A stretch of 64,000 bases of DNA from a virus (Duplodnaviria; Caudoviricetes). Shown piece by piece: positions 1 through 64,000 of the stretch (positions are counted from its first letter, which is position 1; each line of letters opens with the position of its first letter). The notes beneath the pieces were generated by a model. It saw nothing but the letters and a program-made list of their open reading frames with translations, made no database searches and was not told where the DNA came from. The position numbers and the translations under genes are program-made. The DNA lies in the IMG/VR virus record IMGVR_UViG_3300032092_000001, one strand, 5' to 3'.

Positions 1-2
1 AC

Positions 3-734
3 AACAAAAACTTATTGTGGACCTTTAGAAAATGTATTGATTCAGTACTTTCTGATGTTTACGGTGAAAACTATTATGAAAAAGGAGAATATGCACCAGG
101 TGAAATGTCAGGTGTATATGATATTGATGGAATTAAGGGACGTTCAGTTTTAAATAAATTAAATACAAACATTATTGGTTTTGTAATTTTACTTCATGAT
201 ATTAATAAAGCAGTTGTAAAAATGGGTGAACCTGAAATAACTTTAGTTGGGAAAACACCAAAAGAACAAATTAATGAGGTTTATAGATTTTGTAATTACA
301 TAAAAAAATACAAAAATAGAATTTTCCCATCATCTAATACTTTAACAAATATTATGAATATTTTAACTAAAACTCATAATAAAGGTGAAAGTAATGAATC
401 ATTTGTTAACACATTACTAAAGAAAAAATTAGGTGATGAAAATGTTAAAACTGTAGGTAAATTGGGTAGTGAGCAAGATATGAGTGGAGGTGTTGATATC
501 ATTTTAACAATTGACGGTGTGGATAAGACAGGACAAGTTAAACCCATTTATTCAATAACACAATCTGAAGGTGAATACGTAATCAAAATAAAAGGATTTG
601 TAAAAGATTATAAAACCGATTTATTAATTTTCACCGACAATAAAAAAGTTTATGTATTTGATAATAAAAATGTAGACGCTTCAGGGGACCATTTTAAAAT
701 ACCATCAGACAATTTAATTTATGAACTAGTTTGA
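3..734 (+). CDS. 5'-truncated protein with PD-(D/E)XK nuclease-like C-terminal domain
   Basis: Frame is open from base 3 (AAC AAA AAC TTA TTG), so the true start lies outside the window. GVDIILTIDGVDKTGQVKP resembles the D...QxK motif of restriction-endonuclease-fold proteins. Confidence 0.45.
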   Translation, partial: NKNLLWTFRKCIDSVLSDVYGENYYEKGEYAPGEMSGVYDIDGIKGRSVLNKLNTNIIGFVILLHDINKAVVKMGEPEITLVGKTPKEQINEVYRFCNYIKKYKNRIFPSSNTLTNIMNILTKTHNKGESNESFVNTLLKKKLGDENVKTVGKLGSEQDMSGGVDIILTIDGVDKTGQVKPIYSITQSEGEYVIKIKGFVKDYKTDLLIFTDNKKVYVFDNKNVDASGDHFKIPSDNLIYELV

Positions 735-741
735 TATTTAT
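735..741 (+). promoter_or_regulatory. putative late promoter TATTTAT
   Basis: TATTTAT 17 nt before the ATG at 759; the same motif precedes 11 other genes. Confidence 0.65.
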
Positions 742-758
742 AGATAAAATATCATACT

Positions 759-1880
759 ATGGGAGTTATTGCAGAACCTGAAAGAAGTGATTTATTCACA
801 AAGGTCAGACACATTTTAGGAGCCCCTCTACGTTCAATTGAACTTGAGGACGAACAAATGGATACACTATTGGAATTTTCAATTGGTGATTATTCTCAAT
901 ACGTTCAGGATTGGTTAATTCAATCACAATGGTCTAATTTATACAATCTTAATATTGAGACTCAATCAGTCGCACAAGCTTTTTTAAGTAGAGATTTTGA
1001 CTATACCAACAGATATATGCAAGCATATTCTAAAATTGTTGGTTTACAAACAAATGGAGACGCCGTACTTAAAAAAGATTTTATTACATTAGTGCCCGGA
1101 CAACAAATTTATGAAATACCTGCGGGTAGAGAAGTTAATGAATTATTATGGTTTACACCAGCGGCACAAAATAACATTTTATTTGACCCTTGGAGTTTTG
1201 GGTCTTTAGGAGGATATGGTTTAGGTGGTCCAGCAGGTTATTCACAAATGGGTTACACCGGCTCATATTTCATGATGCCAGGTTTTGATATGTTATTAAG
1301 AATGCAAGAAATTAATATACAAAGAAGAATTATTGCAGGTGATTTAACATATAGAATGACAGCATTACCTGAAGGTAAAAAGGCAATACATTTAATGCAA
1401 ACACCAGGTGGAAAATTTGACTTTGGTAATTCCGAATTAAAAAATATGCAAGTTTGGTATTGGTATTATGAAGTTGAAGTCGGAAATGCCGACCAACAAA
1501 ATGCTTGTTATAACGCCAATCCTGAAATTATTAAATTACCATCTGATGTACCATTGGCACCTTTAAGATGGGAAGACTTAAACAATCCCGCAAAACAATT
1601 TGTTAGAAGGTGGTTTATTGCGAGTTGTAAAGAAACTTTATCGAAAGTAAGAGGAAAATATTCAGGTAATTTAAAAACTCCTGATTCTGAACTTACAATG
1701 GACTATCAATCCTTAGCAACTGAAGGTAAAGATGAAAAGGCTAAATTAGAAGAAAACTTAAAATTAAGACTTGATGGATTAGCACCTAAGACATTCAGTG
1801 AAACTAACGCAGCAATTACTGAAAACCTAAATAAAGAACTTAAACTAAGAGCATTCCCAAGAGGATTGTATGTAATCTAA
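759..1880 (+). CDS. gp13: neck protein, T4 gp13-like
   Basis: N-terminal RHILGAPLRSIELEDEQMD and C-terminal KVRGKYSGNLKTPDSELTMDYQSLATEGKDEKAKLEE match gp13-family motifs. Confidence 0.8.
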   Translation: MGVIAEPERSDLFTKVRHILGAPLRSIELEDEQMDTLLEFSIGDYSQYVQDWLIQSQWSNLYNLNIETQSVAQAFLSRDFDYTNRYMQAYSKIVGLQTNGDAVLKKDFITLVPGQQIYEIPAGREVNELLWFTPAAQNNILFDPWSFGSLGGYGLGGPAGYSQMGYTGSYFMMPGFDMLLRMQEINIQRRIIAGDLTYRMTALPEGKKAIHLMQTPGGKFDFGNSELKNMQVWYWYYEVEVGNADQQNACYNANPEIIKLPSDVPLAPLRWEDLNNPAKQFVRRWFIASCKETLSKVRGKYSGNLKTPDSELTMDYQSLATEGKDEKAKLEENLKLRLDGLAPKTFSETNAAITENLNKELKLRAFPRGLYVI

Positions 1881-2215
1881 TGCCAATACAAAAATCAATA
1901 CCGATGGAACGGGTAATTTCAGGTGTTGTACTTAAAACATCTGAAATTTGTATTGTATCTGATAACCAATATACAACTGAAGGTGAATCAGTAATTGTAA
2001 CTAAAGTAGTTGACAACTGTGAAGTTATAATTAATCACAATAACACCGACCACGTAATAATTAAGGCTCTTACAAACACAAAAATCAAACCCATTGAGGG
2101 TTTGATTGATGAGGAGTTTAATGAAATTAATATTGAAAAGGGAGCTTGTGTTGAATTGTACTATGCATTTGGTTCTTGGTACGTAGTCTCATCAGACGGT
2201 ATTAAATCTAATTAA
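1880..2215 (+). CDS. hypothetical, probably virion-associated small beta protein
   Basis: 111-aa ORF coupled to gp13 (TAATG); ends in CVELYYAFGSWYVV, a fibre/baseplate-like motif. Confidence 0.5.
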   Translation: MPIQKSIPMERVISGVVLKTSEICIVSDNQYTTEGESVIVTKVVDNCEVIINHNNTDHVIIKALTNTKIKPIEGLIDEEFNEINIEKGACVELYYAFGSWYVVSSDGIKSN

Positions 2216-4992
2216 ACCATCTCCTCCCACCCTTCTTCAGCAAGTTTGTAAATATATTCAGGGTCAATACCTCGTTTACCCCAGTACACCTTCTCTTGTT
2301 CTGTAATAGTTAATAAGTCTTCAATACTATCTTGGTCTGCAGGTTCAAAAGGGACACCATTAATTAATTTACATTGGTCTTTGGTGAATAAACCTCTGTC
2401 TTTAGGGTCAGTAACGATTAGATTGTTTCTTACTTCCTCACCAAATACAATTAACAATGGTTCAATTCTTTTATTAAATGTGACAATTGCTCTTGCCACG
2501 TTGTATTCACCTGTCATATTAGGATTTGACTCCAATTCAGATGGGTTAAGACGGTAACAGTTAAGTTGAATTGTTGAACCTAAAACAGGAGGTTTTCCGT
2601 GAAGAGCGGTGTAAGCGTCTTTATCTTTCTTACTCATCTTATCATTAACTTTCTGAACGTCTCCGTGAGAAGCTTTCACACCGTTATTAACATAGAATAT
2701 TACATCACCTAAACTCACTGCAATACCATCACGGATTGCCAATTCCATATGAGCCATACGAGACATCTCATTACCAGCTTTGGTCTTTTCCTTTGAACGT
2801 TTTTTATAATCGTCAATTGATAACTTAACCTTTGCTCTTTGGGCAATCTTCATTAATGGAATTTGTTGGTTAAAAATTACTTCCAAGTATTCGTAATACC
2901 ATTCAACAAATGATTGACCGTCACCTTCTAACAACATCTTAATTCCCTTATCCAAAAAGTCCTCAATATAAAGTGGTAGTTTCTTACTCTTGATTGAGTT
3001 ACCTGTAAGTTTAATCTTCCCATTATGTTCCATTGTTGCATAGTTCTTACGAGCAATATTCATACAAGATTTCCAAGTACCATCGCAATCAAGACCCATC
3101 GCACCTTTCATAAACATATCGTTAAATTCGGCAACATCAGCATCATAACCTGTATATTCCTTACCGGCTTTAACCAACCAATTGTTACCCTTACCGATAT
3201 ATCTTCTATCACCCACACCACCTTCAGGTAATGAGAAGTTCATACCATCCGTATCACACACAAGTGGAGTATAACCTCGTTTCATAAAGAAACGTAACAT
3301 CTGACGGAGATACTGTCTACCGGTACATGTAATCTGTTCACCCATATACATATCACCCCAGTGATATACCTGTGGAGCTGATAGAGCTCCAAACATACTA
3401 TTAATGAATATCTTAATCGGTAATTGTTTTCTATCGTAAGAGGTTGCTTGTTTTTTATCAATATCCTGATATTCCTTAGCCAAGTTTTTATACTTAATAC
3501 GAGTATTACGGAAGTAATTTAACATTCCCTTCATTGCACCTGTGATATCACAAGTTGGGAATACGTCATGTACCAACTGTATTGAAGGATAAAGTGACGA
3601 GAAGTCAAGTTTCAATACATCGGTTGAATAACCTACTTTAAGTAGTCGTGATAAACCCCCGACAAACTCTGTTTTCTCATTCTTTGCAGGAATGGCCAAT
3701 TTGTGTTTGTAGGACCATGCTCTCATTTGGATTTCCCACAATGTCGCAGTTCCCATAGTAGAAACCCTTTCATATGTTGTTGGGACCAATGATGCAAGTA
3801 GGAATGAACCTTGGTTGAATTCTTCATCCACAGTTAATGTTTCCTCCAAGTCATCGTCAAGATATCTCTCAACCAAATCGTCACCTGTTGTTTTAATATA
3901 GACGTTTGAGTGTTTAGAACATGCTTCGTCAATTGCAGGGTCAACACCCACTTTCTTATATTTTCCGTTTTGGATGTTTAACCAATACTCTTCTTTCTTT
4001 GCATAGAATGGACCAATATCTGTGTGGTCTATATAAACACGGTCAGGAGCTTCAGCTTTAATATATTGGGTGATGTACTTCAAACCCGCAGATTTAATTG
4101 ATGAATTGATTGCCTGAGCTCTTCTAACTGCATGTAATGTATCCACAACGTTATACCCCCACATAGATGTCTGATTGAATCTCTCAACCTCGTTTGCAAG
4201 TTTCAACATACTTTCAGATTGTTTGATGGGGTTGATTGGATTAAGGGTTTTGGCAACTTTCTTAATATCCAACTTTAAAGCTTTAGCCCTTTCAAATATC
4301 CAAAACCAGTCAAAGTTAAATCCGTTGTAAGAAGCGATAATACTTGGTTTGAGTTCATCTATGGTATTAAAGAATTTGATAATACCTTCTCTTTCTTGTT
4401 CTTCAGTTGAGCATTCAATAACTTGACTAAAACCTTTATTGGTCTTCATCCCTATCATAAAAATACGACCATCCTTTGGTTCTAATGCGGTCGTCTCCAA
4501 GTCAAATACAAACCTCGTGATACTATTGTAATCGTCAAACCCTTTGAATAGACGTTTCTCTTTTGTAACCAAGAATTGCTCAACTGGTGGTAGAATAAGA
4601 ATCAATCCTTTGGTTTTTTCACCCCAAGGGTCTACACCACCATCTCTAAAGAATTGTATCAAGGAACGATATCCATTTAAAGATTTAACCATAAATGTTA
4701 ATCCTTTCTCTAATCTCTCATTACCATCAGTACGTAATTTTTCAATGACAATCTTATGTTTTGTCATCGCTTCTTTTTGTAATGCTTTTGATGATTGATA
4801 GAAGTTTAATCCACGTAAGTCACCAACCCAAGCAAATGGGACAAAGGTGTCTTTTTTAATTTGTTTTCCGTGAATTGGGTGTTCTATAATTTTCCAAACA
4901 CAATCTTTGACGTAATCGTATTCTACTCCGATGATGTATTTTTCATCGTCATTTCCTTGTAGGAAATTCTCAATTTCTTCATTTGATATCAT
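2212..4992 (-). CDS. polB: family B DNA polymerase with 3'-5' exonuclease domain
   Basis: Exo FDLETT and YNGFNFDW; pol motif A LDFSSLYPS, motif B KIFINSMFG, motif C CDTDG. No intein evident. Confidence 0.97.
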   Translation of the reverse strand: MISNEEIENFLQGNDDEKYIIGVEYDYVKDCVWKIIEHPIHGKQIKKDTFVPFAWVGDLRGLNFYQSSKALQKEAMTKHKIVIEKLRTDGNERLEKGLTFMVKSLNGYRSLIQFFRDGGVDPWGEKTKGLILILPPVEQFLVTKEKRLFKGFDDYNSITRFVFDLETTALEPKDGRIFMIGMKTNKGFSQVIECSTEEQEREGIIKFFNTIDELKPSIIASYNGFNFDWFWIFERAKALKLDIKKVAKTLNPINPIKQSESMLKLANEVERFNQTSMWGYNVVDTLHAVRRAQAINSSIKSAGLKYITQYIKAEAPDRVYIDHTDIGPFYAKKEEYWLNIQNGKYKKVGVDPAIDEACSKHSNVYIKTTGDDLVERYLDDDLEETLTVDEEFNQGSFLLASLVPTTYERVSTMGTATLWEIQMRAWSYKHKLAIPAKNEKTEFVGGLSRLLKVGYSTDVLKLDFSSLYPSIQLVHDVFPTCDITGAMKGMLNYFRNTRIKYKNLAKEYQDIDKKQATSYDRKQLPIKIFINSMFGALSAPQVYHWGDMYMGEQITCTGRQYLRQMLRFFMKRGYTPLVCDTDGMNFSLPEGGVGDRRYIGKGNNWLVKAGKEYTGYDADVAEFNDMFMKGAMGLDCDGTWKSCMNIARKNYATMEHNGKIKLTGNSIKSKKLPLYIEDFLDKGIKMLLEGDGQSFVEWYYEYLEVIFNQQIPLMKIAQRAKVKLSIDDYKKRSKEKTKAGNEMSRMAHMELAIRDGIAVSLGDVIFYVNNGVKASHGDVQKVNDKMSKKDKDAYTALHGKPPVLGSTIQLNCYRLNPSELESNPNMTGEYNVARAIVTFNKRIEPLLIVFGEEVRNNLIVTDPKDRGLFTKDQCKLINGVPFEPADQDSIEDLLTITEQEKVYWGKRGIDPEYIYKLAEEGWEEMV

Positions 4993-5058
4993 AAATTAAA
5001 CTTTAATTGGTGTATTAGCTTCCGCAGTTATAGGTCGGAGTTTACCTTAATTGGATTA

Positions 5059-5087
5059 AGTTTAATAAATGAAAAAGGTTAAGTCAA
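5059..5087 (-). promoter_or_regulatory. sigma70-like promoter of DNA polymerase
   Basis: Minus strand TTGACT (5087-5082), 17-nt spacer, TAAACT (5064-5059). Confidence 0.65.
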
Positions 5088-6626
5088 ATCCGTCAAAGAC
5101 ATGCCTATCCAGTCAGTTCTTAAATTGGCGGCATTGTCAGTATTTAAGGCCGCGCTTGAGTTATATGCAGTGTAAAATGAATTACCCGGAATTCCAATTA
5201 CATCATTACCTGAATAATAAATTCTATCATGTATTACATAATTATCTTCAGTAGTACCTCCTGTATTAAAAAAGAAAGTCACATTTCCTTGTGTATCACC
5301 TGAAGGGGATTTAGAATATAACCCTAAATAAACATAATTAGAAGATTGTACTATGGTATTTGTTAATGTGGATGAACTTATAGTTGTAGTACCTCCACTA
5401 TTCTGTACCATGTATCTTACGTTAGTTGGATTACCACTGTAATCAATTAACCAAAATGTTCCCCCTCCAACATTCGGAGGGTTTAATGGATTTGATGAAG
5501 TTGTTGCAGAATACGCTAAATTACAATTATTCATATCTGTACCAATAATAGTTGCAGTATTAGATGTGGGTGAAAATGATTGTTGTGATGATACGTATAT
5601 TTTTGAAACGTATGAAAAACTAGTTCCTGTTTGGTTTTGAAATCCTCCACTAAAAATATCGCATCCGACTTTTATCCTTCCATTAACATTTGACACTCTA
5701 TTTGTAAAAAACCTTAAAATACCTGTATTTCCATCACCTCTCCACCCTGCAGAACCTGATGTTGTAGTTCCAGTGTTAGCATTTGCGGTACCAGTTATTA
5801 TAAATTTATTTGTGCTATATGGAGCTGTTTGAGGAACTGGAAAATCGGCACCTGCCTGTTGTATACCAGGTATTCCATATAAGTCATCAAATACACTAAA
5901 TCCCATATTTAATGTTAAATCAACCATTCTCCAAACGCCAGTAAATGAATCATACATAAATGTGATTGTTTGCTTTGGGTGTAAAAAATATGAACGATTA
6001 TTATTTAATAAAAATCTGTTTGTTAAACTACTACTATTCCCGTTATTTTCAAGTATAATTAAGTAATCACCCACATTTGTTATTTTTGCGATTCTTCCTG
6101 AGGTACCTCCTGATAACCCTGATATTTTTATAACATTTGTAGGATTTATTCTAATTTGTGTTGCTCTATTAGGGTATTCTTCAGACCACCCATTAGGGTT
6201 TAAATTATTTAATGAATAATTTGCATCTCCACCCGTAGTCAAAGAAATAACCCCCACCTCAAGAGCCCCAATTACCGCAGAAATTGTAAATTGAGTTGAT
6301 GAAGATGATGTAACAATGTTTGTTCCTGCGGATATAACTCTTTCATTAGATAACAATGAACTCGCACTATAAACTATTAATGGAGAATTAGTTGGTACTT
6401 TAGTATTAATTTGAGTTTGTACATTACCAGTCAAACCACTTAAATATGAAAATTCAGTGTTACTAACAAAATTTGGTATTTCTCCTAATGTTGACCCTGT
6501 ACCAATATATTTAGCATCAATTACCCCAAAAAAAGTTGATGCCGTAATAGTTGATGAGGATATTGAATTACTTATTGAATTTCCATCAACATTCAAATTA
6601 CCGTAAATATTATAAATTTGTCCCAT
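5079..6626 (-). CDS. tail fibre / receptor-binding-like protein
   Basis: Ser/Thr/Gly/Asn-rich. SNTEFSYLSGLTGNVQTQIN fibre-type motif. N-terminal half paralogous to 6639-8054; distinct beta-rich C-terminus. Confidence 0.6.
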   Translation of the reverse strand: MGQIYNIYGNLNVDGNSISNSISSSTITASTFFGVIDAKYIGTGSTLGEIPNFVSNTEFSYLSGLTGNVQTQINTKVPTNSPLIVYSASSLLSNERVISAGTNIVTSSSSTQFTISAVIGALEVGVISLTTGGDANYSLNNLNPNGWSEEYPNRATQIRINPTNVIKISGLSGGTSGRIAKITNVGDYLIILENNGNSSSLTNRFLLNNNRSYFLHPKQTITFMYDSFTGVWRMVDLTLNMGFSVFDDLYGIPGIQQAGADFPVPQTAPYSTNKFIITGTANANTGTTTSGSAGWRGDGNTGILRFFTNRVSNVNGRIKVGCDIFSGGFQNQTGTSFSYVSKIYVSSQQSFSPTSNTATIIGTDMNNCNLAYSATTSSNPLNPPNVGGGTFWLIDYSGNPTNVRYMVQNSGGTTTISSSTLTNTIVQSSNYVYLGLYSKSPSGDTQGNVTFFFNTGGTTEDNYVIHDRIYYSGNDVIGIPGNSFYTAYNSSAALNTDNAANLRTDWIGMSLTDLT

Positions 6627-6638
6627 ACTAATATATAA

Positions 6639-8054
6639 TTATCTTGAACCTTGATTTCCCAACCAGTCTACGAATAATTTAGGTTCATGTCCTGGAGTTG
6701 AAGTACTTACTGATAAATTTAATCCTGACTTTTCATATCCTACATTAGAACTAACATAAAAATCCCATATGTAATGTCTACCATCAAAAGAATGAAAAAA
6801 CCATACTTGTCCATTGGCATTAACGTAGATACCTAAATAAATCCAATTATTAACAGTGTAACTTAAAGGTATTGAAGATACTAATGTCACAATATCTGAA
6901 ATATTACTTGAACTTGTGTAATACGCACAATACCAATTTGTGGTATTTGTGACAGTAGTTGATGTAATTGGTGTTACCCATTTAGGTGATGTGTCTGTTA
7001 TAATATATTGTCCCGCACTACTATTTCTAAATTCCGATTTAAAAGATAAATTTATTGAATTTAATTGTAATCCAAATCCAGTATCTTTATTTATTCTTAT
7101 TTTTGCAACCCCACAAGATTGGGAATATGGTAAAAAATTTCTTCCAGGTCTAATTGTTACTGAATTTGGAATCGATAACGGAGCCGCCGGGTTATTTACC
7201 GAGACACTTGCAACACCATCTGAATTTGAAAATCCCGTACTAGTTATTGTACCATTTAATGTTTGTATAGCAAATGGCCCTAAATTACCCCAAGTTGAAA
7301 ATCTTGGGATTAAATTAGGTCTGACAAAAAAATCTGAAAATTCGTTAAACCCTTTGTCTTCTGATATGTCGTCAATATTTCTCCACCCAAATAAATCATC
7401 ATATATTAAACTAATCGTTCTGTTTTTTACAAGAAAATATGCTAAATTAGAATTAAAATAAAATTGGTTTCCGATTGTAGTTGCAGTTGAGTTGTGCTCT
7501 AAAATGATTAACCCATTACTTAAATTTGTTAAAACCGCAATTCTACCGTTTTGACCTCCGTACAACCCTGATATAATTGAATTTTGATTTCCTGTAAATA
7601 TAATTTGAGTTGACCGATTATTAACATTAGATTCCCAATTAGTTGGATTAAAATTAGTAATTGCGCTTTGCGCAGAAGTTAAAGTAACGGTAATTGCACT
7701 AACCTCAACCGAAGGGAAACTTGCAGAAATACCTAAATGTGAATTGGTATATTCAAAATTTATATTATTCCCACTTGAGATAACTCTATCATTTGTTAAA
7801 AAATCGTCAGATTGGAATGTTAATAGTCTTTCTGTTCTATTAACTAAATTATTTAATTGAGTTTGTGTGTTTGAAGTTAAACCACTAACATAACTAAATT
7901 CTTGATTTGTAACATTTTGATTTCCAACATAAGTTGCCGATAAACTACCACCATAAAAAGTCCCTGCAGATATTGTTGTTGCAGATACAGACTGAGAAGT
8001 CCAACCTGAATTAACAATTAATGGATGATATATGTTGTGAGTATTAAATGACAT
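6639..8054 (-). CDS. tail fibre / receptor-binding-like protein (paralog of 5079-6626)
   Basis: TNQEFSYVSGLTSNTQTQLN and ISGLYGGQNGRIAVLTNLSNGLIILEHN align with the neighbouring ORF. Confidence 0.6.
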   Translation of the reverse strand: MSFNTHNIYHPLIVNSGWTSQSVSATTISAGTFYGGSLSATYVGNQNVTNQEFSYVSGLTSNTQTQLNNLVNRTERLLTFQSDDFLTNDRVISSGNNINFEYTNSHLGISASFPSVEVSAITVTLTSAQSAITNFNPTNWESNVNNRSTQIIFTGNQNSIISGLYGGQNGRIAVLTNLSNGLIILEHNSTATTIGNQFYFNSNLAYFLVKNRTISLIYDDLFGWRNIDDISEDKGFNEFSDFFVRPNLIPRFSTWGNLGPFAIQTLNGTITSTGFSNSDGVASVSVNNPAAPLSIPNSVTIRPGRNFLPYSQSCGVAKIRINKDTGFGLQLNSINLSFKSEFRNSSAGQYIITDTSPKWVTPITSTTVTNTTNWYCAYYTSSSNISDIVTLVSSIPLSYTVNNWIYLGIYVNANGQVWFFHSFDGRHYIWDFYVSSNVGYEKSGLNLSVSTSTPGHEPKLFVDWLGNQGSR

Positions 8055-10963
8055 TATAACAAAACTCTATACGCCTTTAATGTGTAAGAACCTCCACCAC
8101 AATCAACAATTACATTTATTCCGCCAGTAACCGCCGAGAAATAAATACTGTTAATAATAGCATTAAACCCATCAGTAATTTGAGTTGGACCAACGTCGGA
8201 ATAACTAACGTATGGGGTGGCACCTGAAGTCCAAAGTCCTTGTAGTGTTCCCATTCTTGTTGTTGGGAAATTATTTGCGGTTATTAAATATTGATATGAT
8301 ACACCTCTATATAATTCAGTAGTTCCACTAGGAATAAAATCAATAACCGGATTAAATGAGTTAGATAAATTTGATGTGAATCCTGTAATATAAATTGATA
8401 TACCAGTTGTTGGAGTTACGTTATTCCAAAATACAACGTCATTATTATCAATCATTAAGAATTTTGTTGACGATTGAGTTTGAGCTGACTGTTGTATTCC
8501 TTGAATTCTTAACGGATTAGTTGATGCTGAGATATGTAATTTATTAGTCACACTAGCACCTGTAACACCAATACCAACATTTGTTCCGTTATCAAATATT
8601 TGACTGACAGTTAACGCACTTGTTCCCGACCACTTTGTAACGAAGTTATCAGTACCACCTGTCACAGTTGCACTACCGGTTCCAAATCCCGTAATACCTG
8701 ATAAAATATTACCTGTACCTGAGAACAATAAAGTTCCATTTGAAAATGAACCACCTGTAATTGAGTTGATTGTTCCACCATAAGCAACTGTTACCCCACT
8801 AATATTAGTATAACCACTAATTGTGTTTAACGAGCTCACAGTAAATCCTGTAACATAATTAAACCCTGTTGCTGAGTAAGCTGGTTGTAAATCAGTTCTG
8901 TTAAACGTTACAATACCTGTCGATGGATTATATGTTGACCCTGTAGTATAATAATTTCTATAGTCAACTAAAAATCCGCTAACATTAAAAGTACCTCCTG
9001 AGTTATTTGTAAATGTGGCAACTCCAGTTCCTGAGTCATATGTTCCACCAGTAACCCTCATGTCACTGGATAGTATAGATAAACTTCTAGTATATGATTG
9101 ATTATTATTATCAGTTAAAGTTAAATCATAAGTTCCGGTATTAAATGTAAATGCCGAAATACCTGTTCCTGATAATACATTAAAACCTGTTATAGTCCCT
9201 AATTGGCCAGTACCTGATAAACTTATAGTACCATTAGAGTATGTACCTCCTGTTGCTGCATTATGTGTAAATCCCGTTACAGTAAATGTGCCACCGGTAT
9301 TATTAGTAAATGTTGAGGTACCTGAAGAATAAGTACCTCCTGTAACTCTAATATCTGTTGGTAAATTAAAATAAGTTGTTGCAGATATTGTATTTGCAGT
9401 TAGACCATTTGTAAAATTAGTCGCTCCTGTTACTGTCCCTCCAGTAAATGTTGTTGTGGTATTTAAACCCGTTACTGTAAATGTACCTCCAGTATTGTTT
9501 GTGAAAGTAATTGTGCCTGAAGAGTAGGTACCTCCAGTTACTCTAATATCTGTCGGTAAATTAAAATAAGTTGTTGCAGATATCGTATTTGCAGTTAGAC
9601 CATTTGTAAAATTAGTCGCTCCTGTTACAGTACCTCCGGTAAATTGAGATGGAATACCTGTTACCGTAAATGTGCCTCCCGTATTGTTTGTAAACGTAAT
9701 TGTTCCGTTATTAAATGTACCACCTGTCACTCTAATATCTGTTGGTAAATTAAAATAAGTTGTTGCAGATATTGTATTAGATGTTAAACCATTTGTGAAG
9801 TTTGTTGACCCTGTTACAGTTCCACCTGTAAATGTTGTTGAGATACTAAATCCTGTAATGGATATTGTTTGTCCCGTATTTGTTACAAGACTTAAAGTAC
9901 CATTGGTATAAGAACCTCCTGTCACATAATTAAACCCTGTTGCGGAATATTGAGGTTGGGAACCTACCCCACTAAAATTTATAATACCTGTTAATGGATT
10001 ATATGTTGAACCTGTTGTATAATTGTCAGTAAGTCCTGTAATAGTAACCCCTGAAAGAATGTTTCCACTACCTGAAAATAATAAGGTACCATTTGTGTAA
10101 GAACCTCCAGTAACTGCATTAATTACTCCTCCGTAAGCAACTGACGCCCCACTAATGTTAGTGTACCCACTAATTGTATTTGAAGGGTTTACAGTAAATC
10201 CTGTTACATAGTTAAAACCTGTTGCGGAATATGCTGGTTGTAAATCAGTTCTGTTGAAAGTGATAATTCCAGTTGACTGATTGTAAGTGGAAGCGGTTGT
10301 ATAAAAGTTAGTATAATTAATTAAAAATCCGTTAACATTAAAAGTGCCTCCTGAGTTATTTGTAAATGTGGCAACTCCAGTACCTGAATCATATGTACCA
10401 CCGGTCACTCTCAAGTCGGAAGCTAATATTGATAAATTTCTAGTATACGAGGTATTGTTATTATCGGTTAAAGTCAAATCATAATTTGAATTGTTAAATG
10501 TAAACGCTGAGATACCTGTTCCTGATAGAACATTAAACCCTGTAATATTAGACAAACTCCCACTACCTGATAAAGTTATTGTACCATTACTATATGACCC
10601 ACCTGTAACCGCAACTACTTCCCCAAAATAAGAAGTGAATCCACTATTTGTTGCTCCTGATATACGATTATTAACAACCGTACCACCAGTTAATGTTCCG
10701 TCTCCACCTCCAGCTCTAACCCATTCAGATGTACCATCAGCAAACTCAATATTACCACCTTTATTAGAACAATAGTATATACCATTTTTAGTTTCATCAC
10801 TATCATTATAAACGGTGACAACCATACCGGCATATGGATATGGTAATGTTTCATTATCTGTAAGACCACTAAAATAAGGTATAATGGACCTAGCATCCCA
10901 TGGGCCTGAGGCTAAAACGTCAACGTTAAGTGATATTGTAGTACTTCCTGTTATTCTATTCAT
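8054..10963 (-). CDS. repeat-rich fibre-like structural protein
   Basis: 969 aa, many VTGGTY/TGF repeats; two large duplicated blocks flank three ~63-aa repeats. Confidence 0.65.
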   Translation of the reverse strand: MNRITGSTTISLNVDVLASGPWDARSIIPYFSGLTDNETLPYPYAGMVVTVYNDSDETKNGIYYCSNKGGNIEFADGTSEWVRAGGGDGTLTGGTVVNNRISGATNSGFTSYFGEVVAVTGGSYSNGTITLSGSGSLSNITGFNVLSGTGISAFTFNNSNYDLTLTDNNNTSYTRNLSILASDLRVTGGTYDSGTGVATFTNNSGGTFNVNGFLINYTNFYTTASTYNQSTGIITFNRTDLQPAYSATGFNYVTGFTVNPSNTISGYTNISGASVAYGGVINAVTGGSYTNGTLLFSGSGNILSGVTITGLTDNYTTGSTYNPLTGIINFSGVGSQPQYSATGFNYVTGGSYTNGTLSLVTNTGQTISITGFSISTTFTGGTVTGSTNFTNGLTSNTISATTYFNLPTDIRVTGGTFNNGTITFTNNTGGTFTVTGIPSQFTGGTVTGATNFTNGLTANTISATTYFNLPTDIRVTGGTYSSGTITFTNNTGGTFTVTGLNTTTTFTGGTVTGATNFTNGLTANTISATTYFNLPTDIRVTGGTYSSGTSTFTNNTGGTFTVTGFTHNAATGGTYSNGTISLSGTGQLGTITGFNVLSGTGISAFTFNTGTYDLTLTDNNNQSYTRSLSILSSDMRVTGGTYDSGTGVATFTNNSGGTFNVSGFLVDYRNYYTTGSTYNPSTGIVTFNRTDLQPAYSATGFNYVTGFTVSSLNTISGYTNISGVTVAYGGTINSITGGSFSNGTLLFSGTGNILSGITGFGTGSATVTGGTDNFVTKWSGTSALTVSQIFDNGTNVGIGVTGASVTNKLHISASTNPLRIQGIQQSAQTQSSTKFLMIDNNDVVFWNNVTPTTGISIYITGFTSNLSNSFNPVIDFIPSGTTELYRGVSYQYLITANNFPTTRMGTLQGLWTSGATPYVSYSDVGPTQITDGFNAIINSIYFSAVTGGINVIVDCGGGSYTLKAYRVLL
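8697..10609 (-). repeat. two dispersed ~560-nt direct repeats (about 10050-10609 and 8697-9255)
   Basis: ITGFNVLSGTGISAFTFN...VTGGTYDSGTGVATFTNNSGGTFNV...FNRTDLQPAYSATGFNYVTGFTV...GNILSG appears twice. Confidence 0.85.
9275..9835 (-). repeat. three tandem ~190-nt (63-64 aa) repeats
   Basis: FTGGTVTG(S/A)TNFTNGLT(S/A)NTISATTYFNLPTDIRVTGGT occurs three times; boundaries approximate. Confidence 0.85.
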
Positions 10964-10970
10964 GTCATTA

Positions 10971-12482
10971 TTAGAAAACTAATCTTATTTTTCTAGCCCC
11001 AACATTAATTTGGGAATTATATGTATATCTAGTGTACGATACTGACTCGCCTTGTATAGTATTAGATACTGAACTTTGTGACCAGTAAGGGTCAGTAGTC
11101 CATTGAGTAACTGTTGAAAACTGCTCAATTCTTACCAAAGGTCTATCATTCGTCCATGCGGTCGGGATTTCAAAATATTGTCTACCACTATTATTTTCAC
11201 CCACAGTGAATACGATTTCAACATTATTTGCGGTTATCATTGATTTTAGTGACTGTTTAGTGTTTGTAGTCATTGATACGGTATTTGCAAATAACGGATA
11301 CACTCCTTCAAAACTTAGTGTATTAGTTTTAGTACCTGAATTTGTAAATAATGAGTCATAATATGGTGACCCTGTGTCATATAGTGGAATATCCCCACTG
11401 TCGTACTGAACGCTAACATTAAATGTGTTATATCCTTGGTACGTAATAATAGAAACTGAATCTGTTGATTGTGTCAAGTTACTTGTTGAGAATACTTGGT
11501 CGTCAAATCCTACAGGACCCGTAAAATTATATAGATTTGGTAATCCCATTCTTTTTACAGTTTGTGGAGGAGCAGTTGAGGTCCCTCTATTAAATGTTGC
11601 ATTTAATGTTATATTACCAACAAACCCTATCTCGTATAATGAATTTGCCGCAAAATCTTGACTTGCAGTAAACGGGGAAACTGTACTATATACAATCGTT
11701 GGTTTGTCTGCGGGATAAAAAATGTCATCAATTATCTGTTGCATTGTTTTACCTCCAGTGAATGGATTACTATTGTCAATTATACCCCCAACAGTTCTTT
11801 TAACTGGTTCGTCGTTATAATAAGTCAAAGCTGGTGACATATCAATTGTGACACCTGATGACTGATTATTTGCCGATAATGTCATTGTGATTGCGGTAGT
11901 CGCTCCCGTACCGGCAGTAGTTGTACCACCTGTAATAGTTGAACCTCCCCCATCACCTTGATAGATTATCCATTTTGCATCGTCTTTTGTATACCCACTA
12001 ACCCCCTCAATAGTGGTTGCGGTCCAAGCATTTACAAATGCCACCCCTCCTGTACCTAATTGTGTAACAGAAGTCCCAAATTCAGTCTCAACAATGTCTC
12101 CAGTTAATTGAGCATTGTTCCATAGAGTGTCATAGTCACGTATTCTTAATTGATATGTTAAACTATTTTCATAGACATATACTAACATCCCTAATCTCTG
12201 TCTACCTGTTGATATGTTATCAGAATTTAAGGTAAGAATGTTAGGAACTGTTTGTGGTGTGGGTGAAACATTAAATTGAATTGGTATGGTGTTACCACTA
12301 TCCTGAATTAATCCAGTTGTGTTTGCAGGTATTGTGTAGTATAAATCTTGTAGAGAATATACTTCCATGTATCCCCCTGTCTGTAAAACAGAAAAATTGG
12401 TGCCAAATACTGAAGTTCTTCTTACTGAATTAGAACCGTCTAATTGGGATGATGTTAGTGGATTTTTATAATTTAAACTCAT
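10971..12482 (-). CDS. virion structural protein (fibre/baseplate-associated)
   Basis: 503 aa, S/T/G-rich; RQRLGMLVYVYENSLTYQL resembles the N-terminal module of the downstream fibre (YAGMVVTVY). Confidence 0.5.
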   Translation of the reverse strand: MSLNYKNPLTSSQLDGSNSVRRTSVFGTNFSVLQTGGYMEVYSLQDLYYTIPANTTGLIQDSGNTIPIQFNVSPTPQTVPNILTLNSDNISTGRQRLGMLVYVYENSLTYQLRIRDYDTLWNNAQLTGDIVETEFGTSVTQLGTGGVAFVNAWTATTIEGVSGYTKDDAKWIIYQGDGGGSTITGGTTTAGTGATTAITMTLSANNQSSGVTIDMSPALTYYNDEPVKRTVGGIIDNSNPFTGGKTMQQIIDDIFYPADKPTIVYSTVSPFTASQDFAANSLYEIGFVGNITLNATFNRGTSTAPPQTVKRMGLPNLYNFTGPVGFDDQVFSTSNLTQSTDSVSIITYQGYNTFNVSVQYDSGDIPLYDTGSPYYDSLFTNSGTKTNTLSFEGVYPLFANTVSMTTNTKQSLKSMITANNVEIVFTVGENNSGRQYFEIPTAWTNDRPLVRIEQFSTVTQWTTDPYWSQSSVSNTIQGESVSYTRYTYNSQINVGARKIRLVF

Positions 12483-12483
12483 T

Positions 12484-13494
12484 TTATTCTACTGTGTTAC
12501 CTTTAAAATAAATATACTTAACATTATTATTTAAACTAAAATTATGAGCTTGGAAGGTGGTATATAGTGAATATTTACTTGGTGTGAAATTTAAACCTGT
12601 ATAAACTGCCTCATAATTGTATATCGTATTATTCATGTTTTGAACCAATAAATCACCTTCAGATACTGTAGAACCTGTTTTTGCAACATAAGATATTTTG
12701 GTTTGTTTACCGTCATTGATTGAGTCGGTGGGTATTACCCAAGTATACCAAGCAGGCCCTGTAACTGTTCCCACAGGTACTCTTGTTGTTTTAAAATTAT
12801 ACTGTACTATTGGTAATCCGTATTCGTCTACCCCACCACTTTCTTGTGGTATTGATTGTTTAATTACTGATGGTAGGAAATTACCACCATATAATGCAAA
12901 CATTTCCATGTAGTTGATAATGTCAGCGTTACTTTGTGGAGGGATTCCATTTGAAAATCCGTAAAAAGTTGCGTCTTTACTTGTTAAATAATTTGATATG
13001 AATTCTGCAGACCCTAATGGTTCTATAAACAATAACGCTTCTGCGAAAGATTCAGGTAATGCTGGTAGACCTGTTTCATTATTACAACAGGGAGGAGTTA
13101 ATTCGTAATTGTTGATGAATGTATTGTTTTTAAGACTAAAACTCTCAATTATATTGACATATAATTTTTCAGATAATGGTAAAATTAAATCATTAAATGT
13201 ATCAACTAATGATAACTCAACCTCAAATCTACCTATTTTTTCAGTCTCTCTATTTGTAAATTGATAATTAGCATAATAGATGGTTTCATCAGGATTAACA
13301 TCTGATATTTCAGATGTTACATAACATTCTTTTGATGTAACTCTATAAGTTTTAGAAATTGGGTCAAATAATGAAATGTATATTTTGTTAATTTCAGTCA
13401 AATTTTGATTTGCGTTAAAATCAGACCTACCATTTTTAGAAATCTCCACCTGAAATATCGGTAAAGTTGAGTTTTGTTTAATAAACCATTCCAT
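12484..13494 (-). CDS. baseplate-upper (BppU N-terminal-like) domain protein
   Basis: MEWFIKQNSTLPIF start and YANYQFTNRETEKIGRFEVEL Ig-like motif; paralog of 13497-13868. Confidence 0.5.
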   Translation of the reverse strand: MEWFIKQNSTLPIFQVEISKNGRSDFNANQNLTEINKIYISLFDPISKTYRVTSKECYVTSEISDVNPDETIYYANYQFTNRETEKIGRFEVELSLVDTFNDLILPLSEKLYVNIIESFSLKNNTFINNYELTPPCCNNETGLPALPESFAEALLFIEPLGSAEFISNYLTSKDATFYGFSNGIPPQSNADIINYMEMFALYGGNFLPSVIKQSIPQESGGVDEYGLPIVQYNFKTTRVPVGTVTGPAWYTWVIPTDSINDGKQTKISYVAKTGSTVSEGDLLVQNMNNTIYNYEAVYTGLNFTPSKYSLYTTFQAHNFSLNNNVKYIYFKGNTVE

Positions 13495-13496
13495 AA

Positions 13497-13868
13497 TTAA
13501 TTTCTTACGTGACTTTCACCAACTCTTATAAATAGTTTATTCGCAATTGGTAATACTTGAACTCCTGAATCATCTCTGAGAACAAATTCACCTTCATATA
13601 AACCTGGACGATTTGTATTACCTTCCTTAAACTTATAAAAAAGATAATATTCAGGTTTGGTATTGTTTTTATCAACAAATATTTTGTCAGTAAAACCTGC
13701 CTTAGCGTTTAATATCTTATACGCACCTGTATTTACATCTCTCATAGAGAAATAAATTGCAGAATCACCGATTAACGACATGAACTCTTCATAGTCGGCA
13801 ATACCATCCTTAACAACTTGCATTTTTAAAATAGGCAAAGTTGCCCCTTTATTAATAAAAAACTCCAT
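13497..13868 (-). CDS. BppU N-terminal-like domain protein
   Basis: MEFFINKGATLPIL...YKFKEGNTNRPGLYEGEF...VLPIANKLFIRV. Confidence 0.5.
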   Translation of the reverse strand: MEFFINKGATLPILKMQVVKDGIADYEEFMSLIGDSAIYFSMRDVNTGAYKILNAKAGFTDKIFVDKNNTKPEYYLFYKFKEGNTNRPGLYEGEFVLRDDSGVQVLPIANKLFIRVGESHVRN

Positions 13869-13884
13869 GTAAATGTTTTTTTAG

Positions 13885-13891
13885 ATAAATA
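13885..13891 (-). promoter_or_regulatory. putative late promoter TATTTAT for the tail/fibre operon
   Basis: ATAAATA on the + strand, 16 nt before the ATG at 13868. Confidence 0.65.
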
Positions 13892-13897
13892 TCTAAT

Positions 13898-15565
13898 CTA
13901 ACATTCTTTCCTTAAATTACTTGGATAATGCTCAAATCTATCGTGTTCTGTCGGAGTCATTAATAAAATCGCAGGATTAAGTTCTCCTTTAACGGTTTGT
14001 TGAAAATTGTGGGACATTATAGTTTGCTCAAATGGACTTTGGAATCGTGTTTCTAAATAACATTTATAACTACCTCTTTTACTTAGGACTATCGGCCAAT
14101 TACATAAAAATATTTCACCGATGGCATATGGGACTCCCTTATGAATTTTTATTTCGTTAAATTTTGTTCTTGGTGAGTTTTCAGAAATACCTTGTGTCGG
14201 AAGTTTTTTATTGTTCGGCCAATGTTGTTCTCTAAAACTTTGTGGAACATTGTACCAACTCCATTGTGTACTATTATCTCCGTAAAATTCTGTAAAATTT
14301 AATTTTAAGAAATCAAAATTTTCCTTATGTATTATTTCTAAACTTTTTTGATATAATTTTTCAGTGAATCTTGGAAACCCGTTTTTACAGACTTCACCTT
14401 TTTTTGAGTAAAAAAACATATCATCTTCAAAAAACCACATGAAATCTAAATTAGTTTCATCAAAGTGCTCTGCAATAAATTGTCTTCCTCCTGTAATTCC
14501 AATATTATCTTTCTTAATATGCTCAAATCCATATTCTTCACACAACTCCACATACCTTGGTGTTGTTGACAAATCCACTGAATTGTCTAAAAGATATTTT
14601 TTAGGTCTCTCAATAAAGTCGCTATCGTACTCCAACATTGAATTTATTAATGTCTCAAACTGATTAGGACTATTAAAGGTAATAACATACAGAGCAACCT
14701 TACTTAAATCCAAAGGTTCTATCACTTTAACAAATTCAGTTTTTTTATTTAGGTTATCATTTTTTAAATCTTCAAAGAATTTACCAAATAAACCATTTGA
14801 TTCAATTTCAAAATAGTTAATTTTTTCAGGGTACTTATACACCATAATAGAGAATATTGATTCTTCAGTGCCCATAAAACCTTTAGATAAAGTATCATTT
14901 AATAAATGATAATAGTTTGAATTTATTTCACCTATTGTGTCTTTGGGTCCTCCAAAAAATCCACCTCTCGCAACTTTTTTAACATCACTTTCAGCCCATT
15001 CATTTATTATAGGATAAGTAAAACCATGTATTTCATTTTCAGCATCATAAGAAAAACAAACAAATGTAAATTTATCAATATATTTCTCTAACTTATTAAT
15101 AACTTTATCATGAGTGAAATATCCTGGATGAACCGTATTTGTTAATCCAGCATCAATCCAAAATAAATTATCTGAGTTAAATTTGTCTAAAATTCTGGCA
15201 TCATTAAGTAAAAACATTTTAGACATAACCAAAGGGTTATACATTTCTAATTTCGCCTGAGTTGAGTCTTTTAACCACCCTGATTGATTATACCAATTTT
15301 CATTATTTCTAATTAGTTGGATTTTTTCATAAAATTCGTTATTAGTAAACCAAGACTTATCACGAATAATAAACTGAGTATTCTCAGGACTTCTTCTTTC
15401 CCAAACAAATTCTTCAAGTTCTTTTTCTCCAAAAATTATTAAATTTTCACTAACAGTTAACAACTGCTCAAATTTTGATAGGTAGTAATCAAACCCCCTA
15501 TTCCACCCCTCTGTCAAATTACCTCTTCCAATATCCCAAAGACCTGTAACTAATGTTGTACTCAT
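13898..15565 (-). CDS. two-domain glycosyltransferase: HtrL/YibB(WlaTC)-like N-terminus plus GT-A C-terminus
   Basis: TTLVTGLWDIGRG, FWIDAG, GGFFGG and GTEESIFS are HtrL-like; second domain has WFFEDD. Confidence 0.7.
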   Translation of the reverse strand: MSTTLVTGLWDIGRGNLTEGWNRGFDYYLSKFEQLLTVSENLIIFGEKELEEFVWERRSPENTQFIIRDKSWFTNNEFYEKIQLIRNNENWYNQSGWLKDSTQAKLEMYNPLVMSKMFLLNDARILDKFNSDNLFWIDAGLTNTVHPGYFTHDKVINKLEKYIDKFTFVCFSYDAENEIHGFTYPIINEWAESDVKKVARGGFFGGPKDTIGEINSNYYHLLNDTLSKGFMGTEESIFSIMVYKYPEKINYFEIESNGLFGKFFEDLKNDNLNKKTEFVKVIEPLDLSKVALYVITFNSPNQFETLINSMLEYDSDFIERPKKYLLDNSVDLSTTPRYVELCEEYGFEHIKKDNIGITGGRQFIAEHFDETNLDFMWFFEDDMFFYSKKGEVCKNGFPRFTEKLYQKSLEIIHKENFDFLKLNFTEFYGDNSTQWSWYNVPQSFREQHWPNNKKLPTQGISENSPRTKFNEIKIHKGVPYAIGEIFLCNWPIVLSKRGSYKCYLETRFQSPFEQTIMSHNFQQTVKGELNPAILLMTPTEHDRFEHYPSNLRKEC

Positions 15566-16158
15566 TCCGTGTCTCTAACTTTATAAATTATGTGGTCCAC
15601 AAACTCACTTTCAAACATTTTACCGATTTCTTCATAAAAATAAACATCTCCAAAAACATCTTCTCTAAAATTAGGTAACTTATGAGTATTAGGAATTACC
15701 CCCATACATTTCCCAACATTACCAATTGTAAAATCTTGTAATTTCCAATTAATATCCCCACCCCATTTATGTTTGAAGATATAAAGTTTATTTGGGTTAT
15801 TTACTGTTTGTTTAATAACTGAAAAGGCATCAGGTGTGTACCTATCATCATCGTCGGCAAACATTAAAAAATTACCTTCCAGATTATTCATGTGTTGATT
15901 TAATAATGGGTGTCCGTATTTCCAAACTCTCTCACCTTCATTTCTAATGTGATTAACTTTAAATTTAAAGTCATATAAATTTAAAACTTCTGAGACGTAA
16001 GAATGATTAATATCTGAGATAATTGTAAAAACATCATTTTCACTTAATTGGTCTTTAAATGATTCTATCAATCTTGGTAATGTGGTTCTACCAATAGAAG
16101 TACAAACTATATTAATACTATACATAACATCTTTCTCTAACGTATTTTGATTCATCAT
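15562..16158 (-). CDS. GT2-like glycosyltransferase
   Basis: IVCTSIGR start, FADDDDRY motif, GDVYF. True start may be the ATG at 16125. Confidence 0.7.
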   Translation of the reverse strand: MMNQNTLEKDVMYSINIVCTSIGRTTLPRLIESFKDQLSENDVFTIISDINHSYVSEVLNLYDFKFKVNHIRNEGERVWKYGHPLLNQHMNNLEGNFLMFADDDDRYTPDAFSVIKQTVNNPNKLYIFKHKWGGDINWKLQDFTIGNVGKCMGVIPNTHKLPNFREDVFGDVYFYEEIGKMFESEFVDHIIYKVRDTE

Positions 16159-16981
16159 AAATGTCTAAAATATCTAAAAATGATTTTTGTAAATCTAACC
16201 AATCACCAAATTCAAATGAGTAGCACTCTTCATTTTTTCTACCTGTAAGTACTGTGAGAACCTCTTGTTCACTAATTAATTGGTTATGGTTTTCAAGATA
16301 GCTTGTGAAAATGTCTAAATATCCATCTAAAACATGTCTAACTTTTTCAGATTGACCACCAAATAGACATCCAGGTACCACCTTTAATTCAACACCAAAC
16401 AAAGATTGAAATCTATCTTTCATTTCATAGTTCATAACTATTGAATTTCCTTTTAGATGAATAAATCCGTATTGACTAATTTTATCAACTACCTTATCTA
16501 AAAAGTTTTTAGAGTTAATTAATGGAGCCATATAATCTCTCCATCCATCATGACATGAGGTACCTATCAATCCAGCATCAATCCAAAATATGTTTTCACA
16601 ATCTAACGACTCATCAATTAAAAACTTTAATTTATTTAATACAACTTCCAAATAGTTGTTTACACAATAAATTCTATCATAGTTCATTCCACCTGAAAGT
16701 TCCTGAGTTCTAATCCTATCAATTAATTCACAACTTTCTGAAGTGTTTAATTCTTTGAATTTAAACTCCACATTTGGGAAATTGAACTCATGTTTTAAAT
16801 TAAATTTATCGTAGGAATTTTGGTCAGTGTAAATTACGTATTGATATTCGGGGAATATGATATTCTTAATTGTTGCAACAAGTAATGGGTAATTTTTATA
16901 CCTTTCACCATTTCTTTCTTGAACATAATTTAATTCGTATATTGAACTAACTATTTTAGTACCATTTGTCATGTTGTGCAT
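16118..16981 (-). CDS. HtrL/YibB-like glycosyltransferase
   Basis: IFWIDAG, VPGCLFGG, LISEQEVL; paralogous to the N-domain of 13898-15565. Likely start 16972. Confidence 0.6.
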   Translation of the reverse strand: MHNMTNGTKIVSSIYELNYVQERNGERYKNYPLLVATIKNIIFPEYQYVIYTDQNSYDKFNLKHEFNFPNVEFKFKELNTSESCELIDRIRTQELSGGMNYDRIYCVNNYLEVVLNKLKFLIDESLDCENIFWIDAGLIGTSCHDGWRDYMAPLINSKNFLDKVVDKISQYGFIHLKGNSIVMNYEMKDRFQSLFGVELKVVPGCLFGGQSEKVRHVLDGYLDIFTSYLENHNQLISEQEVLTVLTGRKNEECYSFEFGDWLDLQKSFLDILDIYDESKYVRERCYV

Positions 16982-17666
16982 ATATAATATTTAATGATTT
17001 ATCAGAATTATTTCCGACTTCAATACCATTGATTAGTGAGGAAAAACACATCTCATCTATGTTTCCTGCGGGTATATTTCTTAAAGGTTTGGTTTGTTTA
17101 TAACTAATACACCTATCCCAAGATGATAAAAAATGAGAAAATTTATCCTCATCAATACTAATATATTGAATACAATCTTCAGGCATAAAGTTTAATTTTT
17201 CTTTATCTACTGAAATATTGAAATGTCTTTCGTACTCTAATAATCTATTACCTAGTTCACTATTTGTATTAATTTGTTCTGAAAAATTATACGTGACAGG
17301 TCCTAAAATAGAGTTAGGTTTAAATGAATTAATTATATTTTCTTCGTTAAATAAACCATAGTTAACTCTCATATCCGCGTCAATTAAAATAACGTTTGTA
17401 AACCCTAATTTAAATGCCGCTAAAACAGAATATCTTTTAACTGAGAAGTCAAAATCATAGTAGTTATTTGCGTAATTAGAATACTCAGGGTTAAAATCCT
17501 TTATATTAAATGTTGTAACAAAACATTCATTCTTAATCATTTCAGGGTTATCAGTCATTACGATTAAATTAGCATGAAAATCAGATTTTGAAATGTCCTC
17601 AATAAATCTGTTTACCTGTTCGTAATATCTTTCCCCAAAACAAAAAGTTGCAAAACAAAATTTCAT
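16956..17666 (-). CDS. GT-A fold glycosyltransferase
   Basis: FATFCFGERY start, ILIDADM DxD motif, IDEMCFS. Confidence 0.55.
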   Translation of the reverse strand: MKFCFATFCFGERYYEQVNRFIEDISKSDFHANLIVMTDNPEMIKNECFVTTFNIKDFNPEYSNYANNYYDFDFSVKRYSVLAAFKLGFTNVILIDADMRVNYGLFNEENIINSFKPNSILGPVTYNFSEQINTNSELGNRLLEYERHFNISVDKEKLNFMPEDCIQYISIDEDKFSHFLSSWDRCISYKQTKPLRNIPAGNIDEMCFSSLINGIEVGNNSDKSLNIIYAQHDKWY

Positions 17667-17670
17667 AATC

Positions 17671-18915
17671 TTATAATTTACCTGTTAATCTGTCACACCA
17701 ACCTTTAGATTTAGAATGTGGCCAAACTACCCAATATGTTGGTTTTTCATCTGTATTAAACTCTCTCCATATCTTACAATACCCATCAGGGTCGTTCATA
17801 ACTCTACGTATTTCATTTTCATCCGCATCCTGTCGGTGTAACGTATCATCCTTATCGTTATGAAATGCAACAACCCAAAAATCATAATCAGTTTCAGGTA
17901 CCTGTGAGTAAGCAACATCAATGCAGTGTTTAAAAACAACTGTAAATGAATTAATCCATTCGGTATCATTCTGGTATGGATATGGATTTGGTGGATAATT
18001 TTTATCTATTGTATATTTTTGTACAGCTCTTTTTGAAAATAACAAACCTGAATATTTTTCATAATCTCTTAATGTCCTTTCTTTGCCAAATCCATATTTT
18101 CCAAAATCAAGTTCGTCTTCATTATCCATACCAAAGAGGGAACGATTTTTCTTATGGGCTTTGTTATTTTTATTAACCCAATCACCATCATCATCCCATT
18201 GTTTAACTCTACCCTTTCTTGTGTATTCGTGCCAAATTAAAACTTTATGGGGATGGAATAAATCATAACCATGAGTATATGCTCTAGCTGCTATTGATAT
18301 TTCTTCTCCATGAAAATAAAATTCAGGGTCATGTTGTACTTCTACTGAAAATTTACCTAAAGTAAAACAAAAATGTGCCGAGTAAAATCTGGCAGTCACC
18401 GGCTCAGTCAGATTATTCCAATTTGGTATTGTTTCAGGTAAAAAGAATACCGCCCCCTCAGGAATAAACCTATCAAATACCATTCTCCAAGGCTCCATAG
18501 TTCTACCGTTTGGGTCGTTGTCAGGGTCAAATGAAGACACATACCCCGTCAATAGAGGTTTCTCATATCCTTTAGATTGTAAATCAACAATCATTTTAAT
18601 AAATTCATCATCCCAATTTTTGTCAAATCTCATATGAGAATCTATTTGAAGAGTATATTCTTCATTTTGATAAAGTTGTTGTATCTGATTTCTCGCCCAA
18701 CACGCACCTTTTGACTCGGTATATGGTATGTCAATAATTCTAAATCTATTATCATTACGATATTCATCTAAATTATCAAACCCATCGGTTTCACTAAATT
18801 GTCTGGCGATACCAAAAATTAAATTTTCAGGATTTTTGGCATTATCTAATGCGGAAATAATTGTAGGTATTAATTGTGGGTCTCGGTAAGAAGCTACTTG
18901 AATAAAGATTTTCAT
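17671..18915 (-). CDS. GT60 / GlcNAc-family (PF11397-like) polypeptide N-acetylglucosaminyltransferase
   Basis: IFIQVASYRD, SKGACWAR, LQIDSHMRF, FYSAHFCF, FHGEE, AYTHGYDLFHP, IWHEY: motif series of Gnt1/Gnt2-type enzymes. Confidence 0.8.
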   Translation of the reverse strand: MKIFIQVASYRDPQLIPTIISALDNAKNPENLIFGIARQFSETDGFDNLDEYRNDNRFRIIDIPYTESKGACWARNQIQQLYQNEEYTLQIDSHMRFDKNWDDEFIKMIVDLQSKGYEKPLLTGYVSSFDPDNDPNGRTMEPWRMVFDRFIPEGAVFFLPETIPNWNNLTEPVTARFYSAHFCFTLGKFSVEVQHDPEFYFHGEEISIAARAYTHGYDLFHPHKVLIWHEYTRKGRVKQWDDDGDWVNKNNKAHKKNRSLFGMDNEDELDFGKYGFGKERTLRDYEKYSGLLFSKRAVQKYTIDKNYPPNPYPYQNDTEWINSFTVVFKHCIDVAYSQVPETDYDFWVVAFHNDKDDTLHRQDADENEIRRVMNDPDGYCKIWREFNTDEKPTYWVVWPHSKSKGWCDRLTGKL

Positions 18916-18996
18916 TTTAACATTTTACATTAAAAATATTAAAATAAGTTTTAAATTAAACACATCAAACAAGTTTTTATTTTAAACAATTAAAAT

Positions 18997-21900
18997 TTAT
19001 TGGCGACAAGGTTGATTTAATGAGAACATGTTGATTCTGCTTACACCTCCATTAGTAAATGATATATCACCAACAAATATTATGTTATTTTGACTTTCTA
19101 TAACGTATATTGAGGTATCTCCTTGGGATGTGTTATATCTATTGTTGTCTGCACCGGTTGTATTATTTACCACAAACCAACCTCCTGTACCCGCACCATT
19201 ATAGATATTAAAATCGCCAGCAATTAAATAATCGCCACTACTTAGTTGTAAAACTTTGTTAATCTGAGCAGTGTTTCCTGATACGTAATAAGTTCCAAAT
19301 GTGTTGTCAATGGTTCCAGTATTGTCAAATTTAACATATTGGTACGGCCAACCTGCTCCAAACGCACCCCCCATTAAATAATTTCCATCACTATCAGCAA
19401 TAATTGTTGTTGGATTGTAAGGTGTACTACCTGTAAATGATGGGTCAATTATAAACGTGTCCAAATATATACAAGCGTAACCCCTACCACCGCATAAGTC
19501 ACCATTACCATCAGTAAAGTCAAGAAAATCACCAACAAAAACTAACTGATTATAAGTAGGATTAATTACAAAATCAGAGAAAGTTCTATTTGTACCTGAA
19601 TATTCCAAATCAATTCCCATTAACACATTACCTGATGTGTCATATTTTAACAATCTTGAGGTTGTTCCAATTCTATTTAGAGCAACATAAATCTCATCAT
19701 TGTATATCTCAACTTTACTAATTGAATTACCTGAAATTATGGGTCCAAATATGTTAAACGATGAGTCAAAAGTCCATCCACCTAATCCATCACTTAAATA
19801 TCTACCAAGGGAACCATAATTAGGGCGACTATCAAATCCGGTAAATTCACCCGCAACATAGACATCATTAGTAGTTGAATCTTGACTAATTGATAGTACG
19901 GAACCTCCAACCGGATACCTGTCTAAAACATTTAATATTCTGTTATCATTATCAATTATTGCCAAATAATCATTTGATTTAGTATCAAAATTACCCCCAA
20001 CCCAATATTGGATTGTTGCGGACACTGGTTCATTTACGGCTTTAATTGTGTAATTGATACCAGAGTCAACGGTAAACCCTGTAAAAGAAGTATTTAAAAT
20101 TCCGCATGGACCCAATGAGGTAGTTGTTTGTGTAGGTGTTGGTGTTGGAGTATTTGTAGAAGTCATTGTTTGAGTAACTGTTGGAGTAGGTGTTTTAGTA
20201 CTTGTAGGTGTAATTGTGTTTGTAACCGAAGGAGTTGGGGTCGGGGTTGTTATTGGCGTTGGGGTATCACAAGAGCTAACAATTAAAATAGTGTATGCAG
20301 GCATTGAGAATACAGGTATTGTAACATTAGTGTATGGACTTGTTACATTACCAATTGATATTGGAGTGTTAGTGTTGTTTGTTATTGTAAATTGATTACC
20401 GCTACAAACAGTTGGGGTTGGCTGCCCTTCACAATAATTTAAAGCAGTAATAACCCCAATTGAGTTGGTAGTAAAATTAAAGGTGTCCGCAGTTGTTGTA
20501 TAGTTTACGGTTAAGTTATTTATTAACTCACCATTTAAATACCTCACAACGACTCCGTTAGTTAATGTATTGGCGGTAGATATTGTTAGACCACTTAAAA
20601 TTGGGTTACATGTTGAAATATTTGAAAAATCACTCCATATACCATAATAAGTTCTAAGTTGAATTGAATCTGTAGTTGGAGTTGGTGTTTTAGTACTTGT
20701 AGGTGTAATTGTATTTGTTACTGAAGGTGTCGGTGTTTTGGTATTTGTAGGAGTTAATGTTGGAGTTGGGGTTGGAGTTGGGGTTGGAGGTATTAAGTTT
20801 TTAACCTGTTGATACCCGTAAATAGTATACCCAATTAAGTTAATTCCATTTTTAGAAGTCCCTGACCAAGAATTATATACCGATAAGAAATTATTATACG
20901 CAGTTTCAAATGTATTATTTTGGAAATATGAATTCATATAAGAACTTCCTCCATGATATATTATTGCAACGTCCGCAACAGTTGATGCAGAAATTGCAGA
21001 ATCACCGATTAATGTTAATTCATCAACAATTCTATTAAACCCGTAATTTGTACTTCCTGTAAATTGATTTGTGGTTAGATAACATGCTAATAATATTCTA
21101 TCTAAATTACCAACTAAAAAGTCAGAAACTTGACTTTGGGTATTTGCCGATGTTGGGTCCTCAATTTGACCAATATACGTATCAAATTTAGTTGTAGTAC
21201 CCGATATTGTCTGATTAACTTGGTTTACGTACACTTTCCAAGTATTAAATTGGACAGTCCCCGCATTTGGGTAATTCCAAAACTCATTCTCTAAATTGAA
21301 ATAATCATACTTTTGAGAGTTGGTTGTACAACCTGTGTTATAACTTAATCTTGAGTTTGAAAGTGAACTAATTAAAGAATTAGAACTTCCTCCAATACCC
21401 CCAATAATATCTACTCCGTAATATCTAACATTAGTATTAAATGCCCTTACCGCAGTTCTACCTGAACTTGTTGATAATATCCCATTTAAATCATAACAAT
21501 AGATTGTATTGAATCCTTGTGATTGGATAAAGTTATAAAGTGTTATTTCTTCAGTATTATTACCAATAATTGTATTAAAATCATTGATATATAACGCTCT
21601 AACTAAATCTAAAGGAGTACTTGTTGATGACGGAGTCACTGTTGGTGTAGGTGTTGCAGTTGGGGTTGGATTAGAAGTAGTTGTAGGAGTGATTGACGGT
21701 GTTGGAGTATTTGTTGCGGTTGGTGTTGGCGTTGGAGTCCTTGTTTGTGATGGTGTCGGTGGTATAACCTCAAATATTAACTTGGTATCACCAGTTTGAT
21801 TAAATCCTGAAAGATTTAATCCAAATTCCCCATTAAATAAGTTATAATCAACATCATATACTTGTGTAGTAGACGCTGAGAATGAACCAGGTGGTATGTT

Positions 21901-24144
21901 TAATACCGACGTACCTGTATATGTTATTCCTGATATGGTATTAATTGAACCACTAAACGTTACGTCAAAATTAATTGGGAACACAATATCTGAAACAACT
22001 GTGTAGTTCGCAATAACAGAGCCTGGTTCAAAATCAACTGTAATATCTAAGTCAACTCCTGTAATTGTATCAATATACAAACTCAAAGTTTGGTCTATGT
22101 CAGGGAAATAAAAATAATAAGTACCATTACCATCATTTGTTGGACTATACGAATATGGGAATTCGTTATTTTCACTTTGTCCTACTCTATATATTTCACC
22201 ATTGGGTAAAGCTGAGAAATCAAATGTATAACCTGATAATAACTCAGAATCAAATATTATTGTATTATCACTTACAGTAAAAGATATGTCATTAACCAAT
22301 GTATCGTCACAACTAGGACATCTATGGTTAAACATATTAAACTTATTTACATTAAGTTCAAAGTTATGAACCACTTCAGGATAACTAATTGGTTTAGTAT
22401 ACATTCTAAATTGTGAGATAGCCCCATCAAATGTGCCGGCAAATGTTGGTTCTAATAATATGTCAGTTGTCAATCCTGAATATGATGAATTTTCTAATAA
22501 CCAATCAGGCATAACCTGAGGTACTTGTACGTAGTCAGTTGTACCGGCTGAGAATGATAAACTTTCTCTTAATCCTTGTGTTCCACCTCCCCAAGAAATA
22601 TTAAACGGTGCTCCGATTTGTTTTTCTTTTTCAGTGTGTAACGCTCTTGGGATTACTTCTTCAAACCCATTGATTACAAAAAACAATCTACCATTAATGT
22701 AAATTTTAAGAGAACCTAATCTAAAATCTTTCTCAACTATCCACGCTTCATTAATTCCCAATACTGTAACACTCTGGTCACAATATCCCGGAGTCTTACC
22801 TGAGGTGTTAATTAATTCCAAATCAGGTAATACGTACGTATCATTAGTTATTGAGCCCAACCCTCCAAATTTTTCAATGTCGGCATCGTCATAAAAATTA
22901 TTTCTCTCCCATATGCAGTCAACTTGGAACCAGTGTTCTTTATTTAGATAATCAGGATTTTCTTCTGCACAATAATCAAATATTTTATTTGTTGAACAAT
23001 ACTCCTCAATTGTATATCCACTCAATATCTTTGTTAAATCAGTCTCACATGGTAAAATACCATCAACAGTTGTTGTTGCAGTAACAGTTTCAACAATGGT
23101 TTGCGCGGTGAGTTTTAAAACTTTAACACAAACATTTGGATTTGACATATCCCCTTTTAACCTTAATGCGAAGTTATTTGACATTGAGTCCAATAACGGA
23201 GTACCACTAACACTCATACTAAATGTTCCTGCAGTGCTTGCAGTTAAAACAACCTCACTTGGATTAAATTTTGTGGTTTGGGTGTAAACATCCACACATC
23301 TTGAATTTGTATTGCCCGTTTCAGAACAACTGCAACTAGTTATACCTGTTAAACTACTATCATTATAATAGAACTTGTTTTCCGCTCTGGCACCAAAATA
23401 GAAAAATATGTTTGAATTATCAGGATAAACATCATTTAATGTGACCTGACCTGGCTCAGGAGAATACTGATTTTGTTGACGAGCTTTTAATATCATTTCA
23501 ACCGACCATCCTTTGTTAGTTCGGTTCGGAAATGCTTCGTAATCGTATCCAAATAATTGGAAGAACCCTTGGTAAAACCCTCCATACAAATGATGGTATT
23601 CCCCAAATATATTACTATTTTTTGAAACCACTTCATATACTGTTTGAGCAGTATTCGCCGAAAATCTGACATTTGGAGAGTTAGTATACCCAGTTACTTG
23701 AAATAATTTTAATCTTCTATCAAATGTGTATCTATCAAATGCTAACGCAGAATTTGTTAATCCATTAGTGTATGAAATTGTCATACCTGTCATTTCAGGT
23801 ACTAATCCATTATCAATCCCTGTTAACCCAATATCGCACAATGTTTGAGCAGTAATTAAATATAAATTTTCATTGTTTGGATTATAATAATTCTTTGAAA
23901 TTAGAGTATTTCCAGAATTAAACGTTCCGTAATTTAAATCCAATTTTTGGTTGCAATAATATGAATCCAAATCAAAATAGATTGGTAAAACATTTCCATC
24001 GTTTTCACCAATGATATAGGGGGATAAAGCAACCTCTTCATTAAAACTTTTCTCATCTGAGGCAATTGACACATCAAATAATCTTGGGACAGATTTGACA
24101 TACCATTTCTTAAAATTATATTGATTAATATTCTGTTGGGTCAT
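18997..24144 (-). CDS. 1715-aa modular virion-type protein: LamG-like N-region, mucin-like Thr/Pro linkers, TIM-barrel glycoside-hydrolase-like domain, C-terminal beta-propeller-like repeats
   Basis: LKIYINGRL...FDGAISQFRMYTKPIS (LamG-like); three TP tracts; YDYFNLENEFW; GGxF / D-x-T-F repeats at the C-terminus. Confidence 0.6.
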   Translation of the reverse strand: MTQQNINQYNFKKWYVKSVPRLFDVSIASDEKSFNEEVALSPYIIGENDGNVLPIYFDLDSYYCNQKLDLNYGTFNSGNTLISKNYYNPNNENLYLITAQTLCDIGLTGIDNGLVPEMTGMTISYTNGLTNSALAFDRYTFDRRLKLFQVTGYTNSPNVRFSANTAQTVYEVVSKNSNIFGEYHHLYGGFYQGFFQLFGYDYEAFPNRTNKGWSVEMILKARQQNQYSPEPGQVTLNDVYPDNSNIFFYFGARAENKFYYNDSSLTGITSCSCSETGNTNSRCVDVYTQTTKFNPSEVVLTASTAGTFSMSVSGTPLLDSMSNNFALRLKGDMSNPNVCVKVLKLTAQTIVETVTATTTVDGILPCETDLTKILSGYTIEEYCSTNKIFDYCAEENPDYLNKEHWFQVDCIWERNNFYDDADIEKFGGLGSITNDTYVLPDLELINTSGKTPGYCDQSVTVLGINEAWIVEKDFRLGSLKIYINGRLFFVINGFEEVIPRALHTEKEKQIGAPFNISWGGGTQGLRESLSFSAGTTDYVQVPQVMPDWLLENSSYSGLTTDILLEPTFAGTFDGAISQFRMYTKPISYPEVVHNFELNVNKFNMFNHRCPSCDDTLVNDISFTVSDNTIIFDSELLSGYTFDFSALPNGEIYRVGQSENNEFPYSYSPTNDGNGTYYFYFPDIDQTLSLYIDTITGVDLDITVDFEPGSVIANYTVVSDIVFPINFDVTFSGSINTISGITYTGTSVLNIPPGSFSASTTQVYDVDYNLFNGEFGLNLSGFNQTGDTKLIFEVIPPTPSQTRTPTPTPTATNTPTPSITPTTTSNPTPTATPTPTVTPSSTSTPLDLVRALYINDFNTIIGNNTEEITLYNFIQSQGFNTIYCYDLNGILSTSSGRTAVRAFNTNVRYYGVDIIGGIGGSSNSLISSLSNSRLSYNTGCTTNSQKYDYFNLENEFWNYPNAGTVQFNTWKVYVNQVNQTISGTTTKFDTYIGQIEDPTSANTQSQVSDFLVGNLDRILLACYLTTNQFTGSTNYGFNRIVDELTLIGDSAISASTVADVAIIYHGGSSYMNSYFQNNTFETAYNNFLSVYNSWSGTSKNGINLIGYTIYGYQQVKNLIPPTPTPTPTPTLTPTNTKTPTPSVTNTITPTSTKTPTPTTDSIQLRTYYGIWSDFSNISTCNPILSGLTISTANTLTNGVVVRYLNGELINNLTVNYTTTADTFNFTTNSIGVITALNYCEGQPTPTVCSGNQFTITNNTNTPISIGNVTSPYTNVTIPVFSMPAYTILIVSSCDTPTPITTPTPTPSVTNTITPTSTKTPTPTVTQTMTSTNTPTPTPTQTTTSLGPCGILNTSFTGFTVDSGINYTIKAVNEPVSATIQYWVGGNFDTKSNDYLAIIDNDNRILNVLDRYPVGGSVLSISQDSTTNDVYVAGEFTGFDSRPNYGSLGRYLSDGLGGWTFDSSFNIFGPIISGNSISKVEIYNDEIYVALNRIGTTSRLLKYDTSGNVLMGIDLEYSGTNRTFSDFVINPTYNQLVFVGDFLDFTDGNGDLCGGRGYACIYLDTFIIDPSFTGSTPYNPTTIIADSDGNYLMGGAFGAGWPYQYVKFDNTGTIDNTFGTYYVSGNTAQINKVLQLSSGDYLIAGDFNIYNGAGTGGWFVVNNTTGADNNRYNTSQGDTSIYVIESQNNIIFVGDISFTNGGVSRINMFSLNQPCRQ
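20110..21773 (-). repeat. three Thr/Pro-rich (TP)n tracts at about 21613-21773, 20671-20790 and 20110-20265
   Basis: For example TPTPTPTATNTPTPSITPTTTSNPTPTATPTPTVTP; the 21-mer TPTPSVTNTITPTSTKTPTPT is present in two tracts. Confidence 0.9.
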
Positions 24145-24151
24145 TTGTATG

Positions 24152-24158
24152 ATAAATA
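24152..24158 (-). promoter_or_regulatory. putative late promoter TATTTAT (leftward of a divergent pair)
   Basis: 7 nt before the ATG at 24144. Confidence 0.65.
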
Positions 24159-24170
24159 GTTAAATAGGAG

Positions 24171-24177
24171 TATTTAT
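24171..24177 (+). promoter_or_regulatory. putative late promoter TATTTAT (rightward of a divergent pair)
   Basis: 14 nt before the ATG at 24192. Confidence 0.65.
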
Positions 24178-24191
24178 ATATAAAAACTAAA

Positions 24192-25022
24192 ATGGATTTT
24201 TCAAAAGAGTATTTTAATTCTCCGTACTACTTCTACATTAAGGAGGGTAAGAATGATATTTACGTATATTTTAATGTTAGTAATACTTTAACTGAAGCAA
24301 GAAAAAAAGATGAAGTGGTGAAATTTGATAAAAAATATAAAAAGGAAGTTGAGGGGGAGTTATCAAAAATTCAAAAAGATAAAAAGTTGAAAACAACAAA
24401 AGATGTTAAAAACAAATTATCTAAAAAGAAAAATGAATTAGAGGAGTTAGTGGATTACGATGGAACATTTTTAAGTTCTAAAATACCAATTCACAATCCT
24501 TATTTATCACCAAAGGGCACTACGGACCAAGAAATTGTAATGAATAGACAAACTAATAATCCTGTAACAAGAGGATATAGAGTTTATTGGGGTGAGGGTA
24601 CTGAAAATGAAGAAGATGTTATTAGTGAGATTGATTTCTCAGACGCATTTGGGTATGAGGAAACAGAAGATAAAGATTATAAAGACACTGTAAAAACACT
24701 TAAAGATATGGGTGTTGAGAATGCGCCTGAAAGAGCCAAGGAATTTGGTAAAATACCAAAAGTGAAAAAGCATAATGGTAAATTAAAACAAAGATTGTCA
24801 GAGAAGGAACAAATTGAAGAGACTAAAAAAGAAAAGATGAAGAAAATGGTTGAGGATATTGTTTTAAATAAAAAATCTTCAAACAAAGACATAGGTAAAA
24901 AAAATACAAATAAAGGATTAAGTAAAATTCTTTCAAAAAATATTGAAAACATTAAAAAATTGGCAGATAAAGAGGGTATCAAAATAACTGATTTAATTAA
25001 AATTTTGAAAGGAAGTGAATAG
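24192..25022 (+). CDS. hypothetical K/E-rich protein, possible internal head protein
   Basis: 276 aa, late motif upstream, LTE|A and ISE sites. Confidence 0.5.
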   Translation: MDFSKEYFNSPYYFYIKEGKNDIYVYFNVSNTLTEARKKDEVVKFDKKYKKEVEGELSKIQKDKKLKTTKDVKNKLSKKKNELEELVDYDGTFLSSKIPIHNPYLSPKGTTDQEIVMNRQTNNPVTRGYRVYWGEGTENEEDVISEIDFSDAFGYEETEDKDYKDTVKTLKDMGVENAPERAKEFGKIPKVKKHNGKLKQRLSEKEQIEETKKEKMKKMVEDIVLNKKSSNKDIGKKNTNKGLSKILSKNIENIKKLADKEGIKITDLIKILKGSE

Positions 25023-25428
25023 TAAATTATACGGAAAAACTTACGAAATCCCAAGTGATGTTTTGTCAAAACTTGAACCATTCAAGTCTGAAAAAACTAT
25101 TGCGAATTTATTATCTAAGGGTACCATCACATATCAGAATATTAAAAAGATTATTCATGATATGGAAAATGGAGAATTGGATAAATTAGGTGGAAATGAC
25201 TTTAAATCTTGGTTAGACCTAACTCTTACGTCTGATAAAGACAGAGTTCATGGTTCTAAAGAAATTAGAAAAAATGGTGGAATGGAAAACCAATTCATCA
25301 AACCACACGAGAAAAAAGAAGTTAATGTACGACCAAGTCAAAGACATGAAAAATCAATAAACAAATACGATAGCTCGGTTATTGAGAGTTTACAAAGAAT
25401 AAACGAAATAATGAAAAAAACATTATAA
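25015..25428 (+). CDS. hypothetical protein
   Basis: 137 aa, overlaps the previous stop by 8 nt. Confidence 0.55.
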   Translation: MNSKLYGKTYEIPSDVLSKLEPFKSEKTIANLLSKGTITYQNIKKIIHDMENGELDKLGGNDFKSWLDLTLTSDKDRVHGSKEIRKNGGMENQFIKPHEKKEVNVRPSQRHEKSINKYDSSVIESLQRINEIMKKTL

Positions 25429-25430
25429 TT

Positions 25431-25721
25431 ATGGCACAATACGAACCTTTAAATTACGAACAACCTGAAAATAAATTAACAGCAATTGCTGATAAGATTA
25501 GAAAGGATTTGATTACTAAAAATGATTTCACTCAAAGAAAAAATGAATATGGAGTCACCAACTCAGACGCAATTTCTGACGGAGACTTACAAGGTAAAGG
25601 TACTGGAATATTCTTAGATACCTTCAATGGTGGTAATTCAGTGGATAAAGTTGAAAGGGTTGATGATATTAAAATTAACCAATATAACTCATCTAAACCT
25701 TACAATATTAATCCCCAGTAA
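25431..25721 (+). CDS. hypothetical small protein
   Basis: 96 aa within a tiled operon. Confidence 0.55.
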   Translation: MAQYEPLNYEQPENKLTAIADKIRKDLITKNDFTQRKNEYGVTNSDAISDGDLQGKGTGIFLDTFNGGNSVDKVERVDDIKINQYNSSKPYNINPQ

Positions 25722-26122
25722 TGAAACTTTACAACGTCATAAAACAACTTATATTTGAAGCAAGTGCTGACGATATTTCTAATTCTATAAGAAATAGAAA
25801 TGTTGTAACCATTTACTACGATGGTGATGACGATGGGAAGTATACTGGTAAAGGATTACGTGTGATTGAACCATTCTGTTACGGTAAATCCAAAAAAGGA
25901 AATATGGTAATTAGAGCGTGGGAAAGAGAAGGGGCATCTTATACAGGTTCAAAAGGAGAACAACCATTACCTGGTTGGAGATTATTTAGGGTTGATAGAA
26001 TTGGTAACTATTCTGTGGACCCAAGAGAAACTTTTAATGAACCTAAACCAAATTATAATCCTGATGACAAAGGTATGGTAGGACTAAAAAAATGTGTAAA
26101 ATTTGATATAGAAAATGAATGA
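25721..26122 (+). CDS. stand-alone WYL-domain protein
   Basis: VTIYY...RVIEPFCYG...VIRAW...GWRLFRVDRI is the WYL signature; no HTH domain. Confidence 0.8.
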   Translation: MKLYNVIKQLIFEASADDISNSIRNRNVVTIYYDGDDDGKYTGKGLRVIEPFCYGKSKKGNMVIRAWEREGASYTGSKGEQPLPGWRLFRVDRIGNYSVDPRETFNEPKPNYNPDDKGMVGLKKCVKFDIENE

Positions 26123-26705
26123 TTTAATGCAAAAATTAATGATATCCAAACAGATAATGGATAGACATGATACTATGGGTAGAGGACAAAATAGTTCGGG
26201 TAACTACAACACTCAGATTTCTGAAAGTACTGTTCCCCAATCATTTAATGAGACTCCAATTCCCGCAACATATAATATACCACAAGAATTTTTACAAACG
26301 ACTCAATCGGTACAACCAAAACAAGTTCCAATAACCGAAGATAGAATTAAAAATTCAAAATTACCAGATGCAATAAAAAAATTGATGATGGAACACCCAA
26401 TACAACAACCTCAATCTTATCAACCAACAATTTCAAATGATATCATTGAGAAAGCATCAAGACTAATGGGTGAAAATAAACAAATTACTCAAACATCTCA
26501 AACAGTTAATACCAAACAACCACAACAATCTTTTGGATTAAGTGCTTCTGATATTAAACAAATTGTTAGAGAGACTGTTGAGGAGGTTTTAACTGAGAAT
26601 GGATTAATGGTGGAATCAACTCAAAAGACTAATGAAACAATGACAATTAGAGTTGGTAAACATATTTTTGAAGGAAAAATATCTAAAATTAAAAAGACAT
26701 CGTAA
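26115..26705 (+). CDS. hypothetical Gln/Pro-rich protein
   Basis: 196 aa, last gene before a terminator. Confidence 0.55.
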   Translation: MNDLMQKLMISKQIMDRHDTMGRGQNSSGNYNTQISESTVPQSFNETPIPATYNIPQEFLQTTQSVQPKQVPITEDRIKNSKLPDAIKKLMMEHPIQQPQSYQPTISNDIIEKASRLMGENKQITQTSQTVNTKQPQQSFGLSASDIKQIVRETVEEVLTENGLMVESTQKTNETMTIRVGKHIFEGKISKIKKTS

Positions 26706-26726
26706 GAAATTACATTTAATTTATTT

Positions 26727-26750
26727 AAAGTCCCTTTTTGGGACTTTTTT
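26727..26750 (+). terminator. intrinsic terminator
   Basis: AAAGTCCC-TTTTT-GGGACTTT followed by a T tract. Confidence 0.8.
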
Positions 26751-26759
26751 ATTTTATAG

Positions 26760-26788
26760 TTGAATTATTAATAGTGTTTAACTATTAT
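26760..26788 (+). promoter_or_regulatory. sigma70-like promoter of the large GT operon
   Basis: TTGAAT, 17 nt, TATTAT; ATG at 26796. Confidence 0.55.
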
Positions 26789-26795
26789 TATTCCT

Positions 26796-28010
26796 ATGAA
26801 AGAAAAAATTAAAGTTTTAGTTATTCCATCAGACACAACAGGTGTTGGTAGATTCCGTTCTATAAATCCACACACGTTTTTGCAAGAAAAATACTTTGAG
26901 GATTTTCACATTGATATTGAATTTAATCCTGATTTAAACAATCTAAATTATTTTAAAGACTATCAAATAATTCATTTCCATCGTTCAGTTGGACCTGATT
27001 TGGACCGTTCAATTCAAGTAATACCTATTCTAAATTCAATGGGGATTATCACTATTTGTGATATTGATGATTATTGGTCTCCAACTAAAGAACATCCTTT
27101 ACATGACATTATTGTTACTCAAAAGATTAACGAGAAGATTGTTGCAAATTTAAAATTAGCAAAGTATGTTACAACAACAACGGAAGTATTTGCGGACGAG
27201 ATTAAAAAAATTAATCCAAATGTCGTAATTTTCCCAAATGCCATTGACCCAACGGAACCTCAGTTTAATGAACAATTAGTTGAGTCTGACAAAGTTAGGG
27301 TTGGTTGGTTAGGTGGCTCAAGTCACTTACATGATTTGAGACTTTTAGACGGAATGGTTGCAAAACTTTCTGACGTTCAAAAAGACATTCAATTTGTTCT
27401 TTGTGGTTTTGATACAAGAGGTATGATGACCGAAATTAATCAACAAACAGGTGAGCAAAAACGTAGACCGATTAAACCTCATGAGACCGTATGGTATGAG
27501 TATGAAAAAATATTCACAAATAACTATTCAATCGTAACACCTGAGTATAAAAAACATTTGGAGTTGTTTAGTCAAACAGAATTCTCAAATGAAATTAATG
27601 AATCGTATTTGAGAGTGTGGACGAAACCTGTTACATCATATGCTCGGAACTATTCAAAATTTGATATATCTTTGGCACCAATTAAACAACATATCTTTAA
27701 TAAGGTTAAATCACAATTAAAGGTAATTGAAGCGGGTTTCTATAAGAAAGCGTTAATTGCAACTGACTTCGGACCATATACCATTGATTTAAAACACGCT
27801 TTAAAGAATGGTGAGTTCACTGATGGTAACGCATTACTTGTTAAAGAAAGTAGAAACCACAGTGATTGGGCTAAGTACATTAAGAAATTGGTACAAAACC
27901 CAAACATGAGAATTGACATGGGTGAGAGACTTTACGAACACGTATCACAAAGATATGATTTAAATATTGTAACAAAAAACAGAGCAGAATTCTATAAATC
28001 AATTGTATGA
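26796..28010 (+). CDS. GT-B (GT4-like) glycosyltransferase
   Basis: ICDIDDYW, RVGWLGGSSH, FNKVKSQLKVIEAGFYKKALIATDFGPY. Confidence 0.8.
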   Translation: MKEKIKVLVIPSDTTGVGRFRSINPHTFLQEKYFEDFHIDIEFNPDLNNLNYFKDYQIIHFHRSVGPDLDRSIQVIPILNSMGIITICDIDDYWSPTKEHPLHDIIVTQKINEKIVANLKLAKYVTTTTEVFADEIKKINPNVVIFPNAIDPTEPQFNEQLVESDKVRVGWLGGSSHLHDLRLLDGMVAKLSDVQKDIQFVLCGFDTRGMMTEINQQTGEQKRRPIKPHETVWYEYEKIFTNNYSIVTPEYKKHLELFSQTEFSNEINESYLRVWTKPVTSYARNYSKFDISLAPIKQHIFNKVKSQLKVIEAGFYKKALIATDFGPYTIDLKHALKNGEFTDGNALLVKESRNHSDWAKYIKKLVQNPNMRIDMGERLYEHVSQRYDLNIVTKNRAEFYKSIV

Positions 28011-28705
28011 TAAAACATCCATTACATAAAATCTTATTCCTTGACATTGAGACCGTCGGAATATCAAGTAATTTTGAAAATTTTCAAAAGGACCATCCTT
28101 CTCTTTCTTACCAATTTGAAAACTATTTGGATTGGTTTAAAAAAAGGTTTCCTGAAGAAGAAAGTAACACAAAGGAACAAATATTTGTTAATAGAGCAGC
28201 TTTGGTGCCTGAGTTTTCAAAAATTGTTTGTGTTTCGGTCGGATTTGTTGACCCAAAAGGTGAAGTTAAGAAACAAACATTCTTTAATTCAGACGAGACT
28301 CAATTATTAAGAGATGTGAACGCTCTTCTAAACCGTGTAGATAAATTAGGGTTTATTTTGTGCGGACATAACTTGAAGAATTTTGATATTCCCGTACTTG
28401 CAAAAAGAATGATGATAAATGGAATTTTACCATCGTCAATTTTACCGACATATGACACAAAACCATGGGAGATTAAAGCAATTGATACAAAAGAGATTTG
28501 GCAATACGGACAATTCGGAGCGATATCGTCACTTGAATTAATGTGTATTTCATTGGGTATTGAAAGTTCAAAAAATATGGAGGTTACTGGCAATAAAGTT
28601 CATGACTCATTTTGGAATGAAAATAAGTACCAAGAAATTCAAGATTATTGTGAGAAAGATGTTGAGGTGTTAATAAATGTTGTTAGTAAATTAGTGTCAT
28701 TATGA
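28007..28705 (+). CDS. DEDD 3'-5' exonuclease, PolB-exonuclease-related
   Basis: LFLDIETV, GHNLKNFDIPVL, YCEKDV. Confidence 0.85.
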   Translation: MIKHPLHKILFLDIETVGISSNFENFQKDHPSLSYQFENYLDWFKKRFPEEESNTKEQIFVNRAALVPEFSKIVCVSVGFVDPKGEVKKQTFFNSDETQLLRDVNALLNRVDKLGFILCGHNLKNFDIPVLAKRMMINGILPSSILPTYDTKPWEIKAIDTKEIWQYGQFGAISSLELMCISLGIESSKNMEVTGNKVHDSFWNENKYQEIQDYCEKDVEVLINVVSKLVSL

Positions 28706-29298
28706 GTCAAAACAAAGAAATAAGTGATGATGAGTTTGTAAAACAAATCAATGAAATGAGAAAAGTTTTACAATCTTTAGTAGATGGGGAATCTGTAAAT
28801 GAATTAAGTGACGAATTGGGTACTGACTTTTCAGAATTCAATGAGTTAGTCTTTAACCCTCCTATTACAAAAATAGAGTTAAAATACAAGTCACCATTTA
28901 AGTTATTTTATAATTATGAATCCGATAGTGGATTTGATTTATATTCAACTGAAGAGATTACCATACCCGCTTTTGGTAGAGTATTAGTTCCAACAGGAAC
29001 TTACTTTGACATACCGTCAGGACATGAAATACAGGTTAGAACAAAAAGTGGATTAGCAATTAAAGAAGGATTAATGGTATTAAACAGTCCCGGAACTGTA
29101 GACGAAGGATATACAGGTGAAGTTAAAGTAATTATTTTTAATGTTAACAACCACGAATACACAATTAAAAAAGGTATGAAAGTTGCTCAAGCCGTATTGG
29201 CGAGATGTCACCAAGGGATTTCAGTTGATTTAGTCTCGGTAAGTGGGATTGATGAGAAGGATAGAAATGAAAACGGTTTTGGGAGTACGGGGATATGA
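28702..29298 (+). CDS. dut: trimeric dUTPase with N-terminal extension
   Basis: SGFDL, RTKSG, GTVDEGYTGE, KVAQAV, RNENGFGSTG. Confidence 0.92.
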   Translation: MSQNKEISDDEFVKQINEMRKVLQSLVDGESVNELSDELGTDFSEFNELVFNPPITKIELKYKSPFKLFYNYESDSGFDLYSTEEITIPAFGRVLVPTGTYFDIPSGHEIQVRTKSGLAIKEGLMVLNSPGTVDEGYTGEVKVIIFNVNNHEYTIKKGMKVAQAVLARCHQGISVDLVSVSGIDEKDRNENGFGSTGI

Positions 29299-30929
29299 TT
29301 ACGATAGGATATAGTACAAGAGAATCTAAACCTGAGTTTCAAGAGTATTTAAGAAAATCTGCAGGACACCCCAAGGTTCAGATTATTGAAAAGGTTAATA
29401 ATGGAGAAAAAAACTTATCTCAAGTTTATAATGAAATTATATCTGAATCTAACCACGATATTATAGTTTTATGTCACGACGACATTTATTTTGATACAAA
29501 TAATTGGGCTAACAAGTTATCCAAAGTTTTTGATAAAAATTCAGAATATGGAATACTCGGAATGGCAGGTACTACTCACATGCCAAAAAGTGGTATGTGG
29601 TGGGAAGATAGAACAAAAATGTACGGAATTGTTAATCACGAACATGATGGAAAAAAATGGGAGTCAAAATATGCCGATTCATTAGGTAATGACGTTAAAG
29701 AAGTTGTAGTAGTTGATGGTGTATTTATTGCCATTCATAAAAACAAGATTAAAAGTAATTTTGATGAATCCGTTAGTGGATTTCATATGTACGATATAAA
29801 TTTTTGTTTTAAGAACTTCTTAGATGGAGTTAAAATTGGAGTCATAACAAACATACGTCTTACTCACAAATCCATTGGAATGACAAACGAACAATGGGAA
29901 ACCAATAAGAATTTGTTTGCTGAAAAATACAAAGACAACCTACCAACAAAAGTTAAATTTAACGAAAACTCAAATTTAAAAGTTTTAATATCTTGTTTGT
30001 TTTTTCAAAAATTTACAGGTTCAGAAATGTACGTTTTTGAATTAGCTAAAAATTTAGTTAAACAAAATTGTGATGTCACTGTTGTCGCATCTGAGACCAA
30101 CGGACCATTAGTATTGATGGCAACTAAATTAGGTATTAAAGTTAAGAATATAAAAGAAACTCCTGGATTTAAAATGGGTGATGGTAAATGGATGATTAAT
30201 ACAGACAAAGGACCACAACCATCAATTCCAAATAATTTTTATCAAGTAGACACTCCGCATTTTGATATTATTCATTGTCAACACAAACCAATTGTTGAGA
30301 TTATGAATACACTATATCCAACAGTTGATAAAATTTGTACGATTCATTCTGAAGTAATTGCACTTGAGAATCCTGTAGTACATAATAGTATTAAAAGATA
30401 CATCGCAATCCGTCCTGAGATTAAAGAACATATTGTGAATAATTTTAATATATCTGAAGATATTGTAGATGTCATCTATAACCCAATTGATGAAACCAAA
30501 TTTTATAACAAAAATATAAAGTCTGAGAATTATATTTTATTTGTCGGCTCAATTGATTACTTGAGGAAAAATACAATATTAGATTTGATAGAAGTTTCTA
30601 AAAATGAGAATAAAGAACTTTGGTTGGTTGGTGAAAATAAATCAGATTACCTAACTGAAATTTTAAAAAACTCACATGTAAAATATTTTCCACCCACATT
30701 AGAAGTTGATAAATACATTCATAAATGTAGTGAGACTGCGGGTATACTTTTAGGTAGAACAACAATTGAGGGGTGGATGTGCGGAAAACCAGGTTGGATT
30801 TATAATGTTGATGGTACAGGTAAAATAATAAATAAAGAATTTCATGATGTTCCGTCAAATATTGATAGATTTTATTCGTCAAATGTGTCAATAGAAATAA
30901 AACGTAAGTATTGTTTAATAATATCTTAA
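29295..30929 (+). CDS. bifunctional GT-A (GT2-like) plus GT-B (GT4-like) glycosyltransferase
   Basis: N-domain VLCHDD, VVDGVFIA, FHMYDINFC; C-domain GSEMYVFELAKNL, GRTTIEGWMCGKP. Confidence 0.8.
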   Translation: MITIGYSTRESKPEFQEYLRKSAGHPKVQIIEKVNNGEKNLSQVYNEIISESNHDIIVLCHDDIYFDTNNWANKLSKVFDKNSEYGILGMAGTTHMPKSGMWWEDRTKMYGIVNHEHDGKKWESKYADSLGNDVKEVVVVDGVFIAIHKNKIKSNFDESVSGFHMYDINFCFKNFLDGVKIGVITNIRLTHKSIGMTNEQWETNKNLFAEKYKDNLPTKVKFNENSNLKVLISCLFFQKFTGSEMYVFELAKNLVKQNCDVTVVASETNGPLVLMATKLGIKVKNIKETPGFKMGDGKWMINTDKGPQPSIPNNFYQVDTPHFDIIHCQHKPIVEIMNTLYPTVDKICTIHSEVIALENPVVHNSIKRYIAIRPEIKEHIVNNFNISEDIVDVIYNPIDETKFYNKNIKSENYILFVGSIDYLRKNTILDLIEVSKNENKELWLVGENKSDYLTEILKNSHVKYFPPTLEVDKYIHKCSETAGILLGRTTIEGWMCGKPGWIYNVDGTGKIINKEFHDVPSNIDRFYSSNVSIEIKRKYCLIIS

Positions 30930-30998
30930 AATACTGAAAATTATAATAAGTGTTTTATTTATTTTTATTCAAAAATTAGTACTTTTTAGTATAAAAAT

Positions 30999-31706
30999 AT
31001 GGAAATAAGAGTTTTAGTTATCAATATAAACAATAAAAATTATACTAAAAATTGTATAAATTTACTTTTAAATCAAAGATTTAAAAAATTTAAAATTACT
31101 TTATTCGACCAAAGTTCTACCGAAGAGGGTACCGAAGAAATATTAAATTATTTCATCAATCTTGGGGTTGACGTAATAAAGAGTGATTCTAATGTTCCTG
31201 TAAATTCTGTTTGGAATTGGTTTTATGAAAATTATAATGAAGATATATTATGTTTTTTAAATAATGATGTACTTATTTATGATAATTTTATTTCAGACAT
31301 TATTAATGTTTTTAAAAAGGAGCCGACCGTTGGTGTTGTCGTACATTCAACTAATCATGATAATTTTACAGAAAAAAAAGAAATTACCGAGTATACCGTA
31401 GTAGAACCAAAAATATTTATGCAAGGGTGGGATTTTAGTATTAGGAGAGATGCATATACTATAGTTCCAACAGAATTAAAAACTTATTGCGGTGATGATT
31501 TTATTTTCCATAACTTATACGAAAAGGGGTATAATTTAGCATATATTACAAGCTCTCCGATGATTCATTTTGAAGGTCAATCAAAACCATTCCTTTCTCA
31601 TGGAGGGGTTATTGATATCATTACGTATAAAAATATGGGATATCCTCATTATTTAAGAATTAATAATGAATTTTCAAATTTAAGACCAAATAAAATCTTT
31701 ATATAA
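30999..31706 (+). CDS. GT2-like glycosyltransferase
   Basis: CFLNNDV, YCGDDFI. Confidence 0.75.
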   Translation: MEIRVLVININNKNYTKNCINLLLNQRFKKFKITLFDQSSTEEGTEEILNYFINLGVDVIKSDSNVPVNSVWNWFYENYNEDILCFLNNDVLIYDNFISDIINVFKKEPTVGVVVHSTNHDNFTEKKEITEYTVVEPKIFMQGWDFSIRRDAYTIVPTELKTYCGDDFIFHNLYEKGYNLAYITSSPMIHFEGQSKPFLSHGGVIDIITYKNMGYPHYLRINNEFSNLRPNKIFI

Positions 31707-31714
31707 AATTACCA

Positions 31715-32704
31715 ATGAAAATTTTAATAACAGGAGTTGCAGGACTATTAGGTAGCCGATTATCAGACTGGATAATTGAAAATAAAACAGATGTTGAGGT
31801 TATTGGAATTGATAACCTAAGTGGGGGATATATAGAAAATATAAATAATAAGGTAAGATTTTACAATATGGACCTTAAAGATTTTAATTTAAGTAATATC
31901 TTTGAAGATGAAAAACCTGATTATGTTTTTCATTTCGCCGCATATGCCGCGGAAGGTCTTTCTCCATTTATTAGACAATATAACTACGAAAATAATCTAG
32001 TATCAACATCAAACATCATAAACCAATGCATTCAAAATAATGTTAAACGTTTGATTTTTACATCAAGTTTAGCAGTATATGGGCATGGTTATGGAGGAGT
32101 TTTTGATGAAAACCAAATTCCAAAACCTATTGACCCATATGGAGTGGCCAAATACGCATGTGAAATGGATATTCAGATTGCCGGAGAGCAACACGGTTTA
32201 GATTGGTGTATCATTAGACCACATAATGTTTATGGAATTAAACAAAATATTTGGGATAAATATCGTAATGTTTTAGGAATATGGATGTACCAATATCTAA
32301 ATAATGAACCGATGACAATTTTTGGCGATGGGGAACAGACTAGAGCTTTTAGTTATATTGATGATTGTTTAGAACCTCTTTGGAATTCATGTATCTTACC
32401 TGAAGCATCAAAACAAATTATTAATTTAGGGGGTATTGAAGAATATTCTATTAAATATGCGTGTCAAATTTTACAAGAGATTATCGGTTCCGGTAACATT
32501 GTATATAAAGAATCAAGACATGAAGTAAAGAATTCAATACCGACCTATCAAAAATCAATTGATATTTTAGGTTTTTCACATAAAACATCATTGAGAGATG
32601 GATTGAGTCATATGTGGGAATGGGCGAAAAAACAACCTAAAAGAGATAGATTTATTTGGCCTTCTTATGAGATAAATAAAGGAATATATTCTTTTTGGAA
32701 ATGA
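31715..32704 (+). CDS. NAD-dependent NDP-sugar epimerase/dehydratase (extended SDR)
   Basis: ITGVAGLLG (GxxGxxG), FTSSLAVYG, YGVAK (YxxxK), RPHNVYG. Confidence 0.92.
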   Translation: MKILITGVAGLLGSRLSDWIIENKTDVEVIGIDNLSGGYIENINNKVRFYNMDLKDFNLSNIFEDEKPDYVFHFAAYAAEGLSPFIRQYNYENNLVSTSNIINQCIQNNVKRLIFTSSLAVYGHGYGGVFDENQIPKPIDPYGVAKYACEMDIQIAGEQHGLDWCIIRPHNVYGIKQNIWDKYRNVLGIWMYQYLNNEPMTIFGDGEQTRAFSYIDDCLEPLWNSCILPEASKQIINLGGIEEYSIKYACQILQEIIGSGNIVYKESRHEVKNSIPTYQKSIDILGFSHKTSLRDGLSHMWEWAKKQPKRDRFIWPSYEINKGIYSFWK

Positions 32705-33300
32705 AAAATACTAATATAGAGTTTATAATACCAACATATAATAGACCGTATCAACTTTTAACAGTTATTGGGTCAATTGCGTCTCAGATAAATCCAAATT
32801 GGAGGGTACATGTTGTTGCGGATTGTCATTATGAAGGGTATGATAATATTAAATTTTTCTTTAAAAATGAAAAAAGAATTAAATTTTCGGTATTAGATGG
32901 TCCTCATAACGATTGGGGTCATACCCCGAGAATTTATGGTCTACAAAATGCAACCGAAGAATGGGTGGTTATGACAGGGGACGATAATTATTACACACCG
33001 AATTTCGTAGATTCTTTTTTATCGGTAATTGACGATGAGGTTAATTTTGTATACTGTGATATGTTACACAACCATGATACAACTCAATGTAATTCTTATA
33101 GGTATTTTGAATCTTCTCCCAAAATTAACTTTATTGACATAGGAAATTTCGCGTCAAGAACTCACCTTTCAAAATTAATACCCTTTAATAAGGGCTCCTA
33201 TAGTGCGGATGGGGAATTCGTTGAGTCTTATATAAAAAAATTTTGTAATGAAAAAAATAATATAAAAAAAATAAATAAATCACTTTATATCCATAATTAA
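32695..33300 (+). CDS. GT2-like glycosyltransferase
   Basis: FIIPTYNR, MTGDDNYY, ADGEF. Confidence 0.75.
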   Translation: MEMKNTNIEFIIPTYNRPYQLLTVIGSIASQINPNWRVHVVADCHYEGYDNIKFFFKNEKRIKFSVLDGPHNDWGHTPRIYGLQNATEEWVVMTGDDNYYTPNFVDSFLSVIDDEVNFVYCDMLHNHDTTQCNSYRYFESSPKINFIDIGNFASRTHLSKLIPFNKGSYSADGEFVESYIKKFCNEKNNIKKINKSLYIHN

Positions 33301-33788
33301 TGAATTTAATAAATTTTAAAAACAAAGACTATCCTTACTTTCAATGTGAGGGATTTGCATCTCAATTCGCATTTCCATATGCTAAAAAATTTTGTGATGG
33401 TGAGGGATACGATATTGGGTGTATGAAAAAAGAATGGTCTTTTCCTGGGTCAATACCAATTGACTTATCTTTTAATGACGGATACCACGCACTAAATTTA
33501 CCAAAAAAAAATGTTGATTATATATTCTCAAGTCATTGTTTAGAACATATTACAGATTGGGTTACAGTTATGGACTATTGGTATGAAAATTTAAAAGACG
33601 GAGGAATTCTATTCTTATATTTACCCGACTATAGTCAAGAGTACTGGAGGCCATGGAACAATAGAAAACATGTTAATATATTTTCACCAAAAATAATTGA
33701 GGATTACTTATCTCATAAAAATTATAAAAACATTTTTGTGAGTGGGATTGATTTGAATAATTCATTTATGGTTGTTTGTGAAAAATGA
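33300..33788 (+). CDS. class I SAM-dependent methyltransferase
   Basis: GYDIGC, DYIFSSHCLEHI, LKDGGILFLYLP. Confidence 0.8.
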   Translation: MNLINFKNKDYPYFQCEGFASQFAFPYAKKFCDGEGYDIGCMKKEWSFPGSIPIDLSFNDGYHALNLPKKNVDYIFSSHCLEHITDWVTVMDYWYENLKDGGILFLYLPDYSQEYWRPWNNRKHVNIFSPKIIEDYLSHKNYKNIFVSGIDLNNSFMVVCEK

Positions 33789-34492
33789 AATATATAATTA
33801 ATCAATTCCAAGGCATCGGGGATATATTTTTTTGTGAACCGATTGCTCGTCATTTACATAATAATGGCGATAATGAAATCTTATGGCCTGTTTTAGATGA
33901 ATTTATATGGGTAAAGGAGTACATTCCTTATATTAACTTTATTAAAAAAAGTGAATTCGTCTTTAATTATGAAAGTACTTTTTTTGGAAATTTAGATGAT
34001 AACACAATACATGTTCCATTAAGATTTGCTAATCCTATTTTTAGAGGTCTTCACCCTCATGATTATTCTGACCAGTATCATACTATGCTAGACAAATATA
34101 GAATGATGGGTTTACCTGAAAATTTATGGAGGTCTTTATCATGGGTTAGAAACAATAAAAAAGAAAATGAACTTTATAATTTATTAATTAAAAATAAGAA
34201 TTATGTTTTAGTTAATAATTTTTGGAGTGATGGAGTTTTAGACATAAAATTTAATTCCAATGGTAGAGACATTGTTTATATGAATAAAATTAATGGTTAT
34301 ACATTATTTGATTGGTCTAAAATAATTGAGGATGCGGATGAAATACACACGGTATCAACTTCAAATTTATTTATCATTGAATCACTAAAATTAAAAACGG
34401 ACAAAGTTTTTTTATACCCAAGAAGGCCTAGAGAAAATAATTTTGACGGTATTTCTGAGTTTGTGAATAAAAATTTTAATTTGGTTTTGTAG
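33785..34492 (+). CDS. GT-B-like glycosyltransferase (GIGD start)
   Basis: QFQGIGDIFF start; C-terminal WSKIIEDADEIHTVSTS as in GT9-like enzymes. Confidence 0.5.
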   Translation: MKYIINQFQGIGDIFFCEPIARHLHNNGDNEILWPVLDEFIWVKEYIPYINFIKKSEFVFNYESTFFGNLDDNTIHVPLRFANPIFRGLHPHDYSDQYHTMLDKYRMMGLPENLWRSLSWVRNNKKENELYNLLIKNKNYVLVNNFWSDGVLDIKFNSNGRDIVYMNKINGYTLFDWSKIIEDADEIHTVSTSNLFIIESLKLKTDKVFLYPRRPRENNFDGISEFVNKNFNLVL

Positions 34493-34493
34493 T

Positions 34494-35237
34494 ATGGAAT
34501 TTGTATCATATGGTGAAACATTCATCTTTGATGAAGAAAAACACAATAATATAACAAGTTTTAATTGGTTTGTTGATGTTTTAAAAAATGAGAAATGGGA
34601 GCCACTAACTTTTGAAATATTTAATCAGTTATCTAATAAAGAAAAAATTGCGGTAGATATCGGAGGTTGGATTGGAGTAACGTCCATTTTCTTATCAAAA
34701 AAATTTAAATCAGTTATAACAATTGAACCAGATTTAGTAGCATTTAAAACTCTTTTGGAAAATATTAAAGATAATAAATGTGATAATGTCATTTCATACA
34801 ATAAAGCGTTTTTCAATAGTAGTGTTAAAAATATTTATTTTGGAGTAAATGATTTTGATTTTGACTCATATTTAGGTTCATCAACCAGTCATATTAAGGT
34901 AAATAAAAATAATGTAGAGGATTACCAAATAGAGACTATTAGTATTTTAGATATTATACAGGAAGTCAATCCTTTTGAAATTGGTTTAATTAAAATTGAT
35001 ATTGAGGGTGGTGATGAAGATATTTTAGATGAGGTTATTACTGTAGGTTCAAAATACGGGTGGAAATTATGGATTTCATTTCATTATGGGTGGTGGAAAG
35101 ATAAAAATATTAAGAGGTTTGAGTATTTGATACCATTAATTAAAAAGGTTAGAGTGGATAATACCGAAATACCCCCATATAATTTGTTTTCGGTAATTGA
35201 ACAGAATGTTTCAGAATCGTTTTTAATTGAGTTATAA
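34494..35237 (+). CDS. FkbM-family methyltransferase
   Basis: VDIGGWIG, IEPD, LIKIDIEGGD. Confidence 0.85.
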   Translation: MEFVSYGETFIFDEEKHNNITSFNWFVDVLKNEKWEPLTFEIFNQLSNKEKIAVDIGGWIGVTSIFLSKKFKSVITIEPDLVAFKTLLENIKDNKCDNVISYNKAFFNSSVKNIYFGVNDFDFDSYLGSSTSHIKVNKNNVEDYQIETISILDIIQEVNPFEIGLIKIDIEGGDEDILDEVITVGSKYGWKLWISFHYGWWKDKNIKRFEYLIPLIKKVRVDNTEIPPYNLFSVIEQNVSESFLIEL

Positions 35238-35254
35238 AAAAATAATACAGATTT

Positions 35255-35992
35255 ATGAAAATACACGCACACATAATAGCATTTAATGAGGAAAAAATCC
35301 TTCCATTTACATTAGATTACTATTCATCAATATGTGAAAAAATTTTTGTTTACGATAATATGTCAACAGATTCTTCCGATGAGATTTACAAAAAATATGA
35401 AAAGGTTGAGGTCATAAAATGGGATAGTAATAATGAAATTAACGAATTTAATTATACTAAAATCAAATCTTATGAATATAGAAATAGAAGTAGGGGTCAA
35501 AAAGTTGACTGGGTAATTACATGTGACTGTGATGAATTTATATATCACCCTAATTTAATTGATAAACTTAAACACTACTCAAGCGTTGGGGTTACTGTGG
35601 TTAGGACTAGCGGACATGAAATGGTTAGTAATGAATTTCCAAAATATGACAATACACTATTACCAAATAAAATCAAAATTGGTTCGGAAAAATTAAAAAT
35701 GTTATCTAAAAGTATTATTTTTAATCCTGAAATTAATATTGAATTTGATGCCGGTGCCCATAATTTTAGTTCAGATAATACAATACTTTCAGATACTGAC
35801 GAAATAAAAATTTTACATTATAAAGGACTTGGTGAGAATTACGTTAAAGAAATATATGAAAATCGTGCTAAAAGACTCAGCCAAACCAATAAAACTAATG
35901 GATGGGGAACTCACTATTTTGAATCTGAAAAATTTATATTATTAATGAGAGATATTTTAAAGAAAAATAAAAATATTGTTGATGTTATATGA
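35255..35992 (+). CDS. GT2-like glycosyltransferase
   Basis: AFNEEKILP, VYDNMSTD, VITCDCDEFI, ILHYK. Confidence 0.75.
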   Translation: MKIHAHIIAFNEEKILPFTLDYYSSICEKIFVYDNMSTDSSDEIYKKYEKVEVIKWDSNNEINEFNYTKIKSYEYRNRSRGQKVDWVITCDCDEFIYHPNLIDKLKHYSSVGVTVVRTSGHEMVSNEFPKYDNTLLPNKIKIGSEKLKMLSKSIIFNPEINIEFDAGAHNFSSDNTILSDTDEIKILHYKGLGENYVKEIYENRAKRLSQTNKTNGWGTHYFESEKFILLMRDILKKNKNIVDVI

Positions 35993-36657
35993 ATACTCCT
36001 ATTACATTTACTATAACATCTTGTAATAGACTTGATTTATTAGAGAAAACATTATCTAGTTTTATGTTAATTAACAATTATGAAATTGATGAATATCTTA
36101 TGTCTGACGACTCAGGTAATTGCGAAATTTCAGAATTTTTAAATAATAAATATGGTGAAAAATTTAAAATAATATCAAATAAAACACAAGTTGGGTTATC
36201 TAAGAGTATTGATAACCTATTTACATCATCTAAAAATGAATACATATTTCATTGTGAGGACGATTGGTTATTTGACTACAATCCTAATTTTATAAGGGAT
36301 TCGTTGTCAATTTTATCTGAAAGAAATGACATACACCAAGTTAGTGTTAGACACAATTATTGTAATCCCCACAAGCCGATTGGTGAGTTGTTAAAAACTA
36401 ACACTAGTGTTAAATATTGGGAATTAACTCAGGAATTTAAAAGTACCCCAAATCAAATATGGAATGGGTATAGCTGGAATCCCGGATTACGAAGAAAATC
36501 AGATTACCTTAAAATGTTCCCAAATGGGGTTTCTGAATTTGGTGATGAATATGATTGTGCAAATCATGTTAGAAAATATAATTATAAATCTGCGGTTTTG
36601 GAACAAACATCATGTTATCATATAGGGTACAAAAGAACAGAAAATTTTATAATATAA
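35989..36657 (+). CDS. GT2-like glycosyltransferase
   Basis: TSCNRLDLLEKTL, FHCEDDW, SWNPGLRR. Confidence 0.75.
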   Translation: MNTPITFTITSCNRLDLLEKTLSSFMLINNYEIDEYLMSDDSGNCEISEFLNNKYGEKFKIISNKTQVGLSKSIDNLFTSSKNEYIFHCEDDWLFDYNPNFIRDSLSILSERNDIHQVSVRHNYCNPHKPIGELLKTNTSVKYWELTQEFKSTPNQIWNGYSWNPGLRRKSDYLKMFPNGVSEFGDEYDCANHVRKYNYKSAVLEQTSCYHIGYKRTENFII

Positions 36658-36670
36658 CACATATAATATA

Positions 36671-37402
36671 ATGACAAGAAAAAAAACAACTAAAGACCCC
36701 GTTGATTTCGGGGGAGAAACTAAGGTTTCAAAGAAAGACCAAATCTGTAGAATTATAAAAAAGAGTAAAGACAAATTCCTAACTCAAAGTCAAAGAGAGT
36801 ACTACGATAAATTAAGAAGAAATCAAATCACTGTCTGTTCAGGACCTGCAGGTGTTGGTAAAAGTTTTATAGCTATGAAGGCAGCGGTAGATTTACTCGC
36901 AGAACACGATTCCCCTTATGAGAAGATAATCATTGTAAGACCTGCTGTTGAAGCCGAAGAAAAACTTGGTTCATTACCTGGAAATGTTGAAGAGAAATTA
37001 GACCCATATATCTTCCCATCATATTATCTATTAAATAAAATTATCGGTAAGGAGGCTCGTGAAAAATTAAAGTCCATGGAGGTTATTGAGGTATTTGCAT
37101 TAGCTTATATGAGAGGGATGAATATTGATAACTCCATTCTAATCTTTGAAGAAGCTCAAAACGCAACTCCAAAACAGATGAAACTTTTATTAACCCGTAT
37201 TGGAACCGACAGTAAATTTTTCATATCAGGTGATTTAGAACAAACTGATAGATATAAAGATAAAAAACATTCAGGATTGTGGGATGCTCTTGAGAGATTA
37301 AAAAACATGTCTGAAGTTGGGGTTCATCAATTTGGAGATGAAGATGTGGTTAGAAACCCGATAATAACAGAACTATTGAAAAGGTATGAAGATAGGGATT
37401 GA
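36671..37402 (+). CDS. phoH: PhoH-family ATPase
   Basis: GPAGVGKS, RPAVEAEEKLGSLPG, YMRG, EEAQN, GDLEQTD, VRNP. Confidence 0.95.
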   Translation: MTRKKTTKDPVDFGGETKVSKKDQICRIIKKSKDKFLTQSQREYYDKLRRNQITVCSGPAGVGKSFIAMKAAVDLLAEHDSPYEKIIIVRPAVEAEEKLGSLPGNVEEKLDPYIFPSYYLLNKIIGKEAREKLKSMEVIEVFALAYMRGMNIDNSILIFEEAQNATPKQMKLLLTRIGTDSKFFISGDLEQTDRYKDKKHSGLWDALERLKNMSEVGVHQFGDEDVVRNPIITELLKRYEDRD

Positions 37403-38039
37403 GATTAATGGTGTTCTTAGGGACACCATTTTAAAATTTAGACAGGTATATGAAAAGGTTATGATTGATACTCAGGATGATGAGAATCCTTCGTCTACTT
37501 TTCAAATTGACATGTCAGGTAACACTGAAGAGGAACAAACTAAACCTTCATTTGAATATAAAATAATTAGTGATGTCAACTCTTTAGATTTAATGTCTCA
37601 TTTTTCATTTAGAGATGAAGATGAATTCTTCTCGTTTATGTATGAAGAACACCCAATGGAGATATTCGGTCATTCTCCTTCAACTGAGATGTTAACTTTT
37701 AACATTTTAAATGATTTGTATTTGGAACTTAGAGACAAACATGAAATTCATATAATTTCAGATGAGATTAATAAATCAAAACCTGCTTCTCTATTTTTTC
37801 TTTCAAAATTTGGGTGCTTGGTTGAGCATGTTTCATTTTATAATGAAATTACTAAAAATGATGTTTTATCAAAGTTTGATTTAATAGTTACTTCTAATCC
37901 TGATGTTATTATTAATTATGGAGACAAAATTGATGTAATTAAATTTGATACTTGTTATAATACAAATATTAATTCTAAAAACTCAATTTCGTCAATTAAA
38001 GATTTAAAAGAAAAAATTAAGAAATGCTTAGAATTTTAG
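37386..38039 (+). CDS. HAD-superfamily 5'(3')-deoxyribonucleotidase-like protein with atypical motif I
   Basis: MKIGIEINGVLRD in place of the canonical DxDGV. Confidence 0.5.
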   Translation: MKIGIEINGVLRDTILKFRQVYEKVMIDTQDDENPSSTFQIDMSGNTEEEQTKPSFEYKIISDVNSLDLMSHFSFRDEDEFFSFMYEEHPMEIFGHSPSTEMLTFNILNDLYLELRDKHEIHIISDEINKSKPASLFFLSKFGCLVEHVSFYNEITKNDVLSKFDLIVTSNPDVIINYGDKIDVIKFDTCYNTNINSKNSISSIKDLKEKIKKCLEF

Positions 38040-38287
38040 GAGAATATTATTACATTGACTTGAATAAGATTCAAGAAGATGTGAATTTTAACACTGAGAT
38101 AGTTTCAGGTGAGACTGAGCAACATATTAGTGTTGTAAAGTATGATATGATTAAAATAATGATTGACGTTATTTTAACCGAACAAAATGAAGTTGATGAG
38201 GCTTTGGGTCCAAAATCTGACACCTCAATCCCATTTAAAATCGCATTTAATACTCTATTAAATAATCAAATAATAAAAAAATACTAA
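38024..38287 (+). CDS. hypothetical protein
   Basis: 87 aa within a tiled operon. Confidence 0.55.
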   Translation: MLRILGEYYYIDLNKIQEDVNFNTEIVSGETEQHISVVKYDMIKIMIDVILTEQNEVDEALGPKSDTSIPFKIAFNTLLNNQIIKKY

Positions 38288-38288
38288 T

Positions 38289-39350
38289 ATGGAAGAAAGA
38301 GTTAGTAAAATAGAACAATCTATCAAAAATCTAAAAGAAAAAAACTCAAGAATTTACTTCTTTGTGCAGGACACTAAAGGTAACGCAAGAGCATCTGTAA
38401 GATACATCTATCAGATGGCACACACACTAAAAGAATTGGGATATAACTCAATAATGTTACACGAAAAAAATGATTATTATGGTGTATCTAATTGGTTGGA
38501 TTCTAAATTTATGGAATTACCTCACCAATCAGTTGAAGGTCAAAATTTGGAGATTTCACCTGAGGATGTGATTATTGTCCCTGAAATTTTTGGGTACATT
38601 ATGACGCAAATTTCTAATCTACCATGTGCGAAAATTGTTTTATCTCAAGCTTACGACCACGTATTTGAAACATTACAACCAGGTCAGTCATGGAGTCAAT
38701 TAGGATTCACAAAATGTATTACGACATCTGAAAGACAAAAAGAATATTTGTCATCAGTTATGAGAGGGGTAACTTATGACGTGGTTGAACCCTATATTTC
38801 AACAGTTTTTGAGAAGTCACAGTATCCCGCAAAACCAATTATTACAATCCATTCAAGAGAACAAAGAGATTCAATTAACATTATTAAATCATTCTATCTT
38901 AAATATCCTCAATTCAGATGGATTAGTTTTAGAGATATGAGAGCAATGTCTGAAGAAGAATTCTCAACTCACTTAAAGGAGTCAATGTTATCAGTATGGA
39001 TTGACACAACTAGTTCATTTGGGACATTCCCTCTTGAGTCATTCAAATTAGGGGTTCCAGTTATCGGTAAAGTTCCTAACATGGTTCCAGAATGGATGGA
39101 TGAAAAAAATGGAGTGTGGGTTCAAGACACAATTAAAATGATTGATTATATCGCAGATTTCGTACAGAATTGGCTTGAGGATAACATCTCTGAAGATTTG
39201 TATACCGCAATGTTAGAAACTTCTGAAAAATACTCCGACGAAAACAAATTCAAAAATAAAGTTTCACAATTATTTAATTCATATTTCAATGTAAGAATTT
39301 CAAATTTTGAAACTGAACTAAATAAATTAACATCAAACGTAGAACAATAA
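38289..39350 (+). CDS. GT-B glycosyltransferase-like protein
   Basis: DVIIVPEI, FGTFPLESFKLGVPVIG. Confidence 0.7.
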   Translation: MEERVSKIEQSIKNLKEKNSRIYFFVQDTKGNARASVRYIYQMAHTLKELGYNSIMLHEKNDYYGVSNWLDSKFMELPHQSVEGQNLEISPEDVIIVPEIFGYIMTQISNLPCAKIVLSQAYDHVFETLQPGQSWSQLGFTKCITTSERQKEYLSSVMRGVTYDVVEPYISTVFEKSQYPAKPIITIHSREQRDSINIIKSFYLKYPQFRWISFRDMRAMSEEEFSTHLKESMLSVWIDTTSSFGTFPLESFKLGVPVIGKVPNMVPEWMDEKNGVWVQDTIKMIDYIADFVQNWLEDNISEDLYTAMLETSEKYSDENKFKNKVSQLFNSYFNVRISNFETELNKLTSNVEQ

Positions 39351-39351
39351 T

Positions 39352-40158
39352 ATGGAAAATATTTTAGATTTAAGTGTAATCTTACCAATTAAAACTTCTT
39401 TGGTTAAGGACTTTGGAGAATTCTTCACAAAGGCAATCCAATCAATCTCTAATCAACATACTAAGGCGAAAGAACTAATTATCGTACATTCATCTGAAGA
39501 AAAATTAGTTGATTTTTTAAGCTCTTATGATTTTGGAGGATTAGAAGTTAAAAAAGTTTTGTTTGACGGGGAACCAAATTATTCAGGTCAAATTAATTTA
39601 GGTGTTAGTAGTTCATCTTGTAAATGGGTAACATTCTTTGAATTTGACGATGAGTATTCTCAAATATGGTTTAAGAATGTAAAAAAATATTCTGAAATTT
39701 ACTCTGATGTTGACGCTTTCTTACCATTAGTTGTAGATGTTGATAATAAATCTGTTTTTGCAGGGTTTACTAATGAAGCAACTTTTGCGGCTAATTTCAG
39801 TCAGGAGATTGGGTATTTAACAAACGAAACTTTGTTAGGTTACCAAAACTTCCAAAGCTCAGGTATGGTTATTAAAAAGTCATCGTTTGAAGATTTTGGA
39901 GGGTTTAAATCAAGTATGAAGTTAACTTTTGTTTATGAGTTTTTACTTAGAATGACATATAATTCAGTTAAAATTATGACAATTCCAAAGATTGGGTATA
40001 AACATGTCAATTTAAGAGAAGAATCAATTTTTTGGGACTACAAAAATGGTTCAAACAAATTGTCTGAAAACGAAGTTAAGTTTTGGGTATCTGCGGCTAA
40101 GAAAGAATATTTCTTCACTAGTGATAGAAACATAAAATTTGCTGAAGAAAATGCTTAA
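39352..40158 (+). CDS. GT2-like glycosyltransferase
   Basis: LSVILPI, TFFEFDDEY, YEFLLR. Confidence 0.75.
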   Translation: MENILDLSVILPIKTSLVKDFGEFFTKAIQSISNQHTKAKELIIVHSSEEKLVDFLSSYDFGGLEVKKVLFDGEPNYSGQINLGVSSSSCKWVTFFEFDDEYSQIWFKNVKKYSEIYSDVDAFLPLVVDVDNKSVFAGFTNEATFAANFSQEIGYLTNETLLGYQNFQSSGMVIKKSSFEDFGGFKSSMKLTFVYEFLLRMTYNSVKIMTIPKIGYKHVNLREESIFWDYKNGSNKLSENEVKFWVSAAKKEYFFTSDRNIKFAEENA

Positions 40159-40904
40159 TGATTTTAAGCTCATCAACGTCACATACTATTGTAACTCAAA
40201 AAAGAGCCAAAAAAGGTAGTGGTGAAAACTATTTTGATGTTCGGGAGGAGAATGCGGTTAGAATGTTTCTAACCGCTTCTACTTTTGATGAAAAGAATAA
40301 GATATATAACGAGTATCTAAGACACCCGTTAGATAAAATGATTTCATCAATTATTAGAAGGTATAAATTATACCGTAAAGACATGGATTTTATTGAGGTT
40401 CATACCGATACTCATTCATTTCTAATGACTAAGATTGATAAATTCAGCCCATCAAAAGAAAAAAAGGCATATTCGTATTTCGGTACAATATGTAAAAATT
40501 ATTTGATGGGACAAATACTCAAGGACCAAAAAGAACAAAACAGAAAGATATCTTATGAAGACATTTCATCGGATTTAGAAAATGACTCTAAAATGGTTTA
40601 TTATATGGATATTGAACCAACTGAAGAGGTAAATATTATTCCAATATTACAAGATAGTATTAAAGAAACCTTAGAGTCGGGGGATTTGAATGAGAATGAA
40701 ATTAAATTAGGTATCGCACTTAATGACATTTTTGAGAACTACGAGACAATATTTCCAGCCACTGATAATAATAAATTTAATAAAAATGTTATTCTATTAT
40801 CTTTAAGAGAAATGACTAACATGTCAACCAAAGAAATCAGGGCGTCTATTAAAAAGTATAAAAAATTATATATTGGTTTATTAGATAGTGAAGATAATGA
40901 ATAA
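40158..40904 (+). CDS. phage sigma factor, T4 gp55-like (late transcription)
   Basis: NYFD...KFSPSKEKKAYSYFGTICKNYL resembles sigma region 2 as in gp55 homologues. Confidence 0.65.
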   Translation: MILSSSTSHTIVTQKRAKKGSGENYFDVREENAVRMFLTASTFDEKNKIYNEYLRHPLDKMISSIIRRYKLYRKDMDFIEVHTDTHSFLMTKIDKFSPSKEKKAYSYFGTICKNYLMGQILKDQKEQNRKISYEDISSDLENDSKMVYYMDIEPTEEVNIIPILQDSIKETLESGDLNENEIKLGIALNDIFENYETIFPATDNNKFNKNVILLSLREMTNMSTKEIRASIKKYKKLYIGLLDSEDNE

Positions 40905-40922
40905 TTAAAAAAGTAGTTAAAA

Positions 40923-40929
40923 TATTTAT
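40923..40929 (+). promoter_or_regulatory. putative late promoter TATTTAT
   Basis: 4 nt before the ATG at 40934. Confidence 0.55.
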
Positions 40930-40933
40930 CATT

Positions 40934-41296
40934 ATGAGTAAACCAAGAAAAAAACAAATAAATTTTACAAAAGATTCCATTCTAACTCTTATGCAAGAAA
41001 TATATAATGAGTTAGTTGAGCAACGCTCTACCGCAATTAGAATTCAGAATAAAATGATTTCAATGATGAAGGAACCTGAGGATATGACATTAATAGGCCC
41101 TGTTATTGAAAAACAACAAAAGATAATTAATGACTGTGTTGAGAAAAAATTACAATTATCTAAATTACAGTCAGGTATATGGGAAAAACAATCTTCTAAG
41201 GAGGAAGAGTTTGATATTTCTAACATGGATGAAAATGTGTTACAAAGTCTTTTAGAAAAGGACATTGACGCATCAAACGAAAAATTTGAATTGTAA
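40934..41296 (+). CDS. hypothetical coiled-coil protein
   Basis: 120 aa, helical; first gene of the baseplate-hub operon. Confidence 0.55.
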   Translation: MSKPRKKQINFTKDSILTLMQEIYNELVEQRSTAIRIQNKMISMMKEPEDMTLIGPVIEKQQKIINDCVEKKLQLSKLQSGIWEKQSSKEEEFDISNMDENVLQSLLEKDIDASNEKFEL

Positions 41297-43215
41297 TGGG
41301 TATTGATAACGCAAGCGACTTTAATGAATCAAAATCTAAACTGAATGCCTTTAAAGAATTTAATAAGGTTAATCAGTCTATTAAAGACGCTCAGGCAAAA
41401 GTTAATCAATTCCAAAAAAAGGCATCTGATATCCAACAAAGTTTGGATTCTGCCAAAATAGATGAAGCAATTAAAAACAAACTATCATCTTCATTTGAGC
41501 AAATGATAGAGATGATTGCAATGACTAAAGGAGCCTCAATCTCAACATCTGAATTTTTAAGAGCAAAATTTTTAAAGGCAATACAGAAAATTAAACCTGT
41601 ATTAATGGATATTTTAACCCAAGAAATGATTTCGGCTCTTGGGTGTTCTAATGAATCAACTTATTCTCCTGAGGACATTTATATTAAAGTGTCGTCAATT
41701 GATTTGTTTAAGTCGTTAATTATTAATCCTGATACTTCATCGGGTAAGGCATATTACGAGTTAAAAGATGTTAATGATAATACTTTAACTCAAAAATCCA
41801 GGCCAACTAATAAAATGTTATACAAATTATTAGAAAATCCTGGAGTTACTTTATCAGTATTGTACGGTACAAATTATAAAGGTGTGTCCGCACAACCTTT
41901 ATTTGACATATCTCACGTAACTTATAATCCCCAAACAGGTCAAAGTGGTAAATATTTTAAAATAACTCTATTATCTAAAGCAGACGGGATACAAAGAGTT
42001 ACCGACTTTTTAATGGATTATTTAAATACTATTGATTTAATTGATTTGAAAGGATTTATTACAAAATTAATTGATTTGGTTTTAAATATATTCACACTTG
42101 ACGTTGGTTTTGGTTCGGCAACTATAGATGATTCATCAAAGTTCGGACTAATGGTCCAAAGAGTTTTAGGGTTATGTTTTGATTTTGACGAAGAAATTAA
42201 TGTTGGTGGTAGTGTAAAAACTCCTGAGGTTGATAATGTTACAGATACGTTTTTTGAATTTGGTGAAATTGATTTAAGAGCAATAGAACAAAAAACATCA
42301 AACATTAAATTGGGAGTTGTTGAATTTGTTGATTGTAATAATGTTAAACTTCCGATAACTAACACATCTTACGTTTTAGACACAATAAATCAAATAACCG
42401 AAGACACTGATGCAAATTCTTCAGTCGGTAGTATTATTGACTCTTTGGTTAATGACCCAAGGTGGTCTATGGATTTCCCATACCCAAATGAATTAAAACT
42501 ATCAATCAATAATGATTTGATTAAGAACTTCCCATTAGCAGTTGTTGGGTCATTATTAACTCCAAAAATCTTACTACCTTTTATCCTCATGTATAAAGCA
42601 TTAGGAAGAGTTTTTGATGATACAGCACAAGGTGTTATGGGATTTTTAAAGGAGTTTAAAAAATTCTTTATCAATGTTGCATCAAGAATCGGGGCAATAT
42701 TTGTTGAGGTTTTATTTGAGGAGATAAAAAAAGACATACTTAGGTTAACTAGAAGTATTTTACAGGACATTAAAAACGAAGCGAAATCTTCACAAGCAGC
42801 AATAGTTTTGGCATTATTAGATACTGCAATTTTGATAATAAATACAATAAATGATTTTAGAAAATGTAAAAGTTTATTAGAACTTTTATTACAATTGTTT
42901 AATCTTAAAATACCAAGAGTTGGTAGTATTGTTCCTCCATCATTATTACCATTTTCAGCCGCATTACCAGGGACATCACCAAAAAGACAATTACTTAACA
43001 CAATTGAAGGTATGCAAAAACTTGGATTACCTACAGGTCCAAATAAAGATGGGTCCCCTAATTTAGGTTTACAAGCAATGTTCTCACAATTATCAGGACA
43101 GAAAAAAGACCAAGACCAAAATGGTAAAGTTGAGGTATTCATACCGGCTTTGGCGGTTGCGGCATTTGGAGGGGGTAGTACGATACCCACAACAAGTAGT
43201 GGTAAATTTTTATAA
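41296..43215 (+). CDS. hypothetical large protein, probably baseplate/tail-associated
   Basis: 639 aa, upstream of the gp5-like gene; no catalytic motif recognised. Confidence 0.5.
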   Translation: MGIDNASDFNESKSKLNAFKEFNKVNQSIKDAQAKVNQFQKKASDIQQSLDSAKIDEAIKNKLSSSFEQMIEMIAMTKGASISTSEFLRAKFLKAIQKIKPVLMDILTQEMISALGCSNESTYSPEDIYIKVSSIDLFKSLIINPDTSSGKAYYELKDVNDNTLTQKSRPTNKMLYKLLENPGVTLSVLYGTNYKGVSAQPLFDISHVTYNPQTGQSGKYFKITLLSKADGIQRVTDFLMDYLNTIDLIDLKGFITKLIDLVLNIFTLDVGFGSATIDDSSKFGLMVQRVLGLCFDFDEEINVGGSVKTPEVDNVTDTFFEFGEIDLRAIEQKTSNIKLGVVEFVDCNNVKLPITNTSYVLDTINQITEDTDANSSVGSIIDSLVNDPRWSMDFPYPNELKLSINNDLIKNFPLAVVGSLLTPKILLPFILMYKALGRVFDDTAQGVMGFLKEFKKFFINVASRIGAIFVEVLFEEIKKDILRLTRSILQDIKNEAKSSQAAIVLALLDTAILIINTINDFRKCKSLLELLLQLFNLKIPRVGSIVPPSLLPFSAALPGTSPKRQLLNTIEGMQKLGLPTGPNKDGSPNLGLQAMFSQLSGQKKDQDQNGKVEVFIPALAVAAFGGGSTIPTTSSGKFL

Positions 43216-43217
43216 TT

Positions 43218-43415
43218 ATGAAAGAAGAAGTTTTAGAAATAGTTAAAGATTATAAAAACAAGTCAAATAAAGACTTAATTAAAGCTATGGATTTAATTAT
43301 CCAAGATTTTGAATTTTGTAAAAATAGAATAGTTGAATTAACCGTACAGTTAGACAAATTAGAAAATACATACAATACAATACTTAAAGAATATGACAGA
43401 AGGACAAATTCGTGA
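43218..43415 (+). CDS. small coiled-coil protein
   Basis: 65 aa, tiled between neighbours. Confidence 0.55.
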   Translation: MKEEVLEIVKDYKNKSNKDLIKAMDLIIQDFEFCKNRIVELTVQLDKLENTYNTILKEYDRRTNS

Positions 43416-45009
43416 TATAGTTGTTAAAACATTAAGAAGTCAATTTCCTGATATTAGAAGGGTTTTGTATGGTGGTACAGTTAAAGACGTAAAAGACCCA
43501 CTTAATTCAGGTAGGATTAGGGTGGTTCCTGACCCTCCAATTAATGTTCCACAAGTTTTACAGGCTTATGAAAATTTAAAAGATAATAAGGGTAATTCAA
43601 TATTAGATGATACATCTCAGGACGTTAATGAATCTTCTAAGTTCACAGACAACGACCCATTTGTATTTTTACCATTATTACCTTTAAATTTAAATATCAC
43701 TCCATCGGTAGGTGAATACGTTCATATTATTTATATGGATTACGATAATAATCCACAAAAAAGAAATCAGTTTTACATTCCATCATTTAAAGCGTCTCCG
43801 ATGAACTTAAACAAAGAGGTTTCATTAGTAACAAAATCTTTGTTAGGTGAGGGTATGAATTTTTCAAAACCGTTAGAGATAAAAAATAAAACAGGTGAGT
43901 TCAAATCAAATCTTTCAAAAGGAGTTTTTGCTGAGTTAGAGGATGTTGGGATTTATTCAAAAGGTAGGTCGGACATTATTTTAAAAGATAATGAAATTTT
44001 AATTAGAAGTGCTAAAACAAAAAAATTAGACCAAATACAATTACCTGAGGTAAACGATAAACGTTCTTTTTTACAATTATCAAATTTTGATTTATCAACT
44101 CAAAAACAACAACCTTTTACTAAAACTAGTATTGTTCCTGTTAAAAGTTTTGTTTCAAAATTAATTGAGTATGATATTGAAAATATTGAAACTCAATATG
44201 ACGCCTTTACCGGTAATATTAAAATATATGGTTTACCAAACATTCCAATAACAGAAGTTAGTAAATTTAATGAAAATACTGTAATTCCGGCAAGTTTTAG
44301 TACACCGATATTTAATTATAGTTTTTACGCATTACCACTTAGTTCTGTAACATCATTAATAAATGGAGTTATTAAAGGACTGGATAGTGGTAAGGTTGAT
44401 ATTAGTGGAACGACTTACGAACAACCATCTGACTCGTCTCAATTTCCGTTCTACTTTAGACCTTCAAAAAATATAGATAATTACATCAATACCCTGTCAA
44501 ATTATGATTCAGGAATTGCGGCTAATGCAAAATTAAATTTAACCACTCTTAGAACAGGTGTTATGTTTTTAGGTTCTATAGGACTAAATGGTAGTGGTTT
44601 AGTTAGTTCAAAGGGTATTATGGGTTTACCATTTAAACAAGTTAAACAAACCCTACAAACAAATTCAACTGAAGTCGGGAATAGTGGATATTCAATATTA
44701 GGTAGTGATTATGTTTATTTATTATCTCATAATACGGTTATTGACGGAAAACAAAAGGTTGATATTGGTAAAACAACTGTATACGGTATCAATGAAAAAG
44801 AATTAGCAACCTCAATAAAAGCAAATACTGAAGGATTAGTTAGAGGTAGCTCATTGAAGGAATTGTTGAATGCAATTGTTAACTTTTTAATATCTCACGG
44901 ACACCCATATCATCAGTTACCTCCCATACCTCAAGGGGTGGAAGAGATTACAAAACAAATGGCTCAATTTGATACGAAAATTATAAATCAAAATATTCGT
45001 ATAAATTGA
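43393..45009 (+). CDS. baseplate hub/spike, gp5/VgrG OB-fold N-terminus
   Basis: GTVKDVKDPLNSGRIRV...PLLP...TPSVGEYVHIIY; C-terminal GSSLKELL...HGHPY spike-like motif; no lysozyme domain seen. Confidence 0.65.
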   Translation: MTEGQIRDIVVKTLRSQFPDIRRVLYGGTVKDVKDPLNSGRIRVVPDPPINVPQVLQAYENLKDNKGNSILDDTSQDVNESSKFTDNDPFVFLPLLPLNLNITPSVGEYVHIIYMDYDNNPQKRNQFYIPSFKASPMNLNKEVSLVTKSLLGEGMNFSKPLEIKNKTGEFKSNLSKGVFAELEDVGIYSKGRSDIILKDNEILIRSAKTKKLDQIQLPEVNDKRSFLQLSNFDLSTQKQQPFTKTSIVPVKSFVSKLIEYDIENIETQYDAFTGNIKIYGLPNIPITEVSKFNENTVIPASFSTPIFNYSFYALPLSSVTSLINGVIKGLDSGKVDISGTTYEQPSDSSQFPFYFRPSKNIDNYINTLSNYDSGIAANAKLNLTTLRTGVMFLGSIGLNGSGLVSSKGIMGLPFKQVKQTLQTNSTEVGNSGYSILGSDYVYLLSHNTVIDGKQKVDIGKTTVYGINEKELATSIKANTEGLVRGSSLKELLNAIVNFLISHGHPYHQLPPIPQGVEEITKQMAQFDTKIINQNIRIN

Positions 45010-45016
45010 TATTTAT
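45010..45016 (+). promoter_or_regulatory. putative late promoter TATTTAT
   Basis: 12 nt before the ATG at 45029. Confidence 0.65.
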
Positions 45017-45028
45017 CTAAAAAAGATA

Positions 45029-46522
45029 ATGTCAATCCATCGTTCATATTTTAAAAAAAACAATACACTTTTATATAACAGTTTTACCAACACTGGTAAA
45101 TCACCGTATACTGAATTGTATTTTGGGTCAGCTAACGACCAAATATCGTCAACAGGATTTAGCCGTTTTATTTTTGACATAGATTTTTCACAACTTGTTT
45201 CTAAAATACAAAACAAAGTAATTTCTACAGGATGTACGTCATTTTCATCAATGACACACACATTACGTATGACAAATACTTCTTCCTTTGACTCAGAATT
45301 ATTAAATTCAACAACTTCTTCAGGTAGAAGGAGAGCGACTTCATTTGATTTAATTTTATTCAGAATACCATTAACAAGTGGAAACACAGGAATTGCTCAA
45401 TCATGGGATGAGGGAGTTGGTTACGATTTTTACGACGTTCAAAGAACAATATCAAAACCAAATGGTTTATTATCACCGGTATTATTACCTGAAGACAAAT
45501 CATACTCACAACGACCATCCAATTGGTTTCAAACAACAACATTATCGGCTTGGACCCAACCTGGAATATATTCAAATACAAACACAGGTAACATAAATTA
45601 TTCAGGTTTAACTATTGTTGACACTCAACATTTTGAATTTGGTAATGAGGACATTGAGTTTGATATGACAAATGAAGTTAACCAATATCTAACAGGGTCT
45701 ACAACAGGTTTCACCGGATGGGGAGTTGCCTTTGTACCTGAATTAGAGAATATTACAGGATTAACCGAAAACTATTCAGTTGGATTTTTTACAAGACATA
45801 CTCAAACATTCTATGAACCATTTTTAGAAACTTCTTATGTTGATTTAATTGAAGATGATAGAAATGCGTTTTATTCCAACAAACAAAATAAATTATACCT
45901 TTATTCTTATATTAACGGTGATTTCCAAAGTTTAGATGAAAATCCAACAGTTGCTATTAGAGACTTATCTGACGATGTTGTAACAACACTAACAGGATGT
46001 CAAATAACAAAAGGTATTTATCAAGTCACAGTTTCCGCAATAACTGCAACTACCCCTTGTATGTTTACTGACACGTGGAGTAACTTAAAGTATAACGGAG
46101 CAACATTACCAACAATTACAAATGACTTAACTATTTTACCTTTCAGTGAATATTTCACATTAGGATATGAGAGTAAGGACCCTGTATTATACGGTTTTGA
46201 TTATTATGGAATTAAACAAAATGAAAGAATTTTAAACACCGAGATAAGAAAAGTTGGGGTAATAATTAAAAGAGCTTATACTGCAAATCAGTCAATTAAA
46301 CCAGTAAATGCTCAATATAGGATATACGTTAAACAAGGACAAACAGAAGTTCAAGTTCAAGACTGGACTCAAATAAATAGAAGTTCAAATGAATATTATT
46401 TCGTGTTTGATACCACAGATAAAATACCTAACGAGTATTTTGTTGATATTAAAGTGTATTCATCAGGTGAAGTTAATACTTATAAAAGAACATTACAGTT
46501 TCAAATAGTTGATAAGATATGA
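45029..46522 (+). CDS. conserved-type virion structural protein (hypothetical)
   Basis: 497 aa, beta-rich, late motif upstream. Confidence 0.5.
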   Translation: MSIHRSYFKKNNTLLYNSFTNTGKSPYTELYFGSANDQISSTGFSRFIFDIDFSQLVSKIQNKVISTGCTSFSSMTHTLRMTNTSSFDSELLNSTTSSGRRRATSFDLILFRIPLTSGNTGIAQSWDEGVGYDFYDVQRTISKPNGLLSPVLLPEDKSYSQRPSNWFQTTTLSAWTQPGIYSNTNTGNINYSGLTIVDTQHFEFGNEDIEFDMTNEVNQYLTGSTTGFTGWGVAFVPELENITGLTENYSVGFFTRHTQTFYEPFLETSYVDLIEDDRNAFYSNKQNKLYLYSYINGDFQSLDENPTVAIRDLSDDVVTTLTGCQITKGIYQVTVSAITATTPCMFTDTWSNLKYNGATLPTITNDLTILPFSEYFTLGYESKDPVLYGFDYYGIKQNERILNTEIRKVGVIIKRAYTANQSIKPVNAQYRIYVKQGQTEVQVQDWTQINRSSNEYYFVFDTTDKIPNEYFVDIKVYSSGEVNTYKRTLQFQIVDKI

Positions 46523-47025
46523 AAAAAATAAGATTAACTGAAAGTCAATTGGTTGGTATAATTAAACAATGTATTAACGAAGGCCAAAAAGAAATTGACT
46601 CAATTTTAGATAAGATAAATAAGGTAGGTGTTGACGGATTATCTAAAAAAGAAAAAGAGTACTTAGATTACCACGCCAACACTGGAGATTACCTAGATGA
46701 CGAGGAGTTGATTACTGCAAATGACAGAGTCCCCTCAGGGGAAATATGGGAATTTGATGGATTCCAAGGAATACCTAAAATGGAGTTTCAATATGAAACA
46801 ACTGAAGAGTCAGTGGATGAGATTATCCATACAGGTTTTTTAACAGTTTCAGATGAACCTTTTTATGGTGAGATATATTGTGATTCAGAAGGTAACTACT
46901 CTGTTTGTAATTTTGAATCTGATGAAGGTGTTAATCTATTTGAGCAATATGAAGGTTTAGAAAGAGAAATTGAGAGTTTTTTATCAATAATATGTAATGA
47001 TTTAAAAGGTGATTTAATGTCGTAA
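46519..47025 (+). CDS. hypothetical acidic protein with capsid-targeting-like N-terminus
   Basis: MKKIRLTESQLVGIIKQCINE|G. Confidence 0.55.
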   Translation: MKKIRLTESQLVGIIKQCINEGQKEIDSILDKINKVGVDGLSKKEKEYLDYHANTGDYLDDEELITANDRVPSGEIWEFDGFQGIPKMEFQYETTEESVDEIIHTGFLTVSDEPFYGEIYCDSEGNYSVCNFESDEGVNLFEQYEGLEREIESFLSIICNDLKGDLMS

Positions 47026-47029
47026 AATT

Positions 47030-47545
47030 ATGGAAAAGTTAATTAAAAAAATTTTAAAAGAAGAATCTGAAAGATATATGTTCTTCAGTAATTTAGAACA
47101 AATGAGAAGACAATGTAATTTGTTACTTGATTTAGATAAAGAAATGGTTGAGAATATCTTAAAGAACGGTCATGACTGGGCTCAGGACCACATTGCCGAA
47201 GCCAAAAATAATATGGACCAAGTATTTGATTTTTTAATGAATGAAACCAAAAGACAAGAGTTTGGACCATCTGAAGATGATATGATGTACGAAACAATGG
47301 ATTTTGAAGATTTAGCAATTGCCGATGAAACTGATGGAATGGACCCAAATAAAGCATTGGCAATGTCTATGATGGAAGGTAGAAAAAAGACTGGTACAAA
47401 GTTATGTTCTCGTGGTAAGTCAGCAGCAAAATCAAAATTCAAAGTTTACCCTTCAGCTTATGCGAACGGTTACGCCGTTCAAGTATGTAAGGGTAGAATG
47501 CCAGGTCTTGACGGGAAGAAAAAATGTTCGTCACCTTATTGTTAA
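47030..47545 (+). CDS. hypothetical; basic Cys-containing C-terminal module (KVYPSAYANG)
   Basis: MEKLIKKILKE start; module recalled as DUF5872-like, needs an HMM check. Confidence 0.5.
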   Translation: MEKLIKKILKEESERYMFFSNLEQMRRQCNLLLDLDKEMVENILKNGHDWAQDHIAEAKNNMDQVFDFLMNETKRQEFGPSEDDMMYETMDFEDLAIADETDGMDPNKALAMSMMEGRKKTGTKLCSRGKSAAKSKFKVYPSAYANGYAVQVCKGRMPGLDGKKKCSSPYC

Positions 47546-47569
47546 TACCAAATATTTTTAATACATTTG
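47539..47569 (+). promoter_or_regulatory. host-sigma promoter: TTGTTA-17-TACATT, also fitting Bacteroidota TTG-N20-TAnnTTTG
   Basis: TTG at 47539, TACATTTG at 47562-47569. Confidence 0.55.
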
Positions 47570-47588
47570 TCTCATATTCATAAATGAA

Positions 47589-48014
47589 ATGGGACCAATA
47601 AAAAGAAACTACTACAAACTTCGTATATATTTACGAAATAAATTTAACGCACCTGAATACGTAATTGAGCAAAAGAAATATGAGTCTCTTTGTATTAACG
47701 TAGTTCAATCTTTAATACACGACCCATCCTCTATACTCATCTATACACCAAAGACGTTTAAATACTACATTAAAAACGAAAATTTGGGGGTATATGTTGT
47801 AATGATTGATGGAGTACTGTCAGTTACAAACCATAGATACTCCTATGAAATTAAAATCACACCAAAAAATGAAAGAAAATTGGCAAGAATTTTTGACGGT
47901 CAATTAGAAATTCGTGGTGAGAAATTTGATGCGGAAATGATTATCCAAATAAAAGAGTCATTAAGTGATATTTATAATAAAATAAATATTCACAATAAAA
48001 AAGACAATGAGTAA
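47589..48014 (+). CDS. hypothetical protein (early-type promoter)
   Basis: 141 aa. Confidence 0.55.
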   Translation: MGPIKRNYYKLRIYLRNKFNAPEYVIEQKKYESLCINVVQSLIHDPSSILIYTPKTFKYYIKNENLGVYVVMIDGVLSVTNHRYSYEIKITPKNERKLARIFDGQLEIRGEKFDAEMIIQIKESLSDIYNKINIHNKKDNE

Positions 48015-48207
48015 AGTTAGCGACGTACAATTAAAGAAATTACTTAGAAAGAATTTAAATGAAAATTTCTCACAATTCACAATGTTTGAGAGACAAGAAA
48101 TTATTCAAGACGTTCTTGATAGAGTTGGTGAATACGGAATGGATTATGTAAAAGCACTTGCTGAACTTAACATGAATTTCCCATCAACAAAATATAAAAG
48201 AGGTTAA
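48007..48207 (+). CDS. small hypothetical protein
   Basis: 66 aa; LKKLLRKNLNE motif. Confidence 0.5.
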   Translation: MSKVSDVQLKKLLRKNLNENFSQFTMFERQEIIQDVLDRVGEYGMDYVKALAELNMNFPSTKYKRG

Positions 48208-49145
48208 TCTAAATACTTTCTTATTAACTGAATTAAGACCGACTCGTTGGTCTTTTTCTTTTTATGACTAACCATTACAGGTTTATTACCCGTACCTGTC
48301 TTATTATGTTTCTTTTCGGCCCTTCTCTTTTGAGCACATGCTGATTTTTTCTGAGCGTCTGACATTTTACCCGCAACTCCCGCAGCTCTGCATTTTGGAT
48401 ACCCCTTTGAATGTGCTTCAGGTCTTCCACAAGGAGGATGTTTACCATCTTTATCTTTTCTACAAATATTAACCCACGGTCCCTTTGGTTGTTTACTACC
48501 TTTTGGTTTTTTCTTTGTCCCAAACCAAACCGCTAAATCTTCATTAATCGTATCAACTTCATGTGTTGGGATTTCATATCCGTCTTCAGGATGTTTTTCC
48601 CAAACTCCAACTGTTTTTTTAATATTATTTTTTAAAGTTTTTTGTTTTTTTGTTAAATTCACAGGATTATCTGAAAATTCGGTAAAAGGACCCAATTCAC
48701 TTTTTCTCCATTTTTTTAAACCAATTTCTAAAGGTCCATTGTACATTCCTGCGGTAATAGACGTATCAGCTTCGCTAACAAATGGTTTAGATATATTATT
48801 TTTAATACGAGTTTTATTAAAATATTGATTTAAAATATCACCGTCATCGTCATTTAATGACGGATGTTTTTCATTATATAAAGAAATCTTCTCAGCACTA
48901 ACTTCTTTTTTCCTCGCATCCACAGTTTCAATATCGCCATCTAAACTATCATAATTTAATTCCGCATCGTAATAGTTACTTAACTCATCTACAAATGGGG
49001 CTAATGTTTTGTTTTTCCAAATTTTTAAACCCGGACTTAAAGGAGCCCTATAATTACCAACATTTGATGTAACTGTCGCTTCATTTATTTCTCTTTCGTA
49101 CTTTAAATACTCTTCAAAAATTTTTAAAAGATTTTGATTATCCAT
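48204..49145 (-). CDS. hypothetical; basic Cys-rich C-terminal module (WFG...GPWVNIC...CGR...YPKCR)
   Basis: 313 aa, late motif upstream, REINE|AT site, internal duplicated motif Y(R/N)(A/G)PL(S/E)(P/I)GLK(I/K)W. Confidence 0.55.
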   Translation of the reverse strand: MDNQNLLKIFEEYLKYEREINEATVTSNVGNYRAPLSPGLKIWKNKTLAPFVDELSNYYDAELNYDSLDGDIETVDARKKEVSAEKISLYNEKHPSLNDDDGDILNQYFNKTRIKNNISKPFVSEADTSITAGMYNGPLEIGLKKWRKSELGPFTEFSDNPVNLTKKQKTLKNNIKKTVGVWEKHPEDGYEIPTHEVDTINEDLAVWFGTKKKPKGSKQPKGPWVNICRKDKDGKHPPCGRPEAHSKGYPKCRAAGVAGKMSDAQKKSACAQKRRAEKKHNKTGTGNKPVMVSHKKKKTNESVLIQLIRKYLD

Positions 49146-49162
49146 ATTCTATTAATTATACT
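49134..49162 (+). promoter_or_regulatory. sigma70-like promoter
   Basis: TTGATT (49134-49139), 17 nt, TATACT (49157-49162). Confidence 0.65.
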
Positions 49163-49166
49163 TAAC

Positions 49167-49173
49167 ATAAATA
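49167..49173 (-). promoter_or_regulatory. putative late promoter TATTTAT
   Basis: 21 nt before the ATG at 49145. Confidence 0.6.
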
Positions 49174-49176
49174 TCA

Positions 49177-49443
49177 TTGAAAATGGAACATAACATGACT
49201 GAAGACGAATTAAAACAAGATTTAATGGATAAATTAAATGATTTATCCCCATTAGGTTCATTATTTGGTACGATACACTATAATACAAATGAAGATTTAA
49301 ATTTATTTATATCAAATTTAAATGAAGAACAATCCCTTTATTGTATTATTGAGTCAATTAAATATATACAGTCAAAAGGTTTATTCTCCCTTGAGGAATC
49401 CGAATGTCTATCAAAATCAATAAGAGTGATTTCTAATAAATAA
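49177..49443 (+). CDS. hypothetical protein
   Basis: 88 aa, likely start 49183; lies between a sigma70-like promoter and a terminator. Confidence 0.6.
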   Translation: MKMEHNMTEDELKQDLMDKLNDLSPLGSLFGTIHYNTNEDLNLFISNLNEEQSLYCIIESIKYIQSKGLFSLEESECLSKSIRVISNK

Positions 49444-49470
49444 AAAAGGTCAGATTTCTCTGACCTTTTT
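49443..49470. terminator. bidirectional intrinsic terminator downstream of the major capsid gene
   Basis: AAAAAGGTCAGA-TTTC-TCTGACCTTTTT; the loop reads GAAA on the minus strand. Confidence 0.85.
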
Positions 49471-49489
49471 ATTATCCATTAAGATAAGA

Positions 49490-51319
49490 TTATCTCAATT
49501 CTCTTAAATCAAATGTACGTACTCCATCAACTGTGATACGTCCGTAGAAACGGTTGTTAACCATCTTCTTAGCGTAACGTGTCATGATACCTTTGATAGG
49601 TGTGAAGTTGAATGGGTTATACATAGTTGGAGTTAATTGTAGAGGTACGTATGGAGCGTAGATGTAACCAGTATCCAATAAAGATGTACCTTTGTGACCA
49701 ATCAAGATTGTATTTGGTGGGAAGTATGGGTCACGGTACACTTGGTAACGTCCACTCAATGTTCCAACTCTTTCAATACCCATGTTGTATTGGTCTTGCT
49801 CAGGAGCCGCGTTTGATACGTGGAAGTATTCCAAGTCATCAAAAATAGCACTGATTTCAGAAGAAACTACAATCCAGTTAGCTCCACCTCTTAAAGTAGA
49901 CTTGTGAATTTGAGCTGAGATTTGGTTAATCGCAGTAATCAAAGTCTGATTCCAGTCTTTTTGAGTGTATGGAGTAGCTTGGTTGTTCATTCTCTTCCAA
50001 CCGTTGTAATCCCAACGTAATGTCCAAGCCGCACCTTTACGTAAGTCACGTAAGATTTCACGGTCAATTTCTGCCGCAACTTGCTCAGACAATAATGCTG
50101 TCAATTCAGCTTCAGCGTCAATGTTGTGGAATGCCGCAACGTCTTGAGCTAATTCAGGAGACCATTGTGCTCTTAACTTTCTTTCAGTTACAGAAACTGT
50201 TACTGATTGTAAGTCAAAAGAAACTTCACCAATTTTGTCTTCAAATTCCAACTCTTCGTATCTCTTGAAGAATGCAGTAATTGGGTTAGTACCTGTAGTA
50301 CCTGTCATAGCCGCCGCACTAAATGTAATACCGCTATATCCATCAGGAGTTGCTCCACCACATGAAATACATGCTGGTACTTGAGTATCAACTTCTAAAT
50401 AAATAACACCATTAGCATCACATAAGTTATCATATGAACCACCATTACCTGAACCAGGCCATGATGCAGTTGCTTGAGAACCGTACTGAACGATACCTTG
50501 TCCGTATTTTTGAGTAACTACACGGAACAACAATGGAGTTGTTGTAGTAACACCCAAAGCACTTGCAAACGCTGAACTTGGTAACAATGTTAAATCAGAC
50601 AAAAATGCCTCATTATCCATTTCCTGTCCATCAGGACCAATCAATTTACCTGCTCCTGAGTTAGAGAAACCTGACATAGCTACAATAACTTTACGGTATT
50701 CCGCTCCACCATATGCAGATACAGACAATGAACCACCAGTCCATACAACTGTGTTAGTCACAGCAGATAACCACTGATAACGTCCTTTTGAATAGTCAAA
50801 TAAACCTGCTGGGTCTAAACCTGGCTCATTTCCTTCGTAGAATAAATCATACAAATTCTTAGCAATAGCTCCAGTGTCTGAATTATAACCAGCTTCTGAA
50901 GATGAAGGTCCGTTTGGTGCTCCGAATGGTGCGTAGTGACCATTACCATTACCATTTGCAACCGCTGGAGTCGCTCCAGTCCATCCTTGGATTTGAGGTA
51001 CAAAGTAGAACAATTTACCGATTGGTAAGTTCATAGCTTGTACTGATACGATTTCGTTAGCTAACAACTTAGAGAATACACGTCTGATGATTGGGAATAC
51101 AACCGTCTCAAAAGAACCTGAATCCGCAGTAGTTGCAGCTTCGTTAATCAAATGTGACGCTTGGTTTTCATACAACTGAGCTACATTTTCTTTTAGGTGG
51201 CCTTTAAGACCTTCTAGGAACCCTAATTTGTCCCATTTGTTTATAGTGTCTTCTTTGATAACTTTCAAGTGCTTAAGACCGATGTTACCTACTAATCCAC
51301 TTTCTAATAATGCTCCCAT
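49490..51319 (-). CDS. gp23: major capsid protein, T4 gp23-like
   Basis: VSVQAMNLPIGKLFY, RKLRAQWSPELAQDVAAFHNIDAEAELTALLSEQVAAEIDREI, YAPYVPL, GIMTRY. Confidence 0.97.
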   Translation of the reverse strand: MGALLESGLVGNIGLKHLKVIKEDTINKWDKLGFLEGLKGHLKENVAQLYENQASHLINEAATTADSGSFETVVFPIIRRVFSKLLANEIVSVQAMNLPIGKLFYFVPQIQGWTGATPAVANGNGNGHYAPFGAPNGPSSSEAGYNSDTGAIAKNLYDLFYEGNEPGLDPAGLFDYSKGRYQWLSAVTNTVVWTGGSLSVSAYGGAEYRKVIVAMSGFSNSGAGKLIGPDGQEMDNEAFLSDLTLLPSSAFASALGVTTTTPLLFRVVTQKYGQGIVQYGSQATASWPGSGNGGSYDNLCDANGVIYLEVDTQVPACISCGGATPDGYSGITFSAAAMTGTTGTNPITAFFKRYEELEFEDKIGEVSFDLQSVTVSVTERKLRAQWSPELAQDVAAFHNIDAEAELTALLSEQVAAEIDREILRDLRKGAAWTLRWDYNGWKRMNNQATPYTQKDWNQTLITAINQISAQIHKSTLRGGANWIVVSSEISAIFDDLEYFHVSNAAPEQDQYNMGIERVGTLSGRYQVYRDPYFPPNTILIGHKGTSLLDTGYIYAPYVPLQLTPTMYNPFNFTPIKGIMTRYAKKMVNNRFYGRITVDGVRTFDLRELR

Positions 51320-51355
51320 TTTAATTTTTAGGTTTAATTATTTGTTTGTTTATTT

Positions 51356-52819
51356 TTATTTAATTATTTTTGACATGATGTCTTTCATTCTCATGAATTG
51401 AGGATTCTCATATGTCTTAGATTCAATCAAATTAATTGCTGAACCTGACTGAGGTGCCTTATCAATCGCTTTTTCAAAAGACTCATTCATGAATTGTTGA
51501 GTATTATTTCCACCCAACTCTTCTTTTATTGTTTTATACAAAGCCTTAGATTCTTTTAAAGATTCTGCAGAATCAAATCTTCTCAAAATGTTAATTTTTT
51601 CTTGCTTAGATGTAGAATGTTCTGTAAACAATCTTGTAGCATATGCTAAATTTGAATTAAATACAGCAACTTCGTTAAGTTTGTCTCTGAAAATATTCAA
51701 AGCCTTTCTGTATTCTTCGTTTTTAGCTCTTAACATTCCAACTTCTTCTTCAACACTCTCTTTGAAAACAAGGTTTCTGTTAGGAGTAATTCCTTTTCTT
51801 AATCCTCTACCTTCTTTAGAACCAAACCCATAAGTACGAGCCGCTTCTTTAGCTTCTTCTTTACTCATTTTTGGAGTTCTACCTTCCATACCGATAACCT
51901 CTTCTTTGAATTCAAATTTTGGTTTACCAGTACCCATAGTAGGATTACCTTTTTTCATTGTTTCTTTAAATCCGCCTTTAGATTTCTTGTAAGAGAATTT
52001 TGAAGCCGAACCTGTTTTAGCACCCTTACCAACTTTTGGTTTAGATGTTAATTTTGATTCCATCATATAATCTTCTTCATCCATCTCATCAGCTTCGTCC
52101 ATTTCAATTTCGTAAACTACTTCATCAGACTCTTCTTCTAAGTTTGACATTGCGTCTGAACCTGACATGAATAATACGTCTTCATCATCTGAATCCATAT
52201 CCATTTCATTGTCTGTTCCCATTTCATCATCAAATTCTAAGTCATACATGATTTCGTCTCCGTCATCATCTACATCATCAAATTCAAATTCAGAAGTGTG
52301 TGGAACTTTCTCAGATTCAAAATCTTCTTCAATCTCTTCAGTCCATTCTTCGTCCATTTCTTCTTCAGACTCAGTTTGGATTAAATACTCAGTATCTTCA
52401 TTGTCATCATTCAAATGAATATAATCATCATCCTGAACAACTGTGATACCATCTTCTGAAGACATTGCTTTGAAAACCTTCAATACCTCTTCATCAGAAG
52501 CGTCAGTTAAATCAATAGTTTCTTCGTCATCTGAATCCATGTCAATATCCATATCCATGTCATCGTCGTCATCGGCGATATCCATATCCATGTCTACATC
52601 CATATCCATGTCATCAGTATCAACTTGCATATCGTCACTGTCATCAGTGTCAATATCAAGTTCATCCTCGTCAGCCTCGTTTTTCATAGACTCTTTTACT
52701 AATTCGCTAATTTCTTCCTTCATAGTAGAAGCAAGTATTTCTTTTGCGTTTTCATTGATAGCTTCTTCCAAATTTTGGATTTGTACGATAGCTTCCTCAA
52801 CTAAGTTTTTTTCACTCAT
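51356..52819 (-). CDS. prohead scaffold/core protein (gp22-like)
   Basis: Extremely acidic, coiled-coil C-terminus (LNEVAVFNSNLAYATRLF), directly upstream of the capsid gene. Confidence 0.75.
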   Translation of the reverse strand: MSEKNLVEEAIVQIQNLEEAINENAKEILASTMKEEISELVKESMKNEADEDELDIDTDDSDDMQVDTDDMDMDVDMDMDIADDDDDMDMDIDMDSDDEETIDLTDASDEEVLKVFKAMSSEDGITVVQDDDYIHLNDDNEDTEYLIQTESEEEMDEEWTEEIEEDFESEKVPHTSEFEFDDVDDDGDEIMYDLEFDDEMGTDNEMDMDSDDEDVLFMSGSDAMSNLEEESDEVVYEIEMDEADEMDEEDYMMESKLTSKPKVGKGAKTGSASKFSYKKSKGGFKETMKKGNPTMGTGKPKFEFKEEVIGMEGRTPKMSKEEAKEAARTYGFGSKEGRGLRKGITPNRNLVFKESVEEEVGMLRAKNEEYRKALNIFRDKLNEVAVFNSNLAYATRLFTEHSTSKQEKINILRRFDSAESLKESKALYKTIKEELGGNNTQQFMNESFEKAIDKAPQSGSAINLIESKTYENPQFMRMKDIMSKIIK

Positions 52820-52834
52820 TATAGTATTTTATTG

Positions 52835-52841
52835 ATAAATA
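52835..52841 (-). promoter_or_regulatory. putative late promoter TATTTAT for the scaffold-capsid operon (second copy at 52882-52888)
   Basis: 15 nt before the ATG at 52819. Confidence 0.65.
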
Positions 52842-52883
52842 TATCATAGTGTGAAAAAATCTTATTTTTTAATGTTTAGGCAT

Positions 52884-52916
52884 AAATAAAGGGAGATTTC
52901 TCTCCCTTTATTTTTT
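52884..52916 (-). terminator. intrinsic terminator
   Basis: AAATAAAGGGAGA-TTTC-TCTCCCTTTATTT. Confidence 0.8.
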
Positions 52917-52931
52917 AAAATTGTTTTTTAA

Positions 52932-53147
52932 TTACTCAAAAATTTCATCAATTTTACTTTCAGCTACTGAGGTAATTCTCCAATCATAACTAAAAGACTC
53001 GTAAGCCTTTGTAACTTTTGCTTCAACATCGGTTACATTATAACCTTTAACAAGTTTTTCTTCTCTTACTTTTTTAATTTTTCCTGAGTTCTCATCTGGC
53101 AAGTCATATTGTACTTTTGCCACAAAATATTTTTCGTCTAGTTCCAT
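52932..53147 (-). CDS. DUF4494-like small protein
   Basis: YFVAKVQY...KIKKVREEKLVKGYNVTDVEAKV...WRITSVAESKIDEIF resembles the Bacteroidota DUF4494 family. Confidence 0.55.
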   Translation of the reverse strand: MELDEKYFVAKVQYDLPDENSGKIKKVREEKLVKGYNVTDVEAKVTKAYESFSYDWRITSVAESKIDEIFE

Positions 53148-53153
53148 AATATA

Positions 53154-53873
53154 TTATTTTCCTAAATAATCGGAAAGTTTACTCATTAAATCAAGCGATT
53201 TGTTTAAACCTCTAGCCGCTTTTTCTTCTTTTTCTTCCTGAAGGTTTTCTTCGTACTTATATCTGTCATTCGGGTCCGAAAAAAGATATGCCCCAGGAGT
53301 TGACGGAGACGACACTAAGTCAAAACAGATTAATTCAAAATCATCTTGAACTTCATTTCTATCTCCAACTTTTTTTAATGAACCAACACCTCTTGATGAT
53401 ATACCTAATGTAACACCAAGTCTTAATAAGTTAGCCGCTTGGTCTCCTTTAGTTGATACAATTCCTCTCTCATGGAATCCTGGTGAAGTAAGTAATAATA
53501 ATTTACCTAATAGTACATTACCGTCCCACCACATATCTGTAATAATGTGAGATACTCTATCTAAGTCAATCAAAGAAGATTCAGGGTGATTTAGTTCGGA
53601 TAATGCAGTTTTTCTACCAATATAATTTTTCTTATAATTTTCTGACTCTCTCTTTAATATTCTTTCAGGATATATTCTACCATTTCTATTTGGGGTGTCG
53701 TATTTTTGAAGTACCGCATAAAACTCAAAAGGTTTTGAGTAATCTTTAAAATCTTTACTCTCTTGTAAAAATTTTAAATTATTCATCTCACTTGGGGATA
53801 CATACCCCGCATCCATTTCAATTAGAATTCCTCTACCAATCTCAGTTGGACCTAATATCTTATAATTTTGCAT
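53154..53873 (-). CDS. gp21: prohead maturation protease, T4 gp21-like
   Basis: NRNGRIYP, ELNHP, VSHII, LGISSRGVGS, DLVSSPSTPGA. Confidence 0.93.
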   Translation of the reverse strand: MQNYKILGPTEIGRGILIEMDAGYVSPSEMNNLKFLQESKDFKDYSKPFEFYAVLQKYDTPNRNGRIYPERILKRESENYKKNYIGRKTALSELNHPESSLIDLDRVSHIITDMWWDGNVLLGKLLLLTSPGFHERGIVSTKGDQAANLLRLGVTLGISSRGVGSLKKVGDRNEVQDDFELICFDLVSSPSTPGAYLFSDPNDRYKYEENLQEEKEEKAARGLNKSLDLMSKLSDYLGK

Positions 53874-53888
53874 TTTATCGTTTTATAG

Positions 53889-53895
53889 ATAAATA
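53889..53895 (-). promoter_or_regulatory. putative late promoter TATTTAT
   Basis: 15 nt before the ATG at 53873. Confidence 0.65.
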
Positions 53896-54360
53896 CTAAT
53901 TATTTTCTATTTTTACTGTTTTTTGAGATTTAATTGTTTTAGTCAAATGAAATGTAAAACACCTGTTATATTTGAAATTATCTTTTTCAACTCCGTCAAT
54001 AATTGTTTTGACAAAGTTTCTAACTTCTTGTGATTTGAAATCTAATTGCTTTTTAACGAAGAAAGTAATTTCTAAATTCATAAATGACTTTTTATGAATT
54101 GAGATTCCGCTAGTTCTTAAATCTAAATCTACTATTGTCTTTGTTTCAAATAATAATGTATCAATTAATTCGTTAACTGTTGATTTAATGTTTTTTAATA
54201 ATATTGAGACGTGTCTATCCCAATTAAGTTCATCAGATATTGGTTCAACCCAAGTCTGTAAGTTTAAATAAATTGATTTTAAATTTTTTGAATCTACTGT
54301 TCCGTATCTACATTTGAAATTTTTATATCCCTTCAATTCACAAGATTTCCCTTTTTTCAT
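53896..54360 (-). CDS. hypothetical protein with its own sigma70-like promoter
   Basis: 154 aa. Confidence 0.6.
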   Translation of the reverse strand: MKKGKSCELKGYKNFKCRYGTVDSKNLKSIYLNLQTWVEPISDELNWDRHVSILLKNIKSTVNELIDTLLFETKTIVDLDLRTSGISIHKKSFMNLEITFFVKKQLDFKSQEVRNFVKTIIDGVEKDNFKYNRCFTFHLTKTIKSQKTVKIENN

Positions 54361-54393
54361 CTATTCTTTTCATATACCGTTTATTTCTGTTAA

Positions 54394-54422
54394 AGTATAA
54401 TCCCCATTTGGTTTTCAGTCAA
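54394..54422 (-). promoter_or_regulatory. sigma70-like promoter
   Basis: TTGACT (54422-54417), 17 nt, TATACT (54399-54394). Confidence 0.7.
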
Positions 54423-54449
54423 AAAAAAATCCGACATCTAGTCGGATTT
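54421..54449 (-). terminator. intrinsic terminator of the portal operon
   Basis: Stem AAATCCGAC/GTCGGATTT; the A tract at 54421-54429 gives a U tract on the minus strand. Confidence 0.8.
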
Positions 54450-54471
54450 ATAAAATTATTTTATATCTTTG

Positions 54472-55182
54472 TTAGATATTTTGGTTTAACTTCCAAAGTT
54501 TAACATACTCATCTTTTGAAATAATAGTTTTTTGAATTCTATCTTTAGTTTCTGTAAGTCTTTTATTTAATTCCTCGTCAGATTCATTAATTAGATTATC
54601 TAATTTTGAAATTGTATTCTCTTTAAGTTCCTCAAATTTAACTTTAAGAGTTTTATCGTCAACTGAAATTACATCTAAAACTTTTTGTCTATCTGATTCT
54701 GTTAGTGTTTCAAGATATTTTTTAGCGGTGTTATTAGCGACTTTCAATAATGTACTGATTGGAACCTTCGGTGTCTTATTTTCTTTAATAACTGAAATTT
54801 TATTTAATGACTCAACAATCTCCTTTCTAGCAATTGATTTCTTTTCAGGTTTAATTGTGTCACCGTAAATTAAATCGTCTATTTTACTATACTTATTTTC
54901 CTTTACAACATCACTAGTCCAAGACTTAATAAATTTAATAGTATTCTCATTTAACTTAACTGAATTAAATTCTTTTACTAAATCATCAATTAAATAATTT
55001 GCTGACTCTTTATCCAAACCTTTATTTTCATTTAGATTATCGTAAACGCTCATCATTTTACAAAAATCTTTATTTTTCAATAACTTAGTATTTAATAGTC
55101 TCATATCCTCTTTCAAATTATTCTTTTTGAAAGATTCCACTAATTTTGACTCAACCAATGTTTTTATTACTCCGAATCTCAT
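54472..55182 (-). CDS. hypothetical head-associated helical protein
   Basis: Immediately after the portal gene; several LVE/LNE/LTE sites. Confidence 0.5.
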   Translation of the reverse strand: MRFGVIKTLVESKLVESFKKNNLKEDMRLLNTKLLKNKDFCKMMSVYDNLNENKGLDKESANYLIDDLVKEFNSVKLNENTIKFIKSWTSDVVKENKYSKIDDLIYGDTIKPEKKSIARKEIVESLNKISVIKENKTPKVPISTLLKVANNTAKKYLETLTESDRQKVLDVISVDDKTLKVKFEELKENTISKLDNLINESDEELNKRLTETKDRIQKTIISKDEYVKLWKLNQNI

Positions 55183-55195
55183 TTTCTTTTTTATT

Positions 55196-55202
55196 ATAAA
55201 TA
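55196..55202 (-). promoter_or_regulatory. putative late promoter TATTTAT
   Basis: 13 nt before the ATG at 55182. Confidence 0.6.
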
Positions 55203-57044
55203 CTAATTACGAAGTAGTTTATTCAATTCATTTTCCATTTCACCTAAAGATTTTTTTGCTTTAGATAAATCAATCACCTCATCTTCACCTAACATCCCTG
55301 TATTCTCTAATAAAATATTTAAACTTTCTTTATTAAAATCACTTTCAGGTACTGTTTCGCCTGCGGGTGCTTCGGCCGGTGCCGGTTCTTCAGATGGGGA
55401 TTCTAAACCTCCACCTAAATCACCAAAATCTGATGATGGTGGTGTTGGACCTCCATATGGTTCAGAACCACCCTCTGCAGGTTTAACTTCCTCAGTGTCT
55501 TTTTTACCATACAATTTGTCAATATTATCAAATAAACCTGTATGTGTAATAACTTCAGCAGTCTTTTTAAGTTCCTCACCAACAGCTTTTTCAATTCTTT
55601 GTTGTTGTAAATCAAGTTTAATTTCTTCATCTGAGAAACCAAGAATATGTTTTTTAGCCCATGATACTGATACAGGAGCAATACCATTTCCAGTATCTGC
55701 AACCATATCCTTATATAATAAGACTTTTTCTTTCCATACATCAATCTTCATCAAATCAGCCTGAGTTGATGGGTTTGTTAGACTTAGTTGGAAATTAGAA
55801 ATTTCATCTTCAAATCCTTTAATAAACAAATGTATGATTGCAATCTTATTTAATTCTTGCAACATACTTTTTTGAATTCTGTTGATGGTTCTTGCGAAAC
55901 GAATATCTTGTAAGGATAAGTTTTTACCGTCCCCAACAGTTTCTTCAAAACCTAAGAATGCTTTAGGTACTCTTAATGCTGTCAATAATTTCTTTTGAAT
56001 ATATTCAATATCCGCAATTTCTGATAAGTTTTGAGCTCCTGCCAATGTTTCAATCGGGGATGCTTGAGCTGGGTCCCTTACAGGTACAAAGAAGTCTTGG
56101 TCTACGGCCATTTGATTAAATCTCATGTCTACGTTACCTGTTTGATGGTCCACAACTTGAGAACGTTTAAACTTATTTGCAAATCTTTGGATATATGGTT
56201 CAACATCGGCGTCGTCCATATTACCAACAAATACTTTGAAAATTCTTCTTTCAGGTGCTCTTGATGTTCTATAGATTAACATAGCGTCTTCAGAAAGTAG
56301 TAACTGTTTCCAAATACGTCTAGCCTTTTCTAACATAGAAGTACCATACGGTAATCTTCTATCATCACCTAACAATCTAAAGTGAGCAACCTCCCATGTA
56401 TTAAATTCTAAATCTTTTTGCTTCCATTTAAATTTTAAATGTTTTTTTGTTGGGTCTGTTGTTGAATCGGTAGAGTGAGACCCCATACCCGCCTCCAATC
56501 TTTCAATTTCAACAATTGGCATTTGCATACATCCAACAATACCTTTTTCCGGGTCTAATTTTAAGTAAACAAAATTATCCCCATACTTACATGTGTTTCT
56601 AGTCCACATTGGTAGGTTTGTATTGATATCTAAAATATTGTTAAATAAGTCAGCAAGTATTGATTTAATTCGTCTTGATTCAGAATATATTTGTAACATA
56701 TATCCATCTTGATTGATGGTAGTTGACTCCTCAGCGTATATGTCTAATGCCGCTGAGATTTCAGGTGTAAACTCCATAGACTCATAATCATAAAACGATG
56801 CCAATCTTGTTGGTTCGTAATACGTGGCTTGAGTATATAAATTATTCTCAATCTTAGCCCATTGATTCGCTAAATAATAGGTTTGTTGGGCTTGTAATTT
56901 TTCTCTTTCGTAATCTTGTTTAGACGGAGTTTTTAATAACTCTTTCTTATCATATTTGTATGTAGGATAATCCTGACCCAAAAGAGAATTGGGTCCGAAT
57001 GTTTGTGATAACCTTTGCCAAACTGTTAGTTTATTTTCACTCAT
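55203..57044 (-). CDS. gp20: portal protein, T4 gp20-like
   Basis: LLSEDAMLIYRTSRAPERRIFKVFVGNM, DFFVPVR, IETLAGAQNL, LRVPK, DIRFARTINRIQ. Confidence 0.95.
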   Translation of the reverse strand: MSENKLTVWQRLSQTFGPNSLLGQDYPTYKYDKKELLKTPSKQDYEREKLQAQQTYYLANQWAKIENNLYTQATYYEPTRLASFYDYESMEFTPEISAALDIYAEESTTINQDGYMLQIYSESRRIKSILADLFNNILDINTNLPMWTRNTCKYGDNFVYLKLDPEKGIVGCMQMPIVEIERLEAGMGSHSTDSTTDPTKKHLKFKWKQKDLEFNTWEVAHFRLLGDDRRLPYGTSMLEKARRIWKQLLLSEDAMLIYRTSRAPERRIFKVFVGNMDDADVEPYIQRFANKFKRSQVVDHQTGNVDMRFNQMAVDQDFFVPVRDPAQASPIETLAGAQNLSEIADIEYIQKKLLTALRVPKAFLGFEETVGDGKNLSLQDIRFARTINRIQKSMLQELNKIAIIHLFIKGFEDEISNFQLSLTNPSTQADLMKIDVWKEKVLLYKDMVADTGNGIAPVSVSWAKKHILGFSDEEIKLDLQQQRIEKAVGEELKKTAEVITHTGLFDNIDKLYGKKDTEEVKPAEGGSEPYGGPTPPSSDFGDLGGGLESPSEEPAPAEAPAGETVPESDFNKESLNILLENTGMLGEDEVIDLSKAKKSLGEMENELNKLLRN

Positions 57045-57197
57045 ATCTAATTATAACTCATTAAAGTTCCCAATAAACCTTATTTTGAACTTTTTTTATC
57101 GCCTTCGGGTTTTTTTACCGAATTAACTCCTTGTCCAGGGACAACTAACTTAGTTGTCTGTATTTTACCTGATTTTCTTCTTTTTATGAATCCCATA

Positions 57198-58940
57198 TTA
57201 TAATCCTTTGAATAACCATAAATAGTTTTCATAATCCTTTTTTGTTGGTTGATTTCTATGTTGTTTGTTATCAACACCAACAATTGGATTAAAATATGAT
57301 GTTTGTTGTACGTCATTTGTATTAACAGTCCATGATTCCATCATTACCTTCGCTTGGTTCATATTCTTAGAAAGTTGGGTAAATGAAGACTCCCCAACGT
57401 ATATTGCCATTGCAGTTGACATAATTAAATCATCATGTTGTCCTTTTTGATGGTCCGGTCTCCCATTAATATACACAAAGGTGTGCATTTCGCCAAGTAA
57501 TCGTTTAGACCTAATTATAAAACCATGTCTTAAATATTCCTCATATGTTGCAATAATTTGAACCCTTTTAGCGTTAAAGTTAATTCCCGGAATCTTATCA
57601 TTTATTTTTGGGTCAAACTTCCATTTATTTGACATATCCACACCGTCAACATACATGTTTCTATAACCTAATTCTCTCAATCTTAATGAAGTTGTAACAC
57701 CCATACCACCTGTAATATCAATTACAATAAAGGCATTATACATATTACCCCATTTAAAACACACTTCTGCTAAAGTATCGGGAGGTAATTTACCAATAAA
57801 TTCGGCAACTTGTTCCCTACTATCAAAATCAATTATTTGAAATGTTGAAAAGTCCTCACTATCACCTCTACTCACGTCAACCCCCATAATATATTTTTTA
57901 CCAACTTCAGGTTCTTTCCAAATCCATAAACCTCCACCCATCATTGTAGTTTCAGGGTCTCTTAAATCGTCATTTTTAATCTTTTCAAGTAAATTTGAAT
58001 CAAATACGTTGTCACCAGAACCCAAGAATGCACATTCCAATTCCTGATTAACCTTTCTTTTGTCGTATTTTAACTTTTTAACCATTGACTCATACCAAGA
58101 TGAGGATGGTTTATACCCCTTATTAATTAATTCTCTAATCTCGTCAAATTTCTTTTCTTTCCCATTATAATCAATAATTTCAGTTTCTTGATATTCATGA
58201 CGATTTAAATAATAATGGATAATGTCTTTAACATTAATTAATTGTAAGTCCTTAGCATATCTTGGGTCTTTCCACCAAACCATTTCAGAGATTTTAAACT
58301 CATTCATACCTTTTAAGGCTTGGTCGTAAATTTCATAATAAATTGGGTCAAATCCATTTGGAGTTGATACTACAATTACTTTACCTCCAGTGGATAATGA
58401 CGCCATACAAGCCGCCCAAAAATCTTCATCAGCATCAATATATGCCGCCTCATCAAATATTAATATTGTTGGAGTATAACCACGTAAAGCATCTTTTGAT
58501 GTCGCAACGGCTTTAACCTCACATCCGTTTGTTAATTTGAAGTGTCTTTGTGAATTCTTCTCCACAGAGAAACCAACCCCAACCCAGCTCGGCCATTGGT
58601 CCGTAAACCCTCTAATTTTATTTGCAACTTCAACCGCAGTATCTAATTTATTCGCAATAATTAGAATCTTCTCAGGTTTATTTTTTTTAGCAAAAACTAA
58701 TCTTTTTGAAGACCAAGCAGCAGTAACTGTGGATACACCGGCTTGTCGGTATTTTAAAGCAATGTTTTCATTGTAATTTTCATAGTCCTCAACCAAACTA
58801 ACTTGGTCGGGAAATAGTTCTAATGGGACATATTTTTGTTGTGTATTATCATACGTCTGTAGATAAGTTTTCAAAGCATATGGTGTTGATTTCATACACT
58901 TTGCATATTCCATTAAAACAGCTTCTTTAGTTAAACTCAT
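57198..58940 (-). CDS. terL: terminase large subunit, T4 gp17-like
   Basis: KYRQAGVST (Walker A variant), LIFDEAA, VSTPNG, QELECAFLGS, GVDVSRGDSEDFS, HDDLIM. Confidence 0.95.
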   Translation of the reverse strand: MSLTKEAVLMEYAKCMKSTPYALKTYLQTYDNTQQKYVPLELFPDQVSLVEDYENYNENIALKYRQAGVSTVTAAWSSKRLVFAKKNKPEKILIIANKLDTAVEVANKIRGFTDQWPSWVGVGFSVEKNSQRHFKLTNGCEVKAVATSKDALRGYTPTILIFDEAAYIDADEDFWAACMASLSTGGKVIVVSTPNGFDPIYYEIYDQALKGMNEFKISEMVWWKDPRYAKDLQLINVKDIIHYYLNRHEYQETEIIDYNGKEKKFDEIRELINKGYKPSSSWYESMVKKLKYDKRKVNQELECAFLGSGDNVFDSNLLEKIKNDDLRDPETTMMGGGLWIWKEPEVGKKYIMGVDVSRGDSEDFSTFQIIDFDSREQVAEFIGKLPPDTLAEVCFKWGNMYNAFIVIDITGGMGVTTSLRLRELGYRNMYVDGVDMSNKWKFDPKINDKIPGINFNAKRVQIIATYEEYLRHGFIIRSKRLLGEMHTFVYINGRPDHQKGQHDDLIMSTAMAIYVGESSFTQLSKNMNQAKVMMESWTVNTNDVQQTSYFNPIVGVDNKQHRNQPTKKDYENYLWLFKGL

Positions 58941-58945
58941 ATAAA

Positions 58946-58952
58946 ATAAATA
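58946..58952 (-). promoter_or_regulatory. putative late promoter TATTTAT
   Basis: 5 nt before the ATG at 58940. Confidence 0.55.
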
Positions 58953-58970
58953 TACTAACCTGTTTTAAAT

Positions 58971-58998
58971 AATAAACCCCTCTATTGAGGGGTTTATT
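58971..58998. terminator. intrinsic terminator
   Basis: AATAAACCCCTC-TATT-GAGGGGTTTATT. Confidence 0.8.
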
Positions 58999-60276
58999 CT
59001 ATCCTATTCCTAAACTCTTTAAGAAGTCGTCCATGTCGTCGTCATCATCATCTTCACCACCTATAGCATCTTCAAAGTCTTGTTGTTGTAACTCGTCTTT
59101 AATTTCTTGAACCATGTTAGCGACCATTTTCTTACCTCTTGCACTTCCTGACATAATTTCTTTTGCCATTTTGAAGAACTCAGTCGGTGTTAATTCCGCA
59201 AATTTAACCATGAAATATTGTTGTAAGTTTTTCTTATCGTCTTCAAATAACTCATCAGGATAAGCTTCTCTGAATTTTTCCCAAATAACAGGACCTAATC
59301 TCATATCCCAAATCTCACCAACAATTGTATCTTCAGATTTAAGAACCGCTTCTTGTCTTCTTTTATCTTGAGGTAATCCGTAAGTACCAGCAATTTCCAT
59401 AACACCTTTTGCCAATTCGTGAATTAAAATTGGTAAGTTAACACCACGAGCCTTAACAGTTGGTGGGTCAGTTTTAGCATCAAGTTCAGATTTACCATAT
59501 GTTGCTTGACCGCTACCTGCCATTCCTTGTACCATTGAGTCCGGCATTAACCAATATAATGAATCGGCAAATGACATAAACACACCATAAAGATTCAATA
59601 ATCTTGGGTTGATAGCATTTAATTCTCTATTTAACAACTCAAACATATATGAGGACTTTTTAGCCGCTCCTTGAATCAACGAGTTAATAAATCTTCTTTT
59701 CGCCTTTTCTAAATCAAATTTTTCAAACGCATCCATGAAGTCGTCAAGTTCTTCTTCATTTTCACCAAACATATCTTCAACTTCTTCTTCAGATGGTTGT
59801 TCTCCTTTTTGTTTAAATCCTTCAGAGTCAATATCACCAGGTTTTGTTAACTTGGCATCAAATTGCAATGCCCCTTCAGGTATTCCAAATTCTTTCTTAA
59901 TCAACTCAACGGCTAATTCCTCAAGATATTCTTGGTTTTCACTTTCAATCTGAGCAATCTCCTGCATACCTCTCATCACCATCATCTGTAATTGCATCAT
60001 TGCATTTTGAGATGTAATGTCTTGCATTCCTGTATATCTTTTAAGATTATTAACTACGTCTTTAAATCTTTTAGACGCAATTAATTCCTCAAATGAAGAT
60101 GGTGTGTTAGGACCTTCAGGGGTAATTTCAGGGAAACCTTTCATTGATGAAAAAGGAGTTTCTTTCTTTTCTATTTTTGATTGGATATCCGGTGACATTT
60201 TTTCAGGTCCCTCATAATCAATCGGAGCCTCATTAAGTCTTCTTCGTAATCTATTAACTAAATCTGTCTTATTCAT
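58999..60276 (-). CDS. hypothetical 425-aa protein with capsid-targeting-like N-terminus
   Basis: MNKTDLVNRLRRRLNE|AP; helical, acidic. Confidence 0.55.
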   Translation of the reverse strand: MNKTDLVNRLRRRLNEAPIDYEGPEKMSPDIQSKIEKKETPFSSMKGFPEITPEGPNTPSSFEELIASKRFKDVVNNLKRYTGMQDITSQNAMMQLQMMVMRGMQEIAQIESENQEYLEELAVELIKKEFGIPEGALQFDAKLTKPGDIDSEGFKQKGEQPSEEEVEDMFGENEEELDDFMDAFEKFDLEKAKRRFINSLIQGAAKKSSYMFELLNRELNAINPRLLNLYGVFMSFADSLYWLMPDSMVQGMAGSGQATYGKSELDAKTDPPTVKARGVNLPILIHELAKGVMEIAGTYGLPQDKRRQEAVLKSEDTIVGEIWDMRLGPVIWEKFREAYPDELFEDDKKNLQQYFMVKFAELTPTEFFKMAKEIMSGSARGKKMVANMVQEIKDELQQQDFEDAIGGEDDDDDDMDDFLKSLGIG

Positions 60277-60280
60277 CTTA

Positions 60281-61282
60281 TTAATCTTCCTTTAATTTTA
60301 TATTCATAGTATCAAACTTCAAAAAGTTTGGCAACTCACCTTTAGGTGATGGGTCAGTGTTCGGAGCTGGTTTAAATGGACTCTTTCTTTGTGGTGTTGT
60401 AGTTTTTTCCTTTTCCTTTGTTCTTTCTTTTTCTTTAGTCTTAGAACCTTTAGGTGCCGGGTCAGTGTTTGGTGCCGGTTTGAACGGACTTTTTCTCTGA
60501 GGAGTAGTCGTCTTTTCCTTTTCTTTAGTTCTTTCTTTTTCTTTAGTCTTAGAGTCTTCAGAAATCATTTTTTGATTTTTAATTGTTTCAAGTAAATCTT
60601 TCTTTGACATTTTAGGTCTCAAAGCATTTTCAACTAATTCCTCCATTTTCATTTCCAAAATGAATTCAAACGGATTTTTACCTTCTTTAATTTTTTCTTT
60701 AACACCTAAAACACATTTTTCGTATTTGTCAGTTTGTTTTTTAGTCCACTCACTTCTTTCAGTGGTACCAAACTTTTCACCCATAGTTGAGGTACAAATC
60801 GCCCAAGGGTTTTTCTTTTTATTCTTTTTATTTTCCATAATTCTTGATTCAGCAGCAACTTTAACTGAGCCACCCTCATACCTACCTCCCATAGCTTCTG
60901 CGGCTTTTATTTTATCTTTATCGTTACCAAAATTATATTCTAAATAACTACCATCCTGATTAACAGTTCTACATGTAGAACCATCAAATTTATTACCTCC
61001 GATGCTGGTACAAATCACTTCACCTGCTGATGAAAAAGGATAAACAGTGTCCGCTTCTCCTAATTCGGCAGAAACCTTTATTTTTCCATCACTAGAAACT
61101 TCATTACCTGTTTTTTCTTTGTAAAGTTTTCTATCTTCTTCTTTACTTAAATCATATTCGGTAGTCGCCTCTTTTATTACTTTTCTGTAAAGCAAATTTA
61201 ATTGAGATTCTGTTAACTTACTTAAAGTTTTTTTACTAAATCCCTCATTTAACATTTTTTGAATTTTAATTTTTGTACTCAT
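60281..61282 (-). CDS. hypothetical basic protein with a tandem 36-aa repeat
   Basis: MLNE|G, LTESQL...VIKE|A and NPWAICT motifs. Confidence 0.55.
   Translation of the reverse strand: MSTKIKIQKMLNEGFSKKTLSKLTESQLNLLYRKVIKEATTEYDLSKEEDRKLYKEKTGNEVSSDGKIKVSAELGEADTVYPFSSAGEVICTSIGGNKFDGSTCRTVNQDGSYLEYNFGNDKDKIKAAEAMGGRYEGGSVKVAAESRIMENKKNKKKNPWAICTSTMGEKFGTTERSEWTKKQTDKYEKCVLGVKEKIKEGKNPFEFILEMKMEELVENALRPKMSKKDLLETIKNQKMISEDSKTKEKERTKEKEKTTTPQRKSPFKPAPNTDPAPKGSKTKEKERTKEKEKTTTPQRKSPFKPAPNTDPSPKGELPNFLKFDTMNIKLKED
60338..60553 (-). repeat. two tandem 108-nt repeats encoding SKTKEKERTKEKEKTTTPQRKSPFKPAPNTDP(A/S)PKG
   Basis: Units 60446-60553 and 60338-60445; hand alignment gives 15 synonymous and 1 non-synonymous differences. 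Confidence 0.9.
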
Positions 61283-61668
61283 CTTTTTTCAAATTCTTTA
61301 TAAAATTCAAGGATAATATCCTTTTCATATAATTTATCTTTAACTTCATCCTCAGTCATTCCATAATGAAAGACTAACCTATCCTCAATGTCTCTATCAC
61401 TCTCCCAAGCCAATGCAATTACATTATCAACCGCATCTTTCATACAAAAAAAATCGGAGTTCTGAATGAGCTCCATTTCTATGTCTTCTCTATTCAAAAC
61501 TCCAACTCTTCTAATTTTTTCAATCTCCGGTGAAGTTGGGTTTCCGTTTGCGGGATTTGTATCCCAATCGTCACCCCACACATCATTATTGTCTGAGAAA
61601 ATAAATTCATAAATTTTATTTCCTCTATAATTTGAACCTAATCCATTAACGAAAACTAAAAAACTCAT
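61279..61668 (-). CDS. hypothetical protein
   Basis: 129 aa, ATGA overlaps on both sides. Confidence 0.6.
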   Translation of the reverse strand: MSFLVFVNGLGSNYRGNKIYEFIFSDNNDVWGDDWDTNPANGNPTSPEIEKIRRVGVLNREDIEMELIQNSDFFCMKDAVDNVIALAWESDRDIEDRLVFHYGMTEDEVKDKLYEKDIILEFYKEFEKR

Positions 61669-62882
61669 AGTATCTGCCCATTACGTCCCACCTTGAGTTG
61701 CTTATTGTTGTTTTCAAAAACCAAATTACCTTTGTTTGTTTTCCCAACAAAATTAACTTTTGGGAATTTTAACATGATATCTTTAGCCACTTTTCTTTGT
61801 TCTTTAGATTCACTTAATCTGTTGATTTCATTAACTGAATTTTGAACCTTACTCTTTAATTGTGTTTTGTTATTTTCTTTCTTTTCGTTAATGAATTTTT
61901 TTTCATTTTCGTTAATCACAAAGTAACCTTTCAAAATTTTATCAACCTGACTTTCTTTGAAGATGTTATTAAACACTCCACTTAAAAAGTCTTCTTCTTT
62001 AACTTCACCTTCATTCCAATTCTCAGTCATTTCTGAATCAACAGGTAACTCTTCATCTCCAACTGGTAATTCTTCATCACCCATCTCATCTTCCATCCCT
62101 CCCATATCCTCAACATCTTCATCTTCACCTTCTAATTTACCAATAATGTCCTCTTTATCGTCTTCATCTAAGTTATCACTTATTGCCGACAATATAGAGT
62201 TAATTACGTATTTAGCGTCTTTTGATGAGATATCTTCTTCATTATCTTGTAAATCTCTAATTTTTTGAGCTAATTTACCTGTTAATTTTTGAATAGTTTT
62301 GAAAGAAACATCTTCGTTATCTTCCATATCATTATCTGACGGCATTTCATCAGATGGTTCAGGTAAATCCATTGGTTCTTCAGGACCCATTTCATCATCC
62401 ATAGATGGCATCTCAGGCTCTGCAGGTGATGGTGTGGGTTCCGGCATCGGAGCGTCAATAGGTTCTTCCATTGGTGATGGTTCCTCAGCAGATACCTCAG
62501 GTTTTGGAGTTCTTAATGTATATTTCTTTTGCTCACTAAATAATGAAATACCCTCAACAGTTTCTGTCAATGTATTAACTTCTTTAGCAATTAAATTTAA
62601 TCTTTTGAAGGCTGCAGAATAAGAAGTATAATGTCTTCTATTTTTCATAGGTTCAATATAGTCAGAAACTGATTCATTAATTTGTTTCTTAATAACGTAA
62701 CCCATTTTTTCTTTAGCTATTTCATAGGTATACCCATCAGCTAATTTTACTTGGTATTCAGTTGATGACGATTCATTAATGTTTTGCTTTGGAGTTTCTT
62801 TGTACTTGGCAATTTCCAAAATTCTTTTTAATTTGTCATCTCCTTGTAGTTTTTCACTACCTATTGGTTTTAATTTACTCAT
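61665..62882 (-). CDS. acidic Pro/Glu-rich protein, possible internal head/core protein
   Basis: 405 aa; multiple INE/LSE/MTE sites; EP/DE low-complexity segment. Confidence 0.5.
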   Translation of the reverse strand: MSKLKPIGSEKLQGDDKLKRILEIAKYKETPKQNINESSSTEYQVKLADGYTYEIAKEKMGYVIKKQINESVSDYIEPMKNRRHYTSYSAAFKRLNLIAKEVNTLTETVEGISLFSEQKKYTLRTPKPEVSAEEPSPMEEPIDAPMPEPTPSPAEPEMPSMDDEMGPEEPMDLPEPSDEMPSDNDMEDNEDVSFKTIQKLTGKLAQKIRDLQDNEEDISSKDAKYVINSILSAISDNLDEDDKEDIIGKLEGEDEDVEDMGGMEDEMGDEELPVGDEELPVDSEMTENWNEGEVKEEDFLSGVFNNIFKESQVDKILKGYFVINENEKKFINEKKENNKTQLKSKVQNSVNEINRLSESKEQRKVAKDIMLKFPKVNFVGKTNKGNLVFENNNKQLKVGRNGQIL

Positions 62883-62897
62883 TTTTTTATAAAAATT

Positions 62898-63077
62898 TTA
62901 GCTATTTAATCCGTTAAATCCACCGATAGTTACGGCTTGTAATTGAACTACAGTGTCAGTACCATTATCTTTAGTGTAAATTGGGTGTGGTTGTAATGTT
63001 GACGAACAAGTCGCGCATGACCCAGTTGTTGCATTTATAACAACATAAGTGTAAGTACCTGAAGAATATTGTGCCAT
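62898..63077 (-). CDS. 59-aa protein missed by the ORF track
   Basis: MAQYSSGTYTYVVINATTGSCATCSSTLQPHPIYTKDNGTDTVVQLQAVTIGGFNGLNS*; late motif 14 nt upstream. Confidence 0.7.
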   Translation of the reverse strand: MAQYSSGTYTYVVINATTGSCATCSSTLQPHPIYTKDNGTDTVVQLQAVTIGGFNGLNS

Positions 63078-63091
63078 AGTAGTTTTTCTTA

Positions 63092-63098
63092 ATAAATA
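63092..63098 (-). promoter_or_regulatory. putative late promoter TATTTAT
   Basis: 14 nt before the ATG at 63077. Confidence 0.6.
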
Positions 63099-63144
63099 TA
63101 TTAATGTTACGGATTTTTTTTAAATATCTTAAAATAACAAAAAA

Positions 63145-63867
63145 TTAGTCTAATGATAATTCTTTATCTATTAGATTATTTTCTAAATCAAATAATTTTT
63201 CAAGGTAGTTACTCCTTCTAAGATATTTGAAAACGAGATTTTCATATGAATATTCCCCACCTTCTTTTAATCCTGAACTTCTATATTTTTTAAGTTTTTC
63301 TTTAAACTTTTTAATATATTCTCTTGCTTCATCAATTTCCTTTAGAGATGCATTTTCAACTACAGTATCTATCTGAGATGTCCAGTTTGAAATTTTTGAT
63401 TTTAATAACTCAGTATCAATCTTTGGATTTTCTTTCTCGGGTTTTACTTCCCACTCGTCAAACATTACTGAATAAACACCAGAACTAAAGTGAGCTTCAG
63501 AAGCATTCTGTACGTATAACTCAACTTCATATCCAAACATTCTTATGTCGTGATTATTATTGAATATTGTTTTTTTAACTTTAAATAACTCTTCATATAA
63601 CGGTAATGTCTCTTTATCAAATTGCTCAAAGTCACATACAACGTGTAAATCAATGTCAGAAAACTCGGACCAATTATAATTGGCTAACGACCCTGTAAAA
63701 ATAATGTCCTCAACAAGTAATGGAATACCAATAAAGTCAATAAATTCATTAGATACCTCTAATAACTTTTCACGTACAGTTTCATTTAAACTTAAATCCT
63801 CATTCCAAATTTTAGGATTTAGTTCATTTTTACCAAAAAAACTTTTTATAATTTTGTTGTTACTCAC
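63145..63867 (-). CDS. Pol-beta-superfamily nucleotidyltransferase
   Basis: IFTGSLANYNWSEFSDIDLHVV (hGS...DhDh) and a third acidic residue in YEVELYV; GTG start. Confidence 0.75.
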   Translation of the reverse strand: MSNNKIIKSFFGKNELNPKIWNEDLSLNETVREKLLEVSNEFIDFIGIPLLVEDIIFTGSLANYNWSEFSDIDLHVVCDFEQFDKETLPLYEELFKVKKTIFNNNHDIRMFGYEVELYVQNASEAHFSSGVYSVMFDEWEVKPEKENPKIDTELLKSKISNWTSQIDTVVENASLKEIDEAREYIKKFKEKLKKYRSSGLKEGGEYSYENLVFKYLRRSNYLEKLFDLENNLIDKELSLD

Positions 63868-63871
63868 ATTA

Positions 63872-63878
63872 ATAAATA
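63872..63878 (-). promoter_or_regulatory. putative late promoter TATTTAT
   Basis: 4 nt before the GTG at 63867. Confidence 0.5.
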
Positions 63879-63887
63879 TATTAAGAG

Positions 63888-63998
63888 TTACAATCTTTTA
63901 TACTTATATTTTTTTGAAATTTCCTTACTGAAAAATGAACCTTGTGATTCCGACATTCTAAATCTTGTGAAAATTTGAATTGGAACATCTTCATATTC
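63888..63998 (-). CDS. KTSC-domain protein, 5'-truncated by the window end
   Basis: EYEDVPIQIFTRFRMSESQGSFFSKEISKKYKYKRL* matches the KTSC pattern Y-x-x-VP...S-x-G-x-[FY]-F. Confidence 0.7.
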   Translation of the reverse strand, partial: EYEDVPIQIFTRFRMSESQGSFFSKEISKKYKYKRL

Positions 63999-64000
63999 AT

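Follow-up and report, generated by a model that had tools for sequence, protein, structure and literature searches.

A candidate protein O-glycosylation cassette with a GT60-like enzyme in a phage genome, and its bacterial counterparts

The gene block analysed here, from a jumbo phage, probably constitutes a protein O-glycosylation cassette, in which the acceptors would be the Thr-Pro (TP) tracts of the phage's own modular proteins and, in the first place, those of a 1715-aa protein encoded next to the transferases. Its 414-aa enzyme is GT60-like, an assignment supported by profile HMM, DxH motif and fold. The acceptor role proposed for the TP tracts is drawn from their association with this enzyme, both in related phages and on bacterial chromosomes.

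The GT60-like enzyme and its accessory transferases

The features are collected in Table 1; the window is the whole 64-kb stretch of DNA that was analysed. The six minus-strand ORFs of the original prediction were confirmed at their coordinates, as was the placement of the 1715-aa gene upstream of the GT60-like gene on the same strand. The gap between these two genes is 81 nt and not 82 nt as first given, and it holds no terminator-like site, in agreement with the earlier reading that no obvious terminator follows the 1715-aa gene.

Table 1. Features of the glycosyltransferase block and its surroundings
Feature	Position	Strand	Basis
1715-aa modular protein, candidate acceptor	18997..24144	-	ORF list and sequence
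TP tract 1, aa 794-845	21610..21765	-	sequence
TP tract 2, aa 1116-1159	20668..20799	-	sequence
TP tract 3, aa 1290-1346	20107..20277	-	sequence
414-aa GT60-like GT-A enzyme, proposed initiating polypeptide O-glycosyltransferase	17671..18915	-	PF11397, phrog_24687, fold
236-aa probable GT-A transferase (ILIDAD motif), variable cassette	16956..17666	-	Atlas leads, L016 similarity
287-aa HtrL-like protein, variable cassette	16118..16981	-	paralogue of 555-aa HtrL half
198-aa GT2-like protein, variable cassette	15562..16158	-	sub-threshold PF00535
555-aa transferase, HtrL_YibB half and GT-A-like half, conserved GT60 partner	13898..15565	-	Pfam, NCBIfam
123-aa conserved domain protein	13497..13868	-	comparison of related loci
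Sugar-metabolism island no. 2, context	26796..40158	+	profile matches

The HMM search proposed with the original prediction matched the 414-aa protein to PF11397 with an E value of 7.1e-68 (230.1 bits against a cut-off of 21), the best stretch covering profile positions 92-349 of 352, and thereby upheld the GT60/PF11397-like assignment; the match to phrog_24687 was stronger still (E 7e-168). PF11397 is present in all homologues of the protein, and D92-S93-H94 (DxH) and H229 do not vary among 44 diverse homologues of 35-80% identity. A DxH that replaces the DxD metal-binding motif, together with a C-terminal His, is the hallmark of families GT27 and GT60 (PMC7185993). In the predicted model (pLDDT 96.1) the catalytic domain runs from aa 1 to ~325 and is followed by an extra C-terminal domain of ~90 aa, a small beta domain with no ricin-like assignment. 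When this model was used in a fold search the 29 best PDB entries were all ppGalNAc-transferases (T1, T2, T4, T7, T10 and T12), with Z scores of 19.4-22.5 over ~275-280 aligned residues, and the next family, the polysaccharide-type GT2 enzymes, reached a Z of at most 17.9. A GEE-containing motif of the enzyme is presumably the equivalent of the GT27 Gal/GalNAc-T motif. Membership of GT27 was not found at the sequence level, where Pfam returned PF11397 only, and no NCBIfam model matches the protein. Furthermore, neither the 414-aa protein nor a profile of the 44 homologues matched any PDB chain by sequence, which sets the clade far apart from every enzyme of known structure.

The four further genes of the prediction are glycosyltransferase-like. 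In the 555-aa protein the N-terminal half matches the HtrL_YibB Pfam (PF09612; E 1.3e-16, 61.4 bits, cut-off 24.1); the protein also matches TIGR02192 (E 7e-21), but since its 75 bits fall far under the equivalog cut-off of 264.9 it is a family-level HtrL relative and not an equivalent of YibB. The C-terminal half gives weak GT-A-type matches only (TAGT, E 0.0095; phrog_842, E 4e-4). The 287-aa protein belongs with HtrL only by way of the 555-aa HtrL half, of which it is a 24%-identical paralogue (E 1e-6, WIDAGL motif in both), and it has a weak homologue in the Xanthomonas phages XacN1 and Xoo-sp13. The match of the 198-aa protein to PF00535 (GT2) is sub-threshold (E 3.4e-4, 21 bits against a cut-off of 23.3), and the 236-aa protein has no Pfam or NCBIfam HMM match. 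For the latter, an Atlas search led at 0.95 to the retaining GT-A families GT8 and GT6 and also to Nucleotid_trans; it shares 29% identity with one stretch of a multi-GT protein from a related contig (L016), and homologues occur in few relatives only.

The GT60-like gene and its 555-aa partner are a constant pair, adjoining in one related phage contig (L019) and in many bacteria. The genes found between them differ from locus to locus and include GT25, GT2, a GT10 fucosyltransferase, RXYLT1/GT47-like genes, FkbM methyltransferases and a UDP-GlcNAc 2-epimerase.

Beyond the block itself, glycosyltransferase genes run on, on the other strand, to ~40 kb, and ~16 GT domains are encoded in the window. 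The second island holds GT1/GT4-like genes, several GT2 genes, a GalE-like epimerase and 2-3 methyltransferases, interspersed with a PolB-type exonuclease, a dUTPase-like gene and PhoH, and its portion up to 30929 is syntenic in two relatives (L003 and L005). Such a setting could also belong to transferases that build or remodel a glycan of the host envelope (LPS, capsule or exopolysaccharide), for instance against superinfection, with no relation to the TP protein. The ~16 GT domains, the epimerase and the methyltransferases do resemble a polysaccharide locus, HtrL/YibB owes its name to an E. coli gene in the LPS core region, and the weak best matches of some of the transferases are enzymes of lipid-linked pathways (PglI, PglJ and Agl16). 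Nevertheless, this explanation is unlikely: no polyprenyl-phosphate priming transferase, flippase, polymerase or export family was found among the ORFs scanned between 13.9 and 48 kb, no lipid or polysaccharide acceptor is known for GT60, the fold of the 414-aa enzyme groups with the polypeptide transferases and not with polysaccharide GT2, and the genome-wide link between GT60 and TP tracts in bacteria, described below, would be left unexplained.

The Thr-Pro protein and its surroundings

The three TP tracts of the original prediction are present in the 1715-aa protein at the positions given in Table 1. Tracts 2 and 3 have in common an 81-nt block of 81% identity, and no other real gene in the window carries a tract of this kind. 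The protein begins with a conserved N-terminal module, aa 1 to ~700, which has a ConA/LamG-like lectin core and is common to more than 1,200 proteins with varied C-terminal domains (Peptidase_C1, Fib_succ and GH-like). The model of the N-terminal 720 aa is poor and only its lectin-like core was used because its mean pLDDT is just 50.6; a fold search with the module found CBM40/LamG-type lectin domains (Z 14.6). The three TP linkers set apart a ~270-aa domain and a ~130-aa domain, and the C-terminus (aa 1347-1715) is a DUF5122-type beta-propeller according to the Atlas search (0.95). No signal peptide was read by eye at the N-terminus.

The 1715-aa product had been called a virion protein, a claim that gained nothing from family searches, as no structural family was matched in PHROGs or Pfam; tblastn of the N-terminal module against 50,697 phage records also returned nothing. 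Judged by its adhesin-like architecture and by analogy to ORF325 of phage XacN1, it is most likely exposed on the virion.

Placement of the block inside a tail/fibre region was not confirmed. The S/T-rich neighbours at 5079-13494 matched no family, a protein search of the 50,697 phage records with the 969-aa neighbour gave no match, and the flanks of the block are a DNA polymerase gene (2212-4992) and the second glycosyltransferase island. Meanwhile, the major head and portal genes form a separate gene block ~25-33 kb off. At the nucleotide level the block matched none of the 50,697 phage records. The description of the phage as T4-like was likewise not supported. One copy of the T4-type late promoter TATAAATA lies 27 nt upstream of the start of the 1715-aa gene; with 8 copies in the window where 14 are expected, the motif shows no enrichment, and no timing was inferred from it. 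A scan for promoters and terminators found nothing exceeding the shuffled background.

Association of GT60-like genes with Thr-Pro tracts in phages and bacteria

The GT60-like gene and the 555-aa gene occur together in 21 related phage contigs, with the 555-aa gene in nearly all loci, and also in XacN1-like Xanthomonas phages. The expected synteny of GT60 with TP-repeat genes in relatives was borne out: an ORF with a TP tract lies within 10 kb of the GT60-like gene in 18 of the 21 related phage loci and in both of the Xanthomonas phage loci examined. In 10 of those phage loci it lies directly upstream of GT60, and several of these upstream ORFs are giants of more than 3,300 aa that end ~50 nt ahead of the GT60-like gene. 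Three loci (L009, L010 and L023) have no TP-tract ORF within 10 kb of GT60, and TP-tract genes are found at several places in the genome, up to ~100 kb from GT60 in G001, so adjacency is an enrichment and not a rule. TPTxTPT-coding sites number 15-120 per genome in five of five GT60-bearing phage genomes, against 0-2 in the reversed control. Furthermore, the domain of the 123-aa protein has a C-terminal TP tail in many relatives (for example L013, 15444-16085; L016, 18719-19345; L019, 14538-15380). The prolyl hydroxylase family PF13640 was absent from the five GT60-bearing phage genomes searched, which makes a route of the Skp1 hydroxyproline type unlikely.

At least 568 bacterial loci carry a GT60-like gene, and of 80 bacterial loci compared, 29 have a member of the 555-aa family next to it. 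The pair is a widespread bacterial module in which phages share and not a phage invention. The loci in Saprospiraceae and other Bacteroidota were treated as bacterial, not as mis-binned phage, because a search of the three genomes concerned, made with no positive control, did not turn up the major head protein of the window. Across 55 bacterial genomes, 137 of 340 TPTPTPT-coding sites fall within the 17-kb GT60 locus (1.24 expected), and 14 of the 41 genomes with any such site have one inside that locus. In Ralstonia, Achromobacter and one Gemmatimonadaceae genome all or nearly all such sites lie 0.1-4 kb from the GT60-like gene. The proteins that carry the tracts are unrelated, comprising VgrG spikes, LamG proteins, fn3/BNR proteins, PqqD-like proteins and small anchored proteins, and the TP tract is their sole common feature. 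In β-proteobacterial loci the GT60-like gene and the TP-bearing VgrG gene are convergent and not in one operon. This link recurs well above chance in the chromosomes of several bacterial phyla. As GT60 stands beside TP-repeat proteins in many bacterial phyla, it most likely sugar-coats those linkers.

The GT60-like enzyme might instead modify another protein, either capsid or tail proteins as in mycobacteriophages or a host protein during takeover, with the TP tracts as plain flexible linkers that cluster nearby because the adhesin genes around the locus form a variable region. Many modular extracellular proteins contain TP linkers although no transferase is dedicated to them, some phage TP genes are distant from GT60, and around half of the bacterial loci lack a TP tract near the GT60-like gene. 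A variable region fails, however, to explain why in several bacteria the only or main TP tract of the genome adjoins the GT60-like gene when the carriers are unrelated, and this explanation is considered improbable. That the transferases glycosylate hypermodified bases of phage DNA against restriction is most improbable of all, for which the weak matches of the 555-aa C-terminal half to DNA-base glycosyltransferase families and a dUTPase/dCTP-deaminase-like gene in the neighbouring island could be cited, but those matches (TAGT and phrog_842) are sub-threshold and may mirror the GT-A fold alone, the complete relative G002 has GT60 and no thymidylate-synthase-family hydroxymethylase (it also has no TET/JBP match, which has little weight since control genomes gave none either), the GT60 and 555-aa pair is also found on bacterial chromosomes, and ~16 GT domains are far above what base glycosylation needs.

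Proposed pathway and comparison with known systems

Glycosylation of the phage's own TP tracts would proceed as follows. The 414-aa enzyme, a soluble protein and putative retaining GT-A transferase that has a DxH metal site and is most similar to the mucin-initiating GT27 enzymes, would act in the host cytoplasm and place an initial sugar, probably a HexNAc (GlcNAc, for instance), onto Thr hydroxyls in the TP tracts. The conserved 555-aa HtrL/GT-A enzyme would add the next sugars, and the 236-, 287- and 198-aa genes of the phage-variable cassette would add lineage-specific outer sugars. Coated with glycans in this way, the linkers that join binding domains and enzyme domains in an adhesin-like protein, most likely exposed on the virion, would become stiff and resistant to proteases. 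The roles that the original prediction gave such a coat, in protease resistance, epitope masking or adsorption, are likewise conjectural. A complex prediction of the GT60-like enzyme with TP tract 2 scored 0.00, which speaks neither for nor against binding.

More tentatively, and with slightly less than even confidence, the GT60-like enzyme and its HtrL-like partner may represent an undescribed and widespread prokaryotic mucin-type-like system for the TP linkers of proteins that leave the cell without Sec. Its substrates would be virion adhesins in jumbo phages, VgrG spikes of the T6SS in β-proteobacteria and lectin-like and small anchored proteins in other phyla, with swappable extension transferases giving rise to glycan diversity. 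If TP linkers are decorated, bacteria and their viruses would possess a homologue of the eukaryotic system that initiates mucin-type glycans, and the very common TP linkers of phage fibres and T6SS spikes would need to be viewed anew as possible glycosylation sites. The variable GT cassettes of abundant freshwater jumbo phages would then serve the glycan diversification of exposed proteins, with a bearing on adsorption, protease resistance and recognition.

A survey in 2020 placed GT60 in both prokaryotes and protists (PMC7185993). No paper was found in which a prokaryotic or phage member is given a function, and the biochemistry of the family comes from protists only. All characterised GT60 enzymes act on polypeptides, modifying Thr/Ser of mucin-like proteins or the hydroxyproline of Skp1 (PMC8724618, PMC6939170). 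The 414-aa enzyme resembles the protist enzymes (Dictyostelium Gnt1 and pp-αGlcNAcT2, Trypanosoma cruzi pp-αGlcNAcT) in PF11397, in the DxH motif, in a GT-A fold nearest to GT27 and in having no ricin-type lectin domain; it is soluble like Gnt1, and its candidate acceptors are Thr/Pro-rich like the protist mucins. The phage and bacterial enzyme differs in its extra C-terminal beta domain and its HtrL-like two-domain partner. The GT27 ppGalNAc-transferases of animals and apicomplexans are the best structural match (Z up to 22.5), have the same DxH and C-terminal His and glycosylate Thr/Pro-rich tracts densely, as is proposed here. In contrast to them, the 414-aa enzyme, at 10-15% identity, has neither a ricin lectin domain nor a membrane anchor, and it would work in the cytoplasm whereas GT27 works in the Golgi.

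The serine-rich repeat adhesins of Gram-positive bacteria are modified by GtfA/GtfB, a cytoplasmic initiating HexNAc transferase encoded beside the repeat adhesin, with variable extension transferases and export via the accessory Sec system. The logic is the same as that proposed here, but the enzyme fold is unrelated (GtfA/GtfB is a GT-B enzyme of family GT4) and the repeats are Ser-rich rather than Thr-Pro.

Among phages, the likeness to the present case lies with mycobacteriophages, whose transferases have been proposed to add O-glycans to proteins of the phage itself (Freeman et al. 2023, as cited in PMC12619734). According to that citing account, the C-termini of capsid and tail-tube subunits are modified, and the account reports no GT60 (PMC12619734). 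Here glycans would be added to TP linkers inside large adhesin-like proteins, the enzyme pair is also found in Gram-negative bacteria, and an arrangement of transferases beside capsid or tail-tube genes was not found, the head and portal genes being 25-33 kb away. The same 'Moraphage' paper described four core glycosyltransferase groups in aquatic jumbo phages and mentioned neither GT60 nor TP tracts (PMC12619734).

A further parallel is phage XacN1, whose virions contain periodic acid-Schiff-positive protein bands and for which virion glycoproteins made by phage transferases, including ORF334, were already suggested in 2018 (PMC5852040); its authors named neither the GT60 family, TP acceptors nor the glycoprotein bands (PMC5852040). 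XacN1 belongs to another phage lineage, with DNA polymerases that are barely similar, and has a carbamoyltransferase within its cassette. ORF334 is the GT60 homologue, 48% identical to the 414-aa enzyme, and the 555-aa partner is 43% identical to its XacN1 counterpart and also to a protein of Xoo-sp13. These two genes keep their order in XacN1, where the genes compared are ORF334, ORF330-333 and ORF325, and, as here, a TP-rich giant is encoded near GT60, namely the 3313-aa ORF325, which directly follows the baseplate wedge genes.

Layout of the block and its transferase genes

The window belongs to a large tailed phage, and since metagenome contigs as long as ~285-294 kb encode proteins identical or nearly identical to those of the window, this is a jumbo phage. 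Searched as nucleotides against 50,697 phage records, the block had no close match among cultured phages. The flagged ORFs are all on the minus strand, as originally described, and the spacer that follows the 1715-aa gene is 81 nt, not 82, and is indeed free of any terminator-like hairpin. The proposed placement in a tail/fibre region was not confirmed, as the S/T-rich neighbours at 5079-13494 gave no family match. A T4-type late-promoter-like motif, TATAAATA, is found 27 nt 5' of the 1715-aa start codon, in a 47-nt divergent spacer; the motif has no overall enrichment across the window.

Positions of features in the window
Feature	Position	Strand	Detail
Family B DNA polymerase	2212-4992		
555-aa gene	13898-15565	-	
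198-aa gene	15562-16158	-	
287-aa gene	16118-16981	-	
236-aa gene	16956-17666	-	
414-aa GT60-like gene	17671-18915	-	
C-terminal beta domain of the GT60-like protein	17671-17940		aa ~325-414
1715-aa gene	18997-24144	-	
Shared block, TP linker 2	20675-20755		
Shared block, TP linker 3	20180-20260		
Late-promoter-like motif	24171-24178	-	
Second island	26796-40158	+	at least nine glycosyltransferase genes: GT1/GT4-like and at least six GT2-type
GalE-like epimerase (second island)		+	TIGR01179, E 1.5e-32
Methyltransferases (second island)		+	two or three
Interleaved genes (second island)		+	PolB-type exonuclease, dUTPase/dCTP-deaminase-like gene, PhoH
Major head protein	49490-51319		phrog_138, E 4e-66
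Portal	55203-57044		phrog_213, E 2e-65

The original inventory of five glycosyltransferase genes was essentially right, although two of the assignments are weak. One half of the 555-aa protein is HtrL_YibB (Pfam 1e-16, TIGR02192 7e-21) and has a paralogue in the 287-aa protein, while its second half gave only weak GT-A-type matches. The 198-aa protein has a sub-threshold GT2 match, and the 236-aa protein carries an ILIDAD motif, its links to retaining GT-A families coming solely from Atlas leads. The sugar-metabolism block exceeds the flagged region, with further genes on the plus strand forming a second island that ends at ~40158.

The GT60-like enzyme and its candidate acceptor

The original reading of the ORFs, the Thr/Pro tracts and the GT60 family was confirmed, and the 414-aa protein matches PF11397 with an E-value of 7e-68 and a score of 230 bits, where the threshold is 21. 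As judged by reading its sequence, it has neither a signal peptide nor a membrane segment. In an alignment of 44 homologues (35-80% identity) D92, H94 and H229 are invariant, and D92-S-H94 is a metal-binding motif in its DxH form, which a survey of GT-A enzymes gives as characteristic of GT27 and GT60 (PMC7185993). An AlphaFold model built on the same alignment has a mean pLDDT of 96.1. The 29 best PDB entries in a fold search with this model are all polypeptide GalNAc-transferases, the initiators of mucin-type O-glycans (Z 19.4-22.5, ~275 residues aligned at ~3.5 A), followed by generic GT2-type enzymes at Z 17.9 or below. Searching solved structures by sequence, even as a profile, gave zero matches, so the GT60-like clade is distant from any crystallised enzyme. 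The C-terminal ~90 residues form an extra beta domain, shared by the phage copies and by many of the bacterial ones; copies linked to type VI secretion in beta-proteobacteria do not have it, and their matches stop near residues 308-324 (370 in Ralstonia). In metagenomes the enzyme falls into ~4560 clusters at 50% identity, and five metagenomic proteins of 1600-2460 aa (P0243, P0244, P0246, P0253 and P0257) each have as many as four separate GT60-like stretches.

The 1715-aa gene is the sole real gene with a Thr/Pro (TP) tract in the 64 kb, and its tracts span aa 794-845, 1116-1159 and 1290-1346. Linkers 2 and 3 have an 81-nt block in common (81% identity), both copies encoding TPTPSVTNTITPTSTKTPTPT, which suggests duplication or exchange between the linkers. 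The first ~700 residues are a module common to >1200 metagenomic proteins with differing C-terminal ends, among them domains of papain-like peptidase, Fib_succ and glycosidase-like type. The model of the module has low overall quality (pLDDT 50.6); its confident core is a ConA/LamG-type lectin jelly roll, best matched by sialidase CBM40 domains, a pilus lectin module and a cyanophage tailspike (Z 13-14.6). The C-terminal 370 residues resemble a DUF5122 beta-propeller (Atlas 0.95). The conserved N-terminus, swappable distal domains and lack of a signal peptide would fit a receptor-binding protein or a carrier of virion-borne enzymes. PHROGs, Pfam and a protein search of phage records returned no structural family match, and the virion location originally assigned to this protein is thus a presumptive one.

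Conservation of the cassette in phages and bacteria

GT60-like enzymes at 67-80% identity are encoded in 21 IMG/VR loci, most of which keep the order GT60 gene, 555-aa gene, 123-aa domain protein and DNA polymerase. The interval between the GT60 and 555-aa genes ranges from nothing (L019) to ~9 kb and, in the loci scanned, variously holds GT25, GT2, GT10 fucosyltransferase-like and RXYLT1/GT47-like genes, FkbM methyltransferases and UDP-GlcNAc 2-epimerase, a pattern that would correspond to a constant core and a variable outer glycan. The suggested synteny with TP-repeat genes was found: in 18 of the 21 loci a TP-tract ORF is no more than 10 kb from GT60. It is directly upstream in 10 phage loci, and in four (L011, L013, L016 and L021) the upstream protein exceeds 3300 aa and ends ~50 nt before GT60. 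In relatives, the 123-aa domain downstream of the cassette frequently has a TP tail. Within whole genomes of this clade there are several TP-tract clusters, some ~100 kb from GT60, so adjacency alone is no proof and the enzyme would act in trans on many proteins.

Jumbo phages of Xanthomonas and Stenotrophomonas likewise have the GT60 and 555-aa pair (47-49% and 43% identity), and in XacN1 and Xoo-sp13 a TP-rich giant protein is encoded ~8 kb away. The XacN1 protein, ORF325 (3313 aa), comes directly after two baseplate wedge genes, and the GT60 homologue is ORF334. Purified XacN1 virions contain at least two periodic acid-Schiff-positive protein bands, and ORF328 and ORF334 were proposed by the authors to make those glycoproteins (PMC5852040). 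In both phages a 765-aa carbamoyltransferase lies between the GT60-like and HtrL-like genes (L001:11390-13687 in XacN1, L002:11409-13706 in Xoo-sp13), suggesting carbamoylated sugars in those phages.

The GT60-like gene has a wide distribution in bacteria, with at least 568 confirmed loci. Among 80 that were fetched, 29 encode a 555-aa homologue, mostly directly beside the GT60-like gene, and ~24 have a T/S-P tract of at least 40 aa within 5 kb, often within 350 nt. When strict TPTPTPT-coding sites were counted in 55 whole genomes, 137 of the 340 sites fell inside the 17-kb GT60 loci against 1.24 expected from locus size. A site was present in the GT60 locus of 14 of the 41 genomes having any, or 9 of 36 without five genomes picked after their tracts were seen; one genome flagged as unpublished (G056, locus L097; two sites, none in the locus) leaves the result unchanged. 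Of the 58 sites in Ralstonia sp. 25C, 54 are 1.1 kb from the GT60-like gene; an Achromobacter genome has 41 of its 42 sites at 4 kb from it, and a Gemmatimonadaceae genome has both of its sites 50-80 nt upstream. The TP-bearing neighbours are mutually unrelated (type VI secretion VgrG spikes with (TP)n or (PPPSET)n extensions, a LamG protein, an fn3/BNR protein, a PqqD-like protein and small anchored proteins) and the tract is the sole feature common to them, which is the strongest reason for taking the tract as the enzyme's recognition target.

In beta-proteobacteria (L065:2878-13131 in Ralstonia sp. 25C; L085, L098 and L099) the GT60-like gene is part of a type VI secretion cluster that runs tssF, tssG, tssA, fimbrial-adhesin-like gene and GT60, and it is convergent with the VgrG gene. 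The C-terminal extension of that VgrG, ~130 aa of (TP)n, or (PPPSET)n in Burkholderia, is nearly unique of its kind in the genome and may be a glycosylated linker. Three Gemmatimonadaceae loci encode a 241-aa protein with PqqD-like and TP-tract parts directly upstream of the GT60-like gene and 555-aa homologue (L037:7230-7955, L035:7215-7940, L040:7155-7874); PqqD-like domains bind peptides in RiPP pathways. A Ginsengibacter MAG (L033:1-4955) has three consecutive ORFs with (KPTPPPTTT)n repeats ~3 kb upstream of its GT60-like gene, and these repeats resemble the Thr/Lys/Pro repeats of trypanosome mucins.

The nearest bacterial copies, at 65-68% identity, are from Saprospiraceae and other Bacteroidota MAGs (65-71% for the set L024, L025, L026 and L027), with 555-aa homologues at 58-62% identity in L024-L026, a hint that the host is one of the Bacteroidota or that genes have been exchanged with them. 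L025 has 34% GC, and the head protein of the window was not found in its genome by a search that had no positive control.

Acceptor readings and characterised GT60 enzymes

It is possible that another protein is the acceptor and the TP tracts are bystanders; a complex prediction for the enzyme with TP tract 2 scored 0.00, which speaks neither for nor against binding. Remodelling of a host envelope glycan is rather improbable: the large number of transferases would fit, but the GT60 family and fold and the TP association do not, and the ORFs scanned in the block gave no match to lipid-carrier machinery (priming phosphoglycosyltransferase, flippase or polymerase families). Hydroxyproline is an unlikely target, five GT60 phage genomes having yielded no prolyl hydroxylase. 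Glycosylation of DNA bases is barely credible, its basis being two sub-threshold matches; this reading is contradicted by a complete relative (G002) without a thymidylate-synthase-family enzyme and by the same gene pair in bacterial chromosomes.

We infer that the GT60-type initiator acts on TP tracts and that neighbouring transferases extend the glycan. This core of the original prediction is backed by the fold and the motif, by the conserved structure of the cassette and by a strong association across phyla; the system is not specific to phages, which have it in common with bacteria. No publication giving a prokaryotic or phage GT60 a function was found in the open-access literature. The characterised GT60 enzymes all act on polypeptides: mucin-like proteins of Dictyostelium and T. 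cruzi receive GlcNAc on Thr/Ser, and Skp1 receives it on hydroxyproline (PMC8724618, PMC6939170).

What the first reader, a model, noticed from the sequence alone, without database searches (positions are those of the whole stretch)
24192..62882. Shared N-terminal basic amphipathic peptide ending in (I/L)-x-E: a candidate capsid-targeting signal defining a set of injected cargo proteins
Seen: MKLYNVIKQLIFE|A (25721), MKKIRLTESQLVGIIKQCINE|G (46519), MEKLIKKILKE|E (47030), LKKLLRKNLNE|N (48007), LLKIFEEYLKYEREINE|A (49145), LVNRLRRRLNE|A (60276), KIQKMLNE|G...LYRKVIKE|A (61282), NTLTE|A (24192), KTLVESKLVE|S (55182). The capsid protein itself has HLINE|AA at about residue 60. Established: T4 gp21 cleaves after (I/L)-x-E, gp23 is cut near residue 65, and T4 internal proteins use a short cleaved capsid-targeting sequence. 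Inference: this motif is the clade's packaging tag, so these unrelated domains are head-packaged and possibly ejected effectors, which could also be used as an engineering tag.
Basis: partly seen in the sequence, partly recalled or inferred. Interest (0 to 1): 0.65.

Follow-up and report, generated by a model that had tools for sequence, protein, structure and literature searches.

The report
Shared head-loading leader on phage proteins
An uncultured giant T4-like lake phage puts one strongly conserved 22-residue N-terminal peptide, ending in the cutting motif of its own head protease, on many unrelated small proteins. This is most likely a "load into the capsid, then cut off" tag like phage T4's, but far more widespread and so far untested.

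Summary
As written, though, the motif (any I/L-x-E near the N-terminus) barely discriminates: 35 of 64 ORFs have one, sugar-transferase enzymes included.

A real signal lies inside that list. It is a ~22-residue amphipathic leader (consensus MKKVIRLTESDLvRIVKRVIxE).
- Canonical: 46519, and residues 21-38 of the 61282 gene.
- Short or divergent forms: 47030, 25721, 48007, 60276 and 49145.
- No support: 24192.

In related metagenomic phages I found 133 distinct copies. Of these, 127 sit at the extreme N-terminus and all 129 full-length copies end in hydrophobic-x-Glu. They sit on 89 unrelated cargo families, and synonymous codons vary freely. About 9,000 protein clusters in public data carry the leader. 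No Pfam family and no searched paper covers it.

The phage has a T4 gp21-type protease with the catalytic His and Ser. Its capsid protein's LINE|A site aligns exactly with the T4 gp23 cut. Fourteen of 15 large leader-bearing viral contigs encode this protease. Leader genes mostly follow the same promoter-like motif as the head genes.

Best reading (about 0.6): a T4-style capsid-targeting propeptide. Cleavage, packaging and ejection are all untested. This scan noted similar tags before, in this genome and on other DNA.

The parts
46519..46581 (+). Canonical 21-residue leader of the 168-aa protein 46519-47025, ending I-N-E|G
   Evidence: 35.8 bits to the leader profile against at most 9.0 in shuffles. 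Conserved in 7 orthologues. AlphaFold puts it in an N-terminal helix (residues 8-36) ahead of a beta domain.
46519..47025 (+). Leader-tagged cargo gene. A DUF6576 motif follows the leader, then a small beta/alpha domain with no PDB match.
   Evidence: Pfam PF20216 4.5e-11. AF2 pLDDT 74.5, with 85-92 in the beta domain. Foldseek found no match at E<=1e-3.
47030..47062 (+). Short-form (11-residue) leader of the 171-aa protein 47030-47545, ending L-K-E|E
   Evidence: Only 4.9 bits on its own. More distant orthologues (L046, L053, L062, L063) carry the full canonical leader on the same cargo.
48007..48063 (+). Leader-core-like N-terminus of the 66-aa protein 48007-48207, ending L-N-E|N
   Evidence: Matches the 11-residue core pattern. 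Two orthologues keep L-[KR]-E|G. Not significant against the full profile.
25721..25759 (+). Short-form leader-like N-terminus (13 residues, ending I-F-E|A) on a weak WYL-domain protein, 25721-26122
   Evidence: Matches the core pattern. WYL is below Pfam's threshold (18.2 bits against a 21.8 cut-off). The single orthologue found keeps I-L-E but changes the next residue to Lys.
61169..61222 (-). Canonical leader at an internal position (residues 21-38, ending I-K-E|A) of the 333-aa protein 60281-61282
   Evidence: 25.2 bits. L-x-E before a variable linker recurs in most of 10 homologues; the upstream L-N-E|G site is not conserved.
60229..60276 (-). 16-residue propeptide-like N-terminus of the conserved 425-aa protein 58999-60276, ending L-N-E|A
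   Evidence: In 30 homologues the N-terminal peptide varies from about 5 to 45 residues. The Glu and the following mature start (A/Q, then P-I-D-Y) stay fixed. The longer versions look like the leader. AF2: helix 2-13, then a low-confidence junction (residues 9-21), then a confident fold (pLDDT 84.7).
49080..49145 (-). 22-residue N-terminal peptide of the 313-aa protein 48204-49145 (the gene next to the capsid gene), ending I-N-E|A-T
   Evidence: [IVL]-x-E|[AS]-T is conserved in 15 of 16 aligned sequences (L021 has E-I-T) while the preceding peptide varies in length. In some relatives the same family carries an internal canonical leader followed by a cargo that is a stand-alone tagged protein elsewhere.
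51140..51319 (-). N-terminal 60 residues of the major capsid protein (49490-51319), ending L-I-N-E60|A61
   Evidence: PF07068 4.7e-72. Glu60-Ala61 are invariant columns that align with T4 gp23 Glu65-Ala66. L-I-N-E|A/S is invariant in 42 clade capsid proteins.
53154..53873 (-). Prohead protease, T4 gp21 family
   Evidence: PF03420 9.9e-26, phrog_207 2.8e-44. His96 and Ser159 align with T4 gp21 His85 and Ser140.
51356..52819 (-). Acidic scaffold-like protein between the protease and capsid genes; its N-terminus ends I-N-E|N at residue 23
   Evidence: Position and composition. It has no family match, so 'scaffold' is inferred from gene order.
54472..55182 (-). 236-aa protein at the position of T4 gp67/gp68 (between portal and protease); its N-terminus ends L-V-E16|S
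   Evidence: L-x-[ED]|S-[FY] is conserved in most of 56 homologues. It has 13 [LIV]-x-E sites, 2.2 times the number expected from composition.
61665..62882 (-). 405-aa protein with two conserved [IVL]-x-E|small sites (Glu37 and Glu70)
   Evidence: Both sites are kept in 18 homologues of 38-58% identity. The N-terminal 30 residues are themselves conserved, so this is not a variable leader.
45010..45016 (+). TATTTAT motif 19 nt upstream of 45029, heading the unit 45029 -> 46519 -> 47030
   Evidence: The same motif precedes the scaffold-like, protease, terminase, 54472 and 48204 genes. It precedes 64% of leader genes against 24% of all genes in a complete relative.
24192..24299 (+).
   Evidence: No similarity to the leader. 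Only one close orthologue (62% identity) was found, so conservation says little.

Best explanation
The leader is this clade's counterpart of the phage T4 capsid-targeting sequence. It is an amphipathic N-terminal helix of about 22 residues, with short forms of 11-16 residues.

Proposed mechanism (inferred): the helix docks late-made proteins onto the scaffolding core while the prohead assembles. The gp21-type prohead protease then removes it by cutting after the terminal hydrophobic-x-Glu, the same kind of site at which it trims the capsid protein. The freed cargo, mostly small and often basic proteins, stays in the head with the DNA and may enter the host cell with it.

Shown here:
- The leader exists.
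- It is almost always N-terminal.
- It is conserved at the peptide level, not the DNA level.
- It is modular, sitting on unrelated cargo.
- It ends in the cutting motif.
- It co-occurs with the protease family.
- It is linked to the promoter-like motif that precedes the head genes.

Inferred, not shown: binding to the scaffold, cleavage, presence in virions and ejection.
For: 1. Head machinery. T4-type portal, protease, capsid protein and terminase are present. The catalytic His and Ser are conserved. The capsid L-I-N-E60|A61 site aligns with T4 gp23 L-T-E65|A66 and is invariant in 42 relatives.

2. Leader statistics. 133 distinct copies were found; 127 have a Met 1-4 residues upstream and 6 are internal. 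Among the 129 full-length copies, the last residue is Glu in 129 of 129 and the third-from-last is I/L/V/M in 128 of 129. The hydrophobic moment is 0.55, in the top 3% of shuffles.

3. Modularity. The copies sit on 89 cargo clusters unrelated at BLASTP 1e-3, with a median cargo of 109 aa. Codons at conserved leader positions vary like background codon usage, so selection acts on the peptide.

4. Dosage and breadth. Large relatives (45-100% complete) carry 6-16 leader ORFs each; a 31%-complete fragment has 2. 9,041 clusters at 50% identity match at a library-wide E<=1e-3. Only 9 loci were found in one genome for each of 185,579 prokaryote species.

5. Link to the protease. All 10 large contigs that I tested, out of those found through the leader alone, encode PF03420. 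In a second, more distant lineage (387-412 kb phages carrying a leader variant with a one-turn insertion), 4 of 5 contigs encode it. Some of their leader genes lie within 0.1-3 kb of the protease gene.

6. Timing. 64% of leader genes have TATTTAT at -35 to -10, the motif that precedes the scaffold-like, protease and terminase genes, against 24% of all genes.

7. Junction behaviour. In the 58999 and 48204 families the N-terminal peptide varies in length while the x-E|small junction and the mature start stay fixed.

8. Internal copies. Internal leaders and proteins with two or three leaders exist, as expected of a dock-and-cut module.

9. Cargo charge. Cargo skews basic: median pI 8.2 against 5.8 for small proteins of a relative. 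T4 internal proteins contact DNA through lysines (PMC3012670).

10. Precedent. T-even internal proteins are a diverse set that share only the targeting sequence (PMC3012670). The T4 record shows MKTYQEFIAE|A on IPII and IPIII, and hydrophobic-x-Glu ends on Alt, gp24 and gp22.
Against: - There are no protein data. Nothing shows cleavage, packaging or ejection, and no cultured relative exists: the nearest isolates share 38-39% portal identity and lack the canonical leader.
- The residue after the Glu is Gln in 55% of leaders, whereas the capsid site has Ala or Ser.
- AlphaFold runs one helix (8-36) straight through the proposed cut in 46519, at only moderate confidence.
- Leader-like N-termini also occur in four bacterial genome bins that have no S77 protease. 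One lies in plain chromosomal context: an esterase, an IS1595 transposase and a TonB receptor.
- Most leader genes lie tens of kilobases from the head genes.
- Calling TATTTAT a late promoter rests on association only.
- The protease co-occurrence comes from two clades, not from many independent contrasts.
Confidence: 0.6

Rival explanations
1. The leader is an address or recognition peptide for some other shared partner, not for the prohead. Candidates are a modifying enzyme (RiPP-like), a chaperone, a phage Clp-type unfoldase (a degradation tag), or a route to the cell envelope.
For: - Leader-like N-termini occur in bacterial bins without an S77 protease, one of them in chromosomal context.
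- Some cargo carries LysM or OmpA peptidoglycan-binding domains, and 7 of 87 have a membrane-helix-like stretch, yet none has an ordinary signal peptide.
- An earlier scan note (e1-127136) describes a shared phage tag better explained by a radical-SAM enzyme.
- Earlier notes say the genome also encodes a ClpC-like protein (not checked here).
Against: - Radical-SAM genes are absent from 4 of 5 complete leader-bearing genomes.
- No non-leader gene family recurs within 2.5 kb of leader genes in more than 11 of 80 loci. The one 41-locus cluster is an antisense artefact of the leader itself.
- The invariant hydrophobic-x-Glu end, the match to the capsid protein's own cut site and the protease co-occurrence have no explanation under this reading.
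- The peptide is too polar to be a Sec or Tat signal (sequence).
Confidence: 0.15
2. The leader is only a structural or oligomerising N-terminal helix inherited by a fast-diverging family of small paralogues. It has no sorting or cleavage role.
For: - Leader genes often sit in tandem in variable regions, where duplication and divergence are expected.
- AlphaFold joins the leader to the following helix in 46519.
Against: - Cargo ranges from 7 to 423 residues. It includes recognisably different domains (LysM, OmpA, DUF6576) and different predicted folds: 46519 is largely beta, while the divergent-leader protein 58999 is all-helical.
- The same cargo occurs with a full leader, a short leader or an internal leader, and proteins with several leaders exist. 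That is domain shuffling, not divergence.
- Conservation stops abruptly at the Glu.
Confidence: 0.1
3. For the listed proteins without a conserved leader (24192, and the first site of the 61282 gene), and for unlisted hits such as 28702, the (I/L)-x-E near the N-terminus is chance in a Lys/Ile/Leu/Glu/Asn-rich proteome.
For: - 35 of 64 ORFs have such a site in the first 45 residues; the expected number with the Glu at residues 8-25 is already 12.5.
- These sites score at noise level against the leader profile.
- The first site of the 61282 gene is not conserved.
Against: This cannot explain the canonical leader: 25-36 bits against at most 9 in shuffles, 127 of 133 copies N-terminal and 9,041 library hits.
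Confidence: 0.1

Closest known systems
Phage T4 capsid-targeting sequence on internal proteins IPI, IPII, IPIII (and the Alt propeptide), removed by prohead protease gp21 (Mullaney and Black 1996, as cited in PMC9958956; PMC3012670)
   Same: - A short N-terminal peptide shared by otherwise unrelated, variable small proteins.
- It ends in hydrophobic-x-Glu.
- The phage has a gp21-family protease.
- The capsid-protein cut site is at the homologous position.
- The genes sit in variable regions.
   Different: - No detectable sequence similarity to MKTYQEFIAE.
- About twice as long (22 residues against 10).
- 6-16 tagged genes per large or complete relative, against three or four in T4.
- Internal copies and multi-leader proteins occur.
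- The residue after the Glu is usually Gln.
- Function here is inferred only.
Propeptides of head and ejection proteins in giant phiKZ-like phages (SPN3US, 201phi2-1), cut by their prohead protease (PMC7411985, PMC10052503; the cleavage motif is from my own knowledge)
   Same: Jumbo phages in which many head-internal or ejected proteins are made as precursors and trimmed after an x-Glu motif by a protease related to gp21.
   Different: To my knowledge those propeptides are long and specific to each protein, not one portable conserved tag. Those phages are not close relatives of this clade.
Encapsulin cargo-loading peptides (from my own knowledge)
   Same: A short conserved peptide directs diverse cargo into an HK97-fold shell.
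   Different: They are usually C-terminal, are not cleaved, bind the shell protein itself, and are not viral.
Shared N-terminal tag of phage RB43 proteins, linked to a radical-SAM enzyme (scan note e1-127136, unpublished)
   Same: An identical N-terminal run on unrelated phage proteins.
   Different: That tag travels with one enzyme gene. Here no such enzyme is present and the tag ends in the head-protease motif.

Membership tests
T4-type capsid-targeting / gp21-processed internal protein system | The phage encodes a gp21-family (Pfam Peptidase_S77) prohead protease with the catalytic His and Ser | tested here: met
   PF03420 9.9e-26. His96 and Ser159 align with T4 His85 and Ser140. The identity of the catalytic residues is from my own knowledge.
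T4-type capsid-targeting / gp21-processed internal protein system | The major capsid protein has a hydrophobic-x-Glu maturation site at the gp23 position | tested here: met
   Glu60|Ala61 aligns with T4 Glu65|Ala66 and is invariant in 42 relatives. Cleavage itself was not observed.
T4-type capsid-targeting / gp21-processed internal protein system | A short N-terminal peptide is conserved among otherwise unrelated proteins | tested here: met
   127 of 133 copies are N-terminal; 89 unrelated cargo clusters; synonymous codon variation.
T4-type capsid-targeting / gp21-processed internal protein system | The peptide ends in the protease motif (L/I)-x-E | tested here: met
   Glu in 129 of 129 copies; I/L/V/M two residues before it in 128 of 129.
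T4-type capsid-targeting / gp21-processed internal protein system | Sequence homology of the tag to the T4 sequence (MKTYQEFIAE) | tested here: not met
   By eye against the N-termini read from the T4 record, there is no similarity beyond the initial Met-Lys and the hydrophobic-x-Glu end, and the leader is twice as long. It is an analogue, not a sequence relative.
T4-type capsid-targeting / gp21-processed internal protein system | The tag is removed by the protease during head maturation | not testable with these tools
   Needs mass spectrometry or an in vitro cleavage assay.
T4-type capsid-targeting / gp21-processed internal protein system | Tagged proteins are incorporated into the prohead core and are present in virions | not testable with these tools
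   No cultured relative exists. Needs virion proteomics or a reporter packaging assay.
T4-type capsid-targeting / gp21-processed internal protein system | Late expression together with the head genes | tested here: inconclusive
   TATTTAT lies upstream of 64% of leader genes against 24% of all genes, and upstream of the scaffold-like, protease and terminase genes. That it acts as a late promoter is inferred.
RiPP-like shared recognition tag for a radical-SAM maturase | A radical-SAM/SPASM enzyme is encoded in the same genome and near the tagged genes | tested here: not met
   PF04055 is absent from 4 of 5 complete leader-bearing genomes, while all 14 control genomes matched. No recurrent neighbouring gene was found.

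The most novel reading that the evidence does not exclude
One ~22-residue peptide is a transferable 'load into the head and cut' code. It is used by at least two deep lineages of giant phages with a T4-type protease: lake phages of about 300 kb, and phages of 387-412 kb that carry a one-turn-longer variant. It marks on the order of 9,000 protein clusters, including chains with two or three leaders. If so, it would define by sequence alone the largest known set of virion-delivered phage proteins, likely rich in counter-defence and envelope-acting factors.
Probability: 0.45. Interest if true: 0.75.

Novelty: new variant of a known kind. Interest (0 to 1): 0.6.

Why it matters
Which proteins a phage carries in its head and delivers with its DNA is hard to learn without a culture and a mass spectrometer. 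Such proteins include first-strike counter-defence factors, for example T4 IPI against GmrSD.

If this leader works like the T4 tag, it would let the packaged set be read straight from metagenomes for a large, uncultured group of giant phages. That means 6-16 genes per large or complete relative and thousands of families overall. Almost all of these lack any annotation. It would also give a compact, lineage-specific tag for loading foreign proteins into capsids, as the T4 tag already does.

The finding is not a new principle. It is a much larger and sequence-distinct instance of the T4 one, and it is still unproven at the protein level.

Tried and rejected
- **Loose (I/L)-x-E motif as a classifier:** rejected; 35 of 64 ORFs have one.
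- **DNA-level conservation (a recombination or regulatory element in place of a peptide):** rejected. Synonymous codons, including switches between codon families for Leu, Ser and Arg, track background usage.
- **Radical-SAM or other adjacent maturase:** rejected. An apparent 41-locus neighbour family proved to be the antisense reading of the leader itself.
- **Finding the leader in cultured relatives:** Flavobacterium phage immuto gave no match. Microcystis phage Mel-JY01 and the uncultured phage record LR756508 gave only weak partial matches (E about 1e-3).
- **Literature search for the motif core:** no relevant paper.
- **Naming cargo functions:**
  - Pfam on 87 cargo representatives gave only LysM, OmpA and DUF6576, plus two hits I take to be spurious.
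  - PHROGs gave almost nothing.
  - The 46519 model had no PDB match.
  - The 58999 model matched only an uncharacterised phage protein in BFVD, with weak Z of about 5 to DUF885/M32-type folds.
- **Site density in the scaffold-like protein:** not informative, 1.2 times expectation.
- **Whole genome of the window:** not held. Genome-wide counts therefore come from a complete 293,850-bp relative.

Full report
**What the window is.** It is low-GC DNA (about 31%) from an uncultured giant T4-like phage. On the minus strand at 49.5-58.9 kb lie four T4-type genes:
- large terminase (57198-58940);
- T4-type portal (55203-57044; PF07230, 9.9e-76);
- gp21-family prohead protease (53154-53873; PF03420, 9.9e-26);
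- gp23-type capsid protein (49490-51319; PF07068, 4.7e-72).

An acidic scaffold-like protein (51356-52819) sits between the protease and capsid genes. The protease keeps the two residues that align with T4 gp21 His85 and Ser140 (their catalytic role is from my own knowledge). The nearest cultured phages, Microcystis phage Mel-JY01 and Flavobacterium phage immuto, share only 38-39% portal identity. In contrast, IMG/VR holds hundreds of close relatives with 72-87% portal identity, on contigs up to 294 kb.

**Checking the observation.** All quoted peptides are present at the stated starts. The motif as defined is too loose: [LI]-x-E occurs in the first 45 residues of 35 of 64 ORFs, enzyme genes of the sugar-transferase operon among them. 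With the Glu at residues 8-25, 22 proteins have it against 12.5 expected. The narrower [LI]-N-E stands out: 7 proteins against 1.0 expected, six of them between 46.5 and 61.3 kb. So something real lies in the list, but the stated rule does not capture it.

**The real signal.**
- Aligning each listed protein with its homologues from 80 related loci showed one recurring peptide. It heads the 46519 family, the more distant members of the 47030 family and the longer members of the 60276 family. It also sits at residues 21-38 of the 61282 gene. The consensus is MKKVIRLTESDLvRIVKRVIxE (alignments A1, A2, A7).
- A profile of it scores 35.8 bits on 46519 and 25.2 bits on the 61282 gene. The best score in 20 shuffled proteomes is 9.0.
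- Across all fetched loci there are 133 distinct copies. In 127 a Met lies 1-4 residues upstream, so the peptide is the very N-terminus; six copies are internal.
- Of the 129 full-length copies, all end in Glu. The residue two before it is I/L/V/M in 128, and the one before that is V/I/L in 124. The residue after the Glu is Gln (71), Asn, Ser, Glu, Gly or Ala.
- The cargo behind the leader falls into 89 clusters unrelated at BLASTP 1e-3, with a median length of 109 residues.
- Codons at conserved positions vary freely, across codon families as well, and track background usage. Conservation is therefore on the peptide, not on the DNA.
- The peptide is amphipathic: hydrophobic moment 0.55, in the top 3% of shuffles.

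**Breadth.**
- Large relatives that are 45-100% complete carry 6-16 such ORFs each; a 31%-complete fragment has 2.
- A profile search of 1.84 billion cluster representatives returned 9,041 proteins at a library-wide E<=1e-3 and 806 at E<=1e-10. Almost all matches in the top 150 are at residue 1. The ten clusters I looked up hold only unnamed or 'hypothetical' metagenome proteins.
- A collection with one genome for each of 185,579 prokaryote species holds just 9 loci.
- Several top hits carry two or three leaders in one chain.
- Pfam and PHROGs have no model covering the leader, and no searched paper contains its core.

**Link to the head protease.**
- The capsid protein's L-I-N-E60|A61 falls in the same alignment columns as T4 gp23 L-T-E65|A66. 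T4 removes exactly those 65 residues (PMC9958956). The site is invariant in 42 clade members.
- The leader's end (V-I-N/S/K-E) is the same kind of site.
- All ten large contigs that I tested, out of those found through the leader and not through head genes, encode one PF03420 protease.
- A variant leader with a four-residue insertion turned up in 387-412 kb phage contigs. Four of five of these also encode the protease; the fifth is only 36% complete. Some of their leader genes lie within 0.1-3 kb of the protease gene.
- In the 60276 and 49145 families the N-terminal peptide varies from a few to about 45 residues, while the x-E|small junction and the following residues stay fixed. That is how a removable propeptide behaves.
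- AlphaFold places a helix at residues 2-13 of the 60276 protein, a low-confidence junction, and then a confident fold (pLDDT 84.7).

**Expression context.**
- A TATTTAT motif lies 11-28 nt upstream of the scaffold-like, protease, terminase, 54472, 48204, 45029 and 24192 genes. It is absent from the sugar-transferase operon, the PhoH gene and the polymerase-like gene (I did not run a family search on the polymerase-like gene).
- In a complete 293,850-bp relative, most leader genes are single-gene cassettes, often made of a terminator hairpin, TATTTAT and the gene.
- Overall 64% of leader genes have the motif at -35 to -10, against 24% of all genes. I read it as the late promoter, but that is an inference.

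**Cargo.**
- Of 87 representatives, Pfam names only LysM, OmpA and DUF6576 (the 46519 family).
- Seven have a membrane-helix-like stretch. Cargo skews basic: median pI 8.2 against 5.8.
- The 46519 cargo is a small beta/alpha domain with no PDB match.
- The 60276 protein is a confident, mostly helical fold with no convincing relative.

**Rivals.**
- A tag read by an adjacent modifying enzyme was a real possibility, because an earlier scan note (e1-127136) describes such a case. It fails here: radical-SAM genes are absent from 4 of 5 complete genomes, and no neighbouring family recurs.
- A merely structural helix in a diverging paralogue family does not fit the range of cargo sizes and domains. 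Nor does it fit the same cargo appearing with full, short or internal leaders.
- The main evidence against the capsid reading is threefold. There are no protein data at all. Gln predominates after the Glu. And leader-like N-termini occur in four bacterial genome bins without the protease, one in ordinary chromosomal context. Those could be phage-derived remnants, but I cannot show that.

**Item by item.**

| Gene (start) | Verdict |
|---|---|
| 46519 | Canonical leader |
| 61282 | Canonical leader at residues 21-38; the first site is not conserved |
| 47030 | Short form; orthologues carry the full leader |
| 25721, 48007 | Match the 11-residue core, which is 19-30 times denser at N-termini than internally. 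I wrote the pattern after seeing them. |
| 60276, 49145 | Divergent or truncated leaders with conserved junctions |
| 55182 | Sits where T4 has gp67/gp68; conserved L-x-E|S; dense in such sites |
| 62882 | Two conserved sites but a conserved N-terminus; unclear |
| 24192 | No support |

**Comparison and novelty.** The closest known system is the T4 capsid-targeting sequence. T-even internal proteins are described as a diverse set sharing only that sequence (PMC3012670), and the T4 record shows it on IPII and IPIII. This leader works like it on every sequence-level criterion I could test. It is not a sequence relative of it, is twice as long, and is used on far more genes. I file it as a new variant of a known kind.

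The same scan has noted comparable leader systems before. In this genome: e1-5390611, e1-5390635, e1-5390647, e1-5390659. On other DNA: e1-3862018, e1-1066390, e1-5826867, e1-5756021. I did not use those notes as evidence.

Noticed in passing
L111:1186-3547 and L125 (G001 292395-293080): A complete relative has a second N-terminal class (M-K-Y-L-I-T-E-S-Q-I/L...) on at least eight tandem 100-120-aa paralogues at the contig ends. A third class (F-I/V-I-T-E-E-E-K/R...) heads other small late genes. Neither class occurs in this window.
   Followed up: partly
P0001, P0003, P0005, P0011, P0032, P0033, P0084: Metagenome proteins carry two or three full leaders in one chain. Some internal copies still begin Met-Lys-Lys, as if tandem tagged genes had fused. 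They look like cuttable cargo polyproteins.
   Followed up: partly
window 58999-60276 (-): A conserved 425-aa protein next to the terminase folds with high confidence (pLDDT 84.7, pTM 0.84) into a helical fold with no clear relative. There is a weak resemblance (Z about 5) to DUF885 / M32 carboxypeptidase-type folds. His285, Glu286, Lys289 and Glu320 are invariant, but there is no HExxH motif.
   Followed up: partly
window 45010-45016, 24171-24177, 49167-49173 and others: TATTTAT, usually preceded by A or G and followed by an A-rich stretch, lies 11-28 nt before many structural genes. In relatives it forms terminator-promoter-gene cassettes. It is probably the late promoter of this clade.
   Followed up: partly
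L222:2995-3594 (Prevotellaceae genome bin), L223:2995-3420 (Bacilli bin): A variant of the leader with a four-residue insertion heads lone genes in bacterial genome bins that lack the T4-type protease. One lies between an acetyl-xylan esterase, an IS1595 transposase and a TonB receptor. Its origin is unexplained; it may be a phage remnant.
   Followed up: partly
L231, L238, L243 (IMG/VR contigs of 387-412 kb): Very large phages (387-412 kb) use the longer leader variant on 7-10 genes each. Some of these genes lie within 0.1-3 kb of their T4-type protease gene.
   Followed up: partly
window 57080-57316 (-): A 78-aa ORF overlaps the 3' end of the terminase gene. It matches short ORFs in only 11 related loci and is probably not a gene.
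   Followed up: no
cargo set A4: Two leader-tagged proteins carry peptidoglycan-binding domains (LysM, OmpA-like) with no ordinary export signal. That would make sense if they reach the periplasm through the tail at infection.
   Followed up: no
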